64,000 bases of DNA from positions 32,001-96,000 of the forward strand of contig BTVV01000001.1 of assembly GCA_045863855.1 (NCBI GenBank), written 5' to 3'. The DNA comes from Planctomycetota bacterium (lineage in GTDB: Bacteria; Planctomycetota; SZUA-567; H5-PLA8). A program made the position numbers and the translations under genes. Below the pieces are notes generated by a model. The model saw only the letters and a list, made by a program, of their open reading frames with translations. It made no database searches and was not told where the DNA came from. Each line of letters starts with the position of its first letter. Within the stretch, counting starts at the first letter, position 1. This document shows, in pieces, positions 1-64,000 of the stretch.

Positions 1-19
1 CCGCTGTCGCTTCGTTCAT
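1..19 (-). CDS. 5' end of a gene leaving the window (MNEATA...)
   Basis: Reverse strand reads GAAAGGAAGACC-ATG-AAC-GAA: RBS plus ATG; only 6 codons visible. Confidence 0.4.
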
Positions 20-244
20 GGTCTTCCTTTCGGACTCTCAGAATGAAACAGATCTATGGCTCAAGCCCGCTCAGGACGTCTCGACGAACCCGAATCTTAA
101 CCTACAAAGTCTTAGTTAACTCATTTACTTACAATGTTTTACAATTATTTCGCCAAGCCTTGATGCTGGGTCGGCCCTGCCTTTGCTCCCAAGCACAACG
201 TGGTTCACCAAGGATGGTGGCCGAACAGGATAAAGGATTAAGCC

Positions 245-682
245 ATGCCGCAAATCGAAAAAGCCAGCCGCCCGCAGCGTATTCTCGTAGTCGACGACGA
301 CCCGATGATCCGCATGCTTTTCCGCACGGTCTTCGAGAAGCAGGGCTACGAGGTCCGCTTGGCGGCGAGCGGCAGCCAGGCGCTGGCGGAGTTGCACGCG
401 CATCACTTCGATCTGCTCACGCTGGACATCCTGATGCCGGGCTTCAGCGGAGCGCAGGTGCAAGACTTGCTCTCGCGGATGCAGGGCTACGGACACCGCG
501 AAGCGTACGGTTCGCAGAAGCGCTTGCCGCCGATCCTGATCATCACCGGCGGACTGAACAACGTGCCCGGCGACATGCTTTACGCCGAAGGCGTCGTCGG
601 GGTGCTCGAGAAGCCGGTGGACATCAAAGCGCTGGTGGCCTTGGTGCGCGGGATCTTGGGCATGGCCAAGACCGCGGTGTGA
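245..682 (+). CDS. Single-domain response regulator receiver (CheY-like)
   Basis: ILVVDDD, DLLTLDILMP phospho-Asp region, IIT, LEKPV motifs. Confidence 0.92.
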   Translation: MPQIEKASRPQRILVVDDDPMIRMLFRTVFEKQGYEVRLAASGSQALAELHAHHFDLLTLDILMPGFSGAQVQDLLSRMQGYGHREAYGSQKRLPPILIITGGLNNVPGDMLYAEGVVGVLEKPVDIKALVALVRGILGMAKTAV

Positions 683-746
683 AAATTGGCAACTTCTATC
701 AGAGAGTGGTAAAATGCCTCCTATAGCCAACTAGAGGGGGCATACG

Positions 747-1775
747 ATGGCCAAGCTGCGTGTCGGTTTGATCGGTTGCGGCGGACGCGGGCGCGCGCAT
801 GCGCGCGGATACGCCGCGGCGCCGGACGTCGAACTGGCCGCCTGCGCCGACCTGTATCCCGAAACCGCGCAAAAAGCCGCCGCCGAATTCAAGATCCCCA
901 AGACTTACACCGACTACAAGGAAATGCTCGAGCGCGAACGCCTCGACGTGGTCAGCATCGCGCTGTGGACGGGCCTGCATCACGAAGCGGTCCTCGCCTG
1001 CGTGAACGCTTCCAAGCCGCCCAAGCTGATCAACGCCGAGAAGCCCATGGCGCCGACGTTGGGCGCCGCTCGGAGCATGCACGAAGCCTGCGCCAAGGCC
1101 GGCATCGCGCTGACCTTTTGCCATCAGCGCCGGCTCGGCTCGACTTTCGCGAAAGCGCGCGAGTTTGCGCAGTCCGGCGCCATCGGCAGCCTGCGCCGCA
1201 TGGAAGGGTACTGCCCCAACCTCTTCGACTGGGGTACGCACTGGTTCGACATGCTCTTCTATTACAACGCGCAGACGCCCGTGGCATGGGTGATGGGGCA
1301 GATCGACGTGGCCGCCGACAAGAAGGTCTTCGGCACGCCGGTCGAGACCAGCGGCCTCTCGCTCTTCCGCTTCGTCAACGGCGTCGAGGGGCTGCTCGTC
1401 ACGGGCAGCGAAGCCGGCGCCGAACCGACTGGGACGCGCATCTACGGCAGCGCCGGGATCGTCGAAGCACGCGAGCATTCGCTGCGCATCCTGCGCGAAG
1501 GCCGGAGCTGGGAAGACGTGGACTGCGGGGATCTCAAGGCCGAGGCCGCGAACCCCACCACGCGCTACGTGCGGGAGACGCTGGGCAGCTTGCGCGAGTC
1601 GCAGGAGTCGCTCTTCAGCAGCCGCCAGTCGCTGATGGCCACCGAACTGATCTTCGCGACCTACGAATCGGCCCGCCGCCGCGCGAAAGTGACGCTCCCG
1701 CTCGGCACCGACGACTCGGCGCTCCTCACGATGCTCGAAAAGGGCGAGATCGTGGCGCCGAAGGCGCCGGTTTGA
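747..1775 (+). CDS. Gfo/Idh/MocA family oxidoreductase
   Basis: RVGLIGCGGRG Rossmann start, EKPMA, DWGTHWFD. Confidence 0.92.
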   Translation: MAKLRVGLIGCGGRGRAHARGYAAAPDVELAACADLYPETAQKAAAEFKIPKTYTDYKEMLERERLDVVSIALWTGLHHEAVLACVNASKPPKLINAEKPMAPTLGAARSMHEACAKAGIALTFCHQRRLGSTFAKAREFAQSGAIGSLRRMEGYCPNLFDWGTHWFDMLFYYNAQTPVAWVMGQIDVAADKKVFGTPVETSGLSLFRFVNGVEGLLVTGSEAGAEPTGTRIYGSAGIVEAREHSLRILREGRSWEDVDCGDLKAEAANPTTRYVRETLGSLRESQESLFSSRQSLMATELIFATYESARRRAKVTLPLGTDDSALLTMLEKGEIVAPKAPV

Positions 1776-1816
1776 GGGCGGCGAAAGAAGTTCGCGCCCG
1801 CGCGTAAGACGCCCGT

Positions 1817-2683
1817 ATGCAGGACGCGACCGATCCCGGCGCCAACCGGCGCCTTTCCCGCCGCCGCTTCCTAAAATGGACCGCCGGCGGCGTGCTGGGC
1901 GCCGGGCTGCTCGGTGGCGGCTATACGCTGCTCGAAGCCGGCTGGATCGAACTCACGCGCCCCACACTGCCGCTGCCCAACCTGCCCGCTCCGTTCGAAG
2001 GGCTCACCGTCGCGTTCCTGGCCGATCTTCACCACGGCCCGTGGACGGGCCTCGAGTACATCCGCGAGATCGTGCGGCGCACGAACGCGCTGGCGCCCGA
2101 CGTCATTCTGCTGGGCGGCGATTACGTCCACCAAGACCGGCGCTACATCGTTCCGTGCGCGGCCGAACTCGCCGCGCTTTCCGCGCCGCTGGGCATCTAT
2201 GGCGTGCTGGGCAATCACGATCATTGGGAAGGCGCGGCCGAGACGCGGGATGCTCTTAAAGCCGCGGGCGTCTCGCTGCTCGATAACGACGGCGTCTGGC
2301 TCCAACGCGGCGGCGCGCGGATGCGTTTGGGCGGCGTGGGCGATCTGTGGGAGGACGTCCAAGATCTCGACGCGGCCTTGGGCGATGCCACCTCCGGCGA
2401 CGCGTGCCTGGTCCTGAGCCACCATCCCGACTTCACCGAGACGCTGGCCGATCCGCGCGTCGGTTTGCTCCTGAGCGGCCACACGCATGGCGGCCAGGCT
2501 TACATACCCTTTTACGGCGCGCCCTTACTGCCCAGCCGCTACGGACAAAAATACCGCGCCGGATTCGTCCAAGGCCCGACCGCGCCGGTCTACGTCACGC
2601 GCGGGTTGGGCACGATCACGCCCCCGCTGCGCTTCGCCTGCCGCCCCGAGCTGGCCCTCCTCACCCTCCGCGCGAACGCCTGA
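1817..2683 (+). CDS. Metallophosphoesterase (YkuE/YaeI-like) with twin-arginine signal
   Basis: SRRRFLK; DLH, GGD, GNHD, SHHP, GHTHGGQ calcineurin-like motifs. Confidence 0.92.
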   Translation: MQDATDPGANRRLSRRRFLKWTAGGVLGAGLLGGGYTLLEAGWIELTRPTLPLPNLPAPFEGLTVAFLADLHHGPWTGLEYIREIVRRTNALAPDVILLGGDYVHQDRRYIVPCAAELAALSAPLGIYGVLGNHDHWEGAAETRDALKAAGVSLLDNDGVWLQRGGARMRLGGVGDLWEDVQDLDAALGDATSGDACLVLSHHPDFTETLADPRVGLLLSGHTHGGQAYIPFYGAPLLPSRYGQKYRAGFVQGPTAPVYVTRGLGTITPPLRFACRPELALLTLRANA

Positions 2684-2728
2684 ACCCCGGAAACATTCAC
2701 GGCTGACGGCGCGCGTGCGTCTTATACA

Positions 2729-4876
2729 ATGATGCGCATGCGCCTCCTCGCCTGGACCGGGCTCCTCGCCGCGCTGCTGGCCGCGCCGCTCGCGCGAGCC
2801 GAAGCGGCGGGCGAGGTCGTGCCCGCCGAGGGCCCCGCCGACGGCCGGCCCCAGGCCCTCCCGTACCTGGACGGCAAGCCGCTCGTCGGGCGCTGGGCCT
2901 GCCTCAGCGGACTCAACTCGCGCCCGGGCAAGAGCCCCATCGAACGCTACGAATGGCGGCAACTCAAAGGCCCCCCGCTGCGCTTCTTCGACGAGCAGCA
3001 GGAAAGCCCGCGCGTCTGGACCTTTCTCGAACGCCCCGGCGAGTACCACCTGATCCTGCGCGCGCGCAACGCCCAGGGCTGGTGCCCGTTCGTGGCCCTG
3101 GAATTTACCGTCACGCAGGACACACGCCCCGATCCAAGCCCCGATCTGCTGATGCCCATGGGCCTTGGCGAAAAGATCGCGCTCAGCGGCGAAGGCTGGA
3201 AGCAAGTCTACGGCGAACCGATCGAACAGCGCCGCGCGCCCGACGGCAGCGAGACCGTCGTGCGCCTGGTCAAGCCGGGGCTGTACCTCTTCGAGGCGCT
3301 CCACGCCGGCGATCTGCCCATGCGCCGCGGCTATCTGCTCCCGCCCGACAAGGACGGCTTGCTCGGCGACCGCCGCCCGCTCGCCAAACTCCCCGCCATC
3401 CAGACCGTCTCCGTCGGCCAGAAGTTCACGCTCGACGGTTCGCTCAGCCTCGATCCGGACGGCGACGCGCTCACCGCGCGCTGGCTGATGCCCGAGACCG
3501 AAGGCATGGAACTGCTCCACGAGAAAGAGCTGGCCGCGACCTTTTTTCCGCGCAAGGCAGGCTACTTCCGCGTGCAGCTCGTCGTCAGCGACGGGAAGCT
3601 CGACGCGGTGGGCGAATGCTACGTGACGGTGCAGGACGCGCCCGAAGGCGAACCCGAACCCGGTCCCGCCGCGCCGGCGCCGGCCGCGCCCGACCCGTGG
3701 CCGCGCGACACGACGGTGGGGCTCTTCGAGGCCGATCTCGACCGCGCCGTGCAGCTCTTCCCCAGCCGCGCCGGCGTGACGCTGCGCGTGGCCTCCGAGT
3801 TTCTCCCGCCCGAAAAGCTGAACACCGTTCCGCTGCATCTGGCCATCCGCAACGGACCCACGCGGCTGCTGCTGGACTGGATCGCGCGCCAGACCGGAGC
3901 GCCGTACGTGCTCGAGACGCCCACCGCCGTCTGGCTCACCAAGATCGGGCATACCGTCAACCCCGATCCGGTCTCCAACGTCGTCTTCGCCGCCGACGCG
4001 CTCTACGACGACGGGCAGGAAGCCGAGTTTCTGAACCTGCTGCGCCTCTGCTGCCGCGGAGCGCTGGGCGGTGGGCCCGAGACGAGCCTCACGCTGGAAC
4101 CCAAGTCCAAACGCATCATCGCTTTTTTGCCCAAGTCGGTGGCCGAACGCCTGAAGGAAGTGCTGCTGCATATGCGTACGCCCAAAGGGCTGGGCCTGCT
4201 CCCGCCGCCGCCTTTCGACGACGAAGAACGCTGGCTGCGCGCGCAGCTTGGCCTGCGCACGGTCAGCCTCGATTGGGAAGGCCGCCGGCTGGATCTGGCG
4301 CTGCGCGACCTGGCCGAACGCTCCGGCTTCGCGGTGGGCTTCGATCCGCGGCAGTTCGACTGCCTCAAGTTCACGCCCGACTACTTCGCGCGCAAGCTCC
4401 CCAAGCTGACGCTCAAGCGCGCGAACGTTCCGCTGCGCCAAGCCGTGCGCGATCTGTGCGAAGCCGCCGGCTTCGACGGCTGCCAGCCCGAACGCGGCGG
4501 CGGATTGTGGTTCTACAAGGGCAAGCCCCCGTATCCGTCGGGAGCCAGCCTGCGCGCGACGGCGCGCGTCGGGAGCTACGATCTGTCCGGGCTGCTGCCG
4601 CACTTTCCGCTGCTCAGCGGCGAGGCGATCGCGCACGAAGTCCGCCAGCGCGTCTACCCGGACAGTTGGGCCGATCCCTTTGTTGCGTGCGTGTACCACA
4701 AGGCGACCGAGAAGCTGATCGTCATCCACGGCCCCGAAGCGCTTGGGGGGGTCCTGCGCGGGCTGTACGACCTCGCGCTGCGCGGCGTGAACGGGCTGGG
4801 CCAGGCGCCGGAAGATTACGCGCGAAGCGCACCACTCATGTCGACAAAATGCCAAAATACCGACACGAATGCTTGA
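2729..4876 (+). CDS. Secreted multidomain protein with PKD-like and secretin-N/STN-like segments
   Basis: Signal peptide; LDGSLSLDPDGDALTARW...LVVSDG PKD-like; VSLDWEGRRLDLALRDLAERSG STN-like. Confidence 0.6.
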   Translation: MMRMRLLAWTGLLAALLAAPLARAEAAGEVVPAEGPADGRPQALPYLDGKPLVGRWACLSGLNSRPGKSPIERYEWRQLKGPPLRFFDEQQESPRVWTFLERPGEYHLILRARNAQGWCPFVALEFTVTQDTRPDPSPDLLMPMGLGEKIALSGEGWKQVYGEPIEQRRAPDGSETVVRLVKPGLYLFEALHAGDLPMRRGYLLPPDKDGLLGDRRPLAKLPAIQTVSVGQKFTLDGSLSLDPDGDALTARWLMPETEGMELLHEKELAATFFPRKAGYFRVQLVVSDGKLDAVGECYVTVQDAPEGEPEPGPAAPAPAAPDPWPRDTTVGLFEADLDRAVQLFPSRAGVTLRVASEFLPPEKLNTVPLHLAIRNGPTRLLLDWIARQTGAPYVLETPTAVWLTKIGHTVNPDPVSNVVFAADALYDDGQEAEFLNLLRLCCRGALGGGPETSLTLEPKSKRIIAFLPKSVAERLKEVLLHMRTPKGLGLLPPPPFDDEERWLRAQLGLRTVSLDWEGRRLDLALRDLAERSGFAVGFDPRQFDCLKFTPDYFARKLPKLTLKRANVPLRQAVRDLCEAAGFDGCQPERGGGLWFYKGKPPYPSGASLRATARVGSYDLSGLLPHFPLLSGEAIAHEVRQRVYPDSWADPFVACVYHKATEKLIVIHGPEALGGVLRGLYDLALRGVNGLGQAPEDYARSAPLMSTKCQNTDTNA

Positions 4877-5203
4877 CGCGTCGATGCCATCGACGTATGC
4901 GCGCCTCCGTCCCAGGATAGGAGTCTTTTACCTTCGAGCTGCCCTAAAGAGCGGGCGGCTAGGTAGCCCAAGCTCAAGCCGCCTTTTGGCGACTACGAAA
5001 CGCCTCCAGGGCAACATCCCCGGCCTTACCAGGCGCCCCCTCAATCGGAAAATGGAGTAGATCGTATAACCATATACAACAAAAGCACTTATTGAATCAC
5101 ATGCCACGAACGTGAATAGCCGTCATTGTTATTAACGAAATCGCTCATTTGCGATATTATGGAGATCGCTTATTATCGTTTGAGCAAAGTGGAGATGTAA
5201 GGC

Positions 5204-6406
5204 TTGAATATCAAGGAGTTTACAGACGCGGCCGCGGGGCGCTGCATCCGCACGCCTCGAGACTACTGGGCCTATGTGCCCAACCCGCTGCCGCCCGAAT
5301 TAACGTGGGACGCACGATTGGCGCAAGGGCTCACGGATGCTTCGTTGGCCTTGGGCGAACTGTCGGGTGCGGGGCGACTGCTGCCCAATCCGCATCTGTT
5401 AATGGCCTCGTATATCAAGCGCGAAGCGGTGCTAAGTTCGAGAATCGAGAACACGCAAGCCGGACTGAGCGATCTGTTTTTTTTCGAAGCCGAAAACGAG
5501 GAATCGCCGGTTATCCCGGATGTGCAAGAAGTGGCTCAATACGTTAAGGCGATGAACTATGGCTTGGCCCGCTTGCGGGACTTGCCCATTTCCAGTCGAT
5601 TGATACGGGAAATTCATAACGTACTCATGAGCGGCGTGCGAGACGGGCATCTGACGCCCGGGGAGTTTCGCACCTCACAAAACTGGATTGGACCGCCGGG
5701 CTGCACGCTCAACGAAGCCACCTACGTTCCTCCGCCTGTCGACGAAATGAACGAAGCGTTGAGCGCTTGGGAACGGTACGTGAACGCGCAGGACGCGCGT
5801 GAGCCGAACCTGATTCAATGCGCGCTTATGCATTACCAGTTCGAAGCCATTCACCCTTTCCTCGACGGGAACGGACGCGTGGGCCGTCTGCTGATTACGT
5901 TCTTTCTCTGCGAAAGGTGCTGCCTGTCTAAGCCGCTTTTGTATCTATCCGCCTACTTCGAACAACACAGGGACGAATACTACAAGCGTTTGCTCGAAGT
6001 AAGTCGAAGCGGAGACTGGGGCGGCTGGCTCAACTTTTTCCTTCGCGGAATCACGACCCAAGCCAGGGATGCGTTGGAGAACGCGAACCGGATTCTGGAA
6101 TTGCATGCGTCCTATCGAGCGCAATTGAGCGGCAAGCGCGTGCCCCGGGCGGCAGGACTGCTGGTGGACCATCTGTTTCAGAATCCTGTACTCTCCCTGG
6201 CGAAAACCGCGAAGGAATTGGATCTGACCTTTCCCACGCTTAAGCGCGGGGTGGACGAACTTCAGAAGCAAGGCATTCTTAAAGAGATCACCGGCAAGAA
6301 GCGCAACAGGCTCTTTGTGGCTCACAAGCTGATGCGCTTGCTCTTGCCCCCCGGCGACCGGGCCGGCACATGGGGTTCACCCAGGCGCGAACGCGGCACC
6401 GTGTAG
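5204..6406 (+). CDS. Fic family protein (Fic_N, Fic, C-terminal HTH)
   Basis: HPFLDGNGRVGR Fic motif; EAVLSSRIEN; TTG start after GGAG; lower GC than neighbours. Confidence 0.93.
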   Translation: MNIKEFTDAAAGRCIRTPRDYWAYVPNPLPPELTWDARLAQGLTDASLALGELSGAGRLLPNPHLLMASYIKREAVLSSRIENTQAGLSDLFFFEAENEESPVIPDVQEVAQYVKAMNYGLARLRDLPISSRLIREIHNVLMSGVRDGHLTPGEFRTSQNWIGPPGCTLNEATYVPPPVDEMNEALSAWERYVNAQDAREPNLIQCALMHYQFEAIHPFLDGNGRVGRLLITFFLCERCCLSKPLLYLSAYFEQHRDEYYKRLLEVSRSGDWGGWLNFFLRGITTQARDALENANRILELHASYRAQLSGKRVPRAAGLLVDHLFQNPVLSLAKTAKELDLTFPTLKRGVDELQKQGILKEITGKKRNRLFVAHKLMRLLLPPGDRAGTWGSPRRERGTV

Positions 6407-6446
6407 CCCATTTAACTCCCTGTACCATAACCCCTTAACCTCCCCG

Positions 6447-6475
6447 TTGCACTTTGCCATCCCTTCCCGTAACAT
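6447..6475 (+). promoter_or_regulatory. Putative sigma70 promoter of ispH
   Basis: TTGCAC-17 nt-TAACAT, ending 42 nt before the ispH ATG. Confidence 0.45.
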
Positions 6476-6517
6476 GTGCGCGCCAGATAACCTGGACCCA
6501 AGGAGTCCGCTTTCACC

Positions 6518-7831
6518 ATGGCCGATTACCATCGCAAGTACTTCGGGCTCAAGAAGGAAGTCGCTCCGGTCCTGGAAGGCACCTACGCCTCGCGCCTCGT
6601 GGACCTGCTCCGGCTCAAAGGCTACGAAGTCGCCTTCGGCGGACTCACCGTCAAGCTGGCCAAGGAATTCGGCTTCTGCGTCGGCGTCGAACGCTCGATC
6701 CAGATGGCCTACGAAACGCGCCGCATGTTCCCGCATAAGCGCATCTTCATCACCGCCGAGATCATCCACAACGCGTACGTCAACAAACAGCTCGTCGAGA
6801 TGGGCTGCATCTTCCTCAACGGCCAGTACAAGAACGGGAACTTCGAGAACATCACCGCCGACGACGTCGTGATCCTGCCCGCCTTCGGCGCCAGCGTCGA
6901 AGAGATCGAAGAGATCAAGAAGAAGGGCGCCTTCATCGTCGACAGCACCTGCGGCGCGGTGGTCAGCGTCTGGAACAACGTTCACCGCTATGCGAAGGAC
7001 GATTTCACGAGCCTGATTCACGGCAAATACAGCCACGAAGAAACCATCGCCACCGCCAGCCGCGCCACCGGCAAAGCCGATGGCTACACCGGCATCGACG
7101 TCGGCAAGCAGGGCAAGTACCTCATCGTCCGCGACATGGACGAAGCGAAGTACGTCTGCGAATACATCATCCGCGGCGGGAACCGCGACGAGTTCCTCAA
7201 GAAATTCAAGCACGGCACCAGCGTCGGCTTCGATCCCGACCGCGATCTCGAACGCATCGGCGTCGCCAACCAGACCACGATGCTCAGCAGCGAAACGCTG
7301 GCCATCCAGGGCGCCGTGCGCGCGGCCTTCGTCCAGAAGTACGGCGAAGCCGAAACGCAGCAGCGCGTGCGCAGCGCCGATACGATCTGCAGCGCCACGC
7401 AGGACCGCCAGGACGCCATGGGCGAGATGCTCCAGCGCCGCCGCCCCGACGTGATGATCGTCATCGGCGGCTACAACAGCTCGAACACGGGGCACCTCGC
7501 CGAGATGGGCATCGAGAAGGGCGTGCCCACCTACCACATCGACGACGGCACCTGCCTGATGAGCAAGAATCAGATCCGCCATCAGCCCATCGGCGCGAAG
7601 GAGAACGTCGTCACCGAGAACTGGTGGCCGCGCAGCGCCGAACCGCTGATCGGGATCACCGCCGGCGCGAGCACGCCGAACAACAAGATCGGCGATGTCT
7701 TCGTGCGGCTCTTCGAACTCAACGGCGCGGACCTCGACGAGATGATGGCCAGCGTCGAAGGACTGCCCACGCCGGAGCTGACCGAAGAAGAGAAGCGCAA
7801 GCTCGAACGCATGAAGATTCTGCACCACTAG
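6518..7831 (+). CDS. ispH: 4-hydroxy-3-methylbut-2-enyl diphosphate reductase
   Basis: FGFCVGVERS, EIIHN, DSTC, ANQTT, DTICSATQDRQ, GGYNSSNT, GITAGASTP. Confidence 0.97.
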   Translation: MADYHRKYFGLKKEVAPVLEGTYASRLVDLLRLKGYEVAFGGLTVKLAKEFGFCVGVERSIQMAYETRRMFPHKRIFITAEIIHNAYVNKQLVEMGCIFLNGQYKNGNFENITADDVVILPAFGASVEEIEEIKKKGAFIVDSTCGAVVSVWNNVHRYAKDDFTSLIHGKYSHEETIATASRATGKADGYTGIDVGKQGKYLIVRDMDEAKYVCEYIIRGGNRDEFLKKFKHGTSVGFDPDRDLERIGVANQTTMLSSETLAIQGAVRAAFVQKYGEAETQQRVRSADTICSATQDRQDAMGEMLQRRRPDVMIVIGGYNSSNTGHLAEMGIEKGVPTYHIDDGTCLMSKNQIRHQPIGAKENVVTENWWPRSAEPLIGITAGASTPNNKIGDVFVRLFELNGADLDEMMASVEGLPTPELTEEEKRKLERMKILHH

Positions 7832-7939
7832 TAGGCGCGCAATTCGAATCAGAAAAGCGATTTATGGAGACCCCGCGAGTGGCGCCACCGCCGCCCGTGG
7901 GGTTTTTCGTTTGCCGGAAACTGGAAACGCGGTTTGAGG

Positions 7940-8027
<88 letters not shown>

Positions 8028-8217
8028 GGCATGAGCGGCCATTTTCGCCGGAGCGCGCGGCAGTTCAAGCGAGCGCCGCAAGCGCCGGCGGCCCTCCGGC
8101 GCAAAATCCAAAATAAACGCTATCGTAGACGACGGCCATCTCGGCTCCCCGCAAGCACTTCCAGGGGGAACGCCAGACGCGAGCGTCTAAGATATAACAA
8201 AATATGCACCGAAATTC

Positions 8218-8246
8218 TTGATTACGTGAACATTGCCGAGTACACT
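8218..8246 (+). promoter_or_regulatory. Putative sigma70 promoter at the head of the phage-like cluster
   Basis: TTGATT-17 nt-TACACT in an AT-rich intergenic region. Confidence 0.45.
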
Positions 8247-8339
8247 AACGTATACTGAATATGAGCGCTAGCACATAGGGAAGCGGTCCAGATCGTCACC
8301 GGGTCGTCCGGCGCTCCAACTCCAATGCAGGGGGGAACC

Positions 8340-8600
8340 ATGCCTACCGTCCATACCTGGGGAGCGTCACGCCCGGCGCCGCCGCACGCGGAACCGGCGG
8401 CGTTCCTGCGTACGCCCGAAGTCGCCAGAAAGCTTGGAATATCCACGAAACGTGTACGCCTGCTGCTGCGTCAAGGCAAGCTCCCCGGTGTCCGCGTGGG
8501 CTCCGTCTGGTACGTGCCCCGCGAAGCCCTCGACGCCTTCCTCCGCCACCTCGTCGCCCAAGCGCAACACAACGTCATCAACCGCTTACAAGAGAAATGA
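8340..8600 (+). CDS. Excisionase-like helix-turn-helix DNA-binding protein
   Basis: FLRTPEVARKLGISTKRVRLLLRQGKLPGVRVGSVWYVP fits the HTH_17/Xis pattern. Confidence 0.85.
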   Translation: MPTVHTWGASRPAPPHAEPAAFLRTPEVARKLGISTKRVRLLLRQGKLPGVRVGSVWYVPREALDAFLRHLVAQAQHNVINRLQEK

Positions 8601-8674
8601 AACGCAGCGCCTCCCGCGCCCTTCCGCGTCATCGCATCCCGGTTCATGACCGTCTTGCTGGCAAAGGAAATCAA

Positions 8675-8977
8675 ATGATTCAGCTCCATACGAAAATCGA
8701 AAAGAAACTTTCCGGGGAGATGCTCCCGGAACTCGCAGCCGAATTTCGGCGCATCGCGAAGTGCTTGTGCAAAAAAGACCGCGCGATGCAGGAGGACTTA
8801 ATTCAGGAAATGGCGCTGGCGGCGTTATGCGTTCGCGGGGCGCACTCGTGGGGATACTACGTGCGTTTGGGGAGGTGGCGGGCGCGGGATTATCTGCGGC
8901 GCTTCGGGGCGCCGGCGGGCGGGACGTACGAGGACATCGAGCGGGCGCGGGATTTGGCGGCGGAACGGGAAGACTAG
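8675..8977 (+). CDS. Small sigma70 region-2-like protein (no region 4)
   Basis: QEDLIQEMALA...WRARDYLRR; RBS AAGGA before ATG 8675 (alternative start 8597). Confidence 0.6.
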   Translation: MIQLHTKIEKKLSGEMLPELAAEFRRIAKCLCKKDRAMQEDLIQEMALAALCVRGAHSWGYYVRLGRWRARDYLRRFGAPAGGTYEDIERARDLAAERED

Positions 8978-9092
8978 GCCGCGGCGGGCGCTTATCACGG
9001 AGCCAGACGCGCCGCGCTCTCCGCGCGGCCGGGCTTCGGCGGCGGCTACGCGGCAGCAACTCTATTTTTCGAGCATTCCGGGGGGAAATTCT

Positions 9093-9356
9093 GTGCTGGA
9101 GTCGGATCCTATCGCGGCGGCGGAGCGGCTGGTGCGCATCGAAGCTCAGCTCGATGCCCTGGTCTTGCTCACTTCGCGTTTGCACGGCGAGATGAAGGAG
9201 CAGCTCGATCTGGAGCGCCGGCGCTTCGAGGCGCTGGATGCGCGGGCGGGGGCTCTGGAGCGCGAGGCCGAGCGGACGCGGACGCACCTGGCTTGGATGA
9301 AGGGCGTCTGGGCGGCGGTGCAGGCTCCGATTCTGGCCTGGCTGGGCCTGAAATAG
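9093..9356 (+). CDS. Small coiled-coil protein with C-terminal hydrophobic helix (XhlA/holin-associated-like)
   Basis: ERLVRIEAQLD coiled coil then WMKGVWAAVQAPILAWLGLK. Confidence 0.55.
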   Translation: MLESDPIAAAERLVRIEAQLDALVLLTSRLHGEMKEQLDLERRRFEALDARAGALEREAERTRTHLAWMKGVWAAVQAPILAWLGLK

Positions 9357-9486
9357 TTTCGCCGCGCGCCGGATCTTCCCGCGGCCCGCGGAGCGATGTC
9401 ACGCCGGCGGCTGGAGCGCGGCTCTCTCTCTTTTCGAATGGGCGCACCCTGTTCACGGTGGATTCTTTTTTCATAGGAGGCCTTTC

Positions 9487-9699
9487 ATGCGTGCATTTCT
9501 GGGCAAATTGGGCGGGCGGAAGTTCATTCTCGCGGTCTTCGGCGCGATCGCGGTGGGCTTGAACGGACTCTTGGGACTCGACGAGGCGAGCATCCTGGCG
9601 CTGGGCGGGATCGTCGCGACGTACTTGATGGGGCAGGGGATCGCCGACGGACTTTCGGGCGGCTTCACGTCGACGACGGAGGATGCGAAGGAGAAGTAG
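9487..9699 (+). CDS. Putative holin (2 TM helices)
   Basis: AGGAGG RBS; GRKF, two hydrophobic helices, GQGIAD, charged tail. Confidence 0.65.
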   Translation: MRAFLGKLGGRKFILAVFGAIAVGLNGLLGLDEASILALGGIVATYLMGQGIADGLSGGFTSTTEDAKEK

Positions 9700-9767
9700 G
9701 CGATTGGAGTGCGGACTGAAGAACAGAGCGCGGCATTGAGGTTGCGCTTCGCGCGGCTTGTCCTGTT

Positions 9768-9800
9768 CACCTCCCCTACCCCTCCTTGGCAAGGAGGGGA
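9768..9800. repeat. REP-like family A copy (CACCTCCCCT.C.CCTCCTTGGCAAGGAGGGGA)
   Basis: Palindromic core CCTCCTTG-G-CAAGGAGG; other copies at ~21439, 22692, 22772, 33245. Confidence 0.85.
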
Positions 9801-9862
9801 AACGGCCGAGCGCGCTTCGCGCGGTCTATCTGGCAAACGGTGTGGCGAGAGGGTCGGGCACG

Positions 9863-10471
9863 CTAACGGCGCGCGAGGCCGCTGAGTTCGGCGAGGTCTT
9901 CGACGGTGCGGTGAAGTTCGGCGACGAGCGGCGATTCGCCGTGGCTGCGGTAGGCATCGACGAGCGAACGGTAGTACCAAAGCGTGCCGTCGCGGCCGCC
10001 GTTGAAACGATCCCAAAGCATATCGCCGATCACGTGGTAATCGGCGCGGAGGTCGCGCGCGTTGGCGAGCTTGTCGCAGGCGCTGACGAGGCGGACGGAA
10101 GGCGAGGCGGTGCGGACGTGAGCGATGTAGCGTTCCTTGCGTTCGCGCCAGGGCGGCTTGGGTTCGGTGTCGGCGTCGGTGCAGCCGACGACGATGGCCG
10201 CGACGGCGGGCCCGTATTCGCGTTCGATCTCGGCGACACGCGGCTTGCCGCCGCAGTCTTCGACGATGTCGTGGAGAAGTCCGGCGATGACTTCGTCCTC
10301 GTTGCCGCCGTGTTCCATGACCAGCGCCGCGACGGTCATCAGGTGCGAGAGGTATGCGACTTCCTTGCCTTTGCGTTTGTGGTGGCCGTGACAGCGATGG
10401 GCGTCGAGGAAGGCGTTTTCGAAGCGTGGCGAGTAGTAGGGGAGGGGCGCTTTGTCGGGGTGGGGGCGCAT
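9863..10471 (-). CDS. Standalone RelA/SpoT-type HD hydrolase (small alarmone hydrolase/Mesh1-like)
   Basis: KRKGKEVAYLSH, LLHDIVED, DKLAN motifs of the HD_4 family. Confidence 0.85.
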   Translation of the reverse strand: MRPHPDKAPLPYYSPRFENAFLDAHRCHGHHKRKGKEVAYLSHLMTVAALVMEHGGNEDEVIAGLLHDIVEDCGGKPRVAEIEREYGPAVAAIVVGCTDADTEPKPPWRERKERYIAHVRTASPSVRLVSACDKLANARDLRADYHVIGDMLWDRFNGGRDGTLWYYRSLVDAYRSHGESPLVAELHRTVEDLAELSGLARR

Positions 10472-10538
10472 GGAGTGGGCCTCGGAGTGGAAAGTGGAGC
10501 GTAAAAGGTGAGGTACGAAACTTCAAAAAGCAAAAAGC

Positions 10539-10636
10539 AATGAGTAATAAGGGCGTTGCGGTGGGCTGTTCGGCCGCACTACGCGCGTAGCACCTTACGC
10601 ATCGCGTCTCGCGTCGTACGCCGTTCATTACTCATT
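10539..10636. repeat. Imperfect inverted repeat element
   Basis: AATGAGTAAT..GGCGT at the left pairs with ACGCC..ATTACTCATT at the right. Confidence 0.6.
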
Positions 10637-10680
10637 AAATTTTCACCGTTCACCGCAGCGCATCATCAAGGAAGCACCGC

Positions 10681-10977
10681 ATGTCTTGGGGACCGTTTTT
10701 AAGTCTGCTGCTGCGCGCTCTGCCGGACGTGCTGTTCTTGTGCCGGCGGCGGGCGGAGCGATCGGATCGGGAGGAGTTGCATGCAAGCGAACAGACGTTC
10801 CGCGTGGCGCTGGCTCGCGGGGATCTCGATACTGCTTCTGTGTTGCTGGAGCGGCGGTTGCGGGAAGCGCGCCGTCTACGTCACGGGCGGGCACCGCATC
10901 GTGAAGCTGCAGAAGGGGCAGCCGGCGCCGGAGCGGGGCGTGTGGATGAGCGAGGAGTACCTGGCGGAGATTCATGA
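10681..10977 (+). CDS. Putative inner-membrane spanin-like protein
   Basis: AAGGAAG RBS; hydrophobic N-terminus then helical segment; overlapped by a lipoprotein ORF. Confidence 0.45.
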   Translation: MSWGPFLSLLLRALPDVLFLCRRRAERSDREELHASEQTFRVALARGDLDTASVLLERRLREARRLRHGRAPHREAAEGAAGAGAGRVDERGVPGGDS

Positions 10978-11002
10978 AGCGCTGGGGCGGGAAGGGCAAT
11001 AA
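10781..11002 (+). CDS. Small lipoprotein, putative outer-membrane spanin (Rz1-like)
   Basis: GGAGGAG RBS; signal ending SGG-C; lies in the +1 frame overlapping the preceding ORF. Confidence 0.55.
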   Translation: MQANRRSAWRWLAGISILLLCCWSGGCGKRAVYVTGGHRIVKLQKGQPAPERGVWMSEEYLAEIHEALGREGQ

Positions 11003-11091
11003 GTAGAAGCAATGGACTCCATTCGGCGGGCGCAGGCGGGCGAACGTTCTGCATCGGCCCGATTTGCACTTTGAATCGAAAGGCTTTTCGC

Positions 11092-11358
11092 ATGGCCAAA
11101 ACGAAAGCGCTGCCGCTGGCGCCTTTGGCGCGGCATTCGACGGACGAATTGCTGGACGAGCTGGAGCGGCGGTCGCTGGGGTGCTTGGTGGTTTCGCTGC
11201 GGGTGGAGGAGCCGAACGCGGACGCGTGGCGTTACCGGATCAAGGGCTCGAACGTGCTGCTGGGGGCGATGAGCGCGGCGCTGACGGTGCGCATGCATTG
11301 CGTACTGACCGAGCGGGCGGAGTGGAACGACGATCCGTTCGCGGGGAGCGTGGTGTAG
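11092..11358 (+). CDS. Hypothetical phage-like protein
   Basis: STDELLDELERR; codon style matches the cluster. Confidence 0.6.
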   Translation: MAKTKALPLAPLARHSTDELLDELERRSLGCLVVSLRVEEPNADAWRYRIKGSNVLLGAMSAALTVRMHCVLTERAEWNDDPFAGSVV

Positions 11359-11370
11359 GGGCTGGATTCA

Positions 11371-11438
11371 CCGCGGAGGCGCGGAGGACGCAGAGAAGGG
11401 CCACGAATTTCACCACGGAGCGCACAGAGCACACGGAG
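11371..11438. repeat. Left boundary repeats of the cassette block (33 bp inverted arm plus 31 bp direct arm)
   Basis: 11371-11403 is inverted versus 13152-13184 (3 mismatches); 11408-11438 is identical to 13070-13100. Confidence 0.85.
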
Positions 11439-11696
11439 AAGGGCAGGGCAAACTGGAGACGGCGGGGTTTGGGTTGCGCTGAAGGTTCGATTGCAGCGAC
11501 ACGTTATTCATCCTGCGCATGCCTCGCATTACCGCATTTCGGCGGTCAGGCCGCGGGGATGAGTCATTTAGGATAAAGAAAGTCATGAGGTTAAGTAACT
11601 GGAGCTTTGACGGTCCGATGCAATTTAGGTAGAAGCGCGTACAAGATAGGCCGCACGAATGAGGTCGAATACAGAGTTAGGCACCTACGAGCGCAT

Positions 11697-11996
11697 ATGG
11701 CACTCATGAAATGCAGAGGGTGTCAGAGCAAGTTTGCAGTTGGATTCATGCCAACCGCCACCTGCGGACTGCTCATCATTCCCGCATTCGTGATTACGCT
11801 GATGGCGTCCTTTGTCATTTGGCGTTTTGTGACTTGGTGGGCACTGGTTCTTTCCATTCCTGCCTTCTTTCTCGCTTTGCTCGGAGTCCACTTCATCCCG
11901 TGGACTTGCGAGTATTTGTTTACGTTCTGGCGTCGTTGCCCGCGATGCGGACAGCGCCGATGGTCGTATCCATTTACTGAAGGGTTTGGATTATGA
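11697..11996 (+). CDS. Cassette ORF 1: small membrane protein with CxxC motifs at both ends
   Basis: CRGC, two TM helices, CPRC; low GC; preceded by core site GTTAGGC at 11676. Confidence 0.65.
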   Translation: MALMKCRGCQSKFAVGFMPTATCGLLIIPAFVITLMASFVIWRFVTWWALVLSIPAFFLALLGVHFIPWTCEYLFTFWRRCPRCGQRRWSYPFTEGFGL

Positions 11997-12006
11997 GTCA
12001 CACGAT

Positions 12007-12106
12007 GGCTAATCATGCGCTGTAACGAACTTGGCATGACGTGGCGGCTTCCGGTATCTTCAAGCTCTGTCTCGGCGGGCCGGGCAGGTGAGCTTGGTCG
12101 TTCGGC
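12007..12106 (+). other. Degenerate integron attC site
   Basis: GGCTAAT-CATGCGCTG ... GTGAGCTTGGTC-GTTCGGC; right end is similar to the next attC. Confidence 0.55.
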
Positions 12107-12124
12107 GGCAGAAGGGGGTTTCCC

Positions 12125-12610
12125 GTGAGTCGAAGATTGTTTCTTATGCTGGCGATGGCTGCGAGCGTGACGTGTCTCCCTGCGGCCGCCGCTGATCCCG
12201 ATCCGGCTGTATCGCTGCTCCTGCACAAAGTTGCAGCCGAGCGTTTGGAGAAGGACATCCACTTCCGGTGCGAGGTGACTCTCGACAACGGCACCGGCCG
12301 CGACCTGGCCGTGCGGTCGAACTTCAGCTCGGTCTTCGACGGGCTGGAGGTCGTCGTGACCGACCCGAAGGGCAAGGTTCTGGTGCAGCGGGGGTACACG
12401 ATCCACCAGTCGCCGTTCGCCCCGCCGGGCCGTGTGTTCCCCCTCAAGCAGGGTCAGACGGCGGGTACGTTGGTGTTCCCCATCCACGATTTGCCGGCCG
12501 ATGCGCGGACGCTCAAGGTCCGCTTGGTGGGTACACTGCCGGGGAGCGGTTTCGAGCGGATTTTGTCGTCGGAGACGCTGGAGGTCACGGTCACGGCGCG
12601 TGACCAGTGA
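12125..12610 (+). CDS. Cassette ORF 2: secreted hypothetical protein
   Basis: Signal peptide (..LPAAAA-D), beta-rich mature part; bounded by GTTCGGCG and CGCCGAAC. Confidence 0.75.
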   Translation: MSRRLFLMLAMAASVTCLPAAAADPDPAVSLLLHKVAAERLEKDIHFRCEVTLDNGTGRDLAVRSNFSSVFDGLEVVVTDPKGKVLVQRGYTIHQSPFAPPGRVFPLKQGQTAGTLVFPIHDLPADARTLKVRLVGTLPGSGFERILSSETLEVTVTARDQ

Positions 12611-12623
12611 GGAGCAAAGGCAC

Positions 12624-12720
12624 GCCGAACCAAGCGCTGCAGCAGACGGCGGGGGCATGACGGCTTTCCAAGGGTTGAAGTCTCTGCAGCCGGTCCCGCT
12701 GCTGAACTCGATCGTTCGGC
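12624..12720 (+). other. Integron attC site
   Basis: GCCGAAC-CAAGCGCTGCAGCAGAC ... GCTGCTGAACTCGATC-GTTCGGC; 97 bp with complementary core ends and inner CAGCAG/CTGCTG pairing. Confidence 0.75.
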
Positions 12721-12735
12721 GGAAGTTGCGCGTAT

Positions 12736-13011
12736 ATGACAAACAAGAGACAGACTCCCTGGCGTCGTAGATTGACCAAAGTGCTCATCACCATCGGTCC
12801 GGTTACGGTGCTAGCAGGCATTGCTCTCCAGACTCCCGCTCTTACTGGATTCGCGTTGCTGCTTTGCTTTCTGGCGGTGGCCTTCGGCAAGTACACCGTT
12901 GTGTGTGCCAAGTGTGGGAAGAAGTATCATGCGATTGGCGTGGAGGTACTCTGCTGTTACAGCTGTGGCGCACCTTACTTTGAGGAGGCAGAGAAACATG
13001 ATGCTGTCTAA
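12736..13011 (+). CDS. Cassette ORF 3: small membrane protein with C-terminal zinc ribbon
   Basis: Two TM helices, CAKC..CYSC; stop TAA lies inside the inverse core GTCTAAC. Confidence 0.7.
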   Translation: MTNKRQTPWRRRLTKVLITIGPVTVLAGIALQTPALTGFALLLCFLAVAFGKYTVVCAKCGKKYHAIGVEVLCCYSCGAPYFEEAEKHDAV

Positions 13012-13069
13012 CCGGATCACTGCACACAAGGCTGGATAGCCGCCTCAGTTCCGCTTCGCGGTCCACGGC
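13006..13069 (+). other. Truncated attC (left half), cut at the boundary repeat
   Basis: GTCTAAC...TGCAC followed by attC-like sequence that runs directly into the 31 bp direct repeat. Confidence 0.45.
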
Positions 13070-13189
13070 TTTCACCACGGAGCGCACAGAGCACACGGAG
13101 CAGGGCAACGGCGTGCACTTTGGTTTGGAAGTCGTTACCTTTCCTGCGATTTGGCCCTTCTCGGCGTGCTCCGCGCCTCGGCGGCGAGA

Positions 13190-13990
13190 TCATCCTTCGA
13201 TCTCGAGTTCGGCGAGGACGGGGTAGTGGTCGCTGGGGTAGAGCGGGGGTTCGGCGTCGCGGACGATATGGCAGGTCTTGGCGCGGACGCGGGCGGTCCC
13301 ATCCTTATACAGAATCCAGTCGATGCGGCCGTGGTGGGGTTTGTTCAGGCGCGTGCCGGTAAACCCGTGGAAGGTGTAGATCTCGGGGCCGTCGGGTTGC
13401 CCGGTCTCGACATGCGCGTCGCGGTAACCGGCGGCGCGAAAGACTTCGTAGGGTTCTTCGCCGGGATCGGTGTTGAAGTCTCCGGTGATCAGCGTGAAGC
13501 CCGCGCCCGGGCTTAATTCGGCCAATTTTTTAACGATCAATTTCGCGCCTTCGATACGCGCCCATTGGCTCATGTGGTCCAGATGCGTATTGAGGTGCCA
13601 GCCTTCGAGGCCGCCGGCGAGCCGCAGCTTGAGCGCGAGGGCGGAGCGGATGCAGTTGGTGTCCCACGAGGCGCTGTGGCAATCGGGGGTTTCGCTGAGC
13701 CAGAAGGCTTTGGAGTCGAGGACTTCGACCGCGCCGGGTCGCCAGGCGGCGGAGGTGTAGCAGAAGGGATCGCGGTTGTTGTAATGCGGCCCGCGTTCGA
13801 TGCGGTGGGCGTTCCAGCCGCGCGCGTAGTGGTCGAGATTGCCGGTCTGGACTTCCTGAAAACCGACGAGATCGGGATCGAGTTTCTTGAGCGTGGCGAC
13901 GTTGAGCTCGGCTCGCGCGGGCCAGACGTTGGCTCCGTCGTTCACGAAACTTCCGCGCAAATTAAAGGTGACCACGCGCAGGGCAGGCAT
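13190..13990 (-). CDS. Endonuclease/exonuclease/phosphatase family protein
   Basis: TFNLR, GFQEV, NTHLDH, GDFN, RIDWI, SDHYPV. Confidence 0.93.
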   Translation of the reverse strand: MPALRVVTFNLRGSFVNDGANVWPARAELNVATLKKLDPDLVGFQEVQTGNLDHYARGWNAHRIERGPHYNNRDPFCYTSAAWRPGAVEVLDSKAFWLSETPDCHSASWDTNCIRSALALKLRLAGGLEGWHLNTHLDHMSQWARIEGAKLIVKKLAELSPGAGFTLITGDFNTDPGEEPYEVFRAAGYRDAHVETGQPDGPEIYTFHGFTGTRLNKPHHGRIDWILYKDGTARVRAKTCHIVRDAEPPLYPSDHYPVLAELEIEG

Positions 13991-14087
13991 GAGGGGAACT
14001 CCAGGTGTGCGGGGGAGCATAGCGGATCGATTTTGGATTTTCGATTTCCGATTTTGGAGAGGGGCGCCTGGCCAAGGGGGCGAATTC

Positions 14088-14279
14088 GTGACGCTCACGT
14101 TCTGCTCGATGCAGCGCAATCCGATACGCAAAGCAGCTCCGGCGTACTGCCGTTCGTGCAAGCGGACGGTGCAGGCGGTGCGGGCGTCGGCTCGGGATAC
14201 GCTGCGCTGCCGGGTGTGCGGAGGCGGAGTGATCGTCTCGCGGATGGTGGCGCGGAGTTTGGGGCTGCTGACCTTTTAG
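14088..14279 (+). CDS. Small basic zinc-ribbon protein
   Basis: CRSC-x17-CRVC; directly upstream of the terminase; start GTG 14088 or ATG 14109. Confidence 0.55.
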   Translation: MTLTFCSMQRNPIRKAAPAYCRSCKRTVQAVRASARDTLRCRVCGGGVIVSRMVARSLGLLTF

Positions 14280-14315
14280 GCATTGGATGTTGGACATCGG
14301 TTCTTGGGATTGCGC

Positions 14316-15662
14316 ATGGCGATGCAGGAAGCGGCGGCGGGCGGGGCGGGGTCGGATGCGCTGAAGGTTTTTACGCCGGACCGGCTGCATGCGGCTCAGC
14401 GGGCGATCCATGCGCATCCGGCGCGGATCCGGGTGGCGGCGTGCGGGCGGCGCTTCGGGAAGACGACGCTGGGCCTGGTGGAGGCGGTGCAGACGGCGTT
14501 GCAGAAGCCGAACGCGCTGGTCTGGTGGGTGAGCGCGGCGAAGGAGCAGGCGAAGCGGCACGCGTGGAAGCTGAAGCGCGAACTGGACTGCGCGCACGAG
14601 AAGAACGGAAAGCACCGCAGCGACCGGATCGAATTTCGGAACGGATCGGTGCTGGAATTCCTGAGCGCGCTGAGCGGCGACCGGCTGCGCGGGGAGGGGC
14701 TGGACTTTTTGGTGATCGACGAGGCGGCAGACGTTCCGGAGGAGGTCTGGACGAGCGTGCTGCGGCCGGCGCTGGTGGACCGGCGGGGGCGCGCGCTGAT
14801 TCTGGGCACGCCGCGGGGGCGCGGGAACTGGCTGCACCGGCTGTATCTGCAGGGGCAGGACCCGGCGCTGGAGGCGGAGCTTCGCGCGTTCCGTTTCCCG
14901 ACGCTGGAGAATCCGAAGATCAAGGAGGAGGAGCTGGAGAGCACGCGGACCATCATGACGGCTTTAGAATTCAAGCAGGAATTCGAGGCCGAATTCGTGA
15001 ACGGTTCGGGGAAGGTCTTCGGCGACGTGCGGGCTCTGGCGACCTGCGAGAAGCGGGCGGTGGGGCGCGAACACGCGCGGTACTTCACCGGGATCGACCT
15101 GGCGCGCAGCGGCGATTACACGGTGCTGGTGAGTTTGCGCGCGCCGGACCCGGAGGTGTCGAGCGTGCTGCCGCCGGCGGCGCGGATGGAAGGCTACCAC
15201 CGCATGCGCGGGCTGCCTTGGGACGAGCAGCTCCGCGCGATCAAGGATCATCTGCGGCGATTTCCGGGGCCGTGCGTCGTCGACGCGACGGGGCTGGGCG
15301 ATCCGGTGGCCGAACGGATCCGGGCGTTTCATCCCGATACCGAGGCGTACCATTTTTCGAGCGTGCGGAAGCAGAACCTGGTCCGCGGGCTGCTGCTCGG
15401 TTTCGACCTGAAGCGGCTGTATCTGCTGCCGGAGGAGACGCTGCTGAGCGAACTGGAGAGTTTCGAGGCCGAAGAGCCGTCGCATTGGTCGCGCGGGCGC
15501 GCCCCCAAATACGGCGCTCCGGCCGGGCAGCACGACGACACGGTGATCGCGCTGGGCCTGGCGTGGTGGGGGTTGTGCCAGCGCGAGGGGATGCCGGGGA
15601 TCGACGAGGCGGGGTTGAAGGCGGCGGGGCGGATGTTCCGGTTTGGGTTCTTCGCGCGATGA
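14316..15662 (+). CDS. Phage terminase large subunit
   Basis: GRRFGKT Walker A, LVIDEAA Walker B, GTPRG, GIDLA..D and HDDTVIAL nuclease motifs. Confidence 0.95.
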   Translation: MAMQEAAAGGAGSDALKVFTPDRLHAAQRAIHAHPARIRVAACGRRFGKTTLGLVEAVQTALQKPNALVWWVSAAKEQAKRHAWKLKRELDCAHEKNGKHRSDRIEFRNGSVLEFLSALSGDRLRGEGLDFLVIDEAADVPEEVWTSVLRPALVDRRGRALILGTPRGRGNWLHRLYLQGQDPALEAELRAFRFPTLENPKIKEEELESTRTIMTALEFKQEFEAEFVNGSGKVFGDVRALATCEKRAVGREHARYFTGIDLARSGDYTVLVSLRAPDPEVSSVLPPAARMEGYHRMRGLPWDEQLRAIKDHLRRFPGPCVVDATGLGDPVAERIRAFHPDTEAYHFSSVRKQNLVRGLLLGFDLKRLYLLPEETLLSELESFEAEEPSHWSRGRAPKYGAPAGQHDDTVIALGLAWWGLCQREGMPGIDEAGLKAAGRMFRFGFFAR

Positions 15663-15835
15663 GGGCGTGAAAGGCACAGGTACTAAGGGCGCGGCACGGC
15701 AGCTTGCGGGCGCTTAGGCGGCGATGCGGCCGTGCCTACGCTTCAGCTTTCCCCGCGCTGCGGGCGAGACGGCCGCGATACGAACGGCCCGTTCGCGCAT
15801 CGGGTTTCAGCCGGCCCTTCGCATAAGGAAATCGC

Positions 15836-17284
15836 ATGACGCAATCCCATGAACGTTCTTCGCTCATCGCGGCCTTGGCTTCGCGCCGGCCGGGGTTGGA
15901 CGTTTACGAGCAGCAGTGGCGGCTGGTGGAGGATGTGCTGGCGGGGCGGCTGAAGCGGCGGGCGACGCCGTTGCCGGGGTCGTTGGAGGCGTTCGGCGCT
16001 GCGGCGCCGGGGTGGTCGAGCGCGTACTTGCCGCAGGGGACGCTGGAGTCGGACGCGGAATACGCGAAGCGTGTGGAGCTGACGCCGTTTTTTCCGGAGA
16101 CGCCGCGGATCATGGCGGGGCGCGTGGGCGCGCTGATGGGCCGGCCGACGCAGGTGAGCGGCATTTCGGACCCGAAATGGAGCGCTTTTCTCGCCGCGGC
16201 CGGACGGCGGGGGAGCTTCGACGACCTGCTGATGCAGGCGGCGTGCCTGGTTCAGACCTATGGCTTCTGCGCGGCGCTGCTGGATCGCGAGCCGTTGCCG
16301 GCGGACGCGCGGGGTCGCGAGGCGTCGGTGGCGGAGGCCGAAGCACGGCAATTAGGGTGCCCGTATTTGACCTTATATGGCGCTCCGGACGTGCTCGATT
16401 GGGACTATGCGGACGATGGACAATTGGCGTGGGTGAAGCTGGTGGAGCGCGAGTGGTCGCGGCCGGCGTGGGATGCGGCGCCGGTGGAGACGTACGTGTA
16501 CCGGATCGCGGATCGAACGGCGATCCGGGTCTTTCGGGTTTGGCGGGCGGGGCAGGGGGAGTGGCGTGTGCGCGCGGAGGCGGCGGCGGCGCACGGTTTG
16601 GGGCGCGTGCCGGTGGCGCTGGCGCATCCGTTTCCCGGTGCGGACGGGATCGGCCGGCCGTTGCTGGCGCGCGCGGCGGAGGCCGATATCGCGGCGACGC
16701 GGGTGCTGAGCGATCTGGTCTGGGACTTGTTCGTGCTCGGCAATCCGATCCTCACGTTTAAGACGCACCGCGGCGAGGAGGAGTTGCAGCGGATCGGTGT
16801 GGGCGCATCGCGGTACATCCCGCTGCGCAACGGCAGGCCGGGCATTGAAGAGCCGGAAGCGCTGGAATTCGTGCAGTTGGATGCGACGGGCCTGGAATTT
16901 CTGTTCCGTGCGCACGCGTTATTTGCGGCTCAGGTGAGCCGCCAGGCGGGCTTGGCGGCGCACGAAGCGGCGGCGACGCCGCGCGAGCAAAGCGGCGTGG
17001 CGCACGCCTGGTCGTTCAAGACGGGCGAGGAGCGGCACCTGGCGCTGCTGGCTCGGGCGTTGGAGCGGTTCTTCGACGAGAGTCTATTGATGGCCGCAAT
17101 CGCGCTGGAATTACCGGGCACGCCGAAGGTGGACTTGCCGGACCGGTTCGAAGTGGAAGCTCCGGCGGAGGCGCTGGAGGTGGCCGAGCGGGCGGTTCCG
17201 TTGGCGCGTGAGGCGGGGCGCGCGGATTTGGCGGACGCGGCGCTGCTGCGGTTGGGCCAGGCGTTGGGGGGGAATAAGGAGTGA
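15836..17284 (+). CDS. Phage portal protein (DUF4055-like)
   Basis: Follows the terminase; YLPQ..ESDAEYAKRV, QSGVAHAW; 482 aa. Confidence 0.8.
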   Translation: MTQSHERSSLIAALASRRPGLDVYEQQWRLVEDVLAGRLKRRATPLPGSLEAFGAAAPGWSSAYLPQGTLESDAEYAKRVELTPFFPETPRIMAGRVGALMGRPTQVSGISDPKWSAFLAAAGRRGSFDDLLMQAACLVQTYGFCAALLDREPLPADARGREASVAEAEARQLGCPYLTLYGAPDVLDWDYADDGQLAWVKLVEREWSRPAWDAAPVETYVYRIADRTAIRVFRVWRAGQGEWRVRAEAAAAHGLGRVPVALAHPFPGADGIGRPLLARAAEADIAATRVLSDLVWDLFVLGNPILTFKTHRGEEELQRIGVGASRYIPLRNGRPGIEEPEALEFVQLDATGLEFLFRAHALFAAQVSRQAGLAAHEAAATPREQSGVAHAWSFKTGEERHLALLARALERFFDESLLMAAIALELPGTPKVDLPDRFEVEAPAEALEVAERAVPLAREAGRADLADAALLRLGQALGGNKE

Positions 17285-17311
17285 CGCGCGGCGTGGTCAT
17301 AGGAGGCGAGC

Positions 17312-17812
17312 ATGAACGAGCATGACGAGACGGGAGCGAACGATCCGGCGCCGGATCCGCCGGCGGAGGTGGAGGCGTTGCGGAACGAGTTGGAGGCGCT
17401 GCGGGCTCGGGCGGAGGCGGCGGAGCGCGAGAGGGCGATCCGCAAAGCGTTGGCGGAGGCGGCGTGGTTCGAGCCGGAGGACGCGTACCGGGTGCTGAGC
17501 GAACGCGCGGAGCGTTCGAGCGACGGAGCGTGGCGCGTGGCGCTGGCGGAGGGCGACGGGAAACCGGGAGCGTGGCTGAGTCCTGCGGAGGCGGCGCGGG
17601 AGCTGGCGCGGCGCAAGCCGCACTGGGTGCGCGCGCGCGTGACGCCGGGGACGGGCGCGGGGGCCGGCGAAGCGACCGGCGGCGGGGGCGCTCGCGGACC
17701 GTTAACGTATTCCGAGCTGCTGAAGCCTGAAAATGCGGCTCGGCTTCGTGAATTCGTGCACGACCGGCCGCAGGAATTGGAGCGCTTGCGGGCGGCGCAT
17801 TTCGGCGGCTAA
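17312..17812 (+). CDS. Putative capsid scaffolding protein
   Basis: Acidic coiled coil, Gly-rich linker, located between portal and capsid; AGGAGG RBS. Confidence 0.7.
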   Translation: MNEHDETGANDPAPDPPAEVEALRNELEALRARAEAAERERAIRKALAEAAWFEPEDAYRVLSERAERSSDGAWRVALAEGDGKPGAWLSPAEAARELARRKPHWVRARVTPGTGAGAGEATGGGGARGPLTYSELLKPENAARLREFVHDRPQELERLRAAHFGG

Positions 17813-17935
17813 AGGCAAAGGCTTCGTCAAGGATACAGGGCGGGGCGTGTTCGCTTGCGGCGAGTAACCGCGGTGAGCGGGGATACCGGGCGCAGTCATT
17901 ATTCAGAAAAAACAGGTCCAAAAGGAGAAGCAGGC

Positions 17936-18967
17936 ATGGCGTTTTCTTTGGTTTCGGGGTTCACATTCGATCCGCAGTTGGCGAGCGAGTACGCGTCGGC
18001 GGCGTTCGTCGAGAACTTGCAGCTGCTCGACCAGGCGCTGGGCGTGGTGCGGACGCTGAGCGCGGGGCAGTTTCAGTCGAGCCTGGGCGGGGGCGGGCAG
18101 TTCGTCGATATGCCGTACTTCGCGAACGTCTCGTCGCTGATCGCGCGGCGCGACCTGACGAGCACGTCTGCGCCGAGCGATCTGGACATCACCGGCGCGG
18201 CGGACAAGGCGGTGATCCTGCGGCGGCGCGCGGGGCCGGTGAAGTTCACGGAGGATTTGTTCATCCGCGGCGTGCGGCGCGAGGCGGTGGAGCAGGAGAT
18301 CGGGCGGCAGATCGGGAACATGGCGGCGAAGGAGGTACGCGCGCGTCTGCTGCAGGTGAGCGTGGCGGCGCTGGAGAGCCTCGATGCGCCCGGCGCGAAC
18401 GCGCACATCAAGGATGCGTACGCGGCGAGCGGGACGAAGGGGCTGCTGACGCTGAGCAATCTGTACGATTCGCGGATGCTGCTGGGCGACGCGTACAACC
18501 GGCTGACGACGGTGGTGTGCCACAGCGAAGCGTTTGCGGATTTGGTGAAGGATACGATCGGGAATTACAAGGTCGAGAACGTGGGCGGATTCACGGTGGT
18601 GACGGGTCTGCCGCAGGCGTTCGGGATGCGGATCGTGGTGGTGGACGACGCGAGCCTGAAGAGCGATCCGGGCGGCGGGGATTTCATGAAATACCGCACG
18701 CTTCTGTTCGGTCCGGGCGCGCTGGGGCTGATCTACCACCAGCAGTTGCGGATCGAGGCGGAGCGGCGGCTGGACTTCGAAGCGCCGTATTGGCGCGTGC
18801 TGGCGAACTTCGATTTCGCTCCTCATCTGTTCGGCATGAAATGGACGAGTTCGACGGCGAATCCGGACAATTCGACGCTGGGAACGGCCTCGAATTGGGA
18901 CGAAGCGTACAACGATCACCGCGAGGTGGTCTGCGCGGAGCTGGTGCATAACGCGAGCGCGGCGTAA
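17936..18967 (+). CDS. Major capsid protein
   Basis: 343 aa, AAGGAG RBS; GQFVDMPYF, FGMRIVVVDD, YRTLLFGPGA, ending NPDNSTLGTASNW; gene position. Confidence 0.85.
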   Translation: MAFSLVSGFTFDPQLASEYASAAFVENLQLLDQALGVVRTLSAGQFQSSLGGGGQFVDMPYFANVSSLIARRDLTSTSAPSDLDITGAADKAVILRRRAGPVKFTEDLFIRGVRREAVEQEIGRQIGNMAAKEVRARLLQVSVAALESLDAPGANAHIKDAYAASGTKGLLTLSNLYDSRMLLGDAYNRLTTVVCHSEAFADLVKDTIGNYKVENVGGFTVVTGLPQAFGMRIVVVDDASLKSDPGGGDFMKYRTLLFGPGALGLIYHQQLRIEAERRLDFEAPYWRVLANFDFAPHLFGMKWTSSTANPDNSTLGTASNWDEAYNDHREVVCAELVHNASAA

Positions 18968-18980
18968 GGGCAAGCCGGGG

Positions 18981-19011
18981 GGCGGCGGAGGGCGCTTTAC
19001 GCTCCGCCGCC
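18981..19011 (+). terminator. GC hairpin after the capsid gene
   Basis: GGCGGCGGAG...CTCCGCCGCC; no U tract. Confidence 0.4.
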
Positions 19012-19285
19012 TAGCAGCCCGTTGAAAAAGGGTGCGGACCGCGTTGCGAGGAGCATTTGGACTGGGCAAGGCGTCGCGCAGGGAGCCGCATCGAAAGATG
19101 CGGCGAGCGAAGCGCAACGACGCCCAGTTCGAATGATCCCGCAACCCTTCGGGCAGCCTCGTCTTGTGGCCCGGCTCTGCGTTGCGCTGCGGTCGTCGCA
19201 TCTCTTGATGCGACTCCCCTCCGCGCGCCTTGATCCGGACCACAATCCAAGGCTGCGCGGTCGTACCCTTTTCAACGGACTGCTA
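19012..19285. mobile_element. MITE-like non-coding element, ~274 bp
   Basis: Terminal inverted repeats TAGCAGCCCGTTGAAAAAGGGT / ACCCTTTTCAACGGACTGCTA; no transposase. Confidence 0.7.
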
Positions 19286-19691
19286 ACGGCCAGAGGCGCA
19301 GGCGGATGCGCGCGGCGATTTCCATCGAGGCTCCGAGGAGCGCGAGGAGTCCGAGGCAGAGGAGGACGTTGAAAGCGAGCGGTTTGAATTGCCAGCCGCG
19401 CTGCGTGAAGGAATAGAGGATCGCGCGCTGGCCGTCCCAGTCCTTTTCGGGGTGCTCGAGCGGTTCGACGTAAGCTTCGTTGAAAGGCCAGCCGTAACCG
19501 GTGAACCGGTAATCGTGGTACTGGAGGTCGGGGCTGAGGACGGAGCCTTGCGGCGTCGCGGTGAGCGCCATGTCGGTGATGATGCCGCCGGGCCGGGGCT
19601 GGGCGTTGAGCCAGACCAGGGCGGCGATTCCCAGCGCGAGGGCCAGGACGGTGCTGAGCTGGAGCGTGAAACCGGCGCGCGGTGCGTTCAT
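19272..19691 (-). CDS. Hypothetical membrane protein
   Basis: Two TM segments, YGWPF motif; stop codon lies inside the MITE end. Confidence 0.7.
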   Translation of the reverse strand: MNAPRAGFTLQLSTVLALALGIAALVWLNAQPRPGGIITDMALTATPQGSVLSPDLQYHDYRFTGYGWPFNEAYVEPLEHPEKDWDGQRAILYSFTQRGWQFKPLAFNVLLCLGLLALLGASMEIAARIRLRLWPLAVR

Positions 19692-19734
19692 CGAGGTATT
19701 CTACCACAAAATGCATAGGTAAAAGGGAAACGCG

Positions 19735-20139
19735 ATGGCTTTGACGGCGGCTCAGGTGACGCAAGTTTTCGAAGTGCTGGGGGTTCCCGAGCATTCGAGC
19801 GGATCGGTGGTGCTGGAATTGACGGGTCTTTTCGGTCCGCAATTCGAGAGTTACGACGTGAGCGCGGTGCGGAATCTGCTGGCGGCGCGGCTGGCGGGGT
19901 TGAGCGCGAGCCAGGAGGCGCGGGCGGCGGAGCTGCTGGCGCGGTGGAGCGCGATCGGCGCGACGAGTCCGCTGACGGTGGCGAAGGAGGGTTTGGCGGC
20001 GGGCACGTTGGCGGATCATCCGGCGGAGCGCGAGCATCTGCGGCGGGCGCTGGCGAATACGATCGGCTTCGCGGTGGCGGGGGGCGGGTTCGCGGCGGAG
20101 GCGGCGGTGAGGGCGGGGAGAGGGAGGGTTGTGCGGTAG
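19735..20139 (+). CDS. Putative head-tail adaptor
   Basis: Helical 134 aa protein just after the capsid; function from position only. Confidence 0.55.
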   Translation: MALTAAQVTQVFEVLGVPEHSSGSVVLELTGLFGPQFESYDVSAVRNLLAARLAGLSASQEARAAELLARWSAIGATSPLTVAKEGLAAGTLADHPAEREHLRRALANTIGFAVAGGGFAAEAAVRAGRGRVVR

Positions 20140-20286
20140 GCGGGTATGCAATGGGGTACTTATTTTAGAGTGAAATGAAAAGTCAAAGCCAACATTCAAA
20201 TGCCAGGATGCGATGGCTCGAGGGACAGGCAGCGCGGGGGCGCAAAGCAGGCATTTCGGTTCCAATTCTTCGGAGCATTCAAACGC

Positions 20287-20652
20287 ATGACGGTTTGGGA
20301 AACGATTCGAAGCGCGCGGGCGGAGGCGGCGGCGGCGGTTTTCGGCGCGGTGGGGGTGCGGGTGGATCTGATCGGCGAGGGGGGCGCGGCCGAGGACCTG
20401 GCGGCGTACGTGGAGCAGGGCGGTGCGGCGTTCGAGGGGAGCCTGGCTCGGCACGGCGTCGAAGCGGAACGGGTGGTGCATCTGCCGCGGCAAAGCGGAT
20501 TCGACGGGAGCGTGCGGCCGGGGGATGTGGTGGTGCTTCCGGCGGGCGGTGCGACGAAGTACGTGATCCGCGCCGTCGATTGCGACGCTCACGAGGCCGT
20601 CTTCCGCCTGCGGGTGACGCGTGCGGCGGCGCCGGTGGGGCTGGGGGGGTGA
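20287..20652 (+). CDS. Putative head-tail joining (stopper) protein
   Basis: Beta-rich with RPGDVVVL..YVIRAVD; 121 aa; position. Confidence 0.6.
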   Translation: MTVWETIRSARAEAAAAVFGAVGVRVDLIGEGGAAEDLAAYVEQGGAAFEGSLARHGVEAERVVHLPRQSGFDGSVRPGDVVVLPAGGATKYVIRAVDCDAHEAVFRLRVTRAAAPVGLGG

Positions 20653-20782
20653 AGAAATTTCGGAGCTCGGATTTCGGATCGAGGGCAGTGCGAGTTCTGC
20701 ACCGCGGCACTTGAACAAGCGAGCGCTTGCATCACGCAAGCGGATCGAATTAGGACGCATTTTGAAGCGATAAATTGGAGGA

Positions 20783-21397
20783 ATGGCGGCGATGCCGGCG
20801 GCGAGTCTGATCGGGAAGACGCGGGCGCGGTTGAAGGCGCTGGCGGAAGGCGTGAGCGGAGGCGGGCTGACGCTGGCGGCGGAGCGGGTGGTGCTGGGTT
20901 ACGCGCGGACGCTGGAGAGCGGCGGGTTCTTCGCGAACCTGCTGGCCGAGGGGCCGTGCCTGGCGATCGGTTCGGCGACGCTCGACTACGGCGCTCAGGC
21001 GGCATACGGTCCCGCCGAGGTCCGCGCCATCCTTTACGTGGGATTCGAGCGCGGCGCTGCGGAGGATTTCACGGCCGTGGACGATTTGCTGGAGGCGCTG
21101 CGCGAGGCCTGGAACGCTCCGGAGTCGTTCGGGAGCGGCGAGGCGGCTCCGATCCGGATCGGCTGGGACGCTTGGAAGACGGAGACGAAGAGCGAGCCGG
21201 GCGTGGTGGCGATTCCGCTGCGGGTTCAATTTCCCGATCCGCCGCTGGGCGAAACGTTCGAAGCCGAGGCGCGCCTGGGTGCGGCGCTGGAGCGGGAAAC
21301 GCCGACGATCTTGCGGACGTGCTGGCGCTATTTCGTGCATCGTTCGCGGTTCGAAAAACTGGCGCGGTTCGGAAGGAGCTGGTTGGAGGGAAGTTAG
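20783..21397 (+). CDS. Putative tail terminator/neck protein
   Basis: GGAGG RBS; VDDLLEALREAW helix; position. Confidence 0.5.
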   Translation: MAAMPAASLIGKTRARLKALAEGVSGGGLTLAAERVVLGYARTLESGGFFANLLAEGPCLAIGSATLDYGAQAAYGPAEVRAILYVGFERGAAEDFTAVDDLLEALREAWNAPESFGSGEAAPIRIGWDAWKTETKSEPGVVAIPLRVQFPDPPLGETFEAEARLGAALERETPTILRTCWRYFVHRSRFEKLARFGRSWLEGS

Positions 21398-21528
21398 GTT
21401 TTGGATGTAGGAGCGCGCTTCGCGCGTTTTGTCGAGTCCACCTCCCTGCCTCTCCTTGGCCAGGAGGGAATCGGCCCCGTCCGAAGCAAAAGATTCAGGC
21501 CCTTCCGCTTAGAACAGGAATCGAATGC

Positions 21529-21921
21529 ATGGCGCAAACGGGTGCGGGATTTCGGATCGAGTCGGCGACGCACGGCGAGTTGACGCTGGGGCGGGCGCTG
21601 GAGGCGTGGTTGCGCGAGGAGGCGGAGTGGGTGCCGCTGGAGGCGGGGGCGTTCGCCGGCGTACCGGGTTTGGCGGCGGTGCCACGCGGGTACGAAGCGG
21701 TGGTGGTGGTGACGGACCTGGCCGCCGAACCGGCGCTGGGAGCGAAGGCGACGCTGGAGTTGACGCTGAAGGCCGCGACGGGCGAGCGCGTGATTCTGAC
21801 GCTTCCGCACATGAAGCGCGGACCGTGCGAATGGAATCTGCGCCGCGCTCCGCACGCTCGCGCATTGGCCTTTCGCTACGAGGGCGCGCTGCTGCCGGCG
21901 CCGCTGGCGGTGAGCGTGTGA
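21529..21921 (+). CDS. Hypothetical beta-rich virion protein (tube-like fragment?)
   Basis: Cluster-like codon use; ATLELTLK..VILTLP strands. Confidence 0.5.
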   Translation: MAQTGAGFRIESATHGELTLGRALEAWLREEAEWVPLEAGAFAGVPGLAAVPRGYEAVVVVTDLAAEPALGAKATLELTLKAATGERVILTLPHMKRGPCEWNLRRAPHARALAFRYEGALLPAPLAVSV

Positions 21922-21982
21922 CGATGGCCGATTCTGGATTGGCGTGCGCGGAGCGGTGATGGCTTAAGGGGCAAGCGGCGGT

Positions 21983-22270
21983 ATGGCGGCTAACGAAGCG
22001 GTGCGGACGCGTGGATTCGACGCGGTGCTGTATACGGATCGCGGAAGAGCGCTGGCGTTGGCGCGGGTGCGTCGCGCTCCGTTGATCAAGCGGCGCGGGT
22101 TGCGCTTCGGATTGACCTTCCGATTTCGCTGGATCCACGAGGGGCATGCGGTGACGGCGGCGTTTCCGTTCGAGGCGGCATCGAGTGCGTACGCGCGTGC
22201 GGAGGAATTCGAGTGGGAGCGGTTGGGGGAAGGGGCTTGGGGCGGGAGACGAGCAAAAAGTAAAACGTAA
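21983..22270 (+). CDS. Hypothetical protein
   Basis: Co-oriented ORF in the cluster. Confidence 0.45.
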   Translation: MAANEAVRTRGFDAVLYTDRGRALALARVRRAPLIKRRGLRFGLTFRFRWIHEGHAVTAAFPFEAASSAYARAEEFEWERLGEGAWGGRRAKSKT

Positions 22271-22361
22271 ATCGTAAAGGAAAGGGCGGACTACGGATTA
22301 CCGCCCGCTCATCGTTCCCTGCGAAGCGGATGCTGGCGCATCCTTATATAGGAGACTCGGG

Positions 22362-22634
22362 GTGAGGATCGAGGAGGCGGAGGAGCGGGCGCGGCAGGTG
22401 CTGGCGGCGCTGGATCTGGGCGTGGCGTTCGCGGCGGAGCCGGGCCGGGTGCGGAAGGTTCGGGCGGCATCGGCGTCGAGTGCGGAAGCGCCGGGGGACT
22501 TGGCGGCCGCGGCCGAACCGAGTTCACCGCGGCCGATCGTTCGTGCGAGCGGCGGCGAGACGGAACGCGCTCGGCAGGAGGAGTGGTTGTACCGGCGGCA
22601 TCGACTGGCGCGGACGGGGTGGAACCGGGATTGA
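22362..22634 (+). CDS. Hypothetical protein
   Basis: GGAG RBS plus GTG; co-oriented. Confidence 0.5.
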   Translation: MRIEEAEERARQVLAALDLGVAFAAEPGRVRKVRAASASSAEAPGDLAAAAEPSSPRPIVRASGGETERARQEEWLYRRHRLARTGWNRD

Positions 22635-22676
22635 GCGCAGCGGGGCGTTCGGAATTCAAAGGGTGGAGCGCGCGGC

Positions 22677-22841
22677 GCGCGCATTTGGGTTCACCTCCCC
22701 TACTCCTCCTTGGCAAGGAGGGGAGACGGCATGGCAGGGCATTGAGGTAGCGCTTCGCGCGCATTTGGGTTCACCTCCCCTACTCCGCCTTCGCTGCGCT
22801 TTGGCGCGACAAGCCCTCCTTGGCAAGGAGGGGAGACGGCA
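22677..22841. repeat. Tandem pair of REP-like family A; second copy has a ~29 bp nested insertion
   Basis: GCGCGCATTTGGGTTCACCTCCCCTACTCC occurs twice; the second is interrupted by GCCTTCGCTGCGCTTTGGCGCGACAAGCC. Confidence 0.85.
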
Positions 22842-22904
22842 CGGCACAACGCTGCGATCGGGTAGCGCTGCGCGCCGCCATTCCATTTCAGCAAGGGATC
22901 ACGC

Positions 22905-23324
22905 ATGTCCGATTGGATCGTGGGGAGTATCGCGTTCGCCGATCCGGCGGGGTTGGCCGATGCGGCGGGCTTGGTGCTGGGCAAGTACTGGCTGGGCGAC
23001 GTGCGCGTCGGAGCGGGCGAGTACGCGGCGGCGGCGTACGCGTTTCCGGGCGTGGACGGCGTGGGCTTGAAGCGTTTGGGTTTTCGCGGGCGGCGGGTGG
23101 AGGGCGAGGTGGCGTACGTGGCGGAGTCGCCGGCCGCATTGCGTACGGCTCTGGCGGTCGACCGCCAGGCGTTGGAGGACCAGACCTTCGCCACGACGCC
23201 GCCGGACGGCGCGGAGCTGGCGGCGTGCACGCTGGAGGCGTTTCCGGACGGCGCGGTGCTGGCCGACGCGGGCGGCGCGTTCGTGCTGCGGACGCGGTTG
23301 GCGGTGCGGCAGGTCAGATTGTAG
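22905..23324 (+). CDS. Putative distal-tail-like protein
   Basis: FPGVDGVGLKRLGFRGRRVEGE resembles Dit/DNA-circularisation N-terminal patterns; position. Confidence 0.5.
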   Translation: MSDWIVGSIAFADPAGLADAAGLVLGKYWLGDVRVGAGEYAAAAYAFPGVDGVGLKRLGFRGRRVEGEVAYVAESPAALRTALAVDRQALEDQTFATTPPDGAELAACTLEAFPDGAVLADAGGAFVLRTRLAVRQVRL

Positions 23325-23431
23325 AGGGGGGATGTTGGATTTTGGCTCGCGGGAAGGCGGCGCGCATGCGCCGCCGGGGACGCGAATGTTCAGGCTCTAT
23401 TTCAGTTCGGTTTTCATAAAGGATTAACTGC

Positions 23432-25174
23432 ATGTCGGCTTCTCATGTGCCCGCGTCGGAAGACGCGGCGTTCGATGCGTTCGCGGGATTGACGTTCGAC
23501 GATCCGCTGCTGTACGCAACGCCCGATGCGCGGCGGATCGACGCGAAGTATTTCTTGAAGCCGGTGCAGGACGAATTGCTGCGCTTGATCGAGCTGGATT
23601 TGGAGGGTTCGGCGGCGTTGCCGGTGCGCAACGAGTCGGGCGGAACGCTGGCGGCGGGGGCGCTGGTTTGCGTGACGGGGCGCGACGGCGGAACGGGGCG
23701 CTGGCTGGTCGAAGGCGCGGACGCGGGCGATCCGGATCGGCCGGCGCAGTTCGTGCTCGACGCGGACTTAAACGATGCTTCGAACGGGGTGGCGTACGCG
23801 CACCGGACGGTGGACGGCTTGGACACGTCGCCGGCGGCGCCGAACGATCCGGTGTACCTCGCAACGCTCGCGGGCGGCTTCACGTTCGTTGCGCCGTCGA
23901 GCCCGGACCGCGTGCAGGAAGTCGGGCGCGTGGCGGCGGCCGATGCGAACGGATCGATTTGGTTCAGCGTGGGCGGCTTGCATGCGGGCGCGGTCGGCGG
24001 AAGCGCGGGGAGCGGGACGGCGGGCGCGCTGGCGAAATGGACGAGTTCGGCGGAGCTGGGCGACAGCATCGTGAGCGAGGACGGATCGGCGGCGACGGTG
24101 GCCGGCGATCTGATCGTCGACGGAGGGCATCTGGAGATCGGGGCGGGCGATGCGACGTTGAGCGCGGGCGACGTGCGGCTCGAAGCGGGCGCGTTGCGTT
24201 TGCATGCGGGCAGCTTCGTGGGAGCGGAGAACGGCGCGGCGGATACGGCGGGTGCGGATCTTCCGCTGTACGCCGGGGCGGGGGGCGCGCATGCGTCGGC
24301 GCATCCGCGCGGGGGCGACATCGTGGCGAAGCCCGGCGCGGCGGGCGCGGGCGGGACGGGGCGCGACGGACGTTTCGCGGTCGAAGCTCCCGGCGGCGGG
24401 AGCGCTCAGTTGCGCGCGTCGCACACCGGCGCCGACGCGCGGCTGGAGACGAGCGCGGGCGATCTGATCGTCGAGCCGGCCGGCGGGCAGTTGATCGTTC
24501 GTCAAGCGGGCGGCGTGGCGGGGACCGACGACGTACAGCTGTTTCACGACGGTTCGGACGGGTACGTCACGTCGGAGAGCGGCGATTTGCGGCTGAGCGT
24601 GCCGAACGGAAACCTGAAGCTGCGCGTGCGGACGAGCCAGGTGGTCTGCTACGTGCCGCTGGTGCCGGACGGCGCGAACACGCGTACGCTGGGCGGAAGT
24701 TCGAACGAGTGGCTGGCGTTGTACGCGGGCGAGGATGCGAACAGCGGATTCTTCGCGGGTTTGGACCAGAATATCCGCGGCTATTACGACGAGGCGGGCG
24801 CCGACGTTTTCAAATGGACCGGCGGGAGCGGCGCGGCCGACTGCGGCGATATGGAGTGGGAGACGACGTACACGCTGGGCGGGAACGCGGGCGACGGGTT
24901 CGCTTCCGCTTTGCGGCTGGACCCGGGCTACACGGCGGGCAGCGCGTACACGGTGACGCGGCATAACTATCTGGATCTGCAGAATCCGAGCACGGGCGGG
25001 AGCGCGGCGCTGACCGATGCGTGCGCGATGCGCTTCGACGCGGCGGCGGGAACGCATAAGGCGCTGGCGGGAAGTTCGACGAAGGCGACGCCGGGCGCGG
25101 TGGATGCGTGGTTGAAGGTGAATATCAACGGGACGGTGCATTACATGCCGGCGTATGCGAGCGTGACGAGTTGA
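23432..25174 (+). CDS. Putative fibre/spike protein
   Basis: Gly/Ala-rich beta repeats, GSGTAGALAKWT..LGDS, C-terminal WLKVNINGTVHYMPAY. Confidence 0.7.
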   Translation: MSASHVPASEDAAFDAFAGLTFDDPLLYATPDARRIDAKYFLKPVQDELLRLIELDLEGSAALPVRNESGGTLAAGALVCVTGRDGGTGRWLVEGADAGDPDRPAQFVLDADLNDASNGVAYAHRTVDGLDTSPAAPNDPVYLATLAGGFTFVAPSSPDRVQEVGRVAAADANGSIWFSVGGLHAGAVGGSAGSGTAGALAKWTSSAELGDSIVSEDGSAATVAGDLIVDGGHLEIGAGDATLSAGDVRLEAGALRLHAGSFVGAENGAADTAGADLPLYAGAGGAHASAHPRGGDIVAKPGAAGAGGTGRDGRFAVEAPGGGSAQLRASHTGADARLETSAGDLIVEPAGGQLIVRQAGGVAGTDDVQLFHDGSDGYVTSESGDLRLSVPNGNLKLRVRTSQVVCYVPLVPDGANTRTLGGSSNEWLALYAGEDANSGFFAGLDQNIRGYYDEAGADVFKWTGGSGAADCGDMEWETTYTLGGNAGDGFASALRLDPGYTAGSAYTVTRHNYLDLQNPSTGGSAALTDACAMRFDAAAGTHKALAGSSTKATPGAVDAWLKVNINGTVHYMPAYASVTS

Positions 25175-25272
25175 AGGGCGCAAACGCCAAACTGCAAACG
25201 GCAAGAACCAAGCAAACGGCAAACTTTCAAAATCAACAATCCCACATCCAACATCCGGAGGGCCCCGGCGGC

Positions 25273-25488
25273 ATGGCGGAGGAACGGTTATCCGGCGCGG
25301 ACGCGGAGCGCTTGCGGGCGGGTCATGCGGCGCTGGTGCTGGCGCGGCGCGAGCTGGCCTGGGCGGAGGAGCGCATGCGGCATTTACAGGAGTTTTTTGG
25401 ACTTAAATACGGCTTACGGTCGGGAGATGGGATTCGCGCGGACGGGCGGATCGAGCGGCGATGGGAACAGGAGCAGAGACCTTCGTGA
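25273..25488 (+). CDS. Small protein after the fibre gene (chaperone-like)
   Basis: 71 aa, helical; TGATG overlap with the next gene. Confidence 0.5.
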   Translation: MAEERLSGADAERLRAGHAALVLARRELAWAEERMRHLQEFFGLKYGLRSGDGIRADGRIERRWEQEQRPS

Positions 25489-27035
25489 TGCCAGGCATGC
25501 GAACGTCGTCGTTTCCGGGGCGGGTGGAAGACGCGTTACTGGATCTGGAGCTGTCGGCTCCCGCGAGCCTGGGCGCGGCGCGGGTGTTGCTGCGGCCGGC
25601 GCCGGGGTACGGCGGGCGGTGGTACGGCTTGTACGCGAACGCCCGGCTGGCGGCGGTGGTGTACGCGGCCGAGGGAGGCGCGGCGGAGGCGCTGCTCGCG
25701 TGGCCCGCGGAAGCGGAGGAACTGTGCGTGCACGCGGAAGACTTGGGCGGCTGGCCGGCCGGGTACGATCCGGAATTTACGGCTCGCGCGGCGGATGAAA
25801 TGAGCGCACCGGGATTGCGCCTGGAGTGGGCGGCGCAGCCGGAGGCGCTCTGGGGAAGCGAAGACGGCGGCCAGTTGAGCGGATGGTTAATTTCGGGGGC
25901 GAAACGGTTCAGCAATTCGGATCCGCTGGCGGGCTGGCCGACCCGGGCGAGCTGGGCGGTGGCGCTGGACGACGAGGACGGCGTTCGGCGCGTGCGGCTG
26001 TATGCGAGCGGGCGACTGGTGGCGGAAGGTTCTCGCGCAGGGGACGGCGCGGTGGAACTGGAGGCGCGGAACGAATCGGGATTGAGCGGGAGCGTGACGG
26101 TGGCGTACGAGGGCGGGGTGGCGCTGGGCGAGGCGAAGCTGATCGCGCGCTGGCCGGCGGCGTACGCGCTTCACTTCGCGCCGGGCGGATTGAGCTTTCC
26201 GCGCGCGGCGGAAGCGGAGGTATTCGACGACGGGCGGAGCGGGCGGTATCGGTTCGCGTCGGGGAAGCTGGCGGCGGGCATTTATACCGTCGCGGTGCGG
26301 CCTATTTCGGACACGGGCGCGGCGGCCGGTGAGCCGGAGACGCGGACGGTGGAGGTGTACGGTCCGCCGCAGGCGCCGGGTGCGGCGGCCTATGCGAGCG
26401 GGGATGCGGCGTCGACGACGGTGGCGTGGGTGCCTTCGGCGACGGCCGGCGCGACGTATCGCGTGTATGCGGGGGAGATCGGCGGGGCGCTCCGGATGTT
26501 GGAACCGCAAAGCGTAGCGGGGCCTCCGTACGAGGCGGCGCTACCGGCGGTGTCCGGATATCCGGGCCTGCGGCGAGTGCTGGTGCGCGCGGTGAAGGAC
26601 GGCGTGGAGGAATCGAACGGGCAGGTCTTGACGCTGGAGTATGCGGCCGATGGCCGCGTGGTAGCGAGCCGGCCGAACGCGGCCCGGATCGCCGAGGTGG
26701 CGGTGGAAGAGGGCATGACCGTGCGCGTGCGGGCGGTGTATCGAGCGAGCGGGGAACGCGCGGCGCCGGAGACGGCGGAGTTGTATCTGGCGGAAGGCGA
26801 GGCGGCCTTCGATTTCGAAGCTCCGGCGGCGAGCGAGCCTTGGGATGCGGAGCTGGCCGGGGTGCGCGGCGCGGAGTTGGCGGCGGTGGCTTCGGGCGCG
26901 GGATGGTATCGCGTGGCGGTGCGGGCAAGGTCGGCGGACGGGACGCCGGATGCCGGCGAGGCGTGGGAGCGTGTGTATGTATCGGCGAGCGAGCCGGCGG
27001 GAGTAGGGGAGTGGGAGGCTTGGGCGGGACGGTAG
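25488..27035 (+). CDS. Putative tail protein with fibronectin-III-like repeats
   Basis: YTVAVRP, PPQAP..TVAWVPSATAGATYRVY, YRVAVRA segments. Confidence 0.6.
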   Translation: MPGMRTSSFPGRVEDALLDLELSAPASLGAARVLLRPAPGYGGRWYGLYANARLAAVVYAAEGGAAEALLAWPAEAEELCVHAEDLGGWPAGYDPEFTARAADEMSAPGLRLEWAAQPEALWGSEDGGQLSGWLISGAKRFSNSDPLAGWPTRASWAVALDDEDGVRRVRLYASGRLVAEGSRAGDGAVELEARNESGLSGSVTVAYEGGVALGEAKLIARWPAAYALHFAPGGLSFPRAAEAEVFDDGRSGRYRFASGKLAAGIYTVAVRPISDTGAAAGEPETRTVEVYGPPQAPGAAAYASGDAASTTVAWVPSATAGATYRVYAGEIGGALRMLEPQSVAGPPYEAALPAVSGYPGLRRVLVRAVKDGVEESNGQVLTLEYAADGRVVASRPNAARIAEVAVEEGMTVRVRAVYRASGERAAPETAELYLAEGEAAFDFEAPAASEPWDAELAGVRGAELAAVASGAGWYRVAVRARSADGTPDAGEAWERVYVSASEPAGVGEWEAWAGR

Positions 27036-27122
27036 CTAGGAATTAGAATTCAAAACCTGCCTTCGAAAAATCAAGGATGCGCGCCGAATATGCTTCTATT
27101 TGCGCTATTTTCGAGGCTGTAA

Positions 27123-27536
27123 TTAGGGCTCAATTTTGAGATCGCGGAGTCGCCAGCGTCCGTTTTTGGCGATCTGATACTGGATGGTGCAGTTGTAGAC
27201 GTGGCCTTCGATGGCTCGGCCGGCGCCGCCGAATAATGCATCTACGTCATGCACGGCAAAATGTTTCACGTCGCCCACCTTAAAGGGAGCCTTCTGTCCG
27301 TCGCCGAGTTCGACGAGCTGGGCGCTGACGCAGTAGCGCGGATCGGAATCGGTGGCGGTGAGGACTTTATCGGTGGAGCCGACGGGTTCGACGGCGAGGA
27401 GTTTGGCTTTGAAGCGGACGGCGTTTTCTTCGAGCAGCGGAAAGCCGGGGGCGCCTTGGTAGAGGTGCGTGGGTCGCTTTTGGCTGCAACCGGCCAGAAG
27501 CGCGAGCGGCAGCAGGATGGCGGCGATGCGTCGCAT
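27123..27536 (-). CDS. Hypothetical lipoprotein
   Basis: Lipobox LLAG-C after a short signal; GGAG RBS. Confidence 0.8.
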   Translation of the reverse strand: MRRIAAILLPLALLAGCSQKRPTHLYQGAPGFPLLEENAVRFKAKLLAVEPVGSTDKVLTATDSDPRYCVSAQLVELGDGQKAPFKVGDVKHFAVHDVDALFGGAGRAIEGHVYNCTIQYQIAKNGRWRLRDLKIEP

Positions 27537-27620
27537 CTTCGAACTCTCCGCGTGAAGCGCAGACTATACCTCAGGCGCCCTTAAAGCGGAGCGCGTTTTC
27601 GGGCACGCAGGAGGCGGACG

Positions 27621-29741
27621 ATGCCGGCGACGGCGGTGGTGGCGCTTGCGGAGCAGATCGACCGGCGCGCGGCGGTGTACGGCGTGCGTTTCGATCCGGG
27701 CGGTCGCGAGAGCGCCTTACGATTTGCGTTCGCGACGCGGGTGGTATTGCAAGCCGGAGCGCGGCCGGGGTACGCGGTGGCGGGGATTCCGCTGGGCGCT
27801 TGGGACGAGCGCGCGCCGGCGGTGGCGGGCGTGCGGGGCGGGCCGCTGTCGGGGTTGCGGCTGGGCACGCGGGCGCAGGCGTACGTGTACGCGGAGGGGC
27901 GAGCTTTCGCGCTGCTGACGGGAAGCGTGGTGAACGTGCGGCAGGATCTGGGCGCGGACGAGGCGGAGGTGACGATACTGGACGACCGCTGGCTGCTGGA
28001 GGGCGTGCCGGTGGCGGGGCAATTCAGGTACGATCCGCGCTCGGAATCGGCTGCGTACACGGAGCGCGGTCCGTGCCGATTCAATCCGGACGGGCAACCG
28101 AATTGCATCGATGCGCCGGGTGGGCCGCTATTCGCGCCTTGGCCGAATTTCGGCCGGGCCGACGGTTCGCCGGAGCCGTGGCCGGGGCAGGCGAAGAAGG
28201 AGGCTCGCGCGTGGCGGCACGCGGATATCGTGGCCTACTTTATTCGCACCCTGGCCACGGCGGAATTCGCGGGGCTGACGGCGGCGTATCCGTATTTTAC
28301 GCGCGTGGACGGGGATAAATTAAGGATACCGGAGACGCTGGGCGCGGCGCTTTTGGGCGATGCGGAGCACGCGGCGGAGGACGCTCGCGGGCGCGCGGGC
28401 TTCGGCGCGGCGGATCGCGAGGGATCGTCGTCGGCGCAGCGGGCGCCGGACTTGGCGCTGGAGGGCTGGGACTTGCTTTCGGCGCTGGACCGCGTGGTAT
28501 CGAGCGCGGGCGCGTACGCGCTGGATTGCGCGCCGGAGGATGCGGAGGGCATGCGGAGCGTGCTGCGGATCGTGCCGGCGCGGTACGTGGACGGCGCTCG
28601 GGACGGTTTGCGGATCGTCCGGCCGTCGGGCGGGACGCTGGCGACGCATGCGCGGGGGCCGAGCGCGAGCGGGGGCGCATTGGAGGAGGACGCGGGCGGG
28701 GTCTTCACGTGCGTGGCGGCGGCGGGGAGCGCGGCGGCGCTGGAGCGGCGGCTGGCGTTCGATCCGGAGGCGCCGGGCGGCGGCTTGCAGGCGGGCTGGA
28801 GCGCGGCGGAGGAAGACGCGTTCAAGGCGTATATCGCGGAGCATCCGGAGCATCCGAATTCGGCGGAAGCGTTTTTGGAGGCGGCGTGGCGCTGGCCGCG
28901 GGTCTTCGCGGCGTATCAGATCGATCCGAATTTCGACCTGCATGCGGGTACGAAATACGCGGGCGTGCCGCGCGCGACGGCGCATCCGCCGCTGCTTCCG
29001 TATCTCTTGAGCGGCGCTCACGAGGAGTCGCCCGGCGGCGCGAAGGGGCGGGCATTTCCGCTGCCGATCGCGGTGGAATTACGCAACGATGAGGAGGCAT
29101 GGCGGGCGCGGACGCAGTTGGACGGCTTGGAGACGGACGCGGACGGGACGCTGTGGCTGACGGGGCTGCGCGAGGCGGGCTTGCACGAAGCCGAGGCCGG
29201 AACATTCAAAGGCACTCCAAGCGAACCGGACGAACTGGCTCCGCGCGCGCTGCGGGTGACGCTCGCGGTGCAACTCGACAAGCGCGCGGTATCCGCGGCG
29301 GGCTTGGCGGGATCGGGGAGCGGAGACGTGGCGCTGGCCGATCCGAACGCGGAGGCGGCGGCGCTGGAGCCGGGTTTGGTTCGGACATACTGGGCCGACG
29401 CGGACGGCGCGTACGTGGAGCATTTGCGCGCGGGGAGCTGGCCGGTTCCGCAAAGCGTAGAGGGAGCGGAAGCGGCGGAAGACCGGGCGGCGGAAGGCTC
29501 GGAGCTGCGCGGGTGCGCCGAGCGCTTGCGCGCTCACGCCCAACGGCGGCTCGCGGAGCTGGCTCGTCCGCGCAAGACGGGGCGGCTGGTCTTTCCGGGC
29601 GCGGTACTGTGGTCGCCGGGGGCGGCGGTGGAGGCGTTGGCGAACGCGGGGAGCGAGCGCGGGGCGTATCCGGTGCGCGGGGTGGTGGCGAAGGTGATTC
29701 ATGAGTACGGGAGAGGGGAGACGGTGGTGGAGTTGGTGTAG
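27621..29741 (+). CDS. Putative baseplate hub/tail-tip protein
   Basis: AGGAGG RBS; 706 aa; ends VVAKVIHEY..ETVVEL as in hub-type proteins. Confidence 0.55.
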   Translation: MPATAVVALAEQIDRRAAVYGVRFDPGGRESALRFAFATRVVLQAGARPGYAVAGIPLGAWDERAPAVAGVRGGPLSGLRLGTRAQAYVYAEGRAFALLTGSVVNVRQDLGADEAEVTILDDRWLLEGVPVAGQFRYDPRSESAAYTERGPCRFNPDGQPNCIDAPGGPLFAPWPNFGRADGSPEPWPGQAKKEARAWRHADIVAYFIRTLATAEFAGLTAAYPYFTRVDGDKLRIPETLGAALLGDAEHAAEDARGRAGFGAADREGSSSAQRAPDLALEGWDLLSALDRVVSSAGAYALDCAPEDAEGMRSVLRIVPARYVDGARDGLRIVRPSGGTLATHARGPSASGGALEEDAGGVFTCVAAAGSAAALERRLAFDPEAPGGGLQAGWSAAEEDAFKAYIAEHPEHPNSAEAFLEAAWRWPRVFAAYQIDPNFDLHAGTKYAGVPRATAHPPLLPYLLSGAHEESPGGAKGRAFPLPIAVELRNDEEAWRARTQLDGLETDADGTLWLTGLREAGLHEAEAGTFKGTPSEPDELAPRALRVTLAVQLDKRAVSAAGLAGSGSGDVALADPNAEAAALEPGLVRTYWADADGAYVEHLRAGSWPVPQSVEGAEAAEDRAAEGSELRGCAERLRAHAQRRLAELARPRKTGRLVFPGAVLWSPGAAVEALANAGSERGAYPVRGVVAKVIHEYGRGETVVELV

Positions 29742-29858
29742 GAGGGAGTTGGGCGAACAAGGTAAAGAGTAAGGGGCGTGAGGTGAGCGGTGAGCGGTGA
29801 ACGGGAAGGGCAAACGGCAAACGGAAATTTCGCCTCAAAAATATACTTCAAATTCAAG

Positions 29859-29930
29859 GGCACCCCCCATCCTGCCTTCCCCCACAGGGGGGGAAGGTTT
29901 CATCACGGCGCTGCGCGCCTTGAAGGGCAA
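29859..29930. repeat. REP-like family B copy 1
   Basis: GGCACCCCCCATCCTGCCTTCCCCCACAGGGGGGGAAGGTTTCATCACGGCGCTGCGCGCCTTGAAGGG; also at 33835 and 35089. Confidence 0.9.
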
Positions 29931-30019
29931 GGGCTGCTTTGCGCTACGCGCCTCAAAGGTCAAGCGCGGCTTTGCGCTACGCGCTCTCTATGGATTCATT
30001 CCGTTCTGGAGGCTCTTTC

Positions 30020-30598
30020 GTGCACGCTCCGCTGGAGGATCTGACGACGCTGCGGAAACTCGCGCTGGGCGAGCGAACTCGAGCGCTGGCGGCGGGGCCG
30101 GCGGGGCGGACGCGGGTGCGGCCGGCGGGGGCGATGGGACAGCCGTACGACGTGCTGGCGATCGACTTCTACGACGGCGAAGCGCTGAGCGTCCAGCCGG
30201 TCCCGGGCGATACGGCATTCGCGTACGGGGCGGCGGTGGCGATCGATCCGGCTTGGGCGCTGGCTCCGTACTCGATCTTGTGGTGCGAAAGCCCGCCGCT
30301 GGAACTGGACGACGCGGCTTTGGGGGGATCGTTCTTGAGCTTCGTGGAGCTGACGCTGGATGACGCGAGCGTGGCGGCGTTGAATCCGTTGCGCGTGAAC
30401 GCCGAGGGCGGCGCGGTCTACGCGGAGCCGGGCTTTTTGAATCCGGTGGAGACGATCGGGCCGGCGCGGCGCATCGTGAACGCTCGGCGCGTCGTCCAGG
30501 CCGACGGCCCGGGGACGGCGACGGCGACGGTTTTTCCGGGGCTGGCGTTTATGGTTTTCTTTCGTTCGCGGGAGGGGCGGTTTCGGGAAGCGCCGTGA
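30020..30598 (+). CDS. Hypothetical protein, last gene of the cluster
   Basis: GGAGG plus GTG; cluster-like codon use; followed by a terminator. Confidence 0.6.
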   Translation: MHAPLEDLTTLRKLALGERTRALAAGPAGRTRVRPAGAMGQPYDVLAIDFYDGEALSVQPVPGDTAFAYGAAVAIDPAWALAPYSILWCESPPLELDDAALGGSFLSFVELTLDDASVAALNPLRVNAEGGAVYAEPGFLNPVETIGPARRIVNARRVVQADGPGTATATVFPGLAFMVFFRSREGRFREAP

Positions 30599-30631
30599 GT
30601 TTTGCCGTACCGGATTCAATGGGCGGGGCGG

Positions 30632-30659
30632 AGCGGAGCGGGGGGGCTCCGCTTTTTTT
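30632..30659 (+). terminator. Rho-independent terminator
   Basis: AGCGGAGC-loop-GCTCCGCT followed by a T run. Confidence 0.75.
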
Positions 30660-30742
30660 GTTTCGGGGTTGGGGGGCGGTCGATGCACGGCGATTGTTTG
30701 AAATGATCGAAAAGGCCGCCAGACTTCGCTTAAGTTTTTGGC

Positions 30743-31138
30743 ATGACTCCGGCGGTTGCGCTATGGCTGTTGCTGATCCTCGGCTTTTGCCTGATGGCCG
30801 TGTTCGTGTACGTCCTGTACCGCATCGGTAAAGCGCTGCTGGCGGAAGAGCAGACGTTTCTTTCCGAGATCGTTTTGGCGACGCTGTTCACGGGTTTGTG
30901 CACGGCCGTCGCGAGCAGAACGATCTACGCGTTCGCGGGCTTTAAGGACCCCCAGTACGTGGTGGTGCTCTTCATGAGCTTTTTCATGCTGAGCGTCCTG
31001 GCGAGTACGGCCTATGGGTTACATCGCATGAGCGGACAGAAGGTTTCGGGCGCTCGCGCCCGGATCGTGAACCTCCTCTTGATGTGGATCGTTACGTGCA
31101 GTCCGTGGTTCTTCATTTTGTATGCGGTATTTGGCTAA
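30743..31138 (+). CDS. Hypothetical 4-TM membrane protein
   Basis: Four hydrophobic helices. Confidence 0.75.
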   Translation: MTPAVALWLLLILGFCLMAVFVYVLYRIGKALLAEEQTFLSEIVLATLFTGLCTAVASRTIYAFAGFKDPQYVVVLFMSFFMLSVLASTAYGLHRMSGQKVSGARARIVNLLLMWIVTCSPWFFILYAVFG

Positions 31139-31219
31139 GGCTAGGGCGGGATGGGTTGCGGTTGCGGAGGGCCGGACCTAGGCGCGACTGATATGCGGCA
31201 TACGGTACAGGCATTCCTC

Positions 31220-31475
31220 GCACCCCTGCCGGGGTGCGCACGCGAAGGAGAGGCTGGGTTCCGGGGGTGGCGCGCGCTCACAAGCGCGCTTACCCCCGGC
31301 TCATGTCTTGTGCCGCTCCGCGGCGCGGGCCACGGCCACTGCCTTGAGCCGCTTTGCGGCACCCCTGCCGGGGTGCGTACGCGAAGGAGAGGCTGGGTTC
31401 CGGGGGTGGCGCGCGCTCACAAGCGCGCTTACCCCCGGCTCATGTCTTGTGCCGCTCCGCGGCACGGGCAACGGC
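31220..31475. repeat. Tandem ~116 bp palindromic repeat, period 139 (REPIN/BIME-like)
   Basis: GCACCCCTGCCGGGGTGC...CCGGGGGT..ACCCCCGG unit at 31220 and 31359. Confidence 0.9.
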
Positions 31476-31568
31476 TCCAGATTTGTGCCTTTCCGCGGCA
31501 CGGGCCACGGCTACAGATTTATGCCGCTTCGCGGTGCGAACCACGGCGAGCAGGTTCGAGGAGTGCGC

Positions 31569-31976
31569 TTAGAAAAAGGTATCCAGGTAGGCGGCGGCTT
31601 CGGGCGAGAGGCCGACGATTTTGTTCGTGGCTTGGCGGTAGAATTTGAAGTTGAGTTCCGTTTCGGGGCGGCCGTCGTTCCAGTTGGAGCAGGGTTTCAG
31701 TTCGGATCGGCCGAGGCGGCGCTTGGCGCGCGCGGTGCACTTCACGACGATGCTTACGCAAGGCGTCTGGCGTTCGACGCCCGGCCTTCTGGGGATGCTC
31801 TTGGCCGCGGTGACGACCCCGCGCGCGACGAGGCCCGGGCCGCCTTCGTTCTCGCTTGCGAAGAGAAAGATCCGGTCGCCGACGGCGATGCGTTTGCCGC
31901 CGTACATCGTTTTCTGTTTGGGGAACGCGAGCGATTTAGCTCGGGGATCGTCGATCCGGGTTTTGATGGCGTACAT
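31569..31976 (-). CDS. Conserved hypothetical protein, EVE/PUA-like
   Basis: KTMYGGKRIAVGDRIFLFASENEGG..ARGVV pattern. Confidence 0.7.
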   Translation of the reverse strand: MYAIKTRIDDPRAKSLAFPKQKTMYGGKRIAVGDRIFLFASENEGGPGLVARGVVTAAKSIPRRPGVERQTPCVSIVVKCTARAKRRLGRSELKPCSNWNDGRPETELNFKFYRQATNKIVGLSPEAAAYLDTFF

Positions 31977-32023
31977 GGGTTCGGATTCTCCGGAGACGAG
32001 GCGGGGGCATTCAAAGTTCATAA

Positions 32024-33058
32024 CTATTCGGATGGGCTTGGCGCGGGGCGTTCGTCGGGCAGGCCGACGTCGGCGGGGGTCGGGGGTTCGGGGGGCGCGG
32101 GGATCTGGACCGGTTCGACGGTTTCGAAGTCGGGCCAGCCGGGGATTTCGGCGACGAGGGCGGCGAACCAATGCAGTTTGCCCTTCGGCGCGGGAAGCGG
32201 ATCGGGCAGGCGCAGGGTCACGGCGCCTTCGCGGCCGGCGCCGGCCGGGAGCGGCGTTTCGGGCTCGCTGAGGAATTCGGCGCGATGTACGCATTCGAGG
32301 CGTTGGGTGACCGATTTTTGCCACCACTTGGCTTTGGGAAAATAGGCGTCGACGCCCAGCAGGATCACTTTGACGGCCACGCGCGTATCGCGGCGGGCTT
32401 CGATCTTCCAGGCCACCCGGACTTCTCCTGCGGCGTTCGCGTGCAGCGGCGTGTGCAGCGCGGCGCGGAGCACCCTGACGGCGAGGTAGCCGTGCATGCA
32501 GTTGAGCGCGTGAATGTTGAAGAGCGCGGCGGCGAGCGCGCAGGGGATCGCCACGAAATGCGTGACGGAGCCGCTCCAGAAGACCCCGGCCAGCGCGAGG
32601 TCGTAAGCCAGCACGCCGGCGGCGATGGGCAGGGCGTAGCGCGCATTGCGTAAGGGATGGCCGAGGGAGCTCATGCCGGCGGAATCGACCGGGATGTCCT
32701 TGCCGAGTTCGGAGAGGCGTTTGCCGAAGGCGGTGGGTTCGGGTTTGCGGGCGTGCCAATATTCGAGGGCGCTCCAGACCAGGAGCATGTAGGCGAAGGA
32801 GCCCAGGCCCAGGACCCAAGCGCGGTTGGCGGCGCGGTAGCGTTCGCGTTCTTCTTCGCGCCGGGCTTCGCGGACGGGATCGCGTTCGAGCTGCACGGGG
32901 CCGGGCGGTTCGTCGGGCCCGCGTTGCGCGCGTTGGAAAAAGATTCCGGCGGCGACGGCGAGGAAGATACCGGCCAGCATGACGAAGATGCAGCATCCGG
33001 GCGCGCAGCCGTCGGCGGTTTCGGCGGGGGGCGTGGCGGGCGGGGGCGCGTCGGGCAT
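32024..33058 (-). CDS. Hypothetical membrane protein
   Basis: Four TM segments plus a beta-rich C-terminal domain. Confidence 0.7.
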   Translation of the reverse strand: MPDAPPPATPPAETADGCAPGCCIFVMLAGIFLAVAAGIFFQRAQRGPDEPPGPVQLERDPVREARREEERERYRAANRAWVLGLGSFAYMLLVWSALEYWHARKPEPTAFGKRLSELGKDIPVDSAGMSSLGHPLRNARYALPIAAGVLAYDLALAGVFWSGSVTHFVAIPCALAAALFNIHALNCMHGYLAVRVLRAALHTPLHANAAGEVRVAWKIEARRDTRVAVKVILLGVDAYFPKAKWWQKSVTQRLECVHRAEFLSEPETPLPAGAGREGAVTLRLPDPLPAPKGKLHWFAALVAEIPGWPDFETVEPVQIPAPPEPPTPADVGLPDERPAPSPSE

Positions 33059-33315
33059 GTTTGGTGCGGTGAGTTTAGCGGCAAAACGGGAACGAATTCA
33101 AAGTTCAAAATTTTAAATTCAAAAAGTGGGGGTCATTGGGCGGCTGCGCAGCATTTTAATGCCACTCGCCGAGGGAATTAACTCTTAGCGGTCTCGCATA
33201 CGTTTCATTCGTTCATGGAGCGCGCTGCGCGCGACTGTTGAGTCCACCTCCCCTGCCCCTCCTTGGCAAGGAGGGGATACGGCCCGTCAAAGGCCAAAGA
33301 ACTCGGCGAGGCCGC

Positions 33316-33579
33316 TTAGCTCCCGGTTTGCTGCTGCTTCTTTTTCTGCTCCTCTTCTTCGCGCATCTTGCGTTCGAGTTCGAAAAGCGCGTCCTTGTCT
33401 TCGGGATCGATCCCGTACATGGCGAGCAGGTGGCTGAGCACTTTGAGGCGCTGGGTCTTGCGGAGCATGTGTTCGGCGGCGCATTTGGGGCAGATGGGGT
33501 GCGCGTCGGCTCCGGCGCCGACTTCCCAGTCGTCGGGGAGCGGGCCTTCGCATTGGGAGCAGGTGCGGACTTGGGCCAT
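33316..33579 (-). CDS. Small zinc-ribbon protein
   Basis: CSQC..CPKC plus a charged helical tail. Confidence 0.65.
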   Translation of the reverse strand: MAQVRTCSQCEGPLPDDWEVGAGADAHPICPKCAAEHMLRKTQRLKVLSHLLAMYGIDPEDKDALFELERKMREEEEQKKKQQQTGS

Positions 33580-33834
33580 GGCGATACGGAGGACTCCGCG
33601 CCTGAGCAGATTCGATAAGGGTCGGCGCCGGCTGGGCGCTTTTGCGTCGGAGTTCATCTTGCCCCCTTGGGCGCTGGCGTCAATAGGGCTGCGGGCACAG
33701 GTGCGTCGTCGGGACGCGCCGGGGCCTCCTTATATATAGGGGCGGGCGGGGAGAGGAGGGGTTACGGGCGATTTCGGATTGCGAATGGAACGGCGGGGGC
33801 CACCGCGACGGCTACTGCAACGGCGAACAGCTAC

Positions 33835-33965
33835 GGCACCCCCCATCCTGCCTTCCCCCACAGGGGGGGAAGGTTTCATCACGGCGCTGCGCGCCTTGAA
33901 GGGCAACGGATTATTTCGCGCTTACGCGCTGGTACGGCAACGGCTTCGGCGCTTACGCGCTGCTA
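33835..33965. repeat. REP-like family B copy 2 (131 bp)
   Basis: Matches 35089-35219 with 2 mismatches. Confidence 0.9.
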
Positions 33966-33983
33966 GGGCAAGGGTTTTGGCGC

Positions 33984-34997
33984 TTAAAGGTCAGGCCGCA
34001 GCGCTCGTTTGGCTTTTTCCAACTTGGATTGGTTCCATCCATACAGGCTCGCGATCAACCGAATCGCTTGCCCCGAGCATTCGGCATCCAGTTGCACGGC
34101 ATCCTCTTGCTTGGTCCATTCGGCAACCGGAAGGCGCACGGGATGGTCGGGGCGGGCTTCGAGCAGAACCTGTTCGGGCGGTCGCTCGAATTCGCCCAGG
34201 GCGATGGTCGTCCAGAAAACGGAGGCAGGCGGGTCGAGCGTGGCTTCGCGGTTGAGCGCCGCCGCGGCTTCCGCGTATCGATCAGTTGCTAAACCTCCTC
34301 CGAATTTAATGTGGTACGGCTCGCCGAGGGCTGCCAGCGCTTCGAGACTGAACCGGCCAGCTTCGCGGTCCGGGCCGATCATCAACCGCGCGCCGTGCGG
34401 ATTGAGTCCGTGGGGCTCGGAATCCACGCATTCGACTTCGCAGGAGGCATTCGTCGCGACAAGTACGAAAGCACCGGGCGGCCGGTCTTCGACGCGAAAA
34501 TGTCGCTCCAGACCGAGCACTTCAAGCGTTTGCATCCAGCGGGCGCGCCGGATCGAGAGATCGCGATGCGCCGGTGAATTCCCTCCGACGTGGAAATAGA
34601 AAAAGCGGGCCGCTTGACGCCGGCCGCAAGCGACCGTAAGCGCGGTGTATTTCACATCGAAACGAGCGGAGGGCGCCAGATCCGAGAGCAGTACCGAAAC
34701 CAGGCACTGATCGAATGGGTTGTAGCACCGATCTTGGATGCGGTTGCAATAGAGCAAACCGTCTGCCGTCGCCGGCACGTGAGCGTCGAGCGAGACGTCC
34801 AGCATCGTGAAGGGCTTCAGGTCAGGTAGTTGCCGACGGTGGAGGTTCAATAGCAACGAATTCTTTTTAGCGTAAATTTTGAACTTAAGCCCTTCGATCC
34901 GGCTGCGCCATTCGGCCAGCGTTTGACTTAGCGCTTCGCGTTCGATGGTAGCCACCGTGAATTCATCAAAGCAGGCTCTCATGCCGCAGCGCTCCAT
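33984..34997 (-). CDS. Hypothetical protein, lower GC
   Basis: 337 aa ORF filling the space between two direct repeats. Confidence 0.65.
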   Translation of the reverse strand: MERCGMRACFDEFTVATIEREALSQTLAEWRSRIEGLKFKIYAKKNSLLLNLHRRQLPDLKPFTMLDVSLDAHVPATADGLLYCNRIQDRCYNPFDQCLVSVLLSDLAPSARFDVKYTALTVACGRRQAARFFYFHVGGNSPAHRDLSIRRARWMQTLEVLGLERHFRVEDRPPGAFVLVATNASCEVECVDSEPHGLNPHGARLMIGPDREAGRFSLEALAALGEPYHIKFGGGLATDRYAEAAAALNREATLDPPASVFWTTIALGEFERPPEQVLLEARPDHPVRLPVAEWTKQEDAVQLDAECSGQAIRLIASLYGWNQSKLEKAKRALRPDL

Positions 34998-35088
34998 TTT
35001 CGATAGGCTCTTATGATGCCCATTTGGGCTTGTTCAGGCAAGAGATGACGGTGAGCAGTTAACGGTAAACGGCAACGGCAAGGTCACA

Positions 35089-35219
35089 GGCACCCCCCAT
35101 CCTGCCTTCCCCCACAGGGGGGGAAGGTTTCATCACGGCGCTGCGCGCCTTGAAGGGTAACGGATTATTTCGCGCTTACGCGCTGCTACGGCAACGGCTT
35201 CGGCGCTTACGCGCTGCTA
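35089..35219. repeat. REP-like family B copy 3 (131 bp)
   Basis: Direct repeat of 33835-33965. Confidence 0.9.
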
Positions 35220-35276
35220 CGGCAACGGATTATTCGCGCTTTCGCGCTGCTCACTTCCCACTATCTTGAACGCGCT

Positions 35277-36854
35277 ATGGGTACGCTCCCGCCAAACTCC
35301 GATGCTCCCACTCCGCCCTCAACCCTGGGCCTCGACGACTTGCGCCGCTGCGTGGAACTCTTGGAGCGAATCGTCGCTGACCGGGGACTCTTGGCGGACG
35401 CTCCGCCGGAGTTGCGCCGGGCGCTCTTGATGGCCGCGGGACGCGTCTCGCGGCCGGGTTCGCGCGAGGAACGCAAACTGGCGAAGGCGTTCCGGAAGGG
35501 CGACCGGCGGCGGGTGCGCGAGCGCGACCGAGAGGCTGTGAAGGCGGCGGAGATCCGGGTGGCGCGGGAAGCGCCGGTCTTCGTGGCTCCGGAAGCGCGC
35601 ACGCTGCCGCCAGCGGAAGCCGAAGCTCGGCCGGACTTGCTGACGGCGAAGGATTGCTACGTCTGCAAGCGGGCGTACACGAAGGTGCACTTCTTCTACG
35701 ATTCGATGTGCCCCGACTGCGCCGCGTTCAATTACGCCAAACGCTTCCAGTCGGCGCCGCTGGACGGGCGCGCCGCGCTGGTCACGGGCGCTCGGGTGAA
35801 AATCGGCTTCCAGACGGCGTTGAAACTCTTGCGCGCCGGCGCGAGCGTGGTGGCGACGACGCGCTTCCCGCACGACGCGGCCGAACGCTACTCGCGCGAG
35901 CCGGATTTCGCGGCATGGCGCGAGCGCTTGCAGATCCACGGACTGGACTTGCGGCATTCGCCGAGCGTCGAACTCTTCGCGCGTTATCTCGCTCAGCGCT
36001 TGGGCCGCTTGGATATCCTGATCAACAACGCCTGCCAGACGGTGCGCCGTCCGCCGGGCTTCTACGCGGACTTGATCGAATTAGAGTCGAAAAAGCTGGC
36101 AGAATTGCCGGAGCCGCTGCGCGGGCCGGTGGGCGCGCATCACGAATTGAAGGCCGCTCTGGCGCAAACCGCGCTGGAACAGGGGGGCTCGGCCGACCCG
36201 GCCGGTCTGGCGGCGTGGCACGGCGGCGCGCGCGGCTCGGCGGCGGGGCTGCTGGAGTCGGCGCGCTTGTCGCTGATCCCGTACGCGTACGAGGAAACGG
36301 CTCGGCGGGAGGATCTCTTTCCGGCGGGCCGAACGGACGCGGACCGGCAGCAGGTGGACTTGCGCGCGCAGAACAGTTGGCGGCTCACACTGGCCGAGGT
36401 GCCCACGCCGGAGCTGCTGGAGGTGCATCTCGTCAACGCGGTGTCGCCGTTCATTCTGTGCAGCCGCTTGAAGCCGCTGCTGCTGAAGGATCGTTCGCGC
36501 GCGCGGTACATCGTCAACGTCTCGGCGATGGAGGGCATTTTCTCGCGCGGCACCAAGACCGCTCGGCATCCTCACACGAACATGGCGAAGGCGGCGCTGA
36601 ACATGCTGACGTGCACGTCGGCGCGGGAGTACGAACGCGACGGGATCTACATGACGGCGGTGGATACGGGTTGGGTGACGGACGAGGATCCTGCGGCGCT
36701 TGCCGAACGCAAACGGGAGGAGCTGGATTTTCAGCCGCCGCTGGACATCGTCGACGGGGCCGCTCGCGTGCTGGACCCGATCTTTTCGGGGGAGACGACG
36801 GGCCGGCCGTACTGGGGCGTATTTTTGAAGGATTACGGTCCATCGGCGTGGTGA
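35277..36854 (+). CDS. SDR-family oxidoreductase with N-terminal zinc-finger extension
   Basis: CYVC..CPDC, ALVTGARVKIG, ILINNA, VNVSAMEG, TNMAKAALN. Confidence 0.9.
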   Translation: MGTLPPNSDAPTPPSTLGLDDLRRCVELLERIVADRGLLADAPPELRRALLMAAGRVSRPGSREERKLAKAFRKGDRRRVRERDREAVKAAEIRVAREAPVFVAPEARTLPPAEAEARPDLLTAKDCYVCKRAYTKVHFFYDSMCPDCAAFNYAKRFQSAPLDGRAALVTGARVKIGFQTALKLLRAGASVVATTRFPHDAAERYSREPDFAAWRERLQIHGLDLRHSPSVELFARYLAQRLGRLDILINNACQTVRRPPGFYADLIELESKKLAELPEPLRGPVGAHHELKAALAQTALEQGGSADPAGLAAWHGGARGSAAGLLESARLSLIPYAYEETARREDLFPAGRTDADRQQVDLRAQNSWRLTLAEVPTPELLEVHLVNAVSPFILCSRLKPLLLKDRSRARYIVNVSAMEGIFSRGTKTARHPHTNMAKAALNMLTCTSAREYERDGIYMTAVDTGWVTDEDPAALAERKREELDFQPPLDIVDGAARVLDPIFSGETTGRPYWGVFLKDYGPSAW

Positions 36855-37028
36855 CGGTATGGATAACCGGTGCAGAAACCGGTGAAGTACGTGTGCAAAA
36901 CAATTTTTGAGCCCATAATTTTCGATCTTCCTCAAATGCAGGCTTCTCGCAGTGGGTTCGCGGTCTCGGATTGCTAAACTAGGTTCGACTTCTATTCGCT
37001 CAGTCCACGCGATTCCGAGGCCTCTCCC

Positions 37029-40000
37029 ATGCCCGACTTCTGCCATTTGCACTCGCATTCGCAGTATTCGCTGCTCGACGGCGCATCGCGGATCAAGGAT
37101 TTGCTGCAGCGCGCGCGGAAGATGAAGCAGCCGGCGGTGGCGATCACCGATCACGGGAACATGTTCGGGGCGATCGAGTTTTACAAGACGGCGGAGGAGT
37201 TGAACAAGGCGGCGAAGGAGAAGGGCGAGCCGGAGGTGAAGCCGATTCTGGGCATGGAGGCGTACGTCGTGCCCGACGGCGAATCGCGGACGAAGCGCGA
37301 GAAGGTGGACGGGGATTACGACCACCACTGCCTGCTGTGGGCGTCTACGGACGCGGGCTACAAGAATCTGATGAAGCTTTCGAGCAAGGCGTACGCGGAA
37401 GGCTTCTACATGCATCCGCGGATCGACCTGGATCTGCTGGCCGAGTACGGGAAGGGGATCATCGCCAGCAGCGGTTGCCTGGGCAGCGAGGTGCCGAACG
37501 CGATTCTGCACAAGGATTACGAGTCGGCGAAGAAGCTGGCCGGTCGCTACATGGAGATCGTGGGGAAGGAGAATTTCTACTTCGAATTGCAGAATCAATG
37601 CGGCGCGATCGCGGACCAGCATCCGCACGACGAGGAGGTTCAGAACCTTTTCCGTCTTCAGAAGAAAGTGAACGAGGCGGTCATGAAGCTCGCCAAGGAA
37701 CTGGGCGGCAAGGTAATCGCGACGAACGATTCGCACTACACGAGCCGCGACGACGCCGAGGCTCACGACGCGCTGCTGTGCATCGGGACGGGTAAGCTGA
37801 TCGGGGACACGAACCGCTTGAAGTTCGCGTGCAGCGAATTTTACTTGAAATCGAGCGAGGAAATGGCGGTTCTGTTCAAGGACGTTCCGCAGGCGCTGAC
37901 GAACACGCTGGAGATTGCCGAGCGCTGCAACGTGAAGCTGGCGTTCGGGGCTTACCACTTTCCGAAGTTCAAGATACCGGACGGTCGGGACGAGGCGGAG
38001 TATTTCCGCGAGCTGGTCTACGCGGGGTTGAAGAAGCGCTACGGGGCGAAGCTGCCGGCCGAGGTGAAGGCGCGGGCCGAGGAAGAGCTGCGCGTGCTGC
38101 AGAAGATGGGCTTTATCGGTTACCTGCTGATCGTCTGGGACATCGTTCACACGGCTCGCGAGAAGAAGGGGATTCCGGTCGGGCCGGGGCGCGGGAGCGC
38201 GGCGGGATCGATCGCGACGTACGCGCTGGGCATCACGAACCTCGACCCGCTGCGCTACAACCTGCTCTTCGAGCGCTTCGTGAACGAAGGCCGCAACGAG
38301 ATGCCGGATATCGACATCGACTTCTGCCCCGCTCGCCGGGCGGAAGTGATCGATTACGTGCAGGACACGTACGGGCGCGACTGCACAGCGGGGATCATCA
38401 CGTTCAACACGATGGCGGCAAAGGCGAGCGTTCGCGATCTGGGGCGCGTGATGGACTGGCCGCTGCCGGAGGTGGACAAGGTCGCGAAGATGATCCCGAT
38501 GCTGCCCGGGAAAAAGGTGACGCTGCAGCCGCGCAGCGGCGACGACGACGCGGTGCATGTGGTCGACGACGAGCCGGACATGAAGAGCTTGTACGAGACG
38601 GACGACCGGACACGGAAGCTGATCGATCTGGCCCGGCGCATCGAGGGGCTGGCGCGCAATCCGGGGCGGCACGCGGCGGGGATCGTGGTCGCGGACAAGG
38701 ACATCACGGAATATTGCCCGTTGTACAAGGACAAAGACGGCGCGCTGCTGACGCAGTACGAGATGGCTCATATCGACAGCGTGGGGCTGCTGAAGATCGA
38801 CATCTTGGGCCTGCAGAACCTGACGATCCTCGATCTGGCCAAGCATTTCATCAAAGAGCGGCGCGGGATAGACATCGATCTGGACAAGCTGCCGCTGGAC
38901 GACCAGGCGACGTACGCGATGCTGGCGCGCGGCGAGGCGAAGGGGGTCTTTCAGTTCGAGTCGGACGGGATGGTGCGGATGCTGACGGAGGCGCGTCCGG
39001 ACTGCCTCGAGGATCTGATCGCGCTGAACGCGATGTACCGTCCGGGTCCGATGCAGAACATCCCGACGTTCATCAACCGCAAGCACGGGCGGGAGAAACT
39101 GGAGTACCTGGTGCCGGAGCTGGAGCCGATCCTGAAGGACACGTACGGCGTGATCGTGTACCAGGAGCAGGTGATGCAGATCGCGAACTTGCTGGGCGGA
39201 TTCTCGCTGAGCGAAGCGGACAAATTGCGCAAGGCGATGGGCAAGAAAAAGAAGGACATCATGGAGAAGTACGGCCAGCTTTTCGCGGACGGCTGCGCGA
39301 AGAACGGGATCCCGAAGGAGAAGGCGCGGGAGCTGTACGACCTGATCGCGAAGTTCGCGGAGTACGGCTTCAACAAGTCGCACAGCGCGGCGTATGCGTT
39401 CGTGGCGTACCAGACGGCGTATTTGAAGGCCAATTATCCGGCGGAATACATGGCGGCGCTGTTGAGCCTGAACCAGGGCAGCACGGACGACGTGGTGAGT
39501 TACATCGAAGAGGCGCGGCGGATCGGTCTGGAGGTGCTGGGGCCGGACGTGAACGTGAGCGGGGTGCATTTCGGGATCGAGAACGACAAGACGCTGCGCT
39601 TGTCGCTGGCGGCGATGAAGGGGGTGGGGACGAAGGCGGTGGAGGCGCTGGAGGCGGAGCGGAAGGCGAACGGTCCGTTCAAGGATTTGTACGAATTCTG
39701 CGAGCGAATCGACGGTAAATTGGCGAACAAGGGCTGCGTGGAAGGTCTGATCCGTGGCGGCGCGTTCGACAATCTGGCCGAGAGTGGCGGGCGCGCGCAG
39801 CTCGTGGCGGCGCTGGAGGACGCCATGGCCGCGGGCGCTTCGGCGCGGCGCGACCGGGAGAGCGGGCAGAGCAACCTTTTCGGCGGGGGCGAGGAGCTGG
39901 GCGCTGCGAAGCGCAAGCTGCCGGATGTACCGGAGTGGCCGGAGCCGCAGCGCCTGGAGGAAGAGAAGAAGGTGCTGGGCTTCTATTTCTCGGGGCATCC

Positions 40001-40745
40001 GCTGGCGGACGTGCGCGAGATCGTGGCGGGGATTTCGTCGGCGAGCTGCCGGAAGCTGGCGGACCTGGACGACGGGCTGGAGGTGATCCTGGGCGCGTAC
40101 GTGAACGCGGTGCAGCCGAAGCAGACGCGCGCGACGGGGGAGAAGATGGCGGTGCTGGACCTGGAGGACTGGGAGAACGGGAGCATCCAGGCGGTTATTT
40201 TCCCGAAAACGTACACGAAATACCGGGATCTGATTCAGCCGGACCGGATTCTATTTTTCCGCGGGCGCTTGAAGCGCAGCGAGATGGGCGGCGGCGAATT
40301 GACGATCATGGCCGACGAGCTGATGACGGTCGAGGACGCGGTGCGGCGGTTTTTGGGTTCGATCGTGATCACGCTGCGCGAGGACGAAGCGCTGCTTCCG
40401 GCTCAGGCGCAGACACGCGGGCACGGGAAAGCGCCGGGCGCGGCGGCGAAGGGGGAGTCGAAGCAGGCGGCCAAGGCGTTCGCGCAGCGGCTGGAGTCGC
40501 TGGCGGGACTGATTCAGGCGCATCCGGGGCGCAGCGCGGTCTGGTTCCAGGTGGAAGTGGACGTGGAGGGCGGCGGGTCGGCGCAGGTGGTGGTGCAGGC
40601 GGGGGAGGACGTGCGGGTGAAGCCGAGCGCGGAGTTGTTCGCGGGCTTGCGCGAGATCTTGCCGCGCGGGAGTCTGCGCGTGCTGGGCGAGGGGACGAAG
40701 CCGAAGCGTCCGGCGGAGCCGGCGTGGCGGCGCAGGGCGTCGTGA
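37029..40745 (+). CDS. dnaE: DNA polymerase III alpha subunit
   Basis: HLHSHSQYSLLDG PHP domain, GRGSAAGS, PDIDIDF, YGFNKSHS. Confidence 0.98.
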   Translation: MPDFCHLHSHSQYSLLDGASRIKDLLQRARKMKQPAVAITDHGNMFGAIEFYKTAEELNKAAKEKGEPEVKPILGMEAYVVPDGESRTKREKVDGDYDHHCLLWASTDAGYKNLMKLSSKAYAEGFYMHPRIDLDLLAEYGKGIIASSGCLGSEVPNAILHKDYESAKKLAGRYMEIVGKENFYFELQNQCGAIADQHPHDEEVQNLFRLQKKVNEAVMKLAKELGGKVIATNDSHYTSRDDAEAHDALLCIGTGKLIGDTNRLKFACSEFYLKSSEEMAVLFKDVPQALTNTLEIAERCNVKLAFGAYHFPKFKIPDGRDEAEYFRELVYAGLKKRYGAKLPAEVKARAEEELRVLQKMGFIGYLLIVWDIVHTAREKKGIPVGPGRGSAAGSIATYALGITNLDPLRYNLLFERFVNEGRNEMPDIDIDFCPARRAEVIDYVQDTYGRDCTAGIITFNTMAAKASVRDLGRVMDWPLPEVDKVAKMIPMLPGKKVTLQPRSGDDDAVHVVDDEPDMKSLYETDDRTRKLIDLARRIEGLARNPGRHAAGIVVADKDITEYCPLYKDKDGALLTQYEMAHIDSVGLLKIDILGLQNLTILDLAKHFIKERRGIDIDLDKLPLDDQATYAMLARGEAKGVFQFESDGMVRMLTEARPDCLEDLIALNAMYRPGPMQNIPTFINRKHGREKLEYLVPELEPILKDTYGVIVYQEQVMQIANLLGGFSLSEADKLRKAMGKKKKDIMEKYGQLFADGCAKNGIPKEKARELYDLIAKFAEYGFNKSHSAAYAFVAYQTAYLKANYPAEYMAALLSLNQGSTDDVVSYIEEARRIGLEVLGPDVNVSGVHFGIENDKTLRLSLAAMKGVGTKAVEALEAERKANGPFKDLYEFCERIDGKLANKGCVEGLIRGGAFDNLAESGGRAQLVAALEDAMAAGASARRDRESGQSNLFGGGEELGAAKRKLPDVPEWPEPQRLEEEKKVLGFYFSGHPLADVREIVAGISSASCRKLADLDDGLEVILGAYVNAVQPKQTRATGEKMAVLDLEDWENGSIQAVIFPKTYTKYRDLIQPDRILFFRGRLKRSEMGGGELTIMADELMTVEDAVRRFLGSIVITLREDEALLPAQAQTRGHGKAPGAAAKGESKQAAKAFAQRLESLAGLIQAHPGRSAVWFQVEVDVEGGGSAQVVVQAGEDVRVKPSAELFAGLREILPRGSLRVLGEGTKPKRPAEPAWRRRAS

Positions 40746-40808
40746 GCTAAACGGCAAACGTCAAACGGCAAGAACCGACCCAACAAACATCAAACGGCCA
40801 CGTCGCGG

Positions 40809-42875
40809 TTACCAGGCCACGGTGACGCCGCGGCCGGCGTCCCATCCCTCGGGCAGGATCAGCTCGCGGACCGCTTGCCCGTTGGCGTTCGGCCGGTCGA
40901 GGGCGAGGCGGAGGTTTCCGGATTCTTGCGCGGGTTGGGCGGCGGTGAGGCGCAGGCCGTCCGTGGTTTCGCGTAGCAGGGCCACGCAGGGGCGGTCGGC
41001 TTGGAGGCGCCAGCCGGCGGGGGCGTCGAGCGCGCCGGGCGCGTGGAAGACGGCGGCAAGGAGCTTCGCGCGGGGATCGAAGACGGCTTGGCGTTGCTCC
41101 GTGTTTTCGAGCACGCGCCAGGTCGGACCGGACGCCCACGCGGCGAGGGCGGCGGGTTCGATGCCGGGTCGCACGGCATACGCAAAGCAGACCTCTTGCG
41201 GCGCGACGCCGTGTTCGAGGCAGGCGCCGAAGATTTCGTGCGTGACGGGCCGCGGCGATTTGGCTTCGCTGATGGCCTGCCAGCTTCCGGTCTGGGGTCC
41301 GAGGATCGCGCGCCATGCGGCGGGCGCGAGGGGCACGTAGCCGATGCCGTCGTGCCAGAGCCAGCGCGCGGCGGCGAGGTCGTGTTCGCCGTGGGGCAGC
41401 GCTTGGGCGAGATCGCCGGCGTAGACGGGTCCGCGCAGAAGGCATTGATTGAGGCTGGTGCGGACGGGGTGCGGTTCGGCGCAGGCGAGTCCCGCGCCGA
41501 GGGCGACGAAGCCGTCGTCGAGGAAGACCCACGCGCGCAGTACGCGGAGGCCGCCGCGTTCGAGGCGCAGGGTTGCGACGGCGGATGTTCCGTCGCTGGC
41601 GCCGCCGGCAAAGGGGTTCGTGCCGACGCGCCCGACTTGCTTGGGGTCGAGCGGTTCGGGCGCGTGGAGGGCGGTGACGCCGGGGACGCGCTTCCAATCC
41701 CAGGCGGGGAAGATATCGCGGTACTCTTCGCCGTCGCGCAGGATGAAGGTCGCTCCGTCGGCGAGCAGGTGCGACTGCAAGCCTTCGCCGTTGCAGAGTT
41801 CGGTGTTCTTGGTGCGCGCGGAGTGGGTGCGCGCGGAGGCGTAGAAGGCGGGCCGGTGGTGGACGGTATGGTCGCTGCGCCAGAAGTGTTTGCTTCCGGT
41901 GAGCGGCGGCACTTGGTGATCGCCGGCGAGGCGCGCGGCGAACTGTGCGAATTCGGCCCGGCGGGGCACGTCGAGTTCGGCGATGCGGCGCAGCGCGGGG
42001 AGGAGCGGCAGCGCGTCCTTGCCGGCGCGGGTGAGTTCGCGGCCGGTGACGCCGTAATCGAAGACGCGGCCGCGGACGGTCCACTGCTGTCCGTCGAGGA
42101 TATAGGCGGCGAGGCGGCCGAAGGTTGCGCTCGGCATTTCGAAGCGCGTGCCGTGCGCGAGGAACGCGGCGCGCAGGCCGTCTTGCATGAAGGCGACGCC
42201 GTAGCCGCCCGTGTACAGAAGCGGGCCGTGCTGGTGGAAGCTGAGGTCGGCCTGGAGTCCTTCGGCGCCGAGCGGAGCGACGACGATCTCGGCGTAGAGG
42301 CGCTCGAAGCACGCGGCGACTTTTCCGGCGTCGCGTTCGAGGGCTCCGCCGACGAGCCGGTTGGCGGCCATCCACGAGAGGTTCGCGCCGGTCCAGCGGA
42401 TGGTGCGTTCGCCGACGCGGGTTTCGAAGTGGCTTCGCGCGACGGTGCGCAGCCCCTCGCGGAGGCGTTCGGGATCGAGTTCGCGTCGGAGCAGGACGAG
42501 GGCCTGAGCCATGGCCATCGGCGCACCGATCTGGGTCCACCACCAGTTTGCCGGGTTCTGGAAATCGTGCTCGGTCCAGTAATCGATGGCGCGGCGGGCG
42601 GCCTCGAACCGCGCGGCGCGGCGAACGGGCGCGGAGGCGTCGAAGCGGAGCGCGAAGGCGAGGGCGACCAGGCGGCGCAGATGCGTCTGCGTACTCCAGG
42701 CGACCAAGGAACGGCAGGCGTAGTCGATGTCGCTCCAGGAGCCGTCGGCGGCTTGCGCGGCGGCGGCGGCATCGGCTTCGCGAAAGTGTTCGGCGAGGCG
42801 GTTGGGATCGTCGGGGCGCCACCATTCTTCGAGGCGTACGAGGAGGGTGTCGAGGTCGGCGGCTGGTGCGGCCAT
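40809..42875 (-). CDS. Polysaccharide lyase family 8
   Basis: NWWWTQIGAP, TGAN, SFHQHG..LYTGGYG, WDWKRVPGVT. Confidence 0.92.
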   Translation of the reverse strand: MAAPAADLDTLLVRLEEWWRPDDPNRLAEHFREADAAAAAQAADGSWSDIDYACRSLVAWSTQTHLRRLVALAFALRFDASAPVRRAARFEAARRAIDYWTEHDFQNPANWWWTQIGAPMAMAQALVLLRRELDPERLREGLRTVARSHFETRVGERTIRWTGANLSWMAANRLVGGALERDAGKVAACFERLYAEIVVAPLGAEGLQADLSFHQHGPLLYTGGYGVAFMQDGLRAAFLAHGTRFEMPSATFGRLAAYILDGQQWTVRGRVFDYGVTGRELTRAGKDALPLLPALRRIAELDVPRRAEFAQFAARLAGDHQVPPLTGSKHFWRSDHTVHHRPAFYASARTHSARTKNTELCNGEGLQSHLLADGATFILRDGEEYRDIFPAWDWKRVPGVTALHAPEPLDPKQVGRVGTNPFAGGASDGTSAVATLRLERGGLRVLRAWVFLDDGFVALGAGLACAEPHPVRTSLNQCLLRGPVYAGDLAQALPHGEHDLAAARWLWHDGIGYVPLAPAAWRAILGPQTGSWQAISEAKSPRPVTHEIFGACLEHGVAPQEVCFAYAVRPGIEPAALAAWASGPTWRVLENTEQRQAVFDPRAKLLAAVFHAPGALDAPAGWRLQADRPCVALLRETTDGLRLTAAQPAQESGNLRLALDRPNANGQAVRELILPEGWDAGRGVTVAW

Positions 42876-42879
42876 GGTT

Positions 42880-43599
42880 TCAGATCCAACCTGCTTTGCG
42901 GTTGCCGAAGGCGGGCGCCGCGCCGGGGACGGGGGCGGCCCAGCGGGCGGCGTTGCAAAGGACGCGGCGCACCTGCGGATGAAAGTAGGTGGGGTAGCTC
43001 TCGTGGCCGGGTCGGAAGTAGAAGATTTTTCCCGCGCCGCGGGTCCAGCAGCAGCCGCTGCGGAAGACTTCGCCGCCGGCGAAGCTGGAGATGAAGATCA
43101 GTTCGTCGGGCTCCGGGATGTCCCAGTATTCCCCGTACATCTCTTCGCGCTCGATGACGAAATGGCCGTCGAGGCCCTGGACGATGGGGTGCTTGGGTTT
43201 GACGATCCAAAGAATCTCTTTTTCTCCGGCGTCGCGCCACTTGAGGCGGCCGGTGGTTCCCATCAAGGCGCGGAAGGGTTTGCTCTCGCAGGCCGAGTGG
43301 AGCACGATCAGGCCCATGCCGTCGAGGACGCGGTTCTGGACGCGGCGCGCGGATTCGTCGGAGACTTCGGCGTGCGCGACGTGGCTCCACCAGACCAGGA
43401 CATCGGTTTCGGCGAGGGCGGCTTCGGAGAGCCCTTGTTCGGGATCGTCGAGGCGCGCGGTTCGGAGCACGGCCGCGGGAACTTCGCTCAGCGCGCTTGC
43501 GAGCGCTCCACCGATGCCTTCGGGGTAGACGCGCCGGACGCGTTCGTCCTTCTGTTCGTGGCGGCCTTCGTTCCAGACGGTGATGCGCAAGTCGGCCAT
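42880..43599 (-). CDS. ThuA-like (trehalose utilization) protein
   Basis: TVWNE, YPEGI, DVLVWW, EEMYGE, YFRPGHESYP. Confidence 0.9.
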   Translation of the reverse strand: MADLRITVWNEGRHEQKDERVRRVYPEGIGGALASALSEVPAAVLRTARLDDPEQGLSEAALAETDVLVWWSHVAHAEVSDESARRVQNRVLDGMGLIVLHSACESKPFRALMGTTGRLKWRDAGEKEILWIVKPKHPIVQGLDGHFVIEREEMYGEYWDIPEPDELIFISSFAGGEVFRSGCCWTRGAGKIFYFRPGHESYPTYFHPQVRRVLCNAARWAAPVPGAAPAFGNRKAGWI

Positions 43600-43791
43600 C
43601 GTCGCGCTCCTTCTTGAAATTACGTACTTCGTTGAAGGCACGATACCCGGCCGGGGGCCGCGGGGCTACGGCCGCCGTATACGTTACGTTTTTACTATAA
43701 TGGCTAGCTCTCTCCTATTGTGGATGCTGGGGCGCATGGGGTTAAGTGTCCTCGTGCTTCAACGCTTCCGGTTACGAAAGGAACACCCCCC

Positions 43792-44910
43792 ATGCCCGCC
43801 GCCACGCAACTCGGCCTGCTCGATCCGGCTTCGATCCAGGAGCAGTACACGGCCTTCCCGTTACTCGACGCGGCGCCCAGCGACGAGACGTACCACCGTT
43901 GCAGCGAGGCGAGCAGCGTGGAGCTGCGCGACGGTACGGTGCTGCTCGCGTACGGCCGGCACGCGGGGGCGAGCGATAACGCGGCGGGGCATGTCTGGGG
44001 CCGCACGATCGAAGCCGACGGGACGCCGCGGGCCGACGACCGGATTCTGGTCCGCTCTCCGGAAGGCGGTTTGAACGCGATGAGCCCGGCGCTGCGGCGC
44101 TTGCCCGACGGGCGGCTGGGGATGTTGTACAGCTTCCGCGTGAACGTGAAGACCGCGGAGCGTCATTTCGTGAGTTCGAAGGACGAGGGGCGGACGTGGA
44201 GCGCGCCGGCGGTGGTCGCGACGGGCGGGTACGTGACGGGCTGCCACGACCGTTTCACGGTTCATTCGAGCGGGCGTCTGATCGCTCCGCTGCACGGGAG
44301 CGAGAACTGGGATTACCACTGGCCGCAGACGAGCGTGGCGTACAGCGACGATCTGGGCGCGACGTGGACGCGGAGCGTGTCGAAGATCGAAGGGCCGAAG
44401 CTGCTGCATCCGGGCGGGCGCATCGTGGGCGAAGGCGGGTTCAACGAGCCCGGCACGGCGGAACGCGCGGACGGGAGTTTGCTGATGACGCTGCGCAGCA
44501 GCATGGGGACGCAATTTCGAAGCGAGTCGTTCGACCGCGGCGAGACGTGGAGCAGCCCGCGGAGCATGGAAGTCATGAGCCCGCGCGCGCCGGCGAACCT
44601 CACGCGGGTGCCCGGCACGGACGATCTGCTGCTGATCTATCAGCACAACTTCGACCTGAATCACATGTTCAACGGTCGGCGCCAAACCATCGTGGCGGCG
44701 CTTTCGACGGACGGCGGGCAGTCTTGGCCTTACGCTCGGCGTAAGCTGCTGGTTCACGATCCGGAATGTTCCACGGACTACCCGAGCGTGATGTACAAGG
44801 GCGGCGAGGTCTGGATTTCGATGCGCTGCAGCACGGGGCGGGAGGTGCTGCAAGGCCGGACATCGACGCGGCTGATGCGCGTGCCGCTGGATTGGCTGTA
44901 CGAGGGCTGA
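43792..44910 (+). CDS. BNR/Asp-box sialidase-family protein
   Basis: SKDEGRTWS, SDDLGATWT, SFDRGETWS, STDGGQSW; DYPS. Confidence 0.88.
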   Translation: MPAATQLGLLDPASIQEQYTAFPLLDAAPSDETYHRCSEASSVELRDGTVLLAYGRHAGASDNAAGHVWGRTIEADGTPRADDRILVRSPEGGLNAMSPALRRLPDGRLGMLYSFRVNVKTAERHFVSSKDEGRTWSAPAVVATGGYVTGCHDRFTVHSSGRLIAPLHGSENWDYHWPQTSVAYSDDLGATWTRSVSKIEGPKLLHPGGRIVGEGGFNEPGTAERADGSLLMTLRSSMGTQFRSESFDRGETWSSPRSMEVMSPRAPANLTRVPGTDDLLLIYQHNFDLNHMFNGRRQTIVAALSTDGGQSWPYARRKLLVHDPECSTDYPSVMYKGGEVWISMRCSTGREVLQGRTSTRLMRVPLDWLYEG

Positions 44911-45077
44911 GGCGTAGATTTCGCCGGCTATGGAGCGCGCCGCGCTTGCGCAAGCGGAGGTGGCTCGGCGTACGTTCACCGCGTCCTTGCGGGACGCGAA
45001 CGGCGAACGGCCACGGCCAATCCAAGATGTGTTCCCTAACAAGCCATGGCAGGGAGGGGAACCGGCCCCAGGGGTGC

Positions 45078-46166
45078 TTACTGGCCGGTGTGCGGGTTTC
45101 CGATCTTATTGACGAGGCTTTCTTTCCGGGAGCGCTCGCGTTCGTCGCGGGTCCAGGTGCCGACTTTCTCGTTGAGCCAGGCGATCCAGACGCCCGGCAG
45201 GCTGCCGATATCTTTCTGCGCGATGACTTTCAGCGCTTCGGCGGGCGGACTGGTGGCGTTCTCGACGGTTCCGATGACGTCGCTGGTGGGCAGATGGATG
45301 GGCATGCGCGTGCCGTGCGGGCCGATGGGCAGATCGACGCGGCGGATTTCGGTGGGACCGTTGCCGGGGTTGGCGGCGTTGACGGTGGGCATGGGGATCA
45401 GGCCGGCGAGGGTCGCGAAGGCGCGGTCGTCGTTGATTTCGCGCAGCGCCAGCGCGGCGGGGGTGCGGTAGCGCGCGTCGTCGCGTACGGCGAACTGCAG
45501 AATCCATTCGACGGCGCGGTCTTCCTTCAAGGCTCGGATGGTGCGCGCGGCTTCGCGGCGGACTTCGGCGTCGGGTTCCATCATCGCGGCCCAGCCGAGC
45601 GTGACGGCGCCTTGGGCGTCGAGGGGCCCCAGATCGGTGAGCGCGCGCAGCGCGCCCATGCGCAGCTCCGGCGGCTGCTTGTTCTCGGGGCGGAGCATGG
45701 CGAGGAGGACGGGGACGGCGCGGAAGCCGAGGTCGTTGGCGCGCTTAAGGGCGGCGGCGCGGAGGTCGCGCTGCGGCGCGCCGAGGTCCTTGAGTTGCGC
45801 GACGAGCGCTTGCAGCTCGTCCGCTTCGGGCGCTTCCTTGACGGGCGGGAAGAGCGGGACGTTTCCGGCCGGCGGGTTGGCCGCGGGCGGTGCGGGCGAT
45901 TGCGGCGCTTCGGCTTTCGGTTCGGCTGCGGGCTGCGCGGCGGGTGCCGCGCCGCGCTTCAAGCTCTTGACGCGGGTCTTGGCGATGCCGCGCTGTTCGC
46001 CGCCTTCGATCGCGACGAAGTAAGCGAACTCGGTCTCGTTGACGATCCGGCCTTCGACGCGCTCGCCGCTCTTCAGTTCCAGGACGTCCGGCGCGGCGGG
46101 CGCTTCTTCGGCGGCGCACGCGCTTACGGCGGCGAGCGCAAGACCCAGTATGAGGATTATTCGCAT
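45078..46166 (-). CDS. Secreted HEAT-repeat protein
   Basis: Signal peptide; DVLELKSGERVEGRI; HEAT-like EVRREAARTI. Confidence 0.8.
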   Translation of the reverse strand: MRIILILGLALAAVSACAAEEAPAAPDVLELKSGERVEGRIVNETEFAYFVAIEGGEQRGIAKTRVKSLKRGAAPAAQPAAEPKAEAPQSPAPPAANPPAGNVPLFPPVKEAPEADELQALVAQLKDLGAPQRDLRAAALKRANDLGFRAVPVLLAMLRPENKQPPELRMGALRALTDLGPLDAQGAVTLGWAAMMEPDAEVRREAARTIRALKEDRAVEWILQFAVRDDARYRTPAALALREINDDRAFATLAGLIPMPTVNAANPGNGPTEIRRVDLPIGPHGTRMPIHLPTSDVIGTVENATSPPAEALKVIAQKDIGSLPGVWIAWLNEKVGTWTRDERERSRKESLVNKIGNPHTGQ

Positions 46167-46279
46167 CGCACCGTCTCCTGAAGCACAGCCTACTCGTTCG
46201 CGTTCTAACGGCCACTGGGCAAGGCTCGTGGCGGCCGAATCTCGACTCCCGGCTTGACCCCCGCGCGTTCGCGGCGGTA

Positions 46280-49200
46280 CTACGGCTTCGTCTTCTTCGC
46301 TTCGCGCTGGATCCGTTCGTGGGCGGCGAGCACGTCCGGGTTCTGGCGGAAGTGCGTGTAGGCCGATTCGATGGTTTCGAGCGCTGCTTTGGTTTGGCCG
46401 GCGGCGAGGAGCGCGTCGGCGAGGGCGATGGTGATTTGGGGGTCCTGTCCGGCGGCGAGCTCCTGGGCTTTGCGCGCGGCGGCGACGGCCTTCGCGGGAT
46501 CGAACCACGCGGCGGCGGGATCGGCGCTGAGGAGTCGCACGAGCAGGAGGCGTATGTCCTGGCGGTCGGGTTTCTTGTCCAGGTAGGCGGCGTAGGCGTC
46601 GATGGCCTGCTGCATCTGGCCCGCAGCGCGGAGGGCGTCGGCGAGTCCGCGCCAAGCTTCGACGTAAGCCGGGGCGCGCTGCTGCAGCGCGCGGAAATCT
46701 TCGACGGCGGCTGCGTGCTGCCCGGCGCGGAGCCGCGATTCGGCGCGGAGGGTCAGGGCTTCGAGCGCCTGGGGGTCGAGGGCGCAGGCTTGGGCGGCGT
46801 CTTCGGCGGCTTCGGCGTGCTTATCCAGCGCCGCGTGGGCGCGCGCGCGGAGCAACCACGCTTCGCTCAGTTTGGGGTCCAGGCGGAGGGCTTCGCCGAA
46901 GGCATCGCTGGCGCTGGCCCAGTCGTTCAGCGCGAGCATGGCGCGGCCGCGCACGAGCCGCAGGCGCGCGTTTTCGGGATCCTGTTTCTGCGCGCGGTCC
47001 AGATCCTTCAGCGCTTCGCGGGGCTGGCCGAGTTCCACGGCGAGCTCGGCGTTCAGGCCCAGCGCCTTCGCGTGCTCGGGATCCAACCGCAGGACCTGGG
47101 TGAGGTCGGCGGCGGCTTCCTTGGGCTGCCCCCTGCTTCGCGCGAGGCGCGCGCGGTCGTACCAGACTTCGGTGAGGTTGCCGTTGTGCCGCAGCGCCTG
47201 GGTGAAGTGATGATGCGCGCGTTCGGGGTCTTCGAGTCCGCAGCCGGGAAATTCGAGTCCGGCGTAGATGGTGCCGGCGATCCAGTGGGCTTCCCAGAGG
47301 AAATCGGCGAGCTGGATCGCTCGCTGCGCGGAGGCGAGAGCCTGTTTGGCCGTCTCTTTGCGAGCGTCGTCCGGTGCGGCATCTTCGGCCAGGCGCCGTC
47401 CGGTGAGTACGGCGGCGAGGGCTCGGCCCAGGAGGCTGTACGCATTGCGCGGATCGACGTCGGCGGCTTTCTGGTAGTAATCGCGGGCGAGGCCGGTGTC
47501 GTAGAGCAAGCGCCAGGCGATATCGCCGCAGTTGAGTAGCGCGCGGGGGTCGCCGCGCGGAGCGAGCTTGTCGGCGGTCTCGAAGGCGATGATCGCTTCC
47601 TTGGCGTCTTCGTTGCTGCCGAGCATGCGGTGGGCTTCGCCGGAAAGGTAGTAGGCGCGCGCGACGACCGGCGAGTGCGGCGGGAGGTTGCCCAGTGCGT
47701 ACTTGAGTTTCTCGAGGGCCACGGCGGGGAGGTTGCGCGCGAGGAGTTCTTCGGCGTCGGTCAGTTGCGGATAGGTCTGGGCGAGTAGCCGCGCTTCCTC
47801 GACGGTGCGCGCTTCGGCCAGGAGCTTGTCTCGTTCGGCCTGGACCTTGGCGGCTTCGGCTTCTCCGCGCTTGCGTTCGGCTTCCAGGGCTTTGGATTCT
47901 TCTGCGCGCAGGCGCTGGACGGCGGCTTCGCGCGCTTCGGCTTCGACGGCGCGTTCGGTGGCGAGGGCTTGCATCCACCAGAGGGCGGTGGCGGCGCCGA
48001 GCGAGATGGTCACGGCGGCGGCGGCGGCGGTGGCGATCAGCGCGCCGTGACGCCGGACGATGCGCGCGGCTCGGTCGAGGAGCGTGTCGCGGCGCGCGCT
48101 GACGGGCTTGTCGTCGAGCACCGCGCGTACGTCCTGCAAAAGCGCCAGGGCGCTGGGGTAGCGTTCGGCGGGGTCGAGGGCCAGGGCTTTCATGACCACG
48201 GCTTTGAGAGGCGCGCCGACTTTGGGGCGCGCGCCGCCGGGCTTGGGCCAGGTCACGGGCTCGGTGGCGATCTTGCGCATCAGGGTGCGCGTGTCGGCTT
48301 CGAGGTGCGGGGGGCGGTAGTTGAGGATCTCGAAGAGGATCACGCCAAGGCTGTAGACGTCGCTGCGCGGCGAGAGGGCCGAGGTTTCGCCGGCGGCCTG
48401 TTCGGGGGCCATGTATTCGGGCGTGCCGGCCACCATACCCGCCGCGGATTCGAGTTCGCGGTCGCGGACGGTCTTGACGCCATCGGCGGTGGAGCGGACG
48501 CGCTTGGGCGGCGTATCGGGCGCGAAGCTCAGGAGCCCCGCCGTTTTCGTCGCCGGGGCGTGGAGCAGCTTGGCGAGGCCCCAGTCCATGACCTGCACTT
48601 CGCCGAAGTCGCCGATCATCACGTTGGAGGGTTTGAGGTCGCGGTGCAGGACGCCGCGCGCGTGGGCGAAGGCCACGGCCTGGCAGATCTCGCAGAAGAT
48701 ACGCAGCAAGCGCGAGAGCGGATACTCGCGCTGCGTGCGCGCTTCGCTCTTGCGCAGGTCCATCAGGATGTCGGAGAGCGCGCGCCCGCGGACGAGCTTC
48801 ATGACGAAGTACGGCCGGCCGCGTTCGTCGGCGCCGATCTCGTGGATCGGGACGATGTTGGGATGTTCGAGCTGGCCGGTGACCTGAGCTTCGGCGACGA
48901 AGCGCAGGCCTTCGCCTTCGGTGGGGAGGGCGGTGCGGATCAGCTTGAGGGCGACTTCGCGGTCGAGATCGACCTGGCGCGCTTTGTAGACGACACCCAT
49001 GCCGCCGCGTCCAATCTCTTCGAGGAGTTCGTAATGCTTGATGCGGCGGGGGAGCGCTTCGTGTTCCGGGCCCTTGGGGGCGGGCCGCTTGCGCGGATCG
49101 CCGGGCGTGGCTTCGGTTTCGTGGGCGCGTTCGACGAGTTTTGCGGCGAGGGCGCCGGGAATCAGCATCTGGCAGTGCGCGCAGACCGATTCCACCTGCG

Positions 49201-49330
49201 CCTCCAGCGTGAGCGGCTGGCGGCACTCCGGGCAAGCCACGGTGGCACGCATAAGCTGCGGCGTAACGCGCTCCCCAGCCCCGGCCGGCGCCTCCGCCGG
49301 AGGCTGCGTCAGTAAGCCCCGTCGAACCAT
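46280..49330 (-). CDS. Ser/Thr protein kinase with TM helix and TPR array
   Basis: GRGGMGVVY, HRDLKPSN, DWGLAK, GTPEYMAPE; TPR repeats; start uncertain. Confidence 0.95.
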   Translation of the reverse strand: MVRRGLLTQPPAEAPAGAGERVTPQLMRATVACPECRQPLTLEAQVESVCAHCQMLIPGALAAKLVERAHETEATPGDPRKRPAPKGPEHEALPRRIKHYELLEEIGRGGMGVVYKARQVDLDREVALKLIRTALPTEGEGLRFVAEAQVTGQLEHPNIVPIHEIGADERGRPYFVMKLVRGRALSDILMDLRKSEARTQREYPLSRLLRIFCEICQAVAFAHARGVLHRDLKPSNVMIGDFGEVQVMDWGLAKLLHAPATKTAGLLSFAPDTPPKRVRSTADGVKTVRDRELESAAGMVAGTPEYMAPEQAAGETSALSPRSDVYSLGVILFEILNYRPPHLEADTRTLMRKIATEPVTWPKPGGARPKVGAPLKAVVMKALALDPAERYPSALALLQDVRAVLDDKPVSARRDTLLDRAARIVRRHGALIATAAAAAVTISLGAATALWWMQALATERAVEAEAREAAVQRLRAEESKALEAERKRGEAEAAKVQAERDKLLAEARTVEEARLLAQTYPQLTDAEELLARNLPAVALEKLKYALGNLPPHSPVVARAYYLSGEAHRMLGSNEDAKEAIIAFETADKLAPRGDPRALLNCGDIAWRLLYDTGLARDYYQKAADVDPRNAYSLLGRALAAVLTGRRLAEDAAPDDARKETAKQALASAQRAIQLADFLWEAHWIAGTIYAGLEFPGCGLEDPERAHHHFTQALRHNGNLTEVWYDRARLARSRGQPKEAAADLTQVLRLDPEHAKALGLNAELAVELGQPREALKDLDRAQKQDPENARLRLVRGRAMLALNDWASASDAFGEALRLDPKLSEAWLLRARAHAALDKHAEAAEDAAQACALDPQALEALTLRAESRLRAGQHAAAVEDFRALQQRAPAYVEAWRGLADALRAAGQMQQAIDAYAAYLDKKPDRQDIRLLLVRLLSADPAAAWFDPAKAVAAARKAQELAAGQDPQITIALADALLAAGQTKAALETIESAYTHFRQNPDVLAAHERIQREAKKTKP

Positions 49331-49569
49331 AGCCGCCGCTCACCACCATTAAGGAGACGCGTACGGAGCCCTAACGGACTCCAGACCCGCGCCTATAATG
49401 GGCGAGCCGCACGCCCGCGGCCTTAGAACCAATCGTAAGTGTATGTCAGATCAAGAGAAAGGCAATCCGATAGGTCCGTTGGGAATGGCGGGTGAGCGGG
49501 GTACGAGGTGCGTGATAGGATGCCTTCAAGCGGCGCGGGGCGCGCCGGACCGGGGAGCGACGAGCGAGC

Positions 49570-50139
49570 GTGGGCGCAGCGCAGGCGGAGATATACGTCA
49601 GCACCGACGTCGAGACGGACGGCCCGATCCCGGGACCGTACTCGATGCTGAGCGTGGGGTCGGCGGCGTACGATGCCGCGGGGACGCTGTTGGGGACGTT
49701 CAGCGCGAACCTGGAGACGCTGCCCGGGGCGGGGGCCGACGCGGATACGGCGGCGTGGTGGCGGAAGTTTCCCGAGGCGTGGGCGGCGTGCCGCTCCGAT
49801 TTGCAGAAGCCCGAGGCCGCGCTGCCCGCGTACGCGGCGTGGCTGAAGGCGCTGCCGGGGAAGCCGGTCTTCGTGGCGTATCCGGCGGCGTTCGATTTCA
49901 TGTTCGTGTACTGGTACCTGATCCGCTTCGCGGGGGAGAGCCCGTTCAGCTTCGCGGCGCTGGACATGAAGACGCTGGCGATGGCGGCGCTGGATACGCC
50001 GTTCCACGAGACGAGCAAGCGGACGATGCCGAAAGATTGGTTCGGTCCGAGCAAGCACAGCCATATCGCACTGGAGGACGCGCTGGAGCAGGGGGAGTTG
50101 TTTTTCAGGATGCGGGAGGCGGCGCGGAGGAAGGCGTGA
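49570..50139 (+). CDS. DEDDh 3'-5' exonuclease
   Basis: DVETDGP, FD, HIALEDA. Confidence 0.88.
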
Positions 50140-50247
50140 GGCGTAATGACCGGCTCGTTTCCTGTAGCGCTATTCCGAATTCCACGTCACCTGTCGCTTA
50201 CGCGTTCACCGTTGACTCCTGCGGATGACTCTTTACTTTTGCTCACC

Positions 50248-51153
50248 ATGCAACGCATCCCGAAAGACCTTCTCTACTTCGAAACCGGCCCGGACAACCC
50301 GGTCACGCATCGGGTAAAGCTGGGCGAGGCGTTCGAGGTCCAGACGCAGATCAACCGCGGGCCGTGGATCGAGACGCTGCCCGAGGCCGAGCGCGCGCAC
50401 TGGCGCGAGAAGCTCTACGGCGGAAACCCGTCGAGCGGGTGCGTGTACGTCGAGGGCGTGAAGGCGGGGGATCTGTTGAAGGTCGAGATCGGGCCGATCG
50501 AGCTGGACCCGGTGGCGTACACGCGCTTCGGCGGGCAGAACGGCGCGATGCCGGGCTGGCTGGACGTCGGCGCGCACGAGAAGCTGGTCGAGGTGAAGGA
50601 CGGGAAGATCCGCTGGAGCGAGTCGCTGACGCTGGACGCGCGGCCGATGCTGGGCTTCGTGGGGGTTTCGCCCGAGCGCGAGCGCTTCCACAACGGCTGG
50701 GGCGGGACGTGGGGCGGGAACCTCGACGCGCAGGAAGTGACGAGCGGCTGCACGCTGATGCTAAAGGCGAACCTCGACGGCGCGCACCTGCACGTGGGCG
50801 ATATGCACGCGCTGCAAGGCGACGGGGAGATCTGCGGCGCCGGCGGTTTGGAAGCCTCGGGGCGCGTGCGGCTCGTCTGCCGGGCCGCTTCGCCGGCTCC
50901 GGCGGCCATGCGCTGGCCGCGCTTCGAGGACGCGACGCACATCGGCGTGATTACGAATACGCGCCCGGCCGAAGACGCGTTTCGCGCGGCGCTCGTCGAG
51001 TTGCTCCAGTGGCTCGAGGCGGACTATAAGCTCCCGCGCGGCGAGGCGTACATGCTGCTGGGGCAGGTGCTGGAAGCGCGCGTGACGCAGTTCGTGAATC
51101 CGACGTTTACGTACGTGGCGAAGGTGGCGAAGCGGTATTTGGGCGGGACGTAG
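50248..51153 (+). CDS. Acetamidase/formamidase family protein
   Basis: GGNLD, GDMHALQGDGEICG. Confidence 0.9.
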   Translation: MQRIPKDLLYFETGPDNPVTHRVKLGEAFEVQTQINRGPWIETLPEAERAHWREKLYGGNPSSGCVYVEGVKAGDLLKVEIGPIELDPVAYTRFGGQNGAMPGWLDVGAHEKLVEVKDGKIRWSESLTLDARPMLGFVGVSPERERFHNGWGGTWGGNLDAQEVTSGCTLMLKANLDGAHLHVGDMHALQGDGEICGAGGLEASGRVRLVCRAASPAPAAMRWPRFEDATHIGVITNTRPAEDAFRAALVELLQWLEADYKLPRGEAYMLLGQVLEARVTQFVNPTFTYVAKVAKRYLGGT

Positions 51154-51237
51154 GCGTTCGAAATTCGAATTCGAATTCAAAAGTAAAAAGTAAACAGCAG
51201 GGCGGCGGCTGCGCTTTTTATATTCCGCTTCTTTACC

Positions 51238-52464
51238 TCAAAATTCATCGGGAGCGGTGGCGGGGCGTTCGGGCTTGGCGTTCGGCTCGAGTGCTTCGAA
51301 AAAGGGGCGGTCTTGCGGCAGCTTGCGCAGGGCGGCGGCGACATCGCGGGCTTTGGCGGCTTGATCGGGGCCGGCCTTTTCGGCCCAGGCATCGAGCGCC
51401 GCGGCCAGTTGGGCGTGCCCGCCGTCGTGCAGGTACCACGCGGGACGGCTCAGGGCGTCCAGATCGGCGACGGCGACGTCCGCCGGTAGGGCCGCGAGCA
51501 TGGCCAGCAGCACCTTCAGCGGTCCGGCTTGTGGTTTCGCGCCGGCGGCCTGCGGATCGTGCGGCAACCAGACGCGCGGCGTACCGCGTTCGAGCAGCGC
51601 GAGGCGGTTGCGAAACGGGAATTGGGGATCGAGCAGCAAGGCCGGCACGGCGGCATCTTGGAGCTTCAGATCGGGCGCCAGGATGGCGGCGGCGGCCTCG
51701 ATGCGCGCGCGGTGGATTCCTTCGGGCGTCGCGCCGCGGGCGTGCATGAAGACGGGGAACGGCAGGCCGGGTGCATCGGGCTGCGCGGGCCAGGCTTCGG
51801 CGAGGATCGCGCGGGCGCGGGCTTGTCCGGCCGGCGGATCGAGTTCGGCGCGGAGTTTGAGCGCGTGGGTGAAGAGCTTGAGGCGCTGGGCGTTGGCGTT
51901 GGGTTCCTGCAGCGAGAAGACCATGCGCCCGCCGGCCGGCGGCGGCGCGGGCGGCTGGTGCTTCACGACGTACAGATCGTCGAGGCTCCAGGCGGCGTAA
52001 CGCGCAAGTCGTTCGCGCGCCGGCGCGTCGCCGAGTCGGGCGAGGATTTCCAACGCGTGCGCGTGGCGCGCGGCGGCCGTCGCATCCCAGACGTCTTCGG
52101 GCTTGGCGGCGGGCAGGGGCTGGTCGAGCGCTGCTGCGGCGGCGAGCGCTTCGCGCGCCGCGGCATGTCCGGCCCGCGCCCGCGCGCCGAGGGTCCACAT
52201 TTCGAGTTTCGCGCGCGTTTCGGGCGGAAGCTGCGCCAGCGCCGCGGCCAACTGCGCGCGATCCACGGCGCGCTCGAACGATTCGCCGGTGAGTCCCGCC
52301 GCGTCGAAGCCTTGCACGGGCAGATCGATCAACTTCCAATCGCCGGAGAGTCCCTGCGCGAGCGCGGCTTCGAGTTCGTCGAGCTGCGCGCGGGTCGCTT
52401 CTTCGCTGGCGTGCAGCGGAAGCGCGAGCAGGAGGCTCAGGGTCAGGATCGCGGCGGTGCGCAT
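51238..52464 (-). CDS. Secreted hypothetical protein
   Basis: Signal peptide MRTAAILTLSLLLALPLHA; Ala-rich helical body. Confidence 0.7.
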   Translation of the reverse strand: MRTAAILTLSLLLALPLHASEEATRAQLDELEAALAQGLSGDWKLIDLPVQGFDAAGLTGESFERAVDRAQLAAALAQLPPETRAKLEMWTLGARARAGHAAAREALAAAAALDQPLPAAKPEDVWDATAAARHAHALEILARLGDAPARERLARYAAWSLDDLYVVKHQPPAPPPAGGRMVFSLQEPNANAQRLKLFTHALKLRAELDPPAGQARARAILAEAWPAQPDAPGLPFPVFMHARGATPEGIHRARIEAAAAILAPDLKLQDAAVPALLLDPQFPFRNRLALLERGTPRVWLPHDPQAAGAKPQAGPLKVLLAMLAALPADVAVADLDALSRPAWYLHDGGHAQLAAALDAWAEKAGPDQAAKARDVAAALRKLPQDRPFFEALEPNAKPERPATAPDEF

Positions 52465-52662
52465 GGCGGTGGCTCCGGTGCAGGCGGGTCGGCTTTGGAT
52501 GCTGGAATTCGGATGGGAAGGCATGCGCTGACGCCGAACGAAGGCGTTCGAGGCCCAGGACGCGAACGGAAGCGCGAAGAAGATCGGCATGGTTTCCTCG
52601 CGCTCCCGTTTTCGATCCTGACCGTAGTTGGAATGAGCTGCCGGACCACTCCCAGGCGCGCA

Positions 52663-54123
52663 TCAGCGGCGCGGGGCAGCGCCTTGCGTCACGGGACCGG
52701 GTTGCGGCGCCGGCGCGGGGTTCGCCGCGGCTTCCGGCGCTCTATTGGGATCGGGGACGGGCGCAGTGGTCACGACGGTCTGCGCGCCGCTGCTGACCTC
52801 GACGCGGACGGCTTCGGTGGAGGTGACGACGGCCGAGGCGCCGACCCATTGAGCGTTGACGTTGGGGAGGAACGGGAGCGGGTCACCGGCATCGAGCTGG
52901 ATCTGAAAGGCTCGGACGGGCGCCTCGGAAGACGGATCGCCCTTGATGAAATCGACGGTCTGGAGCGCGCCCAAGGTGGATTCGAGCACTTTGCGTAAAT
53001 CGTCGCGCGGTTCGGTCTGCGCGCGATGGGCGCGAATCCGAGCGAGTATGGCTTCGACGGATTTCGCGGGCGCTGCGGCCTGCGCGGGCTCCGGGTTCGG
53101 GGCGTCGGCGGCGTGGGAGGCTTGCACGGCGAAGACGGCGGCGGCGAGGGCCAGCGCGGTAAGACGTTGACCGGAAGGCATGGCGATGCTCCTTTCGAGC
53201 GGGGGTGCGGGCGGCGGTGCGCGTTCCGGAACAGGGCCGGAAGGCGCGGACGATACGGGTTGCCGCGGGTCGAGGACGGGTTCGGGCGCGGCGGCGCGAA
53301 CGGTTCGGTTTCGATACTCGGCGGGCGCGTAGAGTGCCAGAGGCAGCGCGGCTGCGGCGAGGAGCACGCAGGCGGCGAGCATCGGGGCGCTTAGCTTCGC
53401 GGCGGCGGGTTGGAGCGGGTCGCGCGGGACGTGCTCGCGCGGGACGGGCGACAGTTCGCGGCAAGGCGCACCGGGCAGCGCCGCGTCGAGCCGGACGGCC
53501 AAGGCCGCGGAAGCGGCGGGCGGGGCCTGCGCGGCGAGCTCCGCGGCGATGCCGGATACGGCGAGCGTGACGCCGGCGCGGTTGAGCTCGGCGCGGAGGC
53601 GTTCGAGCGCTCGGCGCAGCCGGCCGTGGAGCGTCTGGCGCGGGAGATCCAGCGTCTCGGCGGCTTCGTGCAGGCGCAAACCTTCGAGGTAGCAGAGGAC
53701 CACGGGCAGGCGCAGCTCGTCGGGCAAATCGTCCACGGCGGCGCGGAGGCGTTCGCGCGTCTGGGCGTCCGGCGGCGCGTGCATGGGGTCTCCTCCGGAA
53801 AGCGCGTCGCCGTTTGCGTGGCGCAGCGCCAGATGGCGGCGTTCGGCGCGGCGTTGTCCGCGCAGCGCGTTGAGGCTGCATTGGAGCGTGGCGCGGTAGA
53901 GCGCCACGCGAAACGCGGCGAGGGATTCGAAGCCGGCCGTCCGCGACATGAGCTTGAGGCACGCTTCCTGGACGGCGTCTTCGGCGGCCGCGCCTTCGTG
54001 GAGCACGCGGTACGCGACGGCGTACGCGCGTTCGCGGTGCAGCTTGAGCAGTTCGCCCAAGGCCGCGCCGTCGCGAGCGTGACGCCAGCGTTCCAAACGG
54101 TCGACGAGATCGGCTTCCGTCAT
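52663..54123 (-). CDS. ECF sigma factor with long C-terminal extension
   Basis: AEDAVQEA region 2; LPDELRLPVVLCYLEG..EAAETL region 4; TM helix and tail. Confidence 0.88.
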   Translation of the reverse strand: MTEADLVDRLERWRHARDGAALGELLKLHRERAYAVAYRVLHEGAAAEDAVQEACLKLMSRTAGFESLAAFRVALYRATLQCSLNALRGQRRAERRHLALRHANGDALSGGDPMHAPPDAQTRERLRAAVDDLPDELRLPVVLCYLEGLRLHEAAETLDLPRQTLHGRLRRALERLRAELNRAGVTLAVSGIAAELAAQAPPAASAALAVRLDAALPGAPCRELSPVPREHVPRDPLQPAAAKLSAPMLAACVLLAAAALPLALYAPAEYRNRTVRAAAPEPVLDPRQPVSSAPSGPVPERAPPPAPPLERSIAMPSGQRLTALALAAAVFAVQASHAADAPNPEPAQAAAPAKSVEAILARIRAHRAQTEPRDDLRKVLESTLGALQTVDFIKGDPSSEAPVRAFQIQLDAGDPLPFLPNVNAQWVGASAVVTSTEAVRVEVSSGAQTVVTTAPVPDPNRAPEAAANPAPAPQPGPVTQGAAPRR

Positions 54124-54443
54124 GGCAGTCTCCGGATGCACACGCCCCACGGGATAGGGATAGGACGGCGAAAAAGGCGAAAAACCGAGCCTAAAGTTCG
54201 CTGCGCAGCGTGCATACCGGGGCCGCTGGGGGTTCCGGCGCCGAAGGGCGGGAGGATGCTCAGCGTGTCCCGCTTGAACCGGTGCGCCAGCGGCGGCCTG
54301 TCCGCCGGCGGACGCTTGCCCGGAAGCGGTGCAGCGGCAGCAAGCTGCCGCGGGCACACCAGCTTTCGAAGCGTGATTACCGACGACGGAAGAGCACGGG
54401 GTCAAAACCACGGGCTCGCGGCGTGTACGAAAACGCACTCGGC

Positions 54444-55325
54444 TTACGCTTCCGGAAAGTCGATCCGGGCGAAGAGGCCGCGGCTGGCCCAGTCCTGAAA
54501 CCACGCGCCGACGTTTGCGGCGAGGCGTTCGAGGTCGGTCTCGGGCCGGTCGGCGAGGATCTCGAGGGCTTCTTCGAGGGTCTGTCCGTCGCGGAGGGCG
54601 TTCAAGAGTGCGTAGCCTTCGCGATCGAGCTGCAAGCGGTAGACCGAGAATTCTTTGCGGTAGACGGCGACGAAATCGTGCTTCGGCGCGGGGACGGGCG
54701 GGCATTCGCCTTTGCGCACCGCGGCGATGTACTCGTGCGCGGGGTAGCCGCATTCGATCAGGCGCAGCGCCGGGATGGTCTGGACGCGCGCGCCGGCCCA
54801 GCGTTCGGGCGGCACGCCGAGCAGATCGTCAAGCTTGACGGGTTCGGCGCGCCGTTCGTCGAAGACTTCCTCCATCGCCCACTCGATGGCCGCGACGTCG
54901 GCCAGGAAGGCCGGTGCGGGCAACTCCAGATCGCCCGTCTCGTGGCGCAGGAAGCTGCTGAAAGGTATGCCCAGCTTGCCGAGACTCCAATGCTTCGACG
55001 GATGCCTATCGAGGTAGCGTTCGACGATTCCGCGGAAGAGGTCTTTTCCGACCGCGCATTCGACGGTGGGGAAGTCCATCTGCATGATCTCGAGGAGGCG
55101 CCAGAAGTAGGCGTTGGCGTAGACGTCGAGGCGTTCTTTGGCGGAGAGTCGTTTGGAGCGATCGACGACGCACTCGAGCTGTTCGAAGGGCACGTCGATA
55201 TGCTTGCGGGCGGCATCGGATTCGACGCCGGCTTCGACGCCCTTGGGATGGGCGACGACTTCGAACATCCAGCGCTGCAAGGCGCCGAGGTCGAAGGGTT
55301 CGGGGCGCGCGCCGGGGCGGCTCAT
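54444..55325 (-). CDS. DUF2063-type partner of a DUF692 enzyme (BufC/HvfC-like)
   Basis: [33 protein letters not shown] overlap with the upstream gene. Confidence 0.85.
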
Positions 55326-56176
55326 GAGTTCACCGCCACGTCCTTGCGGAAGCGTTCGGCGCGCAGCGCTTCGTTGTGGACATCCTGGAAGCTGGGAATC
55401 TTGTCGTCCCATTCGAGCAGCGTGGCGCGCCCGCCGGCGCGTTTCATCACGTCGGCGTAGAGCGCCCAGACGGGATCGATGACCGGGCCGTCGTGCGTAT
55501 CGATGCAGTGCGTGCCTTTGTCGGTGTGTCCGGCGAGGTGAATCTGGACGACGCGGTCGTAGGGGATGCCGTCGAGGAACGCCTGCGGGTCGCCATCGTG
55601 GTTCCGGCAGCTCACGTAGACGTTGTTCACGTCCAGCAGGAGCGCGCAATCGCTGAGTTCGCACAGCCGCGCGATGAATTCCTGTTCGGGCATGGTGGAG
55701 CTGGCGAAAGTGACGTAGGTGCTGGGATTTTCGAGCACCAGGGGGCGTTCGAGGATGTCCTGCACGATGCGGACGCGTTCGGCGACGTGCTCGAGGGAGC
55801 GCTCGTTGGTCGGTATGGGCAGCAGGTCGTGGCTGTTGAGCCCCGCGACGCCGGTCCAGCAGATGTGGTCGCCGACCCAGCGCGCGCCGATGCGGTCGGC
55901 GAGCTTCTTGAGGCGGGCGAGGTAATCGCGGTCGAGCGGATCGGTGCTGCCGATGGAGAGGCTGACGCCGTGCATGGCGATGGGGTAGCGTTCGGCGACC
56001 TGTTCGAGCACGTACAGGGGGCGGCCTTCGGTGTGCATGAAGTTTTCGGAGATGATCTCGAACCAGTCGACGGGCGGCTTCTGTTCGAGGATGTGCGAGA
56101 AGTGGAGCGTGCGCAGTCCGACGCCGATGCCAAGATCGGGCAGTTTCCAGCGGTTGGGAATCGGCATGCGTTTCAC
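55322..56176 (-). CDS. DUF692 multinuclear non-heme iron oxidative enzyme (BufB/HvfB-like)
   Basis: [50 protein letters not shown]. Confidence 0.95.
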
Positions 56177-56239
56177 CTTATTATTAATAAAGCAGGCGCG
56201 CCGGGTATGAATCCCGGCGCGCCCGATGCGGCGAACCGG

Positions 56240-56632
56240 TTACTTCTCGGTCTTCTTCACAGGCACGGCGCAGCCGCCCTTGCCCTTGCAGCTGTTCTTG
56301 CCGGCGCAACCCGCATCGCCGCTCTTGCAGCCGCCCTGGCCCTTACAGGCGTTGTGGCCCTTGCAGCCGTGTTTCTCGGCCGTGGCGCAGCCGCCCTTGC
56401 CTTTGCATTCGTTCTTGCCCTTACAGGCGTTGGCGTCGGTCTTGCAGCCGCCCTTGCCCTTACAGGCGTTGAGGCCCTTGCAGGCGTTCTTGGCCGCTTC
56501 TTCCTTCTTGGCCTCTTCTTCCGCCATCAGCGGGCGCGCCACGCCGGCTACCACGCCCAGCGCCGCCGCCGCCATCAGCCGCTTGCCGAATTCGCGGCGC
56601 GTCTGGCCGGACTGCTCCTTACGTTCCTGCAT
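56240..56632 (-). CDS. Cys-rich RiPP precursor (bufferin-like) with twin-arginine signal
   Basis: AGGAGG RBS; TRREF plus hydrophobic helix; four C-x5-C-x5-C repeats. Confidence 0.88.
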   Translation of the reverse strand: MQERKEQSGQTRREFGKRLMAAAALGVVAGVARPLMAEEEAKKEEAAKNACKGLNACKGKGGCKTDANACKGKNECKGKGGCATAEKHGCKGHNACKGQGGCKSGDAGCAGKNSCKGKGGCAVPVKKTEK

Positions 56633-56854
56633 CTGTCTCGCCTCCTATCGATAAGGCACCTCACGTTACGGCTGGCGCACACGCGCCGACCGGGTCTGGA
56701 CCCCGATCAAGCCGATACCGTGCTGACCCACAGACCTCAGATACCTGCTCTGATGTAATGGGGTGTGGTGACTATTCATTTCATTCTGCGGGCCGGAACG
56801 GGCACTGTCCAGTCTTTAGTTGCGCGCGGACGGCGCCGCGCCTCATTCCTAACC

Positions 56855-56882
56855 TAATTCCATAACTCCAGTTATGGAATTA
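56855..56882. promoter_or_regulatory. Perfect AT-rich inverted repeat (operator or terminator)
   Basis: TAATTCCATAACT-CC-AGTTATGGAATTA. Confidence 0.55.
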
Positions 56883-56895
56883 ATGAGGACGATGT

Positions 56896-57783
56896 TCAGG
56901 TACGGTTAAGCTCCGCGGTTGCCCCGAACAGATCCCATAATTGAAGCGGAGTCAAGGCTTCGGCGCGCCGTTCGGCGGCGGGATGTCCTTCGGGCAGCGA
57001 GCCTTTCAGCAATCCGCCGATGCGTTTGCGGCGCTGCCGAAAAAGGCGGTGGAGCCAGTCGGAGTACGCGCGGGCCTGCGCCTGCGGCAGCGCGGCTTGG
57101 GGCCACGGGGGCAGTTCGATCTCGAGTACGGCGCTGTGGACTTGGGGCCGCGGCCAGAAGACTTCGGGCCCTACTTTGCGTACGATGCGCGCGCGCCCGC
57201 GCAGCGCGAGGTAGGCCGCGAGCGGCCCGTAGGCCGAGGTTCCGGGGGCGGCGATGAGGCGTTCGGCGAGTTCTTTCTGGATCGTCGCGACGGCGCGTTC
57301 GACGAGGCAGGCGCAAGCCTCGTGCGGTTCGGAAAGGTTCGCGAGCAGCGGCGTGGCGGCGTTGTAGGGCAAATTCGCGCCCAGAACGCGGCGCGGGCGG
57401 CTTTCGGTTTCGGAGATGCGCAGGAGTTCGCCGACCCAGGCCGGGTTGAGGCCGTGCTTGCCTTCCAGGATGTCGCCTTCGACGAGGGTGAGTCGTCCGG
57501 CGCCGAGTTCGGGCGCGAAGACGCCGCGCAGCAGGCGCGCGAGGCCGGTATCGAGTTCGACGGCCAGGACGCGCGCGGCGGGGTGCGCGTCGAGGAGCGC
57601 GCGGGTGAGGGCGCCGGTGCCGGGCCCGGCTTCGAGGACGACGGTTCGTTCGTCGGGCGCGACCTGTCGCGCGATGGCGGCTGCGAAGTTGGGATCGATC
57701 AGGAAGTTCTGGCCGAAGCGCTTCTGCGGGCGCAGGCCGTATTCGGCGAGCTGGTTCTTGAGGCGCTCGAGCGGACCGGACAC
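56896..57783 (-). CDS. rsmA: 16S rRNA m6,2A dimethyltransferase
   Basis: KRFGQNFL, EAGPGTGALT, ANLPYN, FWPRPQVHS. Confidence 0.95.
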   Translation of the reverse strand: MSGPLERLKNQLAEYGLRPQKRFGQNFLIDPNFAAAIARQVAPDERTVVLEAGPGTGALTRALLDAHPAARVLAVELDTGLARLLRGVFAPELGAGRLTLVEGDILEGKHGLNPAWVGELLRISETESRPRRVLGANLPYNAATPLLANLSEPHEACACLVERAVATIQKELAERLIAAPGTSAYGPLAAYLALRGRARIVRKVGPEVFWPRPQVHSAVLEIELPPWPQAALPQAQARAYSDWLHRLFRQRRKRIGGLLKGSLPEGHPAAERRAEALTPLQLWDLFGATAELNRT

Positions 57784-57792
57784 AGGAGCGGC

Positions 57793-59070
57793 TTAGCTCT
57801 TCGCGGCCTTCTCGAGGGCATCGAGGGTCGCGGCGGTGGGCCGCACGATGGGGATGCCGCAGCCGCGCGCGTGGACGGCCTGCGCGCAGATGCCCAGGGC
57901 CCGGCTGAGCGCGAAGAGGACCGTGTAGTAGTTCTGTTCGGTGAGCCCGTAGTGGCACAGCAGCGATCCCGAAGCGGCATCGACGTTGGGCCAAGGGTTC
58001 TTGATCTTGGGGTGCTTCTGCAGGACTTTGGGCACGGCCTCGAAGACGTTGAGCACGGTCTTGAAGACCGGGTCTTCCGGGCAGCGCTTCTTGCCGAATT
58101 CGACGAAGCTGGTGAAGCGCGGATCGGTGACGCGCAGCACCGCGTGTCCGTAGCCTGGAATGACGCGCTTGGCGGCGAGGGTTTCGTCGGCGAACTGCGT
58201 GATCTGCTGGACGGTGGGCACGCCGCCGAATTTCTTCATCACGCCCTGGATCCAGGTGAGGCATTCCTGATTGGCCAGCCCGTGAAGCGGTCCGGCGAGT
58301 CCGTTGAGGCCCGCGGAGAGCGAGTAGTAGAGATCGGAGAGCGCGGAGTTGACGGTTGCGGCCGCGTTGGCGCTGACGTTGCCGCCGCCGTGGTCGCTGT
58401 GCAGGACGAGGTAGAGGCGCATCAGTTCGGAGAGCGCGCCGCCGGGATCGGCCAGGCCGAGCTGGTGTACGAATCCGCCGGCCCAGTCCTTCGCGGGATC
58501 GGGCGGGATGCGCGGGCCCTTCTTGAAGCTGCGCCGGTAAATGTACGCGCACAGATCGGGCAGGCGCGCGGTGAGCGTCAGCGCGTCTTCGAAGGTGGCT
58601 TCCCAGTACTGGTCCTTGGGCATCTCGTCTTCGTAGCGCTGGAAGAAGAGCGAATCCTTCTGCATGGCCAGGATGCCGATGCTGAGCACGGTCATGGGAT
58701 GCGTATCGAGCGGGGTGGCGTCGATCACCGGCCAGACGTAAGCAGGCACCTCGCGGCGGGCTTTCCATTCGTCCTGGAGGTCTTTCAACGCGGCGGGATC
58801 GGGAAGTTTGCCGACGAGGAGCAGGTAGAAGACTTCTTCGGGGGAACGTCCGGCGAGATCGCCGATGGGGTAGCCGCGCAGGATCAGGCCCTTTTCGGGC
58901 GGCACGCTGGAGGTATCGCAGAAGAGGCTTTTGATGGAACGGGAACCGCCGAAAATCTGCCCCAGCGTGACCTGATCGACGACCTTTTCCCCGTGGTTGG
59001 CGAGCAGCTTCTTGATGCGCTCGTTTTCCTCGGCCAGGACCTTGCGCAGGGTTTCTTTCAGTGCTCCCAC
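57793..59070 (-). CDS. gltA: Citrate (Si)-synthase, eukaryote/Geobacter-like type
   Basis: HSDHGGGNVSA, GLAGPLHGLANQE, PGYGHAVLR, WPNVDA; GTG after GGAG. Confidence 0.9.
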   Translation of the reverse strand: MGALKETLRKVLAEENERIKKLLANHGEKVVDQVTLGQIFGGSRSIKSLFCDTSSVPPEKGLILRGYPIGDLAGRSPEEVFYLLLVGKLPDPAALKDLQDEWKARREVPAYVWPVIDATPLDTHPMTVLSIGILAMQKDSLFFQRYEDEMPKDQYWEATFEDALTLTARLPDLCAYIYRRSFKKGPRIPPDPAKDWAGGFVHQLGLADPGGALSELMRLYLVLHSDHGGGNVSANAAATVNSALSDLYYSLSAGLNGLAGPLHGLANQECLTWIQGVMKKFGGVPTVQQITQFADETLAAKRVIPGYGHAVLRVTDPRFTSFVEFGKKRCPEDPVFKTVLNVFEAVPKVLQKHPKIKNPWPNVDAASGSLLCHYGLTEQNYYTVLFALSRALGICAQAVHARGCGIPIVRPTAATLDALEKAAKS

Positions 59071-59231
59071 GGATGGCTCCTTCTGCGGCACGTCATGGTT
59101 TCGAAGCGGCGAGCGGAGGAGGGCATACGAGCGAACATCGAGATTCCCCCCGGATGAGCTACAGATTAGTCACGCACGGGGATTCTGCCACGGTAGATTC
59201 GGCGGAAGCGTCCGTTTCGGCTGGAGGAAAG

Positions 59232-60353
59232 CTACCCTTTCAGGTAGGCCTCGATCACTCGGGCGGCGTTGCCCAGCAAAAGGGGATGGGCCAGCTCGAA
59301 GCCGTGCGAGTTGTCGCGTGGCAGGCCGAAGGTGAGGACGCGTCCGGCGAGTCCCGTGGCGAGCACGGCGCCGGCGTCGCTCGCGGCGCTGGGGTAAATG
59401 GCACGCTGGAGCTTCAGCTTGACGCGGGCGGCGGCGGCGTCGAAGCGGGCGGCTTCGCGCAGCGAGTGGGTGGCGGCGCGTTCGCGCATCCACAGCGCGG
59501 GCGTTCCGTCGAGGGCCAGCGGGGATTCGGGGACCGACGGGGAGGTATCGACGCCGACGGCGACTTCGGGTTGCAGGTTCCGGCAGAGTCGCGTGCATCC
59601 GGTGAGCCCGCCTTCCTCGCCCATCGTCGCGCCGAGGTAGATTTCGCCGGGGAGTTTGGCCTTGGCGAGTTTGCGGGCCAGAAGCGTAAGGACGGCCAGC
59701 CCCGCGCGGTCGTCGTAAATGAAGCAGCCGACGCGCGCGCGCGGCCCCGTGCCCGCGCCGAGGCGTTCGACTTTTTTGCGTTCGCGGGCGACGACGGCCC
59801 GGCAGCCCACGCCGATCCCGCGCCGGGCCAGTTCGTCCTTCGAGTATCCGGTTTCGACGCGCACGAGGTCCCAGGTGAGCGCGCGCTTATCTTTCAGTTC
59901 GCCCAGCGGACCCACGCCGGTATGGGTGCTGCCGACGGAGAGGATGCCGCGGACGGTGGGCACGCGGTAATCGTCGCGCTTCGCGGCGGCGGCGTAATCG
60001 GTGGGCGCCAGGAGATCGAGCGGCCCTTCGCCGTACTTCCAGGGCAGCGAACCGCCGAGGTTGGTCAGGCGCAAGCGCCCGTCGGGCTCGACGGCCGTGA
60101 CGAGCATCGAGATCTCGTCGAGATGCGACATCAGGACGAGGCGGGGGCCGGAGCCGCCGGGCTTGCCCAGGCGCGCATAGAGGTTGCCGCCGTCGTCCTC
60201 GACGGGTTCCAATCCGGCCGCGCGCCACAGCCCGCGCACGACGCAACGGACTTCGTCCTCCTGCCCGCCCGGGCCGTGCGCGGAGATGAGCGTTTGAAGC
60301 AGGTCGATGCTTTCGTCTGCGGACACGGGGCCTCCCGGAAGGCTGCGGTTCAC
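59232..60353 (-). CDS. M42 family metallopeptidase
   Basis: SHLDEI, DDRAG, EEGG, SDA, HGFE; start uncertain. Confidence 0.85.
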   Translation of the reverse strand: MNRSLPGGPVSADESIDLLQTLISAHGPGGQEDEVRCVVRGLWRAAGLEPVEDDGGNLYARLGKPGGSGPRLVLMSHLDEISMLVTAVEPDGRLRLTNLGGSLPWKYGEGPLDLLAPTDYAAAAKRDDYRVPTVRGILSVGSTHTGVGPLGELKDKRALTWDLVRVETGYSKDELARRGIGVGCRAVVARERKKVERLGAGTGPRARVGCFIYDDRAGLAVLTLLARKLAKAKLPGEIYLGATMGEEGGLTGCTRLCRNLQPEVAVGVDTSPSVPESPLALDGTPALWMRERAATHSLREAARFDAAAARVKLKLQRAIYPSAASDAGAVLATGLAGRVLTFGLPRDNSHGFELAHPLLLGNAARVIEAYLKG

Positions 60354-60377
60354 ACGGCCATCAACGGCACGCCCATG

Positions 60378-61505
60378 CTACAAGTCCACGGGCTTGCCGG
60401 TTTCGGCGGACTGGTACGCGGCGATGACGAGCTTTTGGGTCTCGGCGCCTTCGCCGATGGGCGTGCGCGTCGCGCGGTTCTTCAGGATCGCATGGAGCAG
60501 GTCGAGGTGTTCGCCCAGGTTCGGGCTGCCGCCGGTCTCGAAGGGCTCGGTCTTGAGTTCCTTCCCGTCGGTGATCGTGATCTCGCCGGCGCCGCCGCCC
60601 CAATCGACGGTGAAGCCCTTGGCGACGAGGGTGCTGGGGGCGAGCCACTTTCCGGGGATCGCGCAGTTGGTGCCGGTGATGATGCCCAGCGCGCCGGTCT
60701 CGAAGCGGATCAGCGTCCCGCTCACGTCTTCGACCGTGTAGTTCTCGACGTCGCGGTGCGCGAGGTTCGCCGTGTACGCGAAGACCTGCACGGGCTTGCC
60801 GAGCAGATAGCGGCACAGATCGAACTGGTGAATGATCTGTTCGACGATCTGCCCGCCGGACTTGTCCTTCATGCGCCACCACGGCGAATGCAAGCTGTTG
60901 CAGAAGTAGCGGCCCACGTACTGGATCGCCGGGCCCTTGGCGGCGAGCAATTCCTTGACGCGCTCGATGCCCTTCATGAAGCGCATGTGGAACCCGACCT
61001 GGCTCTTGACGCCGGCCTTCTGCACGGCGGCGGCCATCTGGCCGGCCAGTTCGTTGGTCAGCGCGATGGGTTTCTCGATCAGGATGTGAATCCCGCGCTC
61101 GGCCGCCAGCATCACTTCGTCCTTGTGCGCGAAGGGCGGCATGCAGATCGTGACCGCATCGAGCTTGGCCTGCTCGAACATTACGCGGTAGTCCTCGTAG
61201 ACCGTCCCGTGGCCTTTGCCGTATTCCTTCTGGAAGCGTTCGGCGTTGGCGCGGACGACGTCGCAGTAGGCAACGACGTCGTACTCGGGAATCTGGATCA
61301 GGCTCTTGATGTGCGCGTTAGCAATGCCTCCGCAGCCCAGCAGCCCCATGCGCAGGCGCTTTTCGGGCAACGGCGCGGCCTTGGGCGCGGCGGCGGGCTT
61401 CTTCGCGGCGGCTTTCGGCGCGGGCTTGGGCTTCTGAACGGGCTTGGCTTTGGGGGCCGGCTTGGATTTCGGCTTCGCTTTGGACGGCTTGGACTTCTTG
61501 GCCAT
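60378..61505 (-). CDS. Gfo/Idh/MocA oxidoreductase with Lys/Ala/Pro-rich N-terminus
   Basis: GLLGCGGIA, IEKPIA, GGQIVEQIIHQFD. Confidence 0.92.
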   Translation of the reverse strand: MAKKSKPSKAKPKSKPAPKAKPVQKPKPAPKAAAKKPAAAPKAAPLPEKRLRMGLLGCGGIANAHIKSLIQIPEYDVVAYCDVVRANAERFQKEYGKGHGTVYEDYRVMFEQAKLDAVTICMPPFAHKDEVMLAAERGIHILIEKPIALTNELAGQMAAAVQKAGVKSQVGFHMRFMKGIERVKELLAAKGPAIQYVGRYFCNSLHSPWWRMKDKSGGQIVEQIIHQFDLCRYLLGKPVQVFAYTANLAHRDVENYTVEDVSGTLIRFETGALGIITGTNCAIPGKWLAPSTLVAKGFTVDWGGGAGEITITDGKELKTEPFETGGSPNLGEHLDLLHAILKNRATRTPIGEGAETQKLVIAAYQSAETGKPVDL

Positions 61506-61668
61506 GGAGGCGCTCCTCGAAAGGTTCTAACAACGGGAAGCTCAGCATCCTATGTCCGTCGGGCGGGCGCGCTACGGCAGGATTTCGGGGCCGGCGGGAG
61601 GTACGGCGCACGTCCGGGGCGGCGGGCGGGATGCCCGCGATACCGAATGGCGGCGGGCGCTGCGAAGG

Positions 61669-62373
61669 CTACTTTTTCGCGGCCTCGGCGGCTATGCGCT
61701 TCTCGTGGCCGGCGATTTCCTTCTCGGGATTATCGAGGAACGCCTGTTTGCAGCCGGTGCAGCAGACGTAGTAGGTCTTGCCCTTGTACTCGACGGCCAT
61801 GGTGCCTTCGCCGCCGGTGACGACGCAGACGTTCGCGTTGGCGTTCTTGCCGAAGCCGCTGCCTTGCTTGGTGGCGCCGACTTCCGCGAGCTTCCCGAAC
61901 TTGTCCGCGCCGCCGGGGAGCTTGCGCTCGTAGAGGACCGTCATGCGCTTGCCGCGGGCGAGCAGGCTGAGCGTGATGCGCGCGGGCTGTCCTTCGCCGG
62001 CTTGCGCGTTGACGAGTTCGAGGTCCTTGAAGCGGTTGATCGCACCGGCGTAGGTCTGCGCCGAACCGTCGGCGGCGGTGGCCGTGAGCGTGAAGGCATC
62101 GGCGGCCTCGCCGGCCACGAGCTTCGCATCCTTGAAGTACTTCCCGTCGGCGGTCTTCATTGCGAGCAGCGCGCGTCCGCCCTCGAACGCCCACGCCCAC
62201 TCGAACGTCTCGCTCCAGGCATCGCCTTGAGCCGGCTTGCCGCCGCCCTTCCATTGGCCGATCAGATCCTGCACCTTGGCCAAGGCGAGTTTGTCCGCTT
62301 CGACACGGTCTTCGCCGGCCTGCACCGCGGCCGCCGCCAGCGCCACCGCCAGGAACATCGCCATTCCACGCAT
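61669..62373 (-). CDS. Secreted YHS-domain protein
   Basis: Signal peptide; CVVTGG..YKGKTYYVCCTGCKQAF. Confidence 0.85.
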   Translation of the reverse strand: MRGMAMFLAVALAAAAVQAGEDRVEADKLALAKVQDLIGQWKGGGKPAQGDAWSETFEWAWAFEGGRALLAMKTADGKYFKDAKLVAGEAADAFTLTATAADGSAQTYAGAINRFKDLELVNAQAGEGQPARITLSLLARGKRMTVLYERKLPGGADKFGKLAEVGATKQGSGFGKNANANVCVVTGGEGTMAVEYKGKTYYVCCTGCKQAFLDNPEKEIAGHEKRIAAEAAKK

Positions 62374-62479
62374 GGTTCGATCCTTTAAATAGGTTCCTGC
62401 CCAGCCCCGACGCACGAACATTCTGGAGATTCGATGCTATCCGCTAGCATGGTCGTGCTCAACGCGCTCGCGGCTGCAT

Positions 62480-62512
62480 AAAAAAGCCGGGCCCGTGGGG
62501 AACGGGCCCGGC
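62480..62512 (-). terminator. Rho-independent terminator
   Basis: Reverse strand GCCGGGCCCGT-loop-ACGGGCCCGGC-TTTTTT. Confidence 0.8.
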
Positions 62513-62624
62513 GGGTAGGGAATGGGAACGCGACGTGCGTTTCCACTCGCTAGCGTAGTGACTGTGCGGGCTTACACGAATCGCACGGCGGCGATCCGGT
62601 CCGGAATTGCTCCTGGGGCCGGCT

Positions 62625-63389
62625 CTATTTCGCGGCCTCGCGATGTCCGCTGATGACCTTCAGTTCACCGGCGGGGCGGCCTTTCGCATCCGTCAGCACC
62701 AGCGGTTCGGCGGGCTGAGCCGAGAAATCCAGCACGCCGCTCTTGAGGTTCGTTTCGGCCCACGCCAGGCAGTCGTTTCCGTCGAGCGTCATTTCGCCGA
62801 TGGTCTTCCCGGCCTGATCGCAAAAGCTGACGAGTTGATCCTGCGGGAATTGACCGAGGGTCCAGACGCCGGCGAGGCGCCCGGCGGCGGTTCCGCCGTC
62901 CTTCAACGCGCGCTGGCTCAGGTCCTTCCAGAACGCATCGCTCGCGCTGTCGTCGTCGAAAAGGTACACGTAGGCTTTTTCGCCGTTCAGGATGCGTCGG
63001 GTGAGGGTCAACTTGGCGGGGTTCGGAAAGCCGGGGTCGTCTTGCACGAGCGGCGTGACGTGGACGATTTCGGGTTCGCTCTGGAAGCGCACGAGCAGAA
63101 AGGTATCCGGCGCGCTGGCCAGATCGGCCCATTTCACCGCCGGGGCCGCCGGATCGGCGCGGTATTCGAGGAAGACTTCTTCGGCGATCGACGGTCCCGC
63201 GGACGTGCGGCCGTCGGCGAAGCTGTAGCCCAATCCGACGGCGCCCAAGAGCAGCCCGACGACCAGACCGGTCACCAGCACGACCGTTCGGGAGAGGCCG
63301 CGCGGATGGCGCGAAACAGGCTTAGGTTCGTCCAGGGGCCGGACTTCCACGCGCGGATGTGTCGAGTTGGGTTGCGGTTCGGGCATCAT
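62625..63389 (-). CDS. Hypothetical membrane-anchored protein
   Basis: GGAGG RBS; one TM helix and a soluble domain. Confidence 0.7.
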   Translation of the reverse strand: MMPEPQPNSTHPRVEVRPLDEPKPVSRHPRGLSRTVVLVTGLVVGLLLGAVGLGYSFADGRTSAGPSIAEEVFLEYRADPAAPAVKWADLASAPDTFLLVRFQSEPEIVHVTPLVQDDPGFPNPAKLTLTRRILNGEKAYVYLFDDDSASDAFWKDLSQRALKDGGTAAGRLAGVWTLGQFPQDQLVSFCDQAGKTIGEMTLDGNDCLAWAETNLKSGVLDFSAQPAEPLVLTDAKGRPAGELKVISGHREAAK

Positions 63390-63512
63390 CGTGACCTCCG
63401 GCCAGCGGGTTCACACCGCGGGTTCACACCACGGTAAACATAAGAAAAGGGCCTCGGCTCTTTCGCGGAATCCGGTCGCTCGCCTAACCCACGGGCTGCT
63501 ATACTTCCGGGC

Positions 63513-64000
63513 ATGAACGCGCCCAGCGGTTCTCCCGCGCCCGATGCGCCCCCCGGATCGGCGGCTCCGATGCGCTTGCCGTTGCCGCCCACGCGTCCGT
63601 GGCAGGACTTGTCCGGCGAAGCGTTTCTGGCGCGCGCGCCGCGGGTGCGCGTGGAAGGCTGCCCCGGTCCGGTGCCGTGCCTGGGCGGGATACCGTTGCT
63701 GGCGCGCTTGGGCCAGGGCGGGATGGGCGCCGTCTACTACGGGATTCACCCGCGGCTGGACGTCGAAGTGGCCGTGAAGGTTCTGCCGCCGGAATGGGCC
63801 GAACGTGACGCCGGATTGGTCGGCCGCTTCCTGCGCGAGGCGAAGGTCGCCGCGCGGATCAAGTCGCCGCATCTTGTCGGCGTGCTGGACGTGAACGAAG
63901 AACGCGGCCTGCATTACCTGACGATGGAGTACGTGCGCGGCGAGTCCGCGGGTTCGTACCTGCGCCGCTTGCACGAACAGGGCCAGCCCGGCCTGCCGGA
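63513..64000 (+). CDS. Ser/Thr protein kinase, 5' part (runs off the window)
   Basis: Translated by hand: LGQGGMGAVYY..VAVKVL..RFLREA..HLVGVLD..TMEYV. Confidence 0.9.
   Translation, partial: MNAPSGSPAPDAPPGSAAPMRLPLPPTRPWQDLSGEAFLARAPRVRVEGCPGPVPCLGGIPLLARLGQGGMGAVYYGIHPRLDVEVAVKVLPPEWAERDAGLVGRFLREAKVAARIKSPHLVGVLDVNEERGLHYLTMEYVRGESAGSYLRRLHEQGQPGLP

Follow-up and report, generated by a model that had tools for sequence, protein, structure and literature searches.

The window, a stretch of 64,000 nucleotides from an uncultured Planctomycetota bacterium (genome G000), carries a phage-derived cluster at 8325-30598 with terminase, portal, scaffold, capsid, neck, tail-tube and tail-tip genes, and the question raised by this locus is whether the cluster is a prophage, the remains of one, or an element owned by its host, such as a gene transfer agent (GTA). 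According to the parts of the review literature cited here, homology alone does not distinguish GTAs from prophage remnants (PMC11841831). The first-pass annotation had proposed a domesticated phage or GTA-like system, and the cluster was compared with the other genomes of the same uncultured family, here G-numbered; the unpublished genome G017 enters the genome tallies only and is the basis of no claim.

Organization of the cluster

Coordinates refer to the plus strand unless the minus strand is stated. The left neighbour is a tRNA-Leu(TAG) gene (7940..8024, minus strand) with its 3' end facing away from the element, and the same neighbour is present in G001 and G002. Wherever the 5' end is visible the cluster opens with a gene for an excisionase-family (HTH_17) DNA-binding protein (8325..8600; TIGR01764 over the cut-off), which is likely a regulator, followed by a short protein resembling sigma-70 region 2 (8597..8977). 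The window copy of the latter gave no direct family match in profile searches, and is linked by profile to a prophage protein matching PF04542; it is probably an activator. The next products are a conserved coiled-coil protein with a hydrophobic C-terminus (9093..9356), which may be a neighbour of the lysis module, a conserved holin-like small membrane protein (9487..9699; weak match to the holin family phrog_9987, E 0.023), a conserved small protein with a lipoprotein-like sequence (10781..11002), and a conserved 89-aa protein of no known family that is also found in related prophages (11089..11358). A small Cys-rich, zinc-ribbon-like ORF (14088..14279) abuts terL in G000, G001 and G002, and lies near terL in G004.

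The annotated terL, portal, scaffold and capsid genes were confirmed. TerL (14283-15662) matches phrog_2 (E 2e-42) and retains its Walker A/B and nuclease motifs, the portal (15836-17284) matches phrog_145 (E 2e-37), the head scaffold (17312-17812) phrog_206 (E 4e-12), and the Gp13-like major capsid protein of 343 aa (17936-18967) PF20036 (E 4e-33). They are followed by a viral neck protein (19735..20139), whose nearest Atlas clusters are 76-83% viral with a weak adaptor lead and which is likely the head-tail adaptor. A candidate head-closure protein (20200..20652) has a homologue in G007 matching PF05354 (E 8e-4), which suggests a stopper, and a third, tail-terminator-like neck protein (20783..21397) is assigned by position.

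The tail-like ORFs of the first reading also found support. The 130-aa product of 21529..21921 gave no result in the Atlas, and its AlphaFold model (pLDDT 85) has the tail-tube fold, with the top match (TM 0.66) to the tube of the siphophage vB_DshS-R4C and further matches to virion chains of the Rhodobacter agent RcGTA. Two small ORFs (21983..22634) occupy the place of the chaperone and tape-measure candidates in related prophages, and no tape-measure homologue was found in them. A distal-tail-like protein (22905..23324) is assigned by position and has homologues among prophage genes. The putative tail fibre or receptor-binding protein (23432..25174) has a prophage homologue matching tail-fibre PHROGs, the tail-tip protein (25461..27035) weakly matches central tail fibre J (phrog_31, E 0.006), and the probable baseplate hub or tail-tip protein (27621..29741) resembles gp44/VgrG-type hubs over its N-terminal ~130 aa in a low-confidence model (pLDDT 49). 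The final gene (29939..30598) has no assigned family and is conserved in G001 and G002. The fold matches of tube and hub to contractile injection systems reflect shared ancestry; capsid, portal and TerL are present, and no sheath match was obtained, at variance with a contractile injection system or tailocin.

The four opposite-strand genes described earlier are all present on the minus strand as passengers: an HD-domain hydrolase (9863..10471) and an EEP nuclease/phosphatase (13190..14161), both with Pfam matches, and a membrane-type (19272..19691) and a lipoprotein-type ORF (27123..27536) with weak or no family match. All are common to G001 and G002, and the EEP gene also to G004. Three small cassette-like ORFs (11711..13075) were not found in G001 or G002. 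The attC array reported there reduces to one canonical attC-like site (12624-12720), the other two being degenerate as judged by eye; its hairpin is no better than shuffled sequences (z -0.9), and no integron integrase scored over the cut-off in the whole genome.

Mobility and composition

No integrase family matched on the window contig, against 18 matches elsewhere in the genome. An att-like repeat was not found, the longest word common to the flanks being 17 bp within ispH and an SDR gene, and no repressor, replication gene, endolysin or small terminase was recognised in the cluster with Pfam and PHROG. The window locus thus lacks the integrase or transposase with att sites, the repressor and the replication genes of an intact temperate prophage. 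The earlier statement to this effect stands for the locus, with the qualification that the first two cluster genes encode an excisionase-type HTH protein and a sigma-2-like protein. A mobile prophage was rejected because there is no att repeat and the depth of the element resembles that of its flanks on long contigs in four DNA runs from three studies, each possibly the source of the genome. In run X1 the element had a depth of 9.9-12.6 and the flanks 10.5-13.9, three short pieces at 5-6 being left out. No excision joints with a side of at least 30 bases were listed in the four runs, a search in which contigs cannot prove absence.

Host-like composition holds for GC content (0.667 against 0.661) and fails for tetranucleotides, in which the element lies farther out than 99% of 136 windows, probably because its structural proteins are rich in Ala and Gly.

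Distribution in the family

The cluster occurs with its gene order kept, and in one copy per carrier genome, in 10 of the 16 other family genomes, so that the absence from relatives that would have spoken against domestication was not borne out. Together with the window the carriers represent six genera, and their orthologous capsids are 76-96% identical. No capsid orthologue was found in the remaining six genomes (74-93% complete); one of these, G012, keeps four 5' cluster genes near a contig end. The proposed site between ispH/tRNA-Leu and dnaE is kept within the genus and not across the family, both flanks being present in one and the tRNA-Leu in two of the ten relatives, and the flanks vary from genus to genus. 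In G006 a tyrosine integrase lies ~1.8 kb upstream of the cluster, past a nitrilase. In G001 portal and scaffold are missing and the capsid is without its N-terminal ~137 residues, through either a loss or an assembly error. These irregularities, together with the lack of a recognised endolysin and small terminase, count against a GTA.

Vertical descent and selection

The element tree was compared with a host tree of RpoB and DnaE (IQ-TREE) for 11 genomes, and all eight splits agree, giving the co-divergence of terminase and capsid with the host that had been proposed as a check. For single genes the splits matching the host were 7/8 for capsid, 6/7 for portal, 7/8 for TerL, 3/6 for scaffold and 4/7 for the adaptor. 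None of 100,000 label shuffles attained seven splits, a weak null because kin have a shared history. The capsid (tree length 1.26) is conserved at about the level of RpoB (0.92) across the six genera, with DnaE at 2.16 and TerL at 5.78.

Nei-Gojobori dN/dS was obtained for 19 element genes between G000 and its nearest species G002, and every value lay within 0.09-0.34, far below 1; dS was 0.08-0.49 in these genes and 0.14-0.17 in host genes. In genus g10 the values for TerL, portal and capsid were 0.07-0.22. The ratios between G000 and G001 were higher (0.19-0.77 against 0.17-0.20 for host genes), probably because saturation at high GC inflates them; selection may also have been relaxed in G001.

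An old defective prophage in neutral decay would be consistent with the G001 deletion, the loss of the tail in one clade and the absence from several genomes, but reading frames that are open throughout the window, close-pair dN/dS of 0.07-0.34 and a capsid as conserved as RpoB over six genera make decay extremely improbable. A helper-dependent satellite or cryptic prophage still moving among hosts of the family has in its favour the varying flanks, the excisionase-family gene, the integrase near the G006 copy, and more distant capsids (52-63% identity) that often lie on contigs of 9-10.5 kb, a group for which viral and metagenome scans gave no loci. Complete tree congruence, host-like synonymous divergence, a single copy per genome, passenger genes of the host shared by several species and the lack of an att repeat speak against such movement, and we regard it as very unlikely. 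Domestication, that is vertical inheritance of a cluster kept under selection, is well supported by its presence in relatives, co-divergence, low dN/dS and a locus free of att sites and integrase, and we consider it highly probable; the long-resident, selected element of the first reading is upheld.

Related prophages of the same hosts

The nearest relatives of the element are prophages in the same planctomycete family, where they are common; IMG/VR yielded no close relative, and the best match among phage records was ~25%. A CI-like repressor and many early genes are present in prophages of the same lineage, together with candidates for the small terminase and for a tape measure of 305-385 aa; homologues of these were not found in any of the element loci fetched. 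As this ancestral lineage persists in the same genomes, the losses that accompanied domestication can be read gene by gene. The label 'Mu-like' for these prophages was rejected, the large early gene having no Pfam, PHROG, NCBIfam or PDB match. In 13 of 15 structural pairs the element protein has less carbon per side chain than its homologue in a prophage of the same genome, the capsid being no cheaper in two of three pairs, a point against the GTA reading; carbon-cheap structural proteins are described as a pattern of alphaproteobacterial GTAs in the cited part of PMC7360931.

A head-only form in the sister clade

Seven of the 11 carriers, which form a sister clade, have a head-only version of the cluster, an observation that goes beyond the earlier reading. 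It measures ~11-14 kb against 22 kb in the window, and retains TerL with its ATPase and nuclease motifs, portal, scaffold, capsid and adaptor, as well as the third neck protein in five of the seven. The gene for the 89-aa protein is the final cluster gene 5' of terL in five of these carriers, with a passenger ORF in between in G006. The stopper-like gene and a second particle locus were not found in them; tube or hub genes were found only within unrelated prophages, and in five of the seven no homologue was found anywhere. A gene for a ~510-aa Ig-domain protein in several head-only clusters (homologue G000:C5) was considered as a particle part and rejected as a member of a multi-copy host family with up to nine matches per genome. 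The sister clade appears to have shed tube and tip once and kept the head-only form. That seven carriers have no tail for delivering DNA is a point against a GTA.

The dispensable tail may point to a domesticated function other than transfer. Heads or capsid would then defend against related temperate phages, for example by altering the size of phage capsids, by titrating phage tails or as decoys; alternatively, heads filled with DNA would have PBSX-like roles in killing or biofilms. The abundance of related prophages and a capsid under much tighter constraint than TerL (tree lengths of 1.26 and 5.78) are consistent with this, but the portal and the TerL motifs are kept even in head-only carriers, purifying selection acts on the tail-tip genes in the genus of the window, and co-resident prophages have capsids of only 24-35% identity; such a role is unlikely, though the least so of the alternatives. 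The retained head, packaging and neck genes would also suit a carrier, chiefly in the head-only clade, whose DNA-filled heads become infectious only on the tails of related prophages. Prophages whose neck and tail genes are homologous do occur in G003 and G010, and tail-less heads of cf-PICIs use foreign tails according to the cited part of a preprint (bioRxiv 10.1101/2025.02.11.637232). The missing stopper-like gene and the five carriers in which no tube or hub homologue was found argue against borrowing, as does the lack of an integrase or replication module, in whose absence the element would not move itself, and we find it improbable.

The function best explaining the cluster as a whole is in our view that of a GTA, a reading of the gene sequences that we hold to be somewhat favoured. 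As its head-and-tail genes are inherited like ordinary genes and kept under purifying selection, the product is likely an undescribed GTA-like particle. The HTH and sigma-2-like proteins would activate the cluster in a subset of cells, and a head would be assembled from capsid, scaffold and portal. TerL, without the ancestral small subunit, might fill it by the headful with chromosomal DNA and no sequence preference. A very short tube with a hub-fibre tip would be attached via adaptor, stopper and terminator, giving small short-tailed particles with pieces of host DNA as cargo; holin-like and lipoprotein genes may aid lysis of the producer, and the DNA would be taken up by kin. A single domestication in the family ancestor, yielding a GTA that then lost its tail stepwise, is a more tentative and rather doubtful extension. 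The series would run from a prophage with tape measure, over the tube and tip without tape measure of the window and a remnant with stopper and tube fused (locus L163), to head and neck only, leaving the head-only form as a host-owned DNA carrier with borrowed tails or tail-less delivery.

Comparison with known systems

GTAs are defined as viriforms by six features (Kogay 2022, PMC9662315), and those seen here are particle proteins derived from Caudoviricetes, full endogenisation (neither an integrase on the contig nor an att site or replication gene) and descent congruent with the host. The other three features of the definition are a cargo of mostly random host DNA, for which the lack of a small-terminase homologue gives indirect support here, a head that cannot accommodate its own locus, and delivery of the cargo to other cells. 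Few GTAs are known outside Alphaproteobacteria, and literature searches listed no described GTA in Planctomycetota, the phylum in which these comparative features occur here.

With RcGTA and the other Rhodogtaviriformidae, including the Caulobacter GTA, the element shares several traits: the head and tail genes form a compact cluster devoid of integrase and replication genes and co-diversify vertically with the host, the proteins are carbon-cheap, and the ~130-aa tube has the same fold. Unlike RcGTA it has a Gp13-like capsid and a phrog_145 portal, with no sign of homology to RcGTA families, has no tape-measure or small-terminase homologue, and has HTH and sigma-2-like genes of its own. Its host is a planctomycete, and among profile matches there was none to a GTA-specific Pfam, PHROG or NCBIfam family; it is thus placed outside the RcGTA family.

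PBSX of Bacillus subtilis is likewise a fixed, inherited phage-like element for which packaging of host DNA is possible, but it is a tailocin as described in the cited sections of PMC12946183; the element has no recognised sheath gene, and it is the tail that was lost. The cf-PICIs resemble the head-only clade in having head, portal, terminase and neck genes and no tail; in the cited part of the preprint (bioRxiv 10.1101/2025.02.11.637232) they possess an integrase, replication genes and a small terminase, package their own genomes and cross species, whereas the element is without such genes and follows the host tree. From the tail-less gene set of a cf-PICI the window differs by its tube and tip, and the seven relatives nearly match it except for the stopper-like gene.

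FpGTA of Faecalibacterium, with which the element is compared by description only, offers another likeness. In the sections of PMC12946183 cited here it is a packaging-and-head operon of ~10 kb outside Alphaproteobacteria, with tail genes absent in some strains and particles without a visible tail. It differs in its TerS candidate and demonstrated DNA packaging, and in a second operon for baseplate, fibre, holin and endolysin, the like of which was not found in the head-only carriers. As one clade has the tailed form and its sister the tailless one, the Planctomycetota element makes it testable what use a conserved DNA-packaging phage head has without a tail.

Gene content and boundaries of the cluster

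The window is located on contig C1 of a 6.9 Mb genome, 94% complete, from an uncultured Planctomycetota family. The cluster (approximately 8325–30598) is bounded by tRNA-Leu(TAG) and a series of host genes ending with dnaE, and its first gene is an excisionase-family HTH gene, with a sigma-2-like gene also at this end, neither of them named in the first-pass annotation. The TerL, portal, scaffold and capsid genes named there were all found, the capsid being Gp13-like. The 130 aa product of the gene at 21529 has a confident tail tube fold (pLDDT 85), with its best structural match, TM 0.66, to the tube of a siphophage. For the 706 aa product of the gene at 27621 the model is poor, and over its first ~130 residues it resembles baseplate hubs. 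Neck, distal-tail and fibre proteins are assigned by homologues and position. As had been claimed, there is no integrase on contig C1 and no att-like repeat was found at the window locus. The proposed attC array is reduced to one good attC site, and the composition is host-like in GC but atypical in tetranucleotide use.

An intergenic repeat family is present at 9746–9812, 21444–21512, 22670–22846 and 33251–33319, with ~27 blast matches in the genome. A five-copy repeat of 54–60 bp is located at 56260–56487, where a minus-strand ORF (56240–56632) encodes a Cys-rich peptide repeat. A Fic-family gene in lower-GC DNA precedes ispH (5204–6406), and a different Fic gene (33%) occupies the same place in the congener G002.

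Distribution and inheritance

Capsid orthologues with 76–96% identity are present in 10 of the 16 other genomes of the family. Two of the remaining genomes have distant (34%) capsid copies only and four have none. One of these four, G012, retains the first four cluster genes near a contig end. Searches beyond the family gave weak matches only, in 2 of the 44 relatives from the order and class and in 2 of the 391 genomes sampled across the phylum. Wherever the carrier contigs are long enough the order is HTH, sigma-like, coiled coil, holin-like, lipoprotein, 89-aa protein, terL, portal, scaffold, capsid and adaptor, and it recurs in the ten longer of 20 examined metagenome loci as far as these extend, some of these loci belonging to the same records as the genomes. 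The flanks are host genes that differ from genus to genus; within the genus the tRNA-Leu neighbour is shared. A single carrier, G006, has an integrase ~1.8 kb upstream of the cluster. Arrays of tRNA genes, ~30 in G001 (C2, ~1300700–1308100) and ~27 in G002 (C1, ~2571000–2575500), lie within ~15 kb of the cluster, on opposite sides in these two congeners.

The tree of five element proteins from the 11 carriers has the topology of the RpoB+DnaE tree, with 8 of 8 splits shared; none of 100,000 label shuffles, a weak null, reached 7, and the single trees of capsid, portal and TerL each miss one split only. Identity to other genera is 75–84% for the capsid and 39–52% for TerL, with 77–82% for RpoB and 63–69% for DnaE. 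Against the nearest species dN/dS is 0.09–0.34 in all 19 element genes tested, tail genes included, and synonymous distances are of the same order as in host genes. In the sequence available for each carrier the motifs of TerL are intact; G015 shows one Walker B change, and in G006 the gene is split into two frames. The packaging motor looks to be in working order. Portal and scaffold are missing from G001 together with the beginning of the capsid gene, through either a recent loss or a misassembly; repeats similar to the intergenic family of the window are located at this deletion junction. The element is a phage virion module whose own genes do not allow integration or replication; it has been inherited since the family ancestor, is maintained by selection and was very probably domesticated by the host family.

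Probable loss of the tail in a sister clade

In seven carriers forming a coherent sister clade (G003, G006, G010, G011, G014, G015 and G016) the last gene of the cluster encodes the adaptor or the third neck protein, the G011 contig terminating just past the adaptor. A tube profile search gave no match in five of them and prophage copies only in two. Hub searches agree in finding no hub outside prophages, and a search for tip genes, covering five of these carriers, points the same way. The head-only genomes are 79–95% complete, and the absence should therefore be read as "not found". Loss of the tail is the simplest reading, since the related prophages have a full tail. Head-only forms might borrow tails in the manner of cf-PICIs, a third option for the function of these forms that is weakened by the missing stopper. 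The main rival to a gene transfer agent (GTA) is a role in defence or as a decoy, for which two points speak: no other part is as constrained as the capsid, and the tail can be dispensed with.

A fused stopper-tube gene is found in one metagenome locus, L163. A KTSC-domain gene is conserved beside the neck genes of head-only carriers, near the adaptor (loci L041, L043, L044 and L046), and a response-regulator receiver gene is located downstream of the cluster in G003, G010 and locus L164. In G005 (contig C87, L186:9804–11747) tRNA-Leu(TAG) adjoins the orthologue of the Ig-domain gene that occurs within head-only clusters; no further gene of the cluster is present, and this may be the ancestral site after it was emptied.

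Related prophages and other clusters

G001, G002 and G004 also carry a prophage with homologous portal, capsid (32–35%), neck, tube and tip genes, accompanied in G001 by a CI-like repressor and dozens of early genes. All three prophages have a small-terminase candidate and a tape-measure candidate (305–385 aa), named by position and sequence character, and no homologue of either was found in the fetched element loci. Carbon use is lower in the element structural proteins than in those of the prophage in 13 of 15 same-genome pairs, the capsid being the exception. Between the fibres of the window (23432–25174) and the G002 prophage (L060:8261–10330) identity is 52%, above the 33–38% of other shared genes, which suggests that element and prophage have exchanged this gene. 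A separate tailed prophage in the genome of the window (C67:1–32507) codes for a candidate small terminase, a tape-measure-like protein and a homologue of holin. Capsids P0045–P0056, 52–63% identical, branch basal to the element, 8 of 11 on contigs of 8.8–10.5 kb, and may represent small mobile ancestors.

Other compact head-tail clusters (capsid 34%) are present in G007 (L061:11580–L062:8236) and G005 (L065:11056–L066:11599), both without the orthologous cluster, and no tape-measure candidate was seen in either. Because that of G007 is flanked by host genes, lacks an integrase and encodes Ala/Gly-rich proteins, it may be a second domestication; that of G005 has a weak integrase match upstream. 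In a different family of the class, a compact terL-portal-capsid-neck-hub cluster occupies the same place among host genes in two species, G026 (L067:6728–20712) and G024 (L069/L070), and may have been domesticated independently.

Presumptive function and comparison with known systems

On balance we lean towards the element functioning as a GTA. Its proteins would build small heads and, as a consequence of the loss of the ancestral small terminase, these would be filled with host DNA; the window clade would add a very short tail, and the particles would be released through lysis. Phage SPP1 packages by headful. The small terminase of RcGTA has no specific DNA-binding domain, according to the accessible text of PMC7947584, which for planctomycetes mentions a prophage only. 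Three of the six features that define GTAs in the accessible part of PMC9662315 are found in the element and the other three call for experiments, making it a strong candidate and not a proven member. No described planctomycete GTA appeared among the open-access papers listed. The element is neither of the RcGTA type nor a cf-PICI; in carbon use its structural proteins are like those of alphaproteobacterial GTAs, for which a carbon-saving bias is known (PMC7360931, accessible part). To the known cases this one adds a tailed form, a tailless form and their prophage relatives within one family.

Follow-up and report, generated by a model that had tools for sequence, protein, structure and literature searches.

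The window analysed here is a stretch of 64,000 nucleotides (G000:C1:32001-96000) from the assembly of an uncultured planctomycete (G000; 6.93 Mb in 287 contigs), and it was compared with two congeneric genomes (G001 and G002, the latter ~92% identical to G000), with other members of its family (17 genomes in all), and with a complete genome of the same class (G025), which served as control and was sampled at 20 stretches. Near the left end of the window begins a cluster of phage-type genes (Table 1), the first two of which (8340-8977) encode an HTH_17 protein and a protein that resembles region 2 of sigma-70 and no other part of it. The latter is kept in four genera at 40-55% identity, and the two proteins together are possibly a two-part sigma factor for the cluster. 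The same gene order was found in four genera, and the capsid gene is present at 76-99% identity in 10 of 16 family genomes, two more having a 34% identical paralog alone. Between G000 and L003, 26 of the 35 differences in this one gene fall at third positions and 3 of 343 residues differ; the capsid gene appears to be under purifying selection. Neither an integrase nor a replication gene nor a phage helicase was found by Pfam or PHROGs in the scanned ORFs of the cluster, and none of the 18 matches of the genome to the tyrosine integrase family PF00589 lies on contig C1. With its head and packaging genes, its lack of an integrase or replication module and its conservation across the family, the cluster looks like a GTA, and to judge from its genes it is a candidate GTA in Planctomycetota, a phylum for which our literature search found no description of one. 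The neighbouring tRNA-Leu(TAG) gene was not seen in the loci of the other genera.

Several family members have a paralogous cluster type with a capsid 32-35% identical to that of the window (L089, L143 and L179; in G002:C2 it lies near 1,364,814), and a gene similar to the sigma-like one is found in the paralogous cluster at L089. A second, unrelated terS-terL-head module is present at L136 (G001:C1:830001-850000), with no integrase in that stretch and no homologs in G000. Further right in the window (54444-56632), a DUF692/MbnB-type modification enzyme, a DUF2063 partner and a small upstream protein likely form a RiPP locus.

Table 1. Features of the window, in window coordinates
Feature	Position	Strand	Remarks
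Weak opposite arm	747..8600	-	-0.13 to -0.46 per gene; Fic gene +0.10
tRNA-Leu(TAG)	7940..8024	-	Beside the cluster in G000 and G001
A+T-rich spacer	8181..8280	+	60% A+T; sigma-70-like promoter match at 8,227-8,256 (9/12; 0.3 expected)
GTA-like operon	8340..30598	+	Regulatory genes, genes for small membrane proteins and lipoproteins, head genes, putative tail genes; host-type genes on the minus strand lie in between
Excisionase-like HTH_17 protein, 86 aa	8340..8600	+	First cluster gene; PF12728 (E 6e-13), TIGR01764, phrog_66
Skew change point	8634..8837	.	Best estimate 8,758; maximum likelihood on raw G/C, 2-log-unit interval; falls in the 5' half of the ORF for the sigma-like protein
100-aa protein resembling sigma-70 region 2 alone	8675..8977	+	Putative function; no family over its bar
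Hairpin with T-rich tail	8710..8731	-	Resembles a terminator of leftward RNA; coincides with the G-C walk minimum (8,713)
Strong arm, G+T-rich + strand	8758..64000	+	Silent-site skew from ~+0.55 to ~+0.2; spans the cluster and host genes of both orientations
Repeat family A	9746..9815	+	Oriented, intergenic
Terminase large subunit	14316..15662	+	PF03237, phrog_2
Repeat family B	15743..15803	+	Centre 15,773; ends approximate
Portal protein	15836..17284	+	phrog_145
Head scaffold	17312..17812	+	phrog_206
Major capsid protein	17936..18967	+	PF20036, phrog_247
Repeat family A	21431..21491	+	Centre 21,461; ends approximate
Repeat family A	22790..22850	+	Centre 22,820; ends approximate
Repeat family C	25173..25233	+	Centre 25,203; ends approximate; C/A-rich on the G/T-rich strand
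Repeat family A	33233..33293	+	Centre 33,263; ends approximate
Repeat family C	40741..40801	+	Centre 40,771; ends approximate
Repeat family B	61615..61675	+	Centre 61,645; ends approximate

The skew flip at the left edge of the cluster

At the left edge of the cluster the + strand switches sharply from C to G, and the 8-kb skew step of 0.221 at the change point was reached by none of 2000 shuffles of 1-kb blocks. An earlier sequence-only reading had reported this switch from hand counts of G and C on five 60-nt lines, all of which proved exact, and from codon preferences that differ between genes as it had said (GCC/GCG 26/8 in ispH, 1/41 in the capsid gene and 16/109 in dnaE). The C excess that it saw on the left is present, but the lines it had shown were extremes: raw skew over 1-8,712 is only -0.051 (C exceeds G in 61% of 145 60-nt lines), whereas over 8,713-56,000 it is +0.176 (G exceeds C in 83% of 788 lines), and the flip is therefore lopsided. 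At silent sites the skew is -0.14 left of the flip and +0.52 right of it, with a decay over ~70 kb; the fading that had been placed near 60 kb does occur, but values of +0.16 to +0.38 persist at 60-68 kb and zero is reached at ~70-79 kb, past the end of the window. Minus-strand genes within 9.8-33.6 kb show the same + strand skew (0.43-0.64) as plus-strand genes, so the effect is strand-based and independent of gene direction, a minus-strand gene at 33,984 (-0.04) being an exception right of the flip. This gene (33984-34982, unknown) and that of a Fic protein (5204-6406) have low GC3 and lack the local skew, which is consistent with their being recent arrivals. On the G-rich strand T is in excess as well, and GAG is preferred to GAA (0.61 vs 0.29, in codons outside the training-gene selection); a keto (G+T) pattern is the usual leading-strand signature.

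The A+T-rich spacer noted earlier was found as described, and so was the want of a DnaA-box cluster, just two boxes with a single mismatch to the consensus being present in 7.8-9.5 kb. The hairpin at the minimum of the G-C walk is identical in G002, and none was seen in the G001 alignment.

The flip is neither a rearrangement junction nor an assembly join, as had also been considered: independent contigs, those of other runs included, span it without differences (X1, possibly from the source run, over 8,184-9,795; X4 over 7,962-9,797; X2 over 5,970-8,866), and G002 is collinear with G000 across it. In G001 the flip is kept at the cluster edge although its neighbours differ on both sides, and although the cluster copy there is without portal, scaffold and capsid N-terminus. 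The flip is two-sided in G001, and its change point lies ~500 bases further right, past the sigma-like gene, and hence its position is not constant to the nucleotide. The cluster-edge flip is the largest up-jump in the contiguous 800 kb examined from each congener (0.77 and 0.54); these findings support the origin-type polarity and the local, element-linked source first proposed. For the read-depth check suggested near 8.7 kb, contig depth served as a coarse measure (one figure per contig, uninduced cells), and it has neither step nor peak at the flip in four of four runs over 1-20 kb.

Strain differences common to several runs were seen at window 4743-4819 and 19055-19219, and they include ten substitutions unlike the window in all four runs where covered. 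Left of the window, G000:C1:23667-28178 contains 26 tRNA genes in an array, all in one orientation (27 in G002). A rightward arm of G000, and likewise one of G001, drops where it runs head-on into the edge of this array, as if the array were a polar barrier to the arm.

Genome-wide jumps, positional bias and oriented repeats

Jumps of at least 0.4 were scored on four-fold sites, and a codon-likelihood track was used as a second scoring. In G000, 31 up-jumps stand against 10 down-jumps on four-fold sites (p 0.0015) and 18 against 4 on the codon track, and the flip ranks fourth and second, respectively, among the up-jumps. The flip is one of ~20-30 such sites in the chromosome and among the strongest. 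The sequence-only reading had named equally frequent flips elsewhere as grounds for doubt; many others do exist in the genome, and the flip itself is nevertheless real. When the arms are stacked, the strong side falls linearly from +0.42 to 0 over ~35 kb, the weak side being -0.07 to -0.13, and independent two-fold sites give +0.11 and ~0.

Parts of nine relatives were compared for this saw-tooth. It is visible in 400 kb of G002 (jumps near 2,453, 2,557, 2,600 and 2,710 kb), and the skewness of increments is +0.9 in G000, +1.16 in G002 and +0.35 in G001. G001 is much rearranged in comparison with G000; up-jumps there are about as many as down-jumps (6:6 at 0.4 or more, 17:19 at 0.3 or more), and its saw-tooth has little asymmetry. 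At the ends of orthologous genes, the sizes of jumps in G000 and G001 are correlated (rho 0.24-0.28, n=333). Stretches of 100 kb from each of G007 and G011 show almost no skew pattern, and G010 is flat or noisy outside the cluster and the sequence just before it. Of 23 distinct relatives (25 rows, from which two near-duplicates were dropped), 16 have cluster capsid genes with a G-rich sense strand, so the link between skew and cluster is common but not constant.

The bias is imposed by position and is still acting. Skews of orthologs correlate at r 0.99 between G000 and G002 (n=231) and at 0.39 between G000 and G001 (n=131). In G001, the + strand skew of five host genes that lie behind the cluster is 0.52-0.75, whereas their G000 orthologs, located elsewhere, have |skew| 0.01-0.33. 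At the ends of a 410-kb inversion between G000 and G002, silent-site G/C differences follow the new neighbours (150:82, p 1e-5; 46:87, p 5e-4), and silent-site drift is balanced on 8 collinear contigs. C-G exchanges amount to 54 per 1000 sites in arms vs 41 outside; total silent divergence is flat against skew (rho -0.02, n=430), and a raised mutation rate in the arms was rejected because no rise of total divergence was seen.

Short intergenic repeats are oriented with the skew, and all eight copies in the window are in + sense. Eighteen seed groups were screened, nine of which reached 80% concordance (among those below it: 20/38, 11/20, 11/16, 8/11, 7/10, 7/11 and 22/28), and five families were carried on, their signs being fixed after a first look. 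In G000, 132 of 140 copies of these five are oriented with local skew (34/34, 26/26, 28/31, 23/27 and 21/22); the near-palindromic seed of family A is concordant in 26 of 45 cases, the 34/34 referring to its whole element. Repeats of the congeners do the same (13/13 in G002, 15/17 in G001), and where local skew and the dnaN replichore conflict in them, local skew wins 10:1. With f as the measure of local skew for repeat density and orientation bins, occupancy of gene junctions by repeats rises 17-fold, from 10 of 1400 (0.7%) at |f|<0.1 to 43 of 346 (12.4%) at |f|>0.4, and repeats agree with skew in 114 of 117 cases at |f|>0.1, including 16 of 16 at |f| 0.1-0.2. Their orientation is independent of gene direction (33/36 and 40/42). 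The repeats are young, since 10 of 13 testable copies are missing from the orthologous site of G002, and their orientation is no by-product of mutation, as family C is C/A-rich on the G/T-rich strand. As a cause of the jumps they were rejected, the skew being equal on both of their flanks (+0.36, +0.36) and the repeats being younger than the skew. By analogy with known mobile elements, they may report single-stranded DNA on one strand. The genome contains two Y1-type transposase genes (PF01797 matches), and Y1/RAYT-like transposase genes lie at up-jumps at G000:C13:56532-57194 and L134:9775-10191 (one per genome; the label at L134 was given by eye).

What lies at the jumps was searched in several ways. 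No shared motif was found in 39 up-jump regions by all-against-all BLAST and enrichment of 8-, 10- and 12-mers, which returned words at chance level, the top three scattered through genes. A+T-rich patches occur near up-jumps (p 1e-4), yet only 10 of 100 such patches carry a jump of +0.3 or more. tRNA genes are no general cause (strong up-jumps at 4 of ~30 scored loci), and neither are HTH_17 genes or integrases (16 and 18 matches, by eye unclustered at jumps) or parS (one up-jump with three sites, the remaining sites dispersed and their orientation 15/30). The one parS case, G000:C2:9734-11360 (also L028 and L148), combines three parS with parB at an up-jump, and its strong arm points toward dnaN in both congeners; further exact parS copies occur dispersed on other contigs. 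Loss of RNase HI, RecG, DnaG, DnaB or DnaA was rejected as a trigger, all of them being present, and a first impression that contig ends are skewed outward did not hold (65 vs 52 of 310).

Replichores and the source of the bias

In the control, two replichores are evident: dnaA/dnaN are bracketed by the C-to-G switch, and the G-rich strand carries 180 of 277 genes. This switch, together with the T-richness and GAG preference of the G-rich strand at the flip, speaks against the earlier suggestion that the flip is a terminus with inverted skew. Replichore-scale tests of skew and gene bias in the congeners used sampled stretches, 800 kb of G001 C1 and 800 kb of G002 C1. The 2.76-Mb G001 contig, sampled at 40 stretches, shows no replichore step about dnaA and none about dnaN (272 of 547 genes), and no skew jump was found at dnaN in G002. 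There is a faint replichore signal in raw skew (0.010 and 0.028); the KOPS motif was no replichore marker, its z of 2.8 being no higher than that of permuted words. The sole large inversion found between G000 and G002 is that of 410 kb (ends 2,465.6 and 2,876.0 kb), and its centre lies ~1 kb from dnaN, upstream of which degenerate boxes and an A+T-rich run are found (G000:C20:66150-66856; G002:C1:2,671,951; 560 kb from dnaA in G002). Because of the inversion centred on dnaN, the origin-like upstream region and the faint replichore signal, a working oriC is likely at the dnaN locus, from which ordinary replication probably continues, nearly skew-silent. That the flip itself is oriC, one of the options first raised, is scarcely conceivable: polarity and the A+T-rich spacer would fit, but dnaN lies 115 kb and dnaA 675 kb from the orthologous flip in G002 (in G000 both are on contigs other than that of the flip), there is no DnaA-box cluster, ~30 similar jumps exist, and the arm fades in 70 kb and is gone within 79 kb. 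In G002 the sequence at the end of contig C24 of G000 continues into that of the start of the same contig, within the dnaA region (DnaA boxes at C24:66,100-66,450), suggesting a permuted or mis-looped contig.

At the flip, a polar tract begins at a site that is fixed; its bias peaks at this site, wanes over tens of kb, and governs how young mobile repeats are oriented and how densely they lie. We give a probability of roughly 0.4 to the reading that this reflects supplementary DNA synthesis that starts at fixed sites and runs mostly one way, on top of an oriC that leaves next to no skew. Such synthesis, of run-off or strand-displacement type, would start at A+T-rich non-oriC sites in surviving cells and would repeatedly leave single-stranded the strand that runs 5'-to-3' away from the site; trends of C-to-T and A-to-G suggest that this is the exposed strand, and oxidative G-to-C damage on the other strand may be an alternative source of the signature. 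The flip site, in the regulatory head of a domesticated phage-head operon, is perhaps a start that was kept from a phage. The same strand geometry would result from a fork that departs from an origin, from strand displacement at a nick, from an R-loop and from headfuls taken up 3'-first. The excess of up-jumps in both scorings, the gradient of repeat density and the skew of relocated genes were counted for extra synthesis; the lack of a shared motif, of the rise in divergence that an added mutagenic process might bring and of a peak in contig depth, the equality of jumps in G001 and the G-rich capsid sense strands in just 16 of 23 relatives were counted against it. The only candidate initiator enzyme found, a weak one, is a stand-alone fusion of a DnaG-like Toprim domain and a DnaB-like helicase (G000:C55:35268-37793; L150:7268-9793, minus), which lies among host genes, ordinary dnaG and dnaB being elsewhere. 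It is present in 5 of 29 genomes, in genera g1 and g3 only, and is in pieces in the G001 assembly; as initiator it is no more than a lead, since its own locus has no jump and its carriers G004 and G012 show no clear saw-tooth in small samples of 55 and 35 kb.

A chromosome with true multiple origins, i.e., dozens of fixed, partly efficient bidirectional origins with variable termination and N-shaped domains, oriC being at most first among many, is a rather doubtful alternative. It would account for the want of Mb-scale skew and gene bias in the G001 contig as compared with the control, for dnaN without a jump and for the two-sided flip in G001, and the strong arms in G002 mostly point away from dnaN/parB, as would be expected of origins that fire partially against a passive background; multiple origins are in use in cyanobacteria whose skew is irregular (PMC7198777). 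Genes on the locally G-rich strand make up 57% at |f|>=0.2 (n=1591; 142 of 229 in G002), and this mild co-orientation, together with the flat total divergence, pulls back toward multiple origins, but the co-orientation is absent in G001 (66 of 134) and nonsignificant by gene runs at |f|>=0.3 (p 0.5), the dnaN-centred inversion suggests forks leaving one point, and dnaA, recG and RNase HI are all present. Multiple origins alone predict a flat repeat density and mixed orientation at low skew, as opposed to the 17-fold rise and the full concordance at |f| 0.1-0.2; because the repeats are neither evenly spread nor mixed at low skew, an extra one-way process is favoured over plain multi-origin replication. 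In a further alternative, gradients of transfer, a terminase, or a nicking enzyme like that of conjugation, would work one way from fixed sites, and one defined single strand would enter recipients, mutate and take up repeats there with a frequency falling with distance. From what is generally held about the mechanisms, a headful series with 3'-first uptake, or a 5'-first T-strand, would give the same polarity; the flip heads a terminase operon, the terS-terL module at L136 also opens a G-rich-sense tract, ~2 kb upstream of terS, the arms are lopsided, and D. shibae GTA packaging has seven motif-less peaks (accessible text of PMC5786225). We nevertheless regard transfer as unlikely: it would need to contribute more substitutions than replication does, comEC is present, but in the control too, the paralogous cluster has C-rich sense strands in three of three loci, the prophage on C67 has no skew, the decay of the arms is smooth rather than stepwise, most up-jumps are without a phage gene, and the G001 cluster keeps its flip without portal and scaffold.

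Two further explanations were weighed. Long read-through transcription or R-loops from strong promoters, exposing the non-template strand, would suit an arm that runs with a late operon behind a promoter-like spacer and a sigma-like gene, as well as the A+T-rich patches near up-jumps and the regulator genes often seen, by eye, beside them. This is very unlikely, however, as the gene-intrinsic sense effect is -0.004 +/- 0.003, the strong arm at other jumps runs with or against the adjacent gene about equally (by eye), and the orientation of the repeats is blind to gene direction. Still less probable, and largely refuted, is a patchwork of inversions of an ancestral two-replichore skew, with the flip as an old breakpoint: one up-jump and one down-jump of G000 are indeed the ends of an inversion, and the shuffled G001 has equal counts of both, but inversions give equal up and down steps, unlike the 31:10 of G000, and the flip survives new neighbours, relocated genes gain skew and young repeats follow it.

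Comparison with known systems

Single-origin replication is near dogma for bacteria. We put at about even odds the broader proposition that this lineage moved much, or a large supplementary part, of its DNA synthesis to dozens of fixed non-oriC sites, one of them phage-domesticated with a GTA, so that a eukaryote-like saw-tooth, with repeats as its compass, would exist while dnaA and an oriC-like locus persist. In human skew N-domains, which are megabase-sized, sharp up-jumps are joined by gradual declines; the jumps and declines are alike in G000 and G002 and only weakly so in G001, but here they occur in a bacterium, over 50-110 kb and lopsided. No report of a bacterial saw-tooth with locally oriented repeats was found in a search of openly accessible article texts, and none is described in the accessible text of PMC11040001, 10.1101/808410 and 10.1101/2023.11.21.568195; the exceptions to a single origin in the accessible literature are experimental cyanobacterial cases and, in Bartonella, a single run-off origin of phage descent. 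The polar sites, dozens of which can be mapped, offer exact, testable coordinates for non-oriC initiation or strand exposure, and the oriented repeats are a marker independent of base composition. Checks of assemblies by GC skew and estimates of growth rate from origin-to-terminus ratios can fail in this family.

Cyanobacteria, according to the accessible text of PMC7198777, have DnaA-independent multi-origin replication with irregular skew and asynchronous initiation. The present genome is like them in having dnaA with no V-shaped GC or gene skew, and differs from them, as there described, in fixed sites with silent-site skew of +/-0.6, in oriented repeats, and in an oriC-like locus with a dnaN-centred inversion. 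In D. shibae, GTA packaging begins at several motif-less chromosomal starts with coverage falling with distance; the accessible text of PMC5786225 gives two-sided packaging peaks, a normal skew-defined origin and terminus and no mutational scar, unlike the situation in G000.

The sequence-only reading had compared the flip with the run-off origin of Bartonella, where replication coupled to BaGTA starts from one origin at a Twinkle-like helicase gene and ~461 kb are amplified both ways (PMC2697382; its accessible text does not mention skew). The likeness lies in a start outside oriC among genes of phage origin, in an influence on host genes that weakens with distance, and in a linked, conserved GTA-like cluster; the differences are that there is no helicase at the site, that there are dozens of sites, most of them without phage genes, that the arms are lopsided and of 30-70 kb, and that contig depth shows no amplification. 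The flip is therefore Bartonella-like in kind, but fails on the helicase gene and on singleness. IS200/IS605 elements insert on the lagging-strand template (accessible text of PMC5027513), and they and REP/RAYT are likewise mobile elements whose orientation reports strand asymmetry; those cases follow two replichores, whereas the repeats of G000 follow local tracts.
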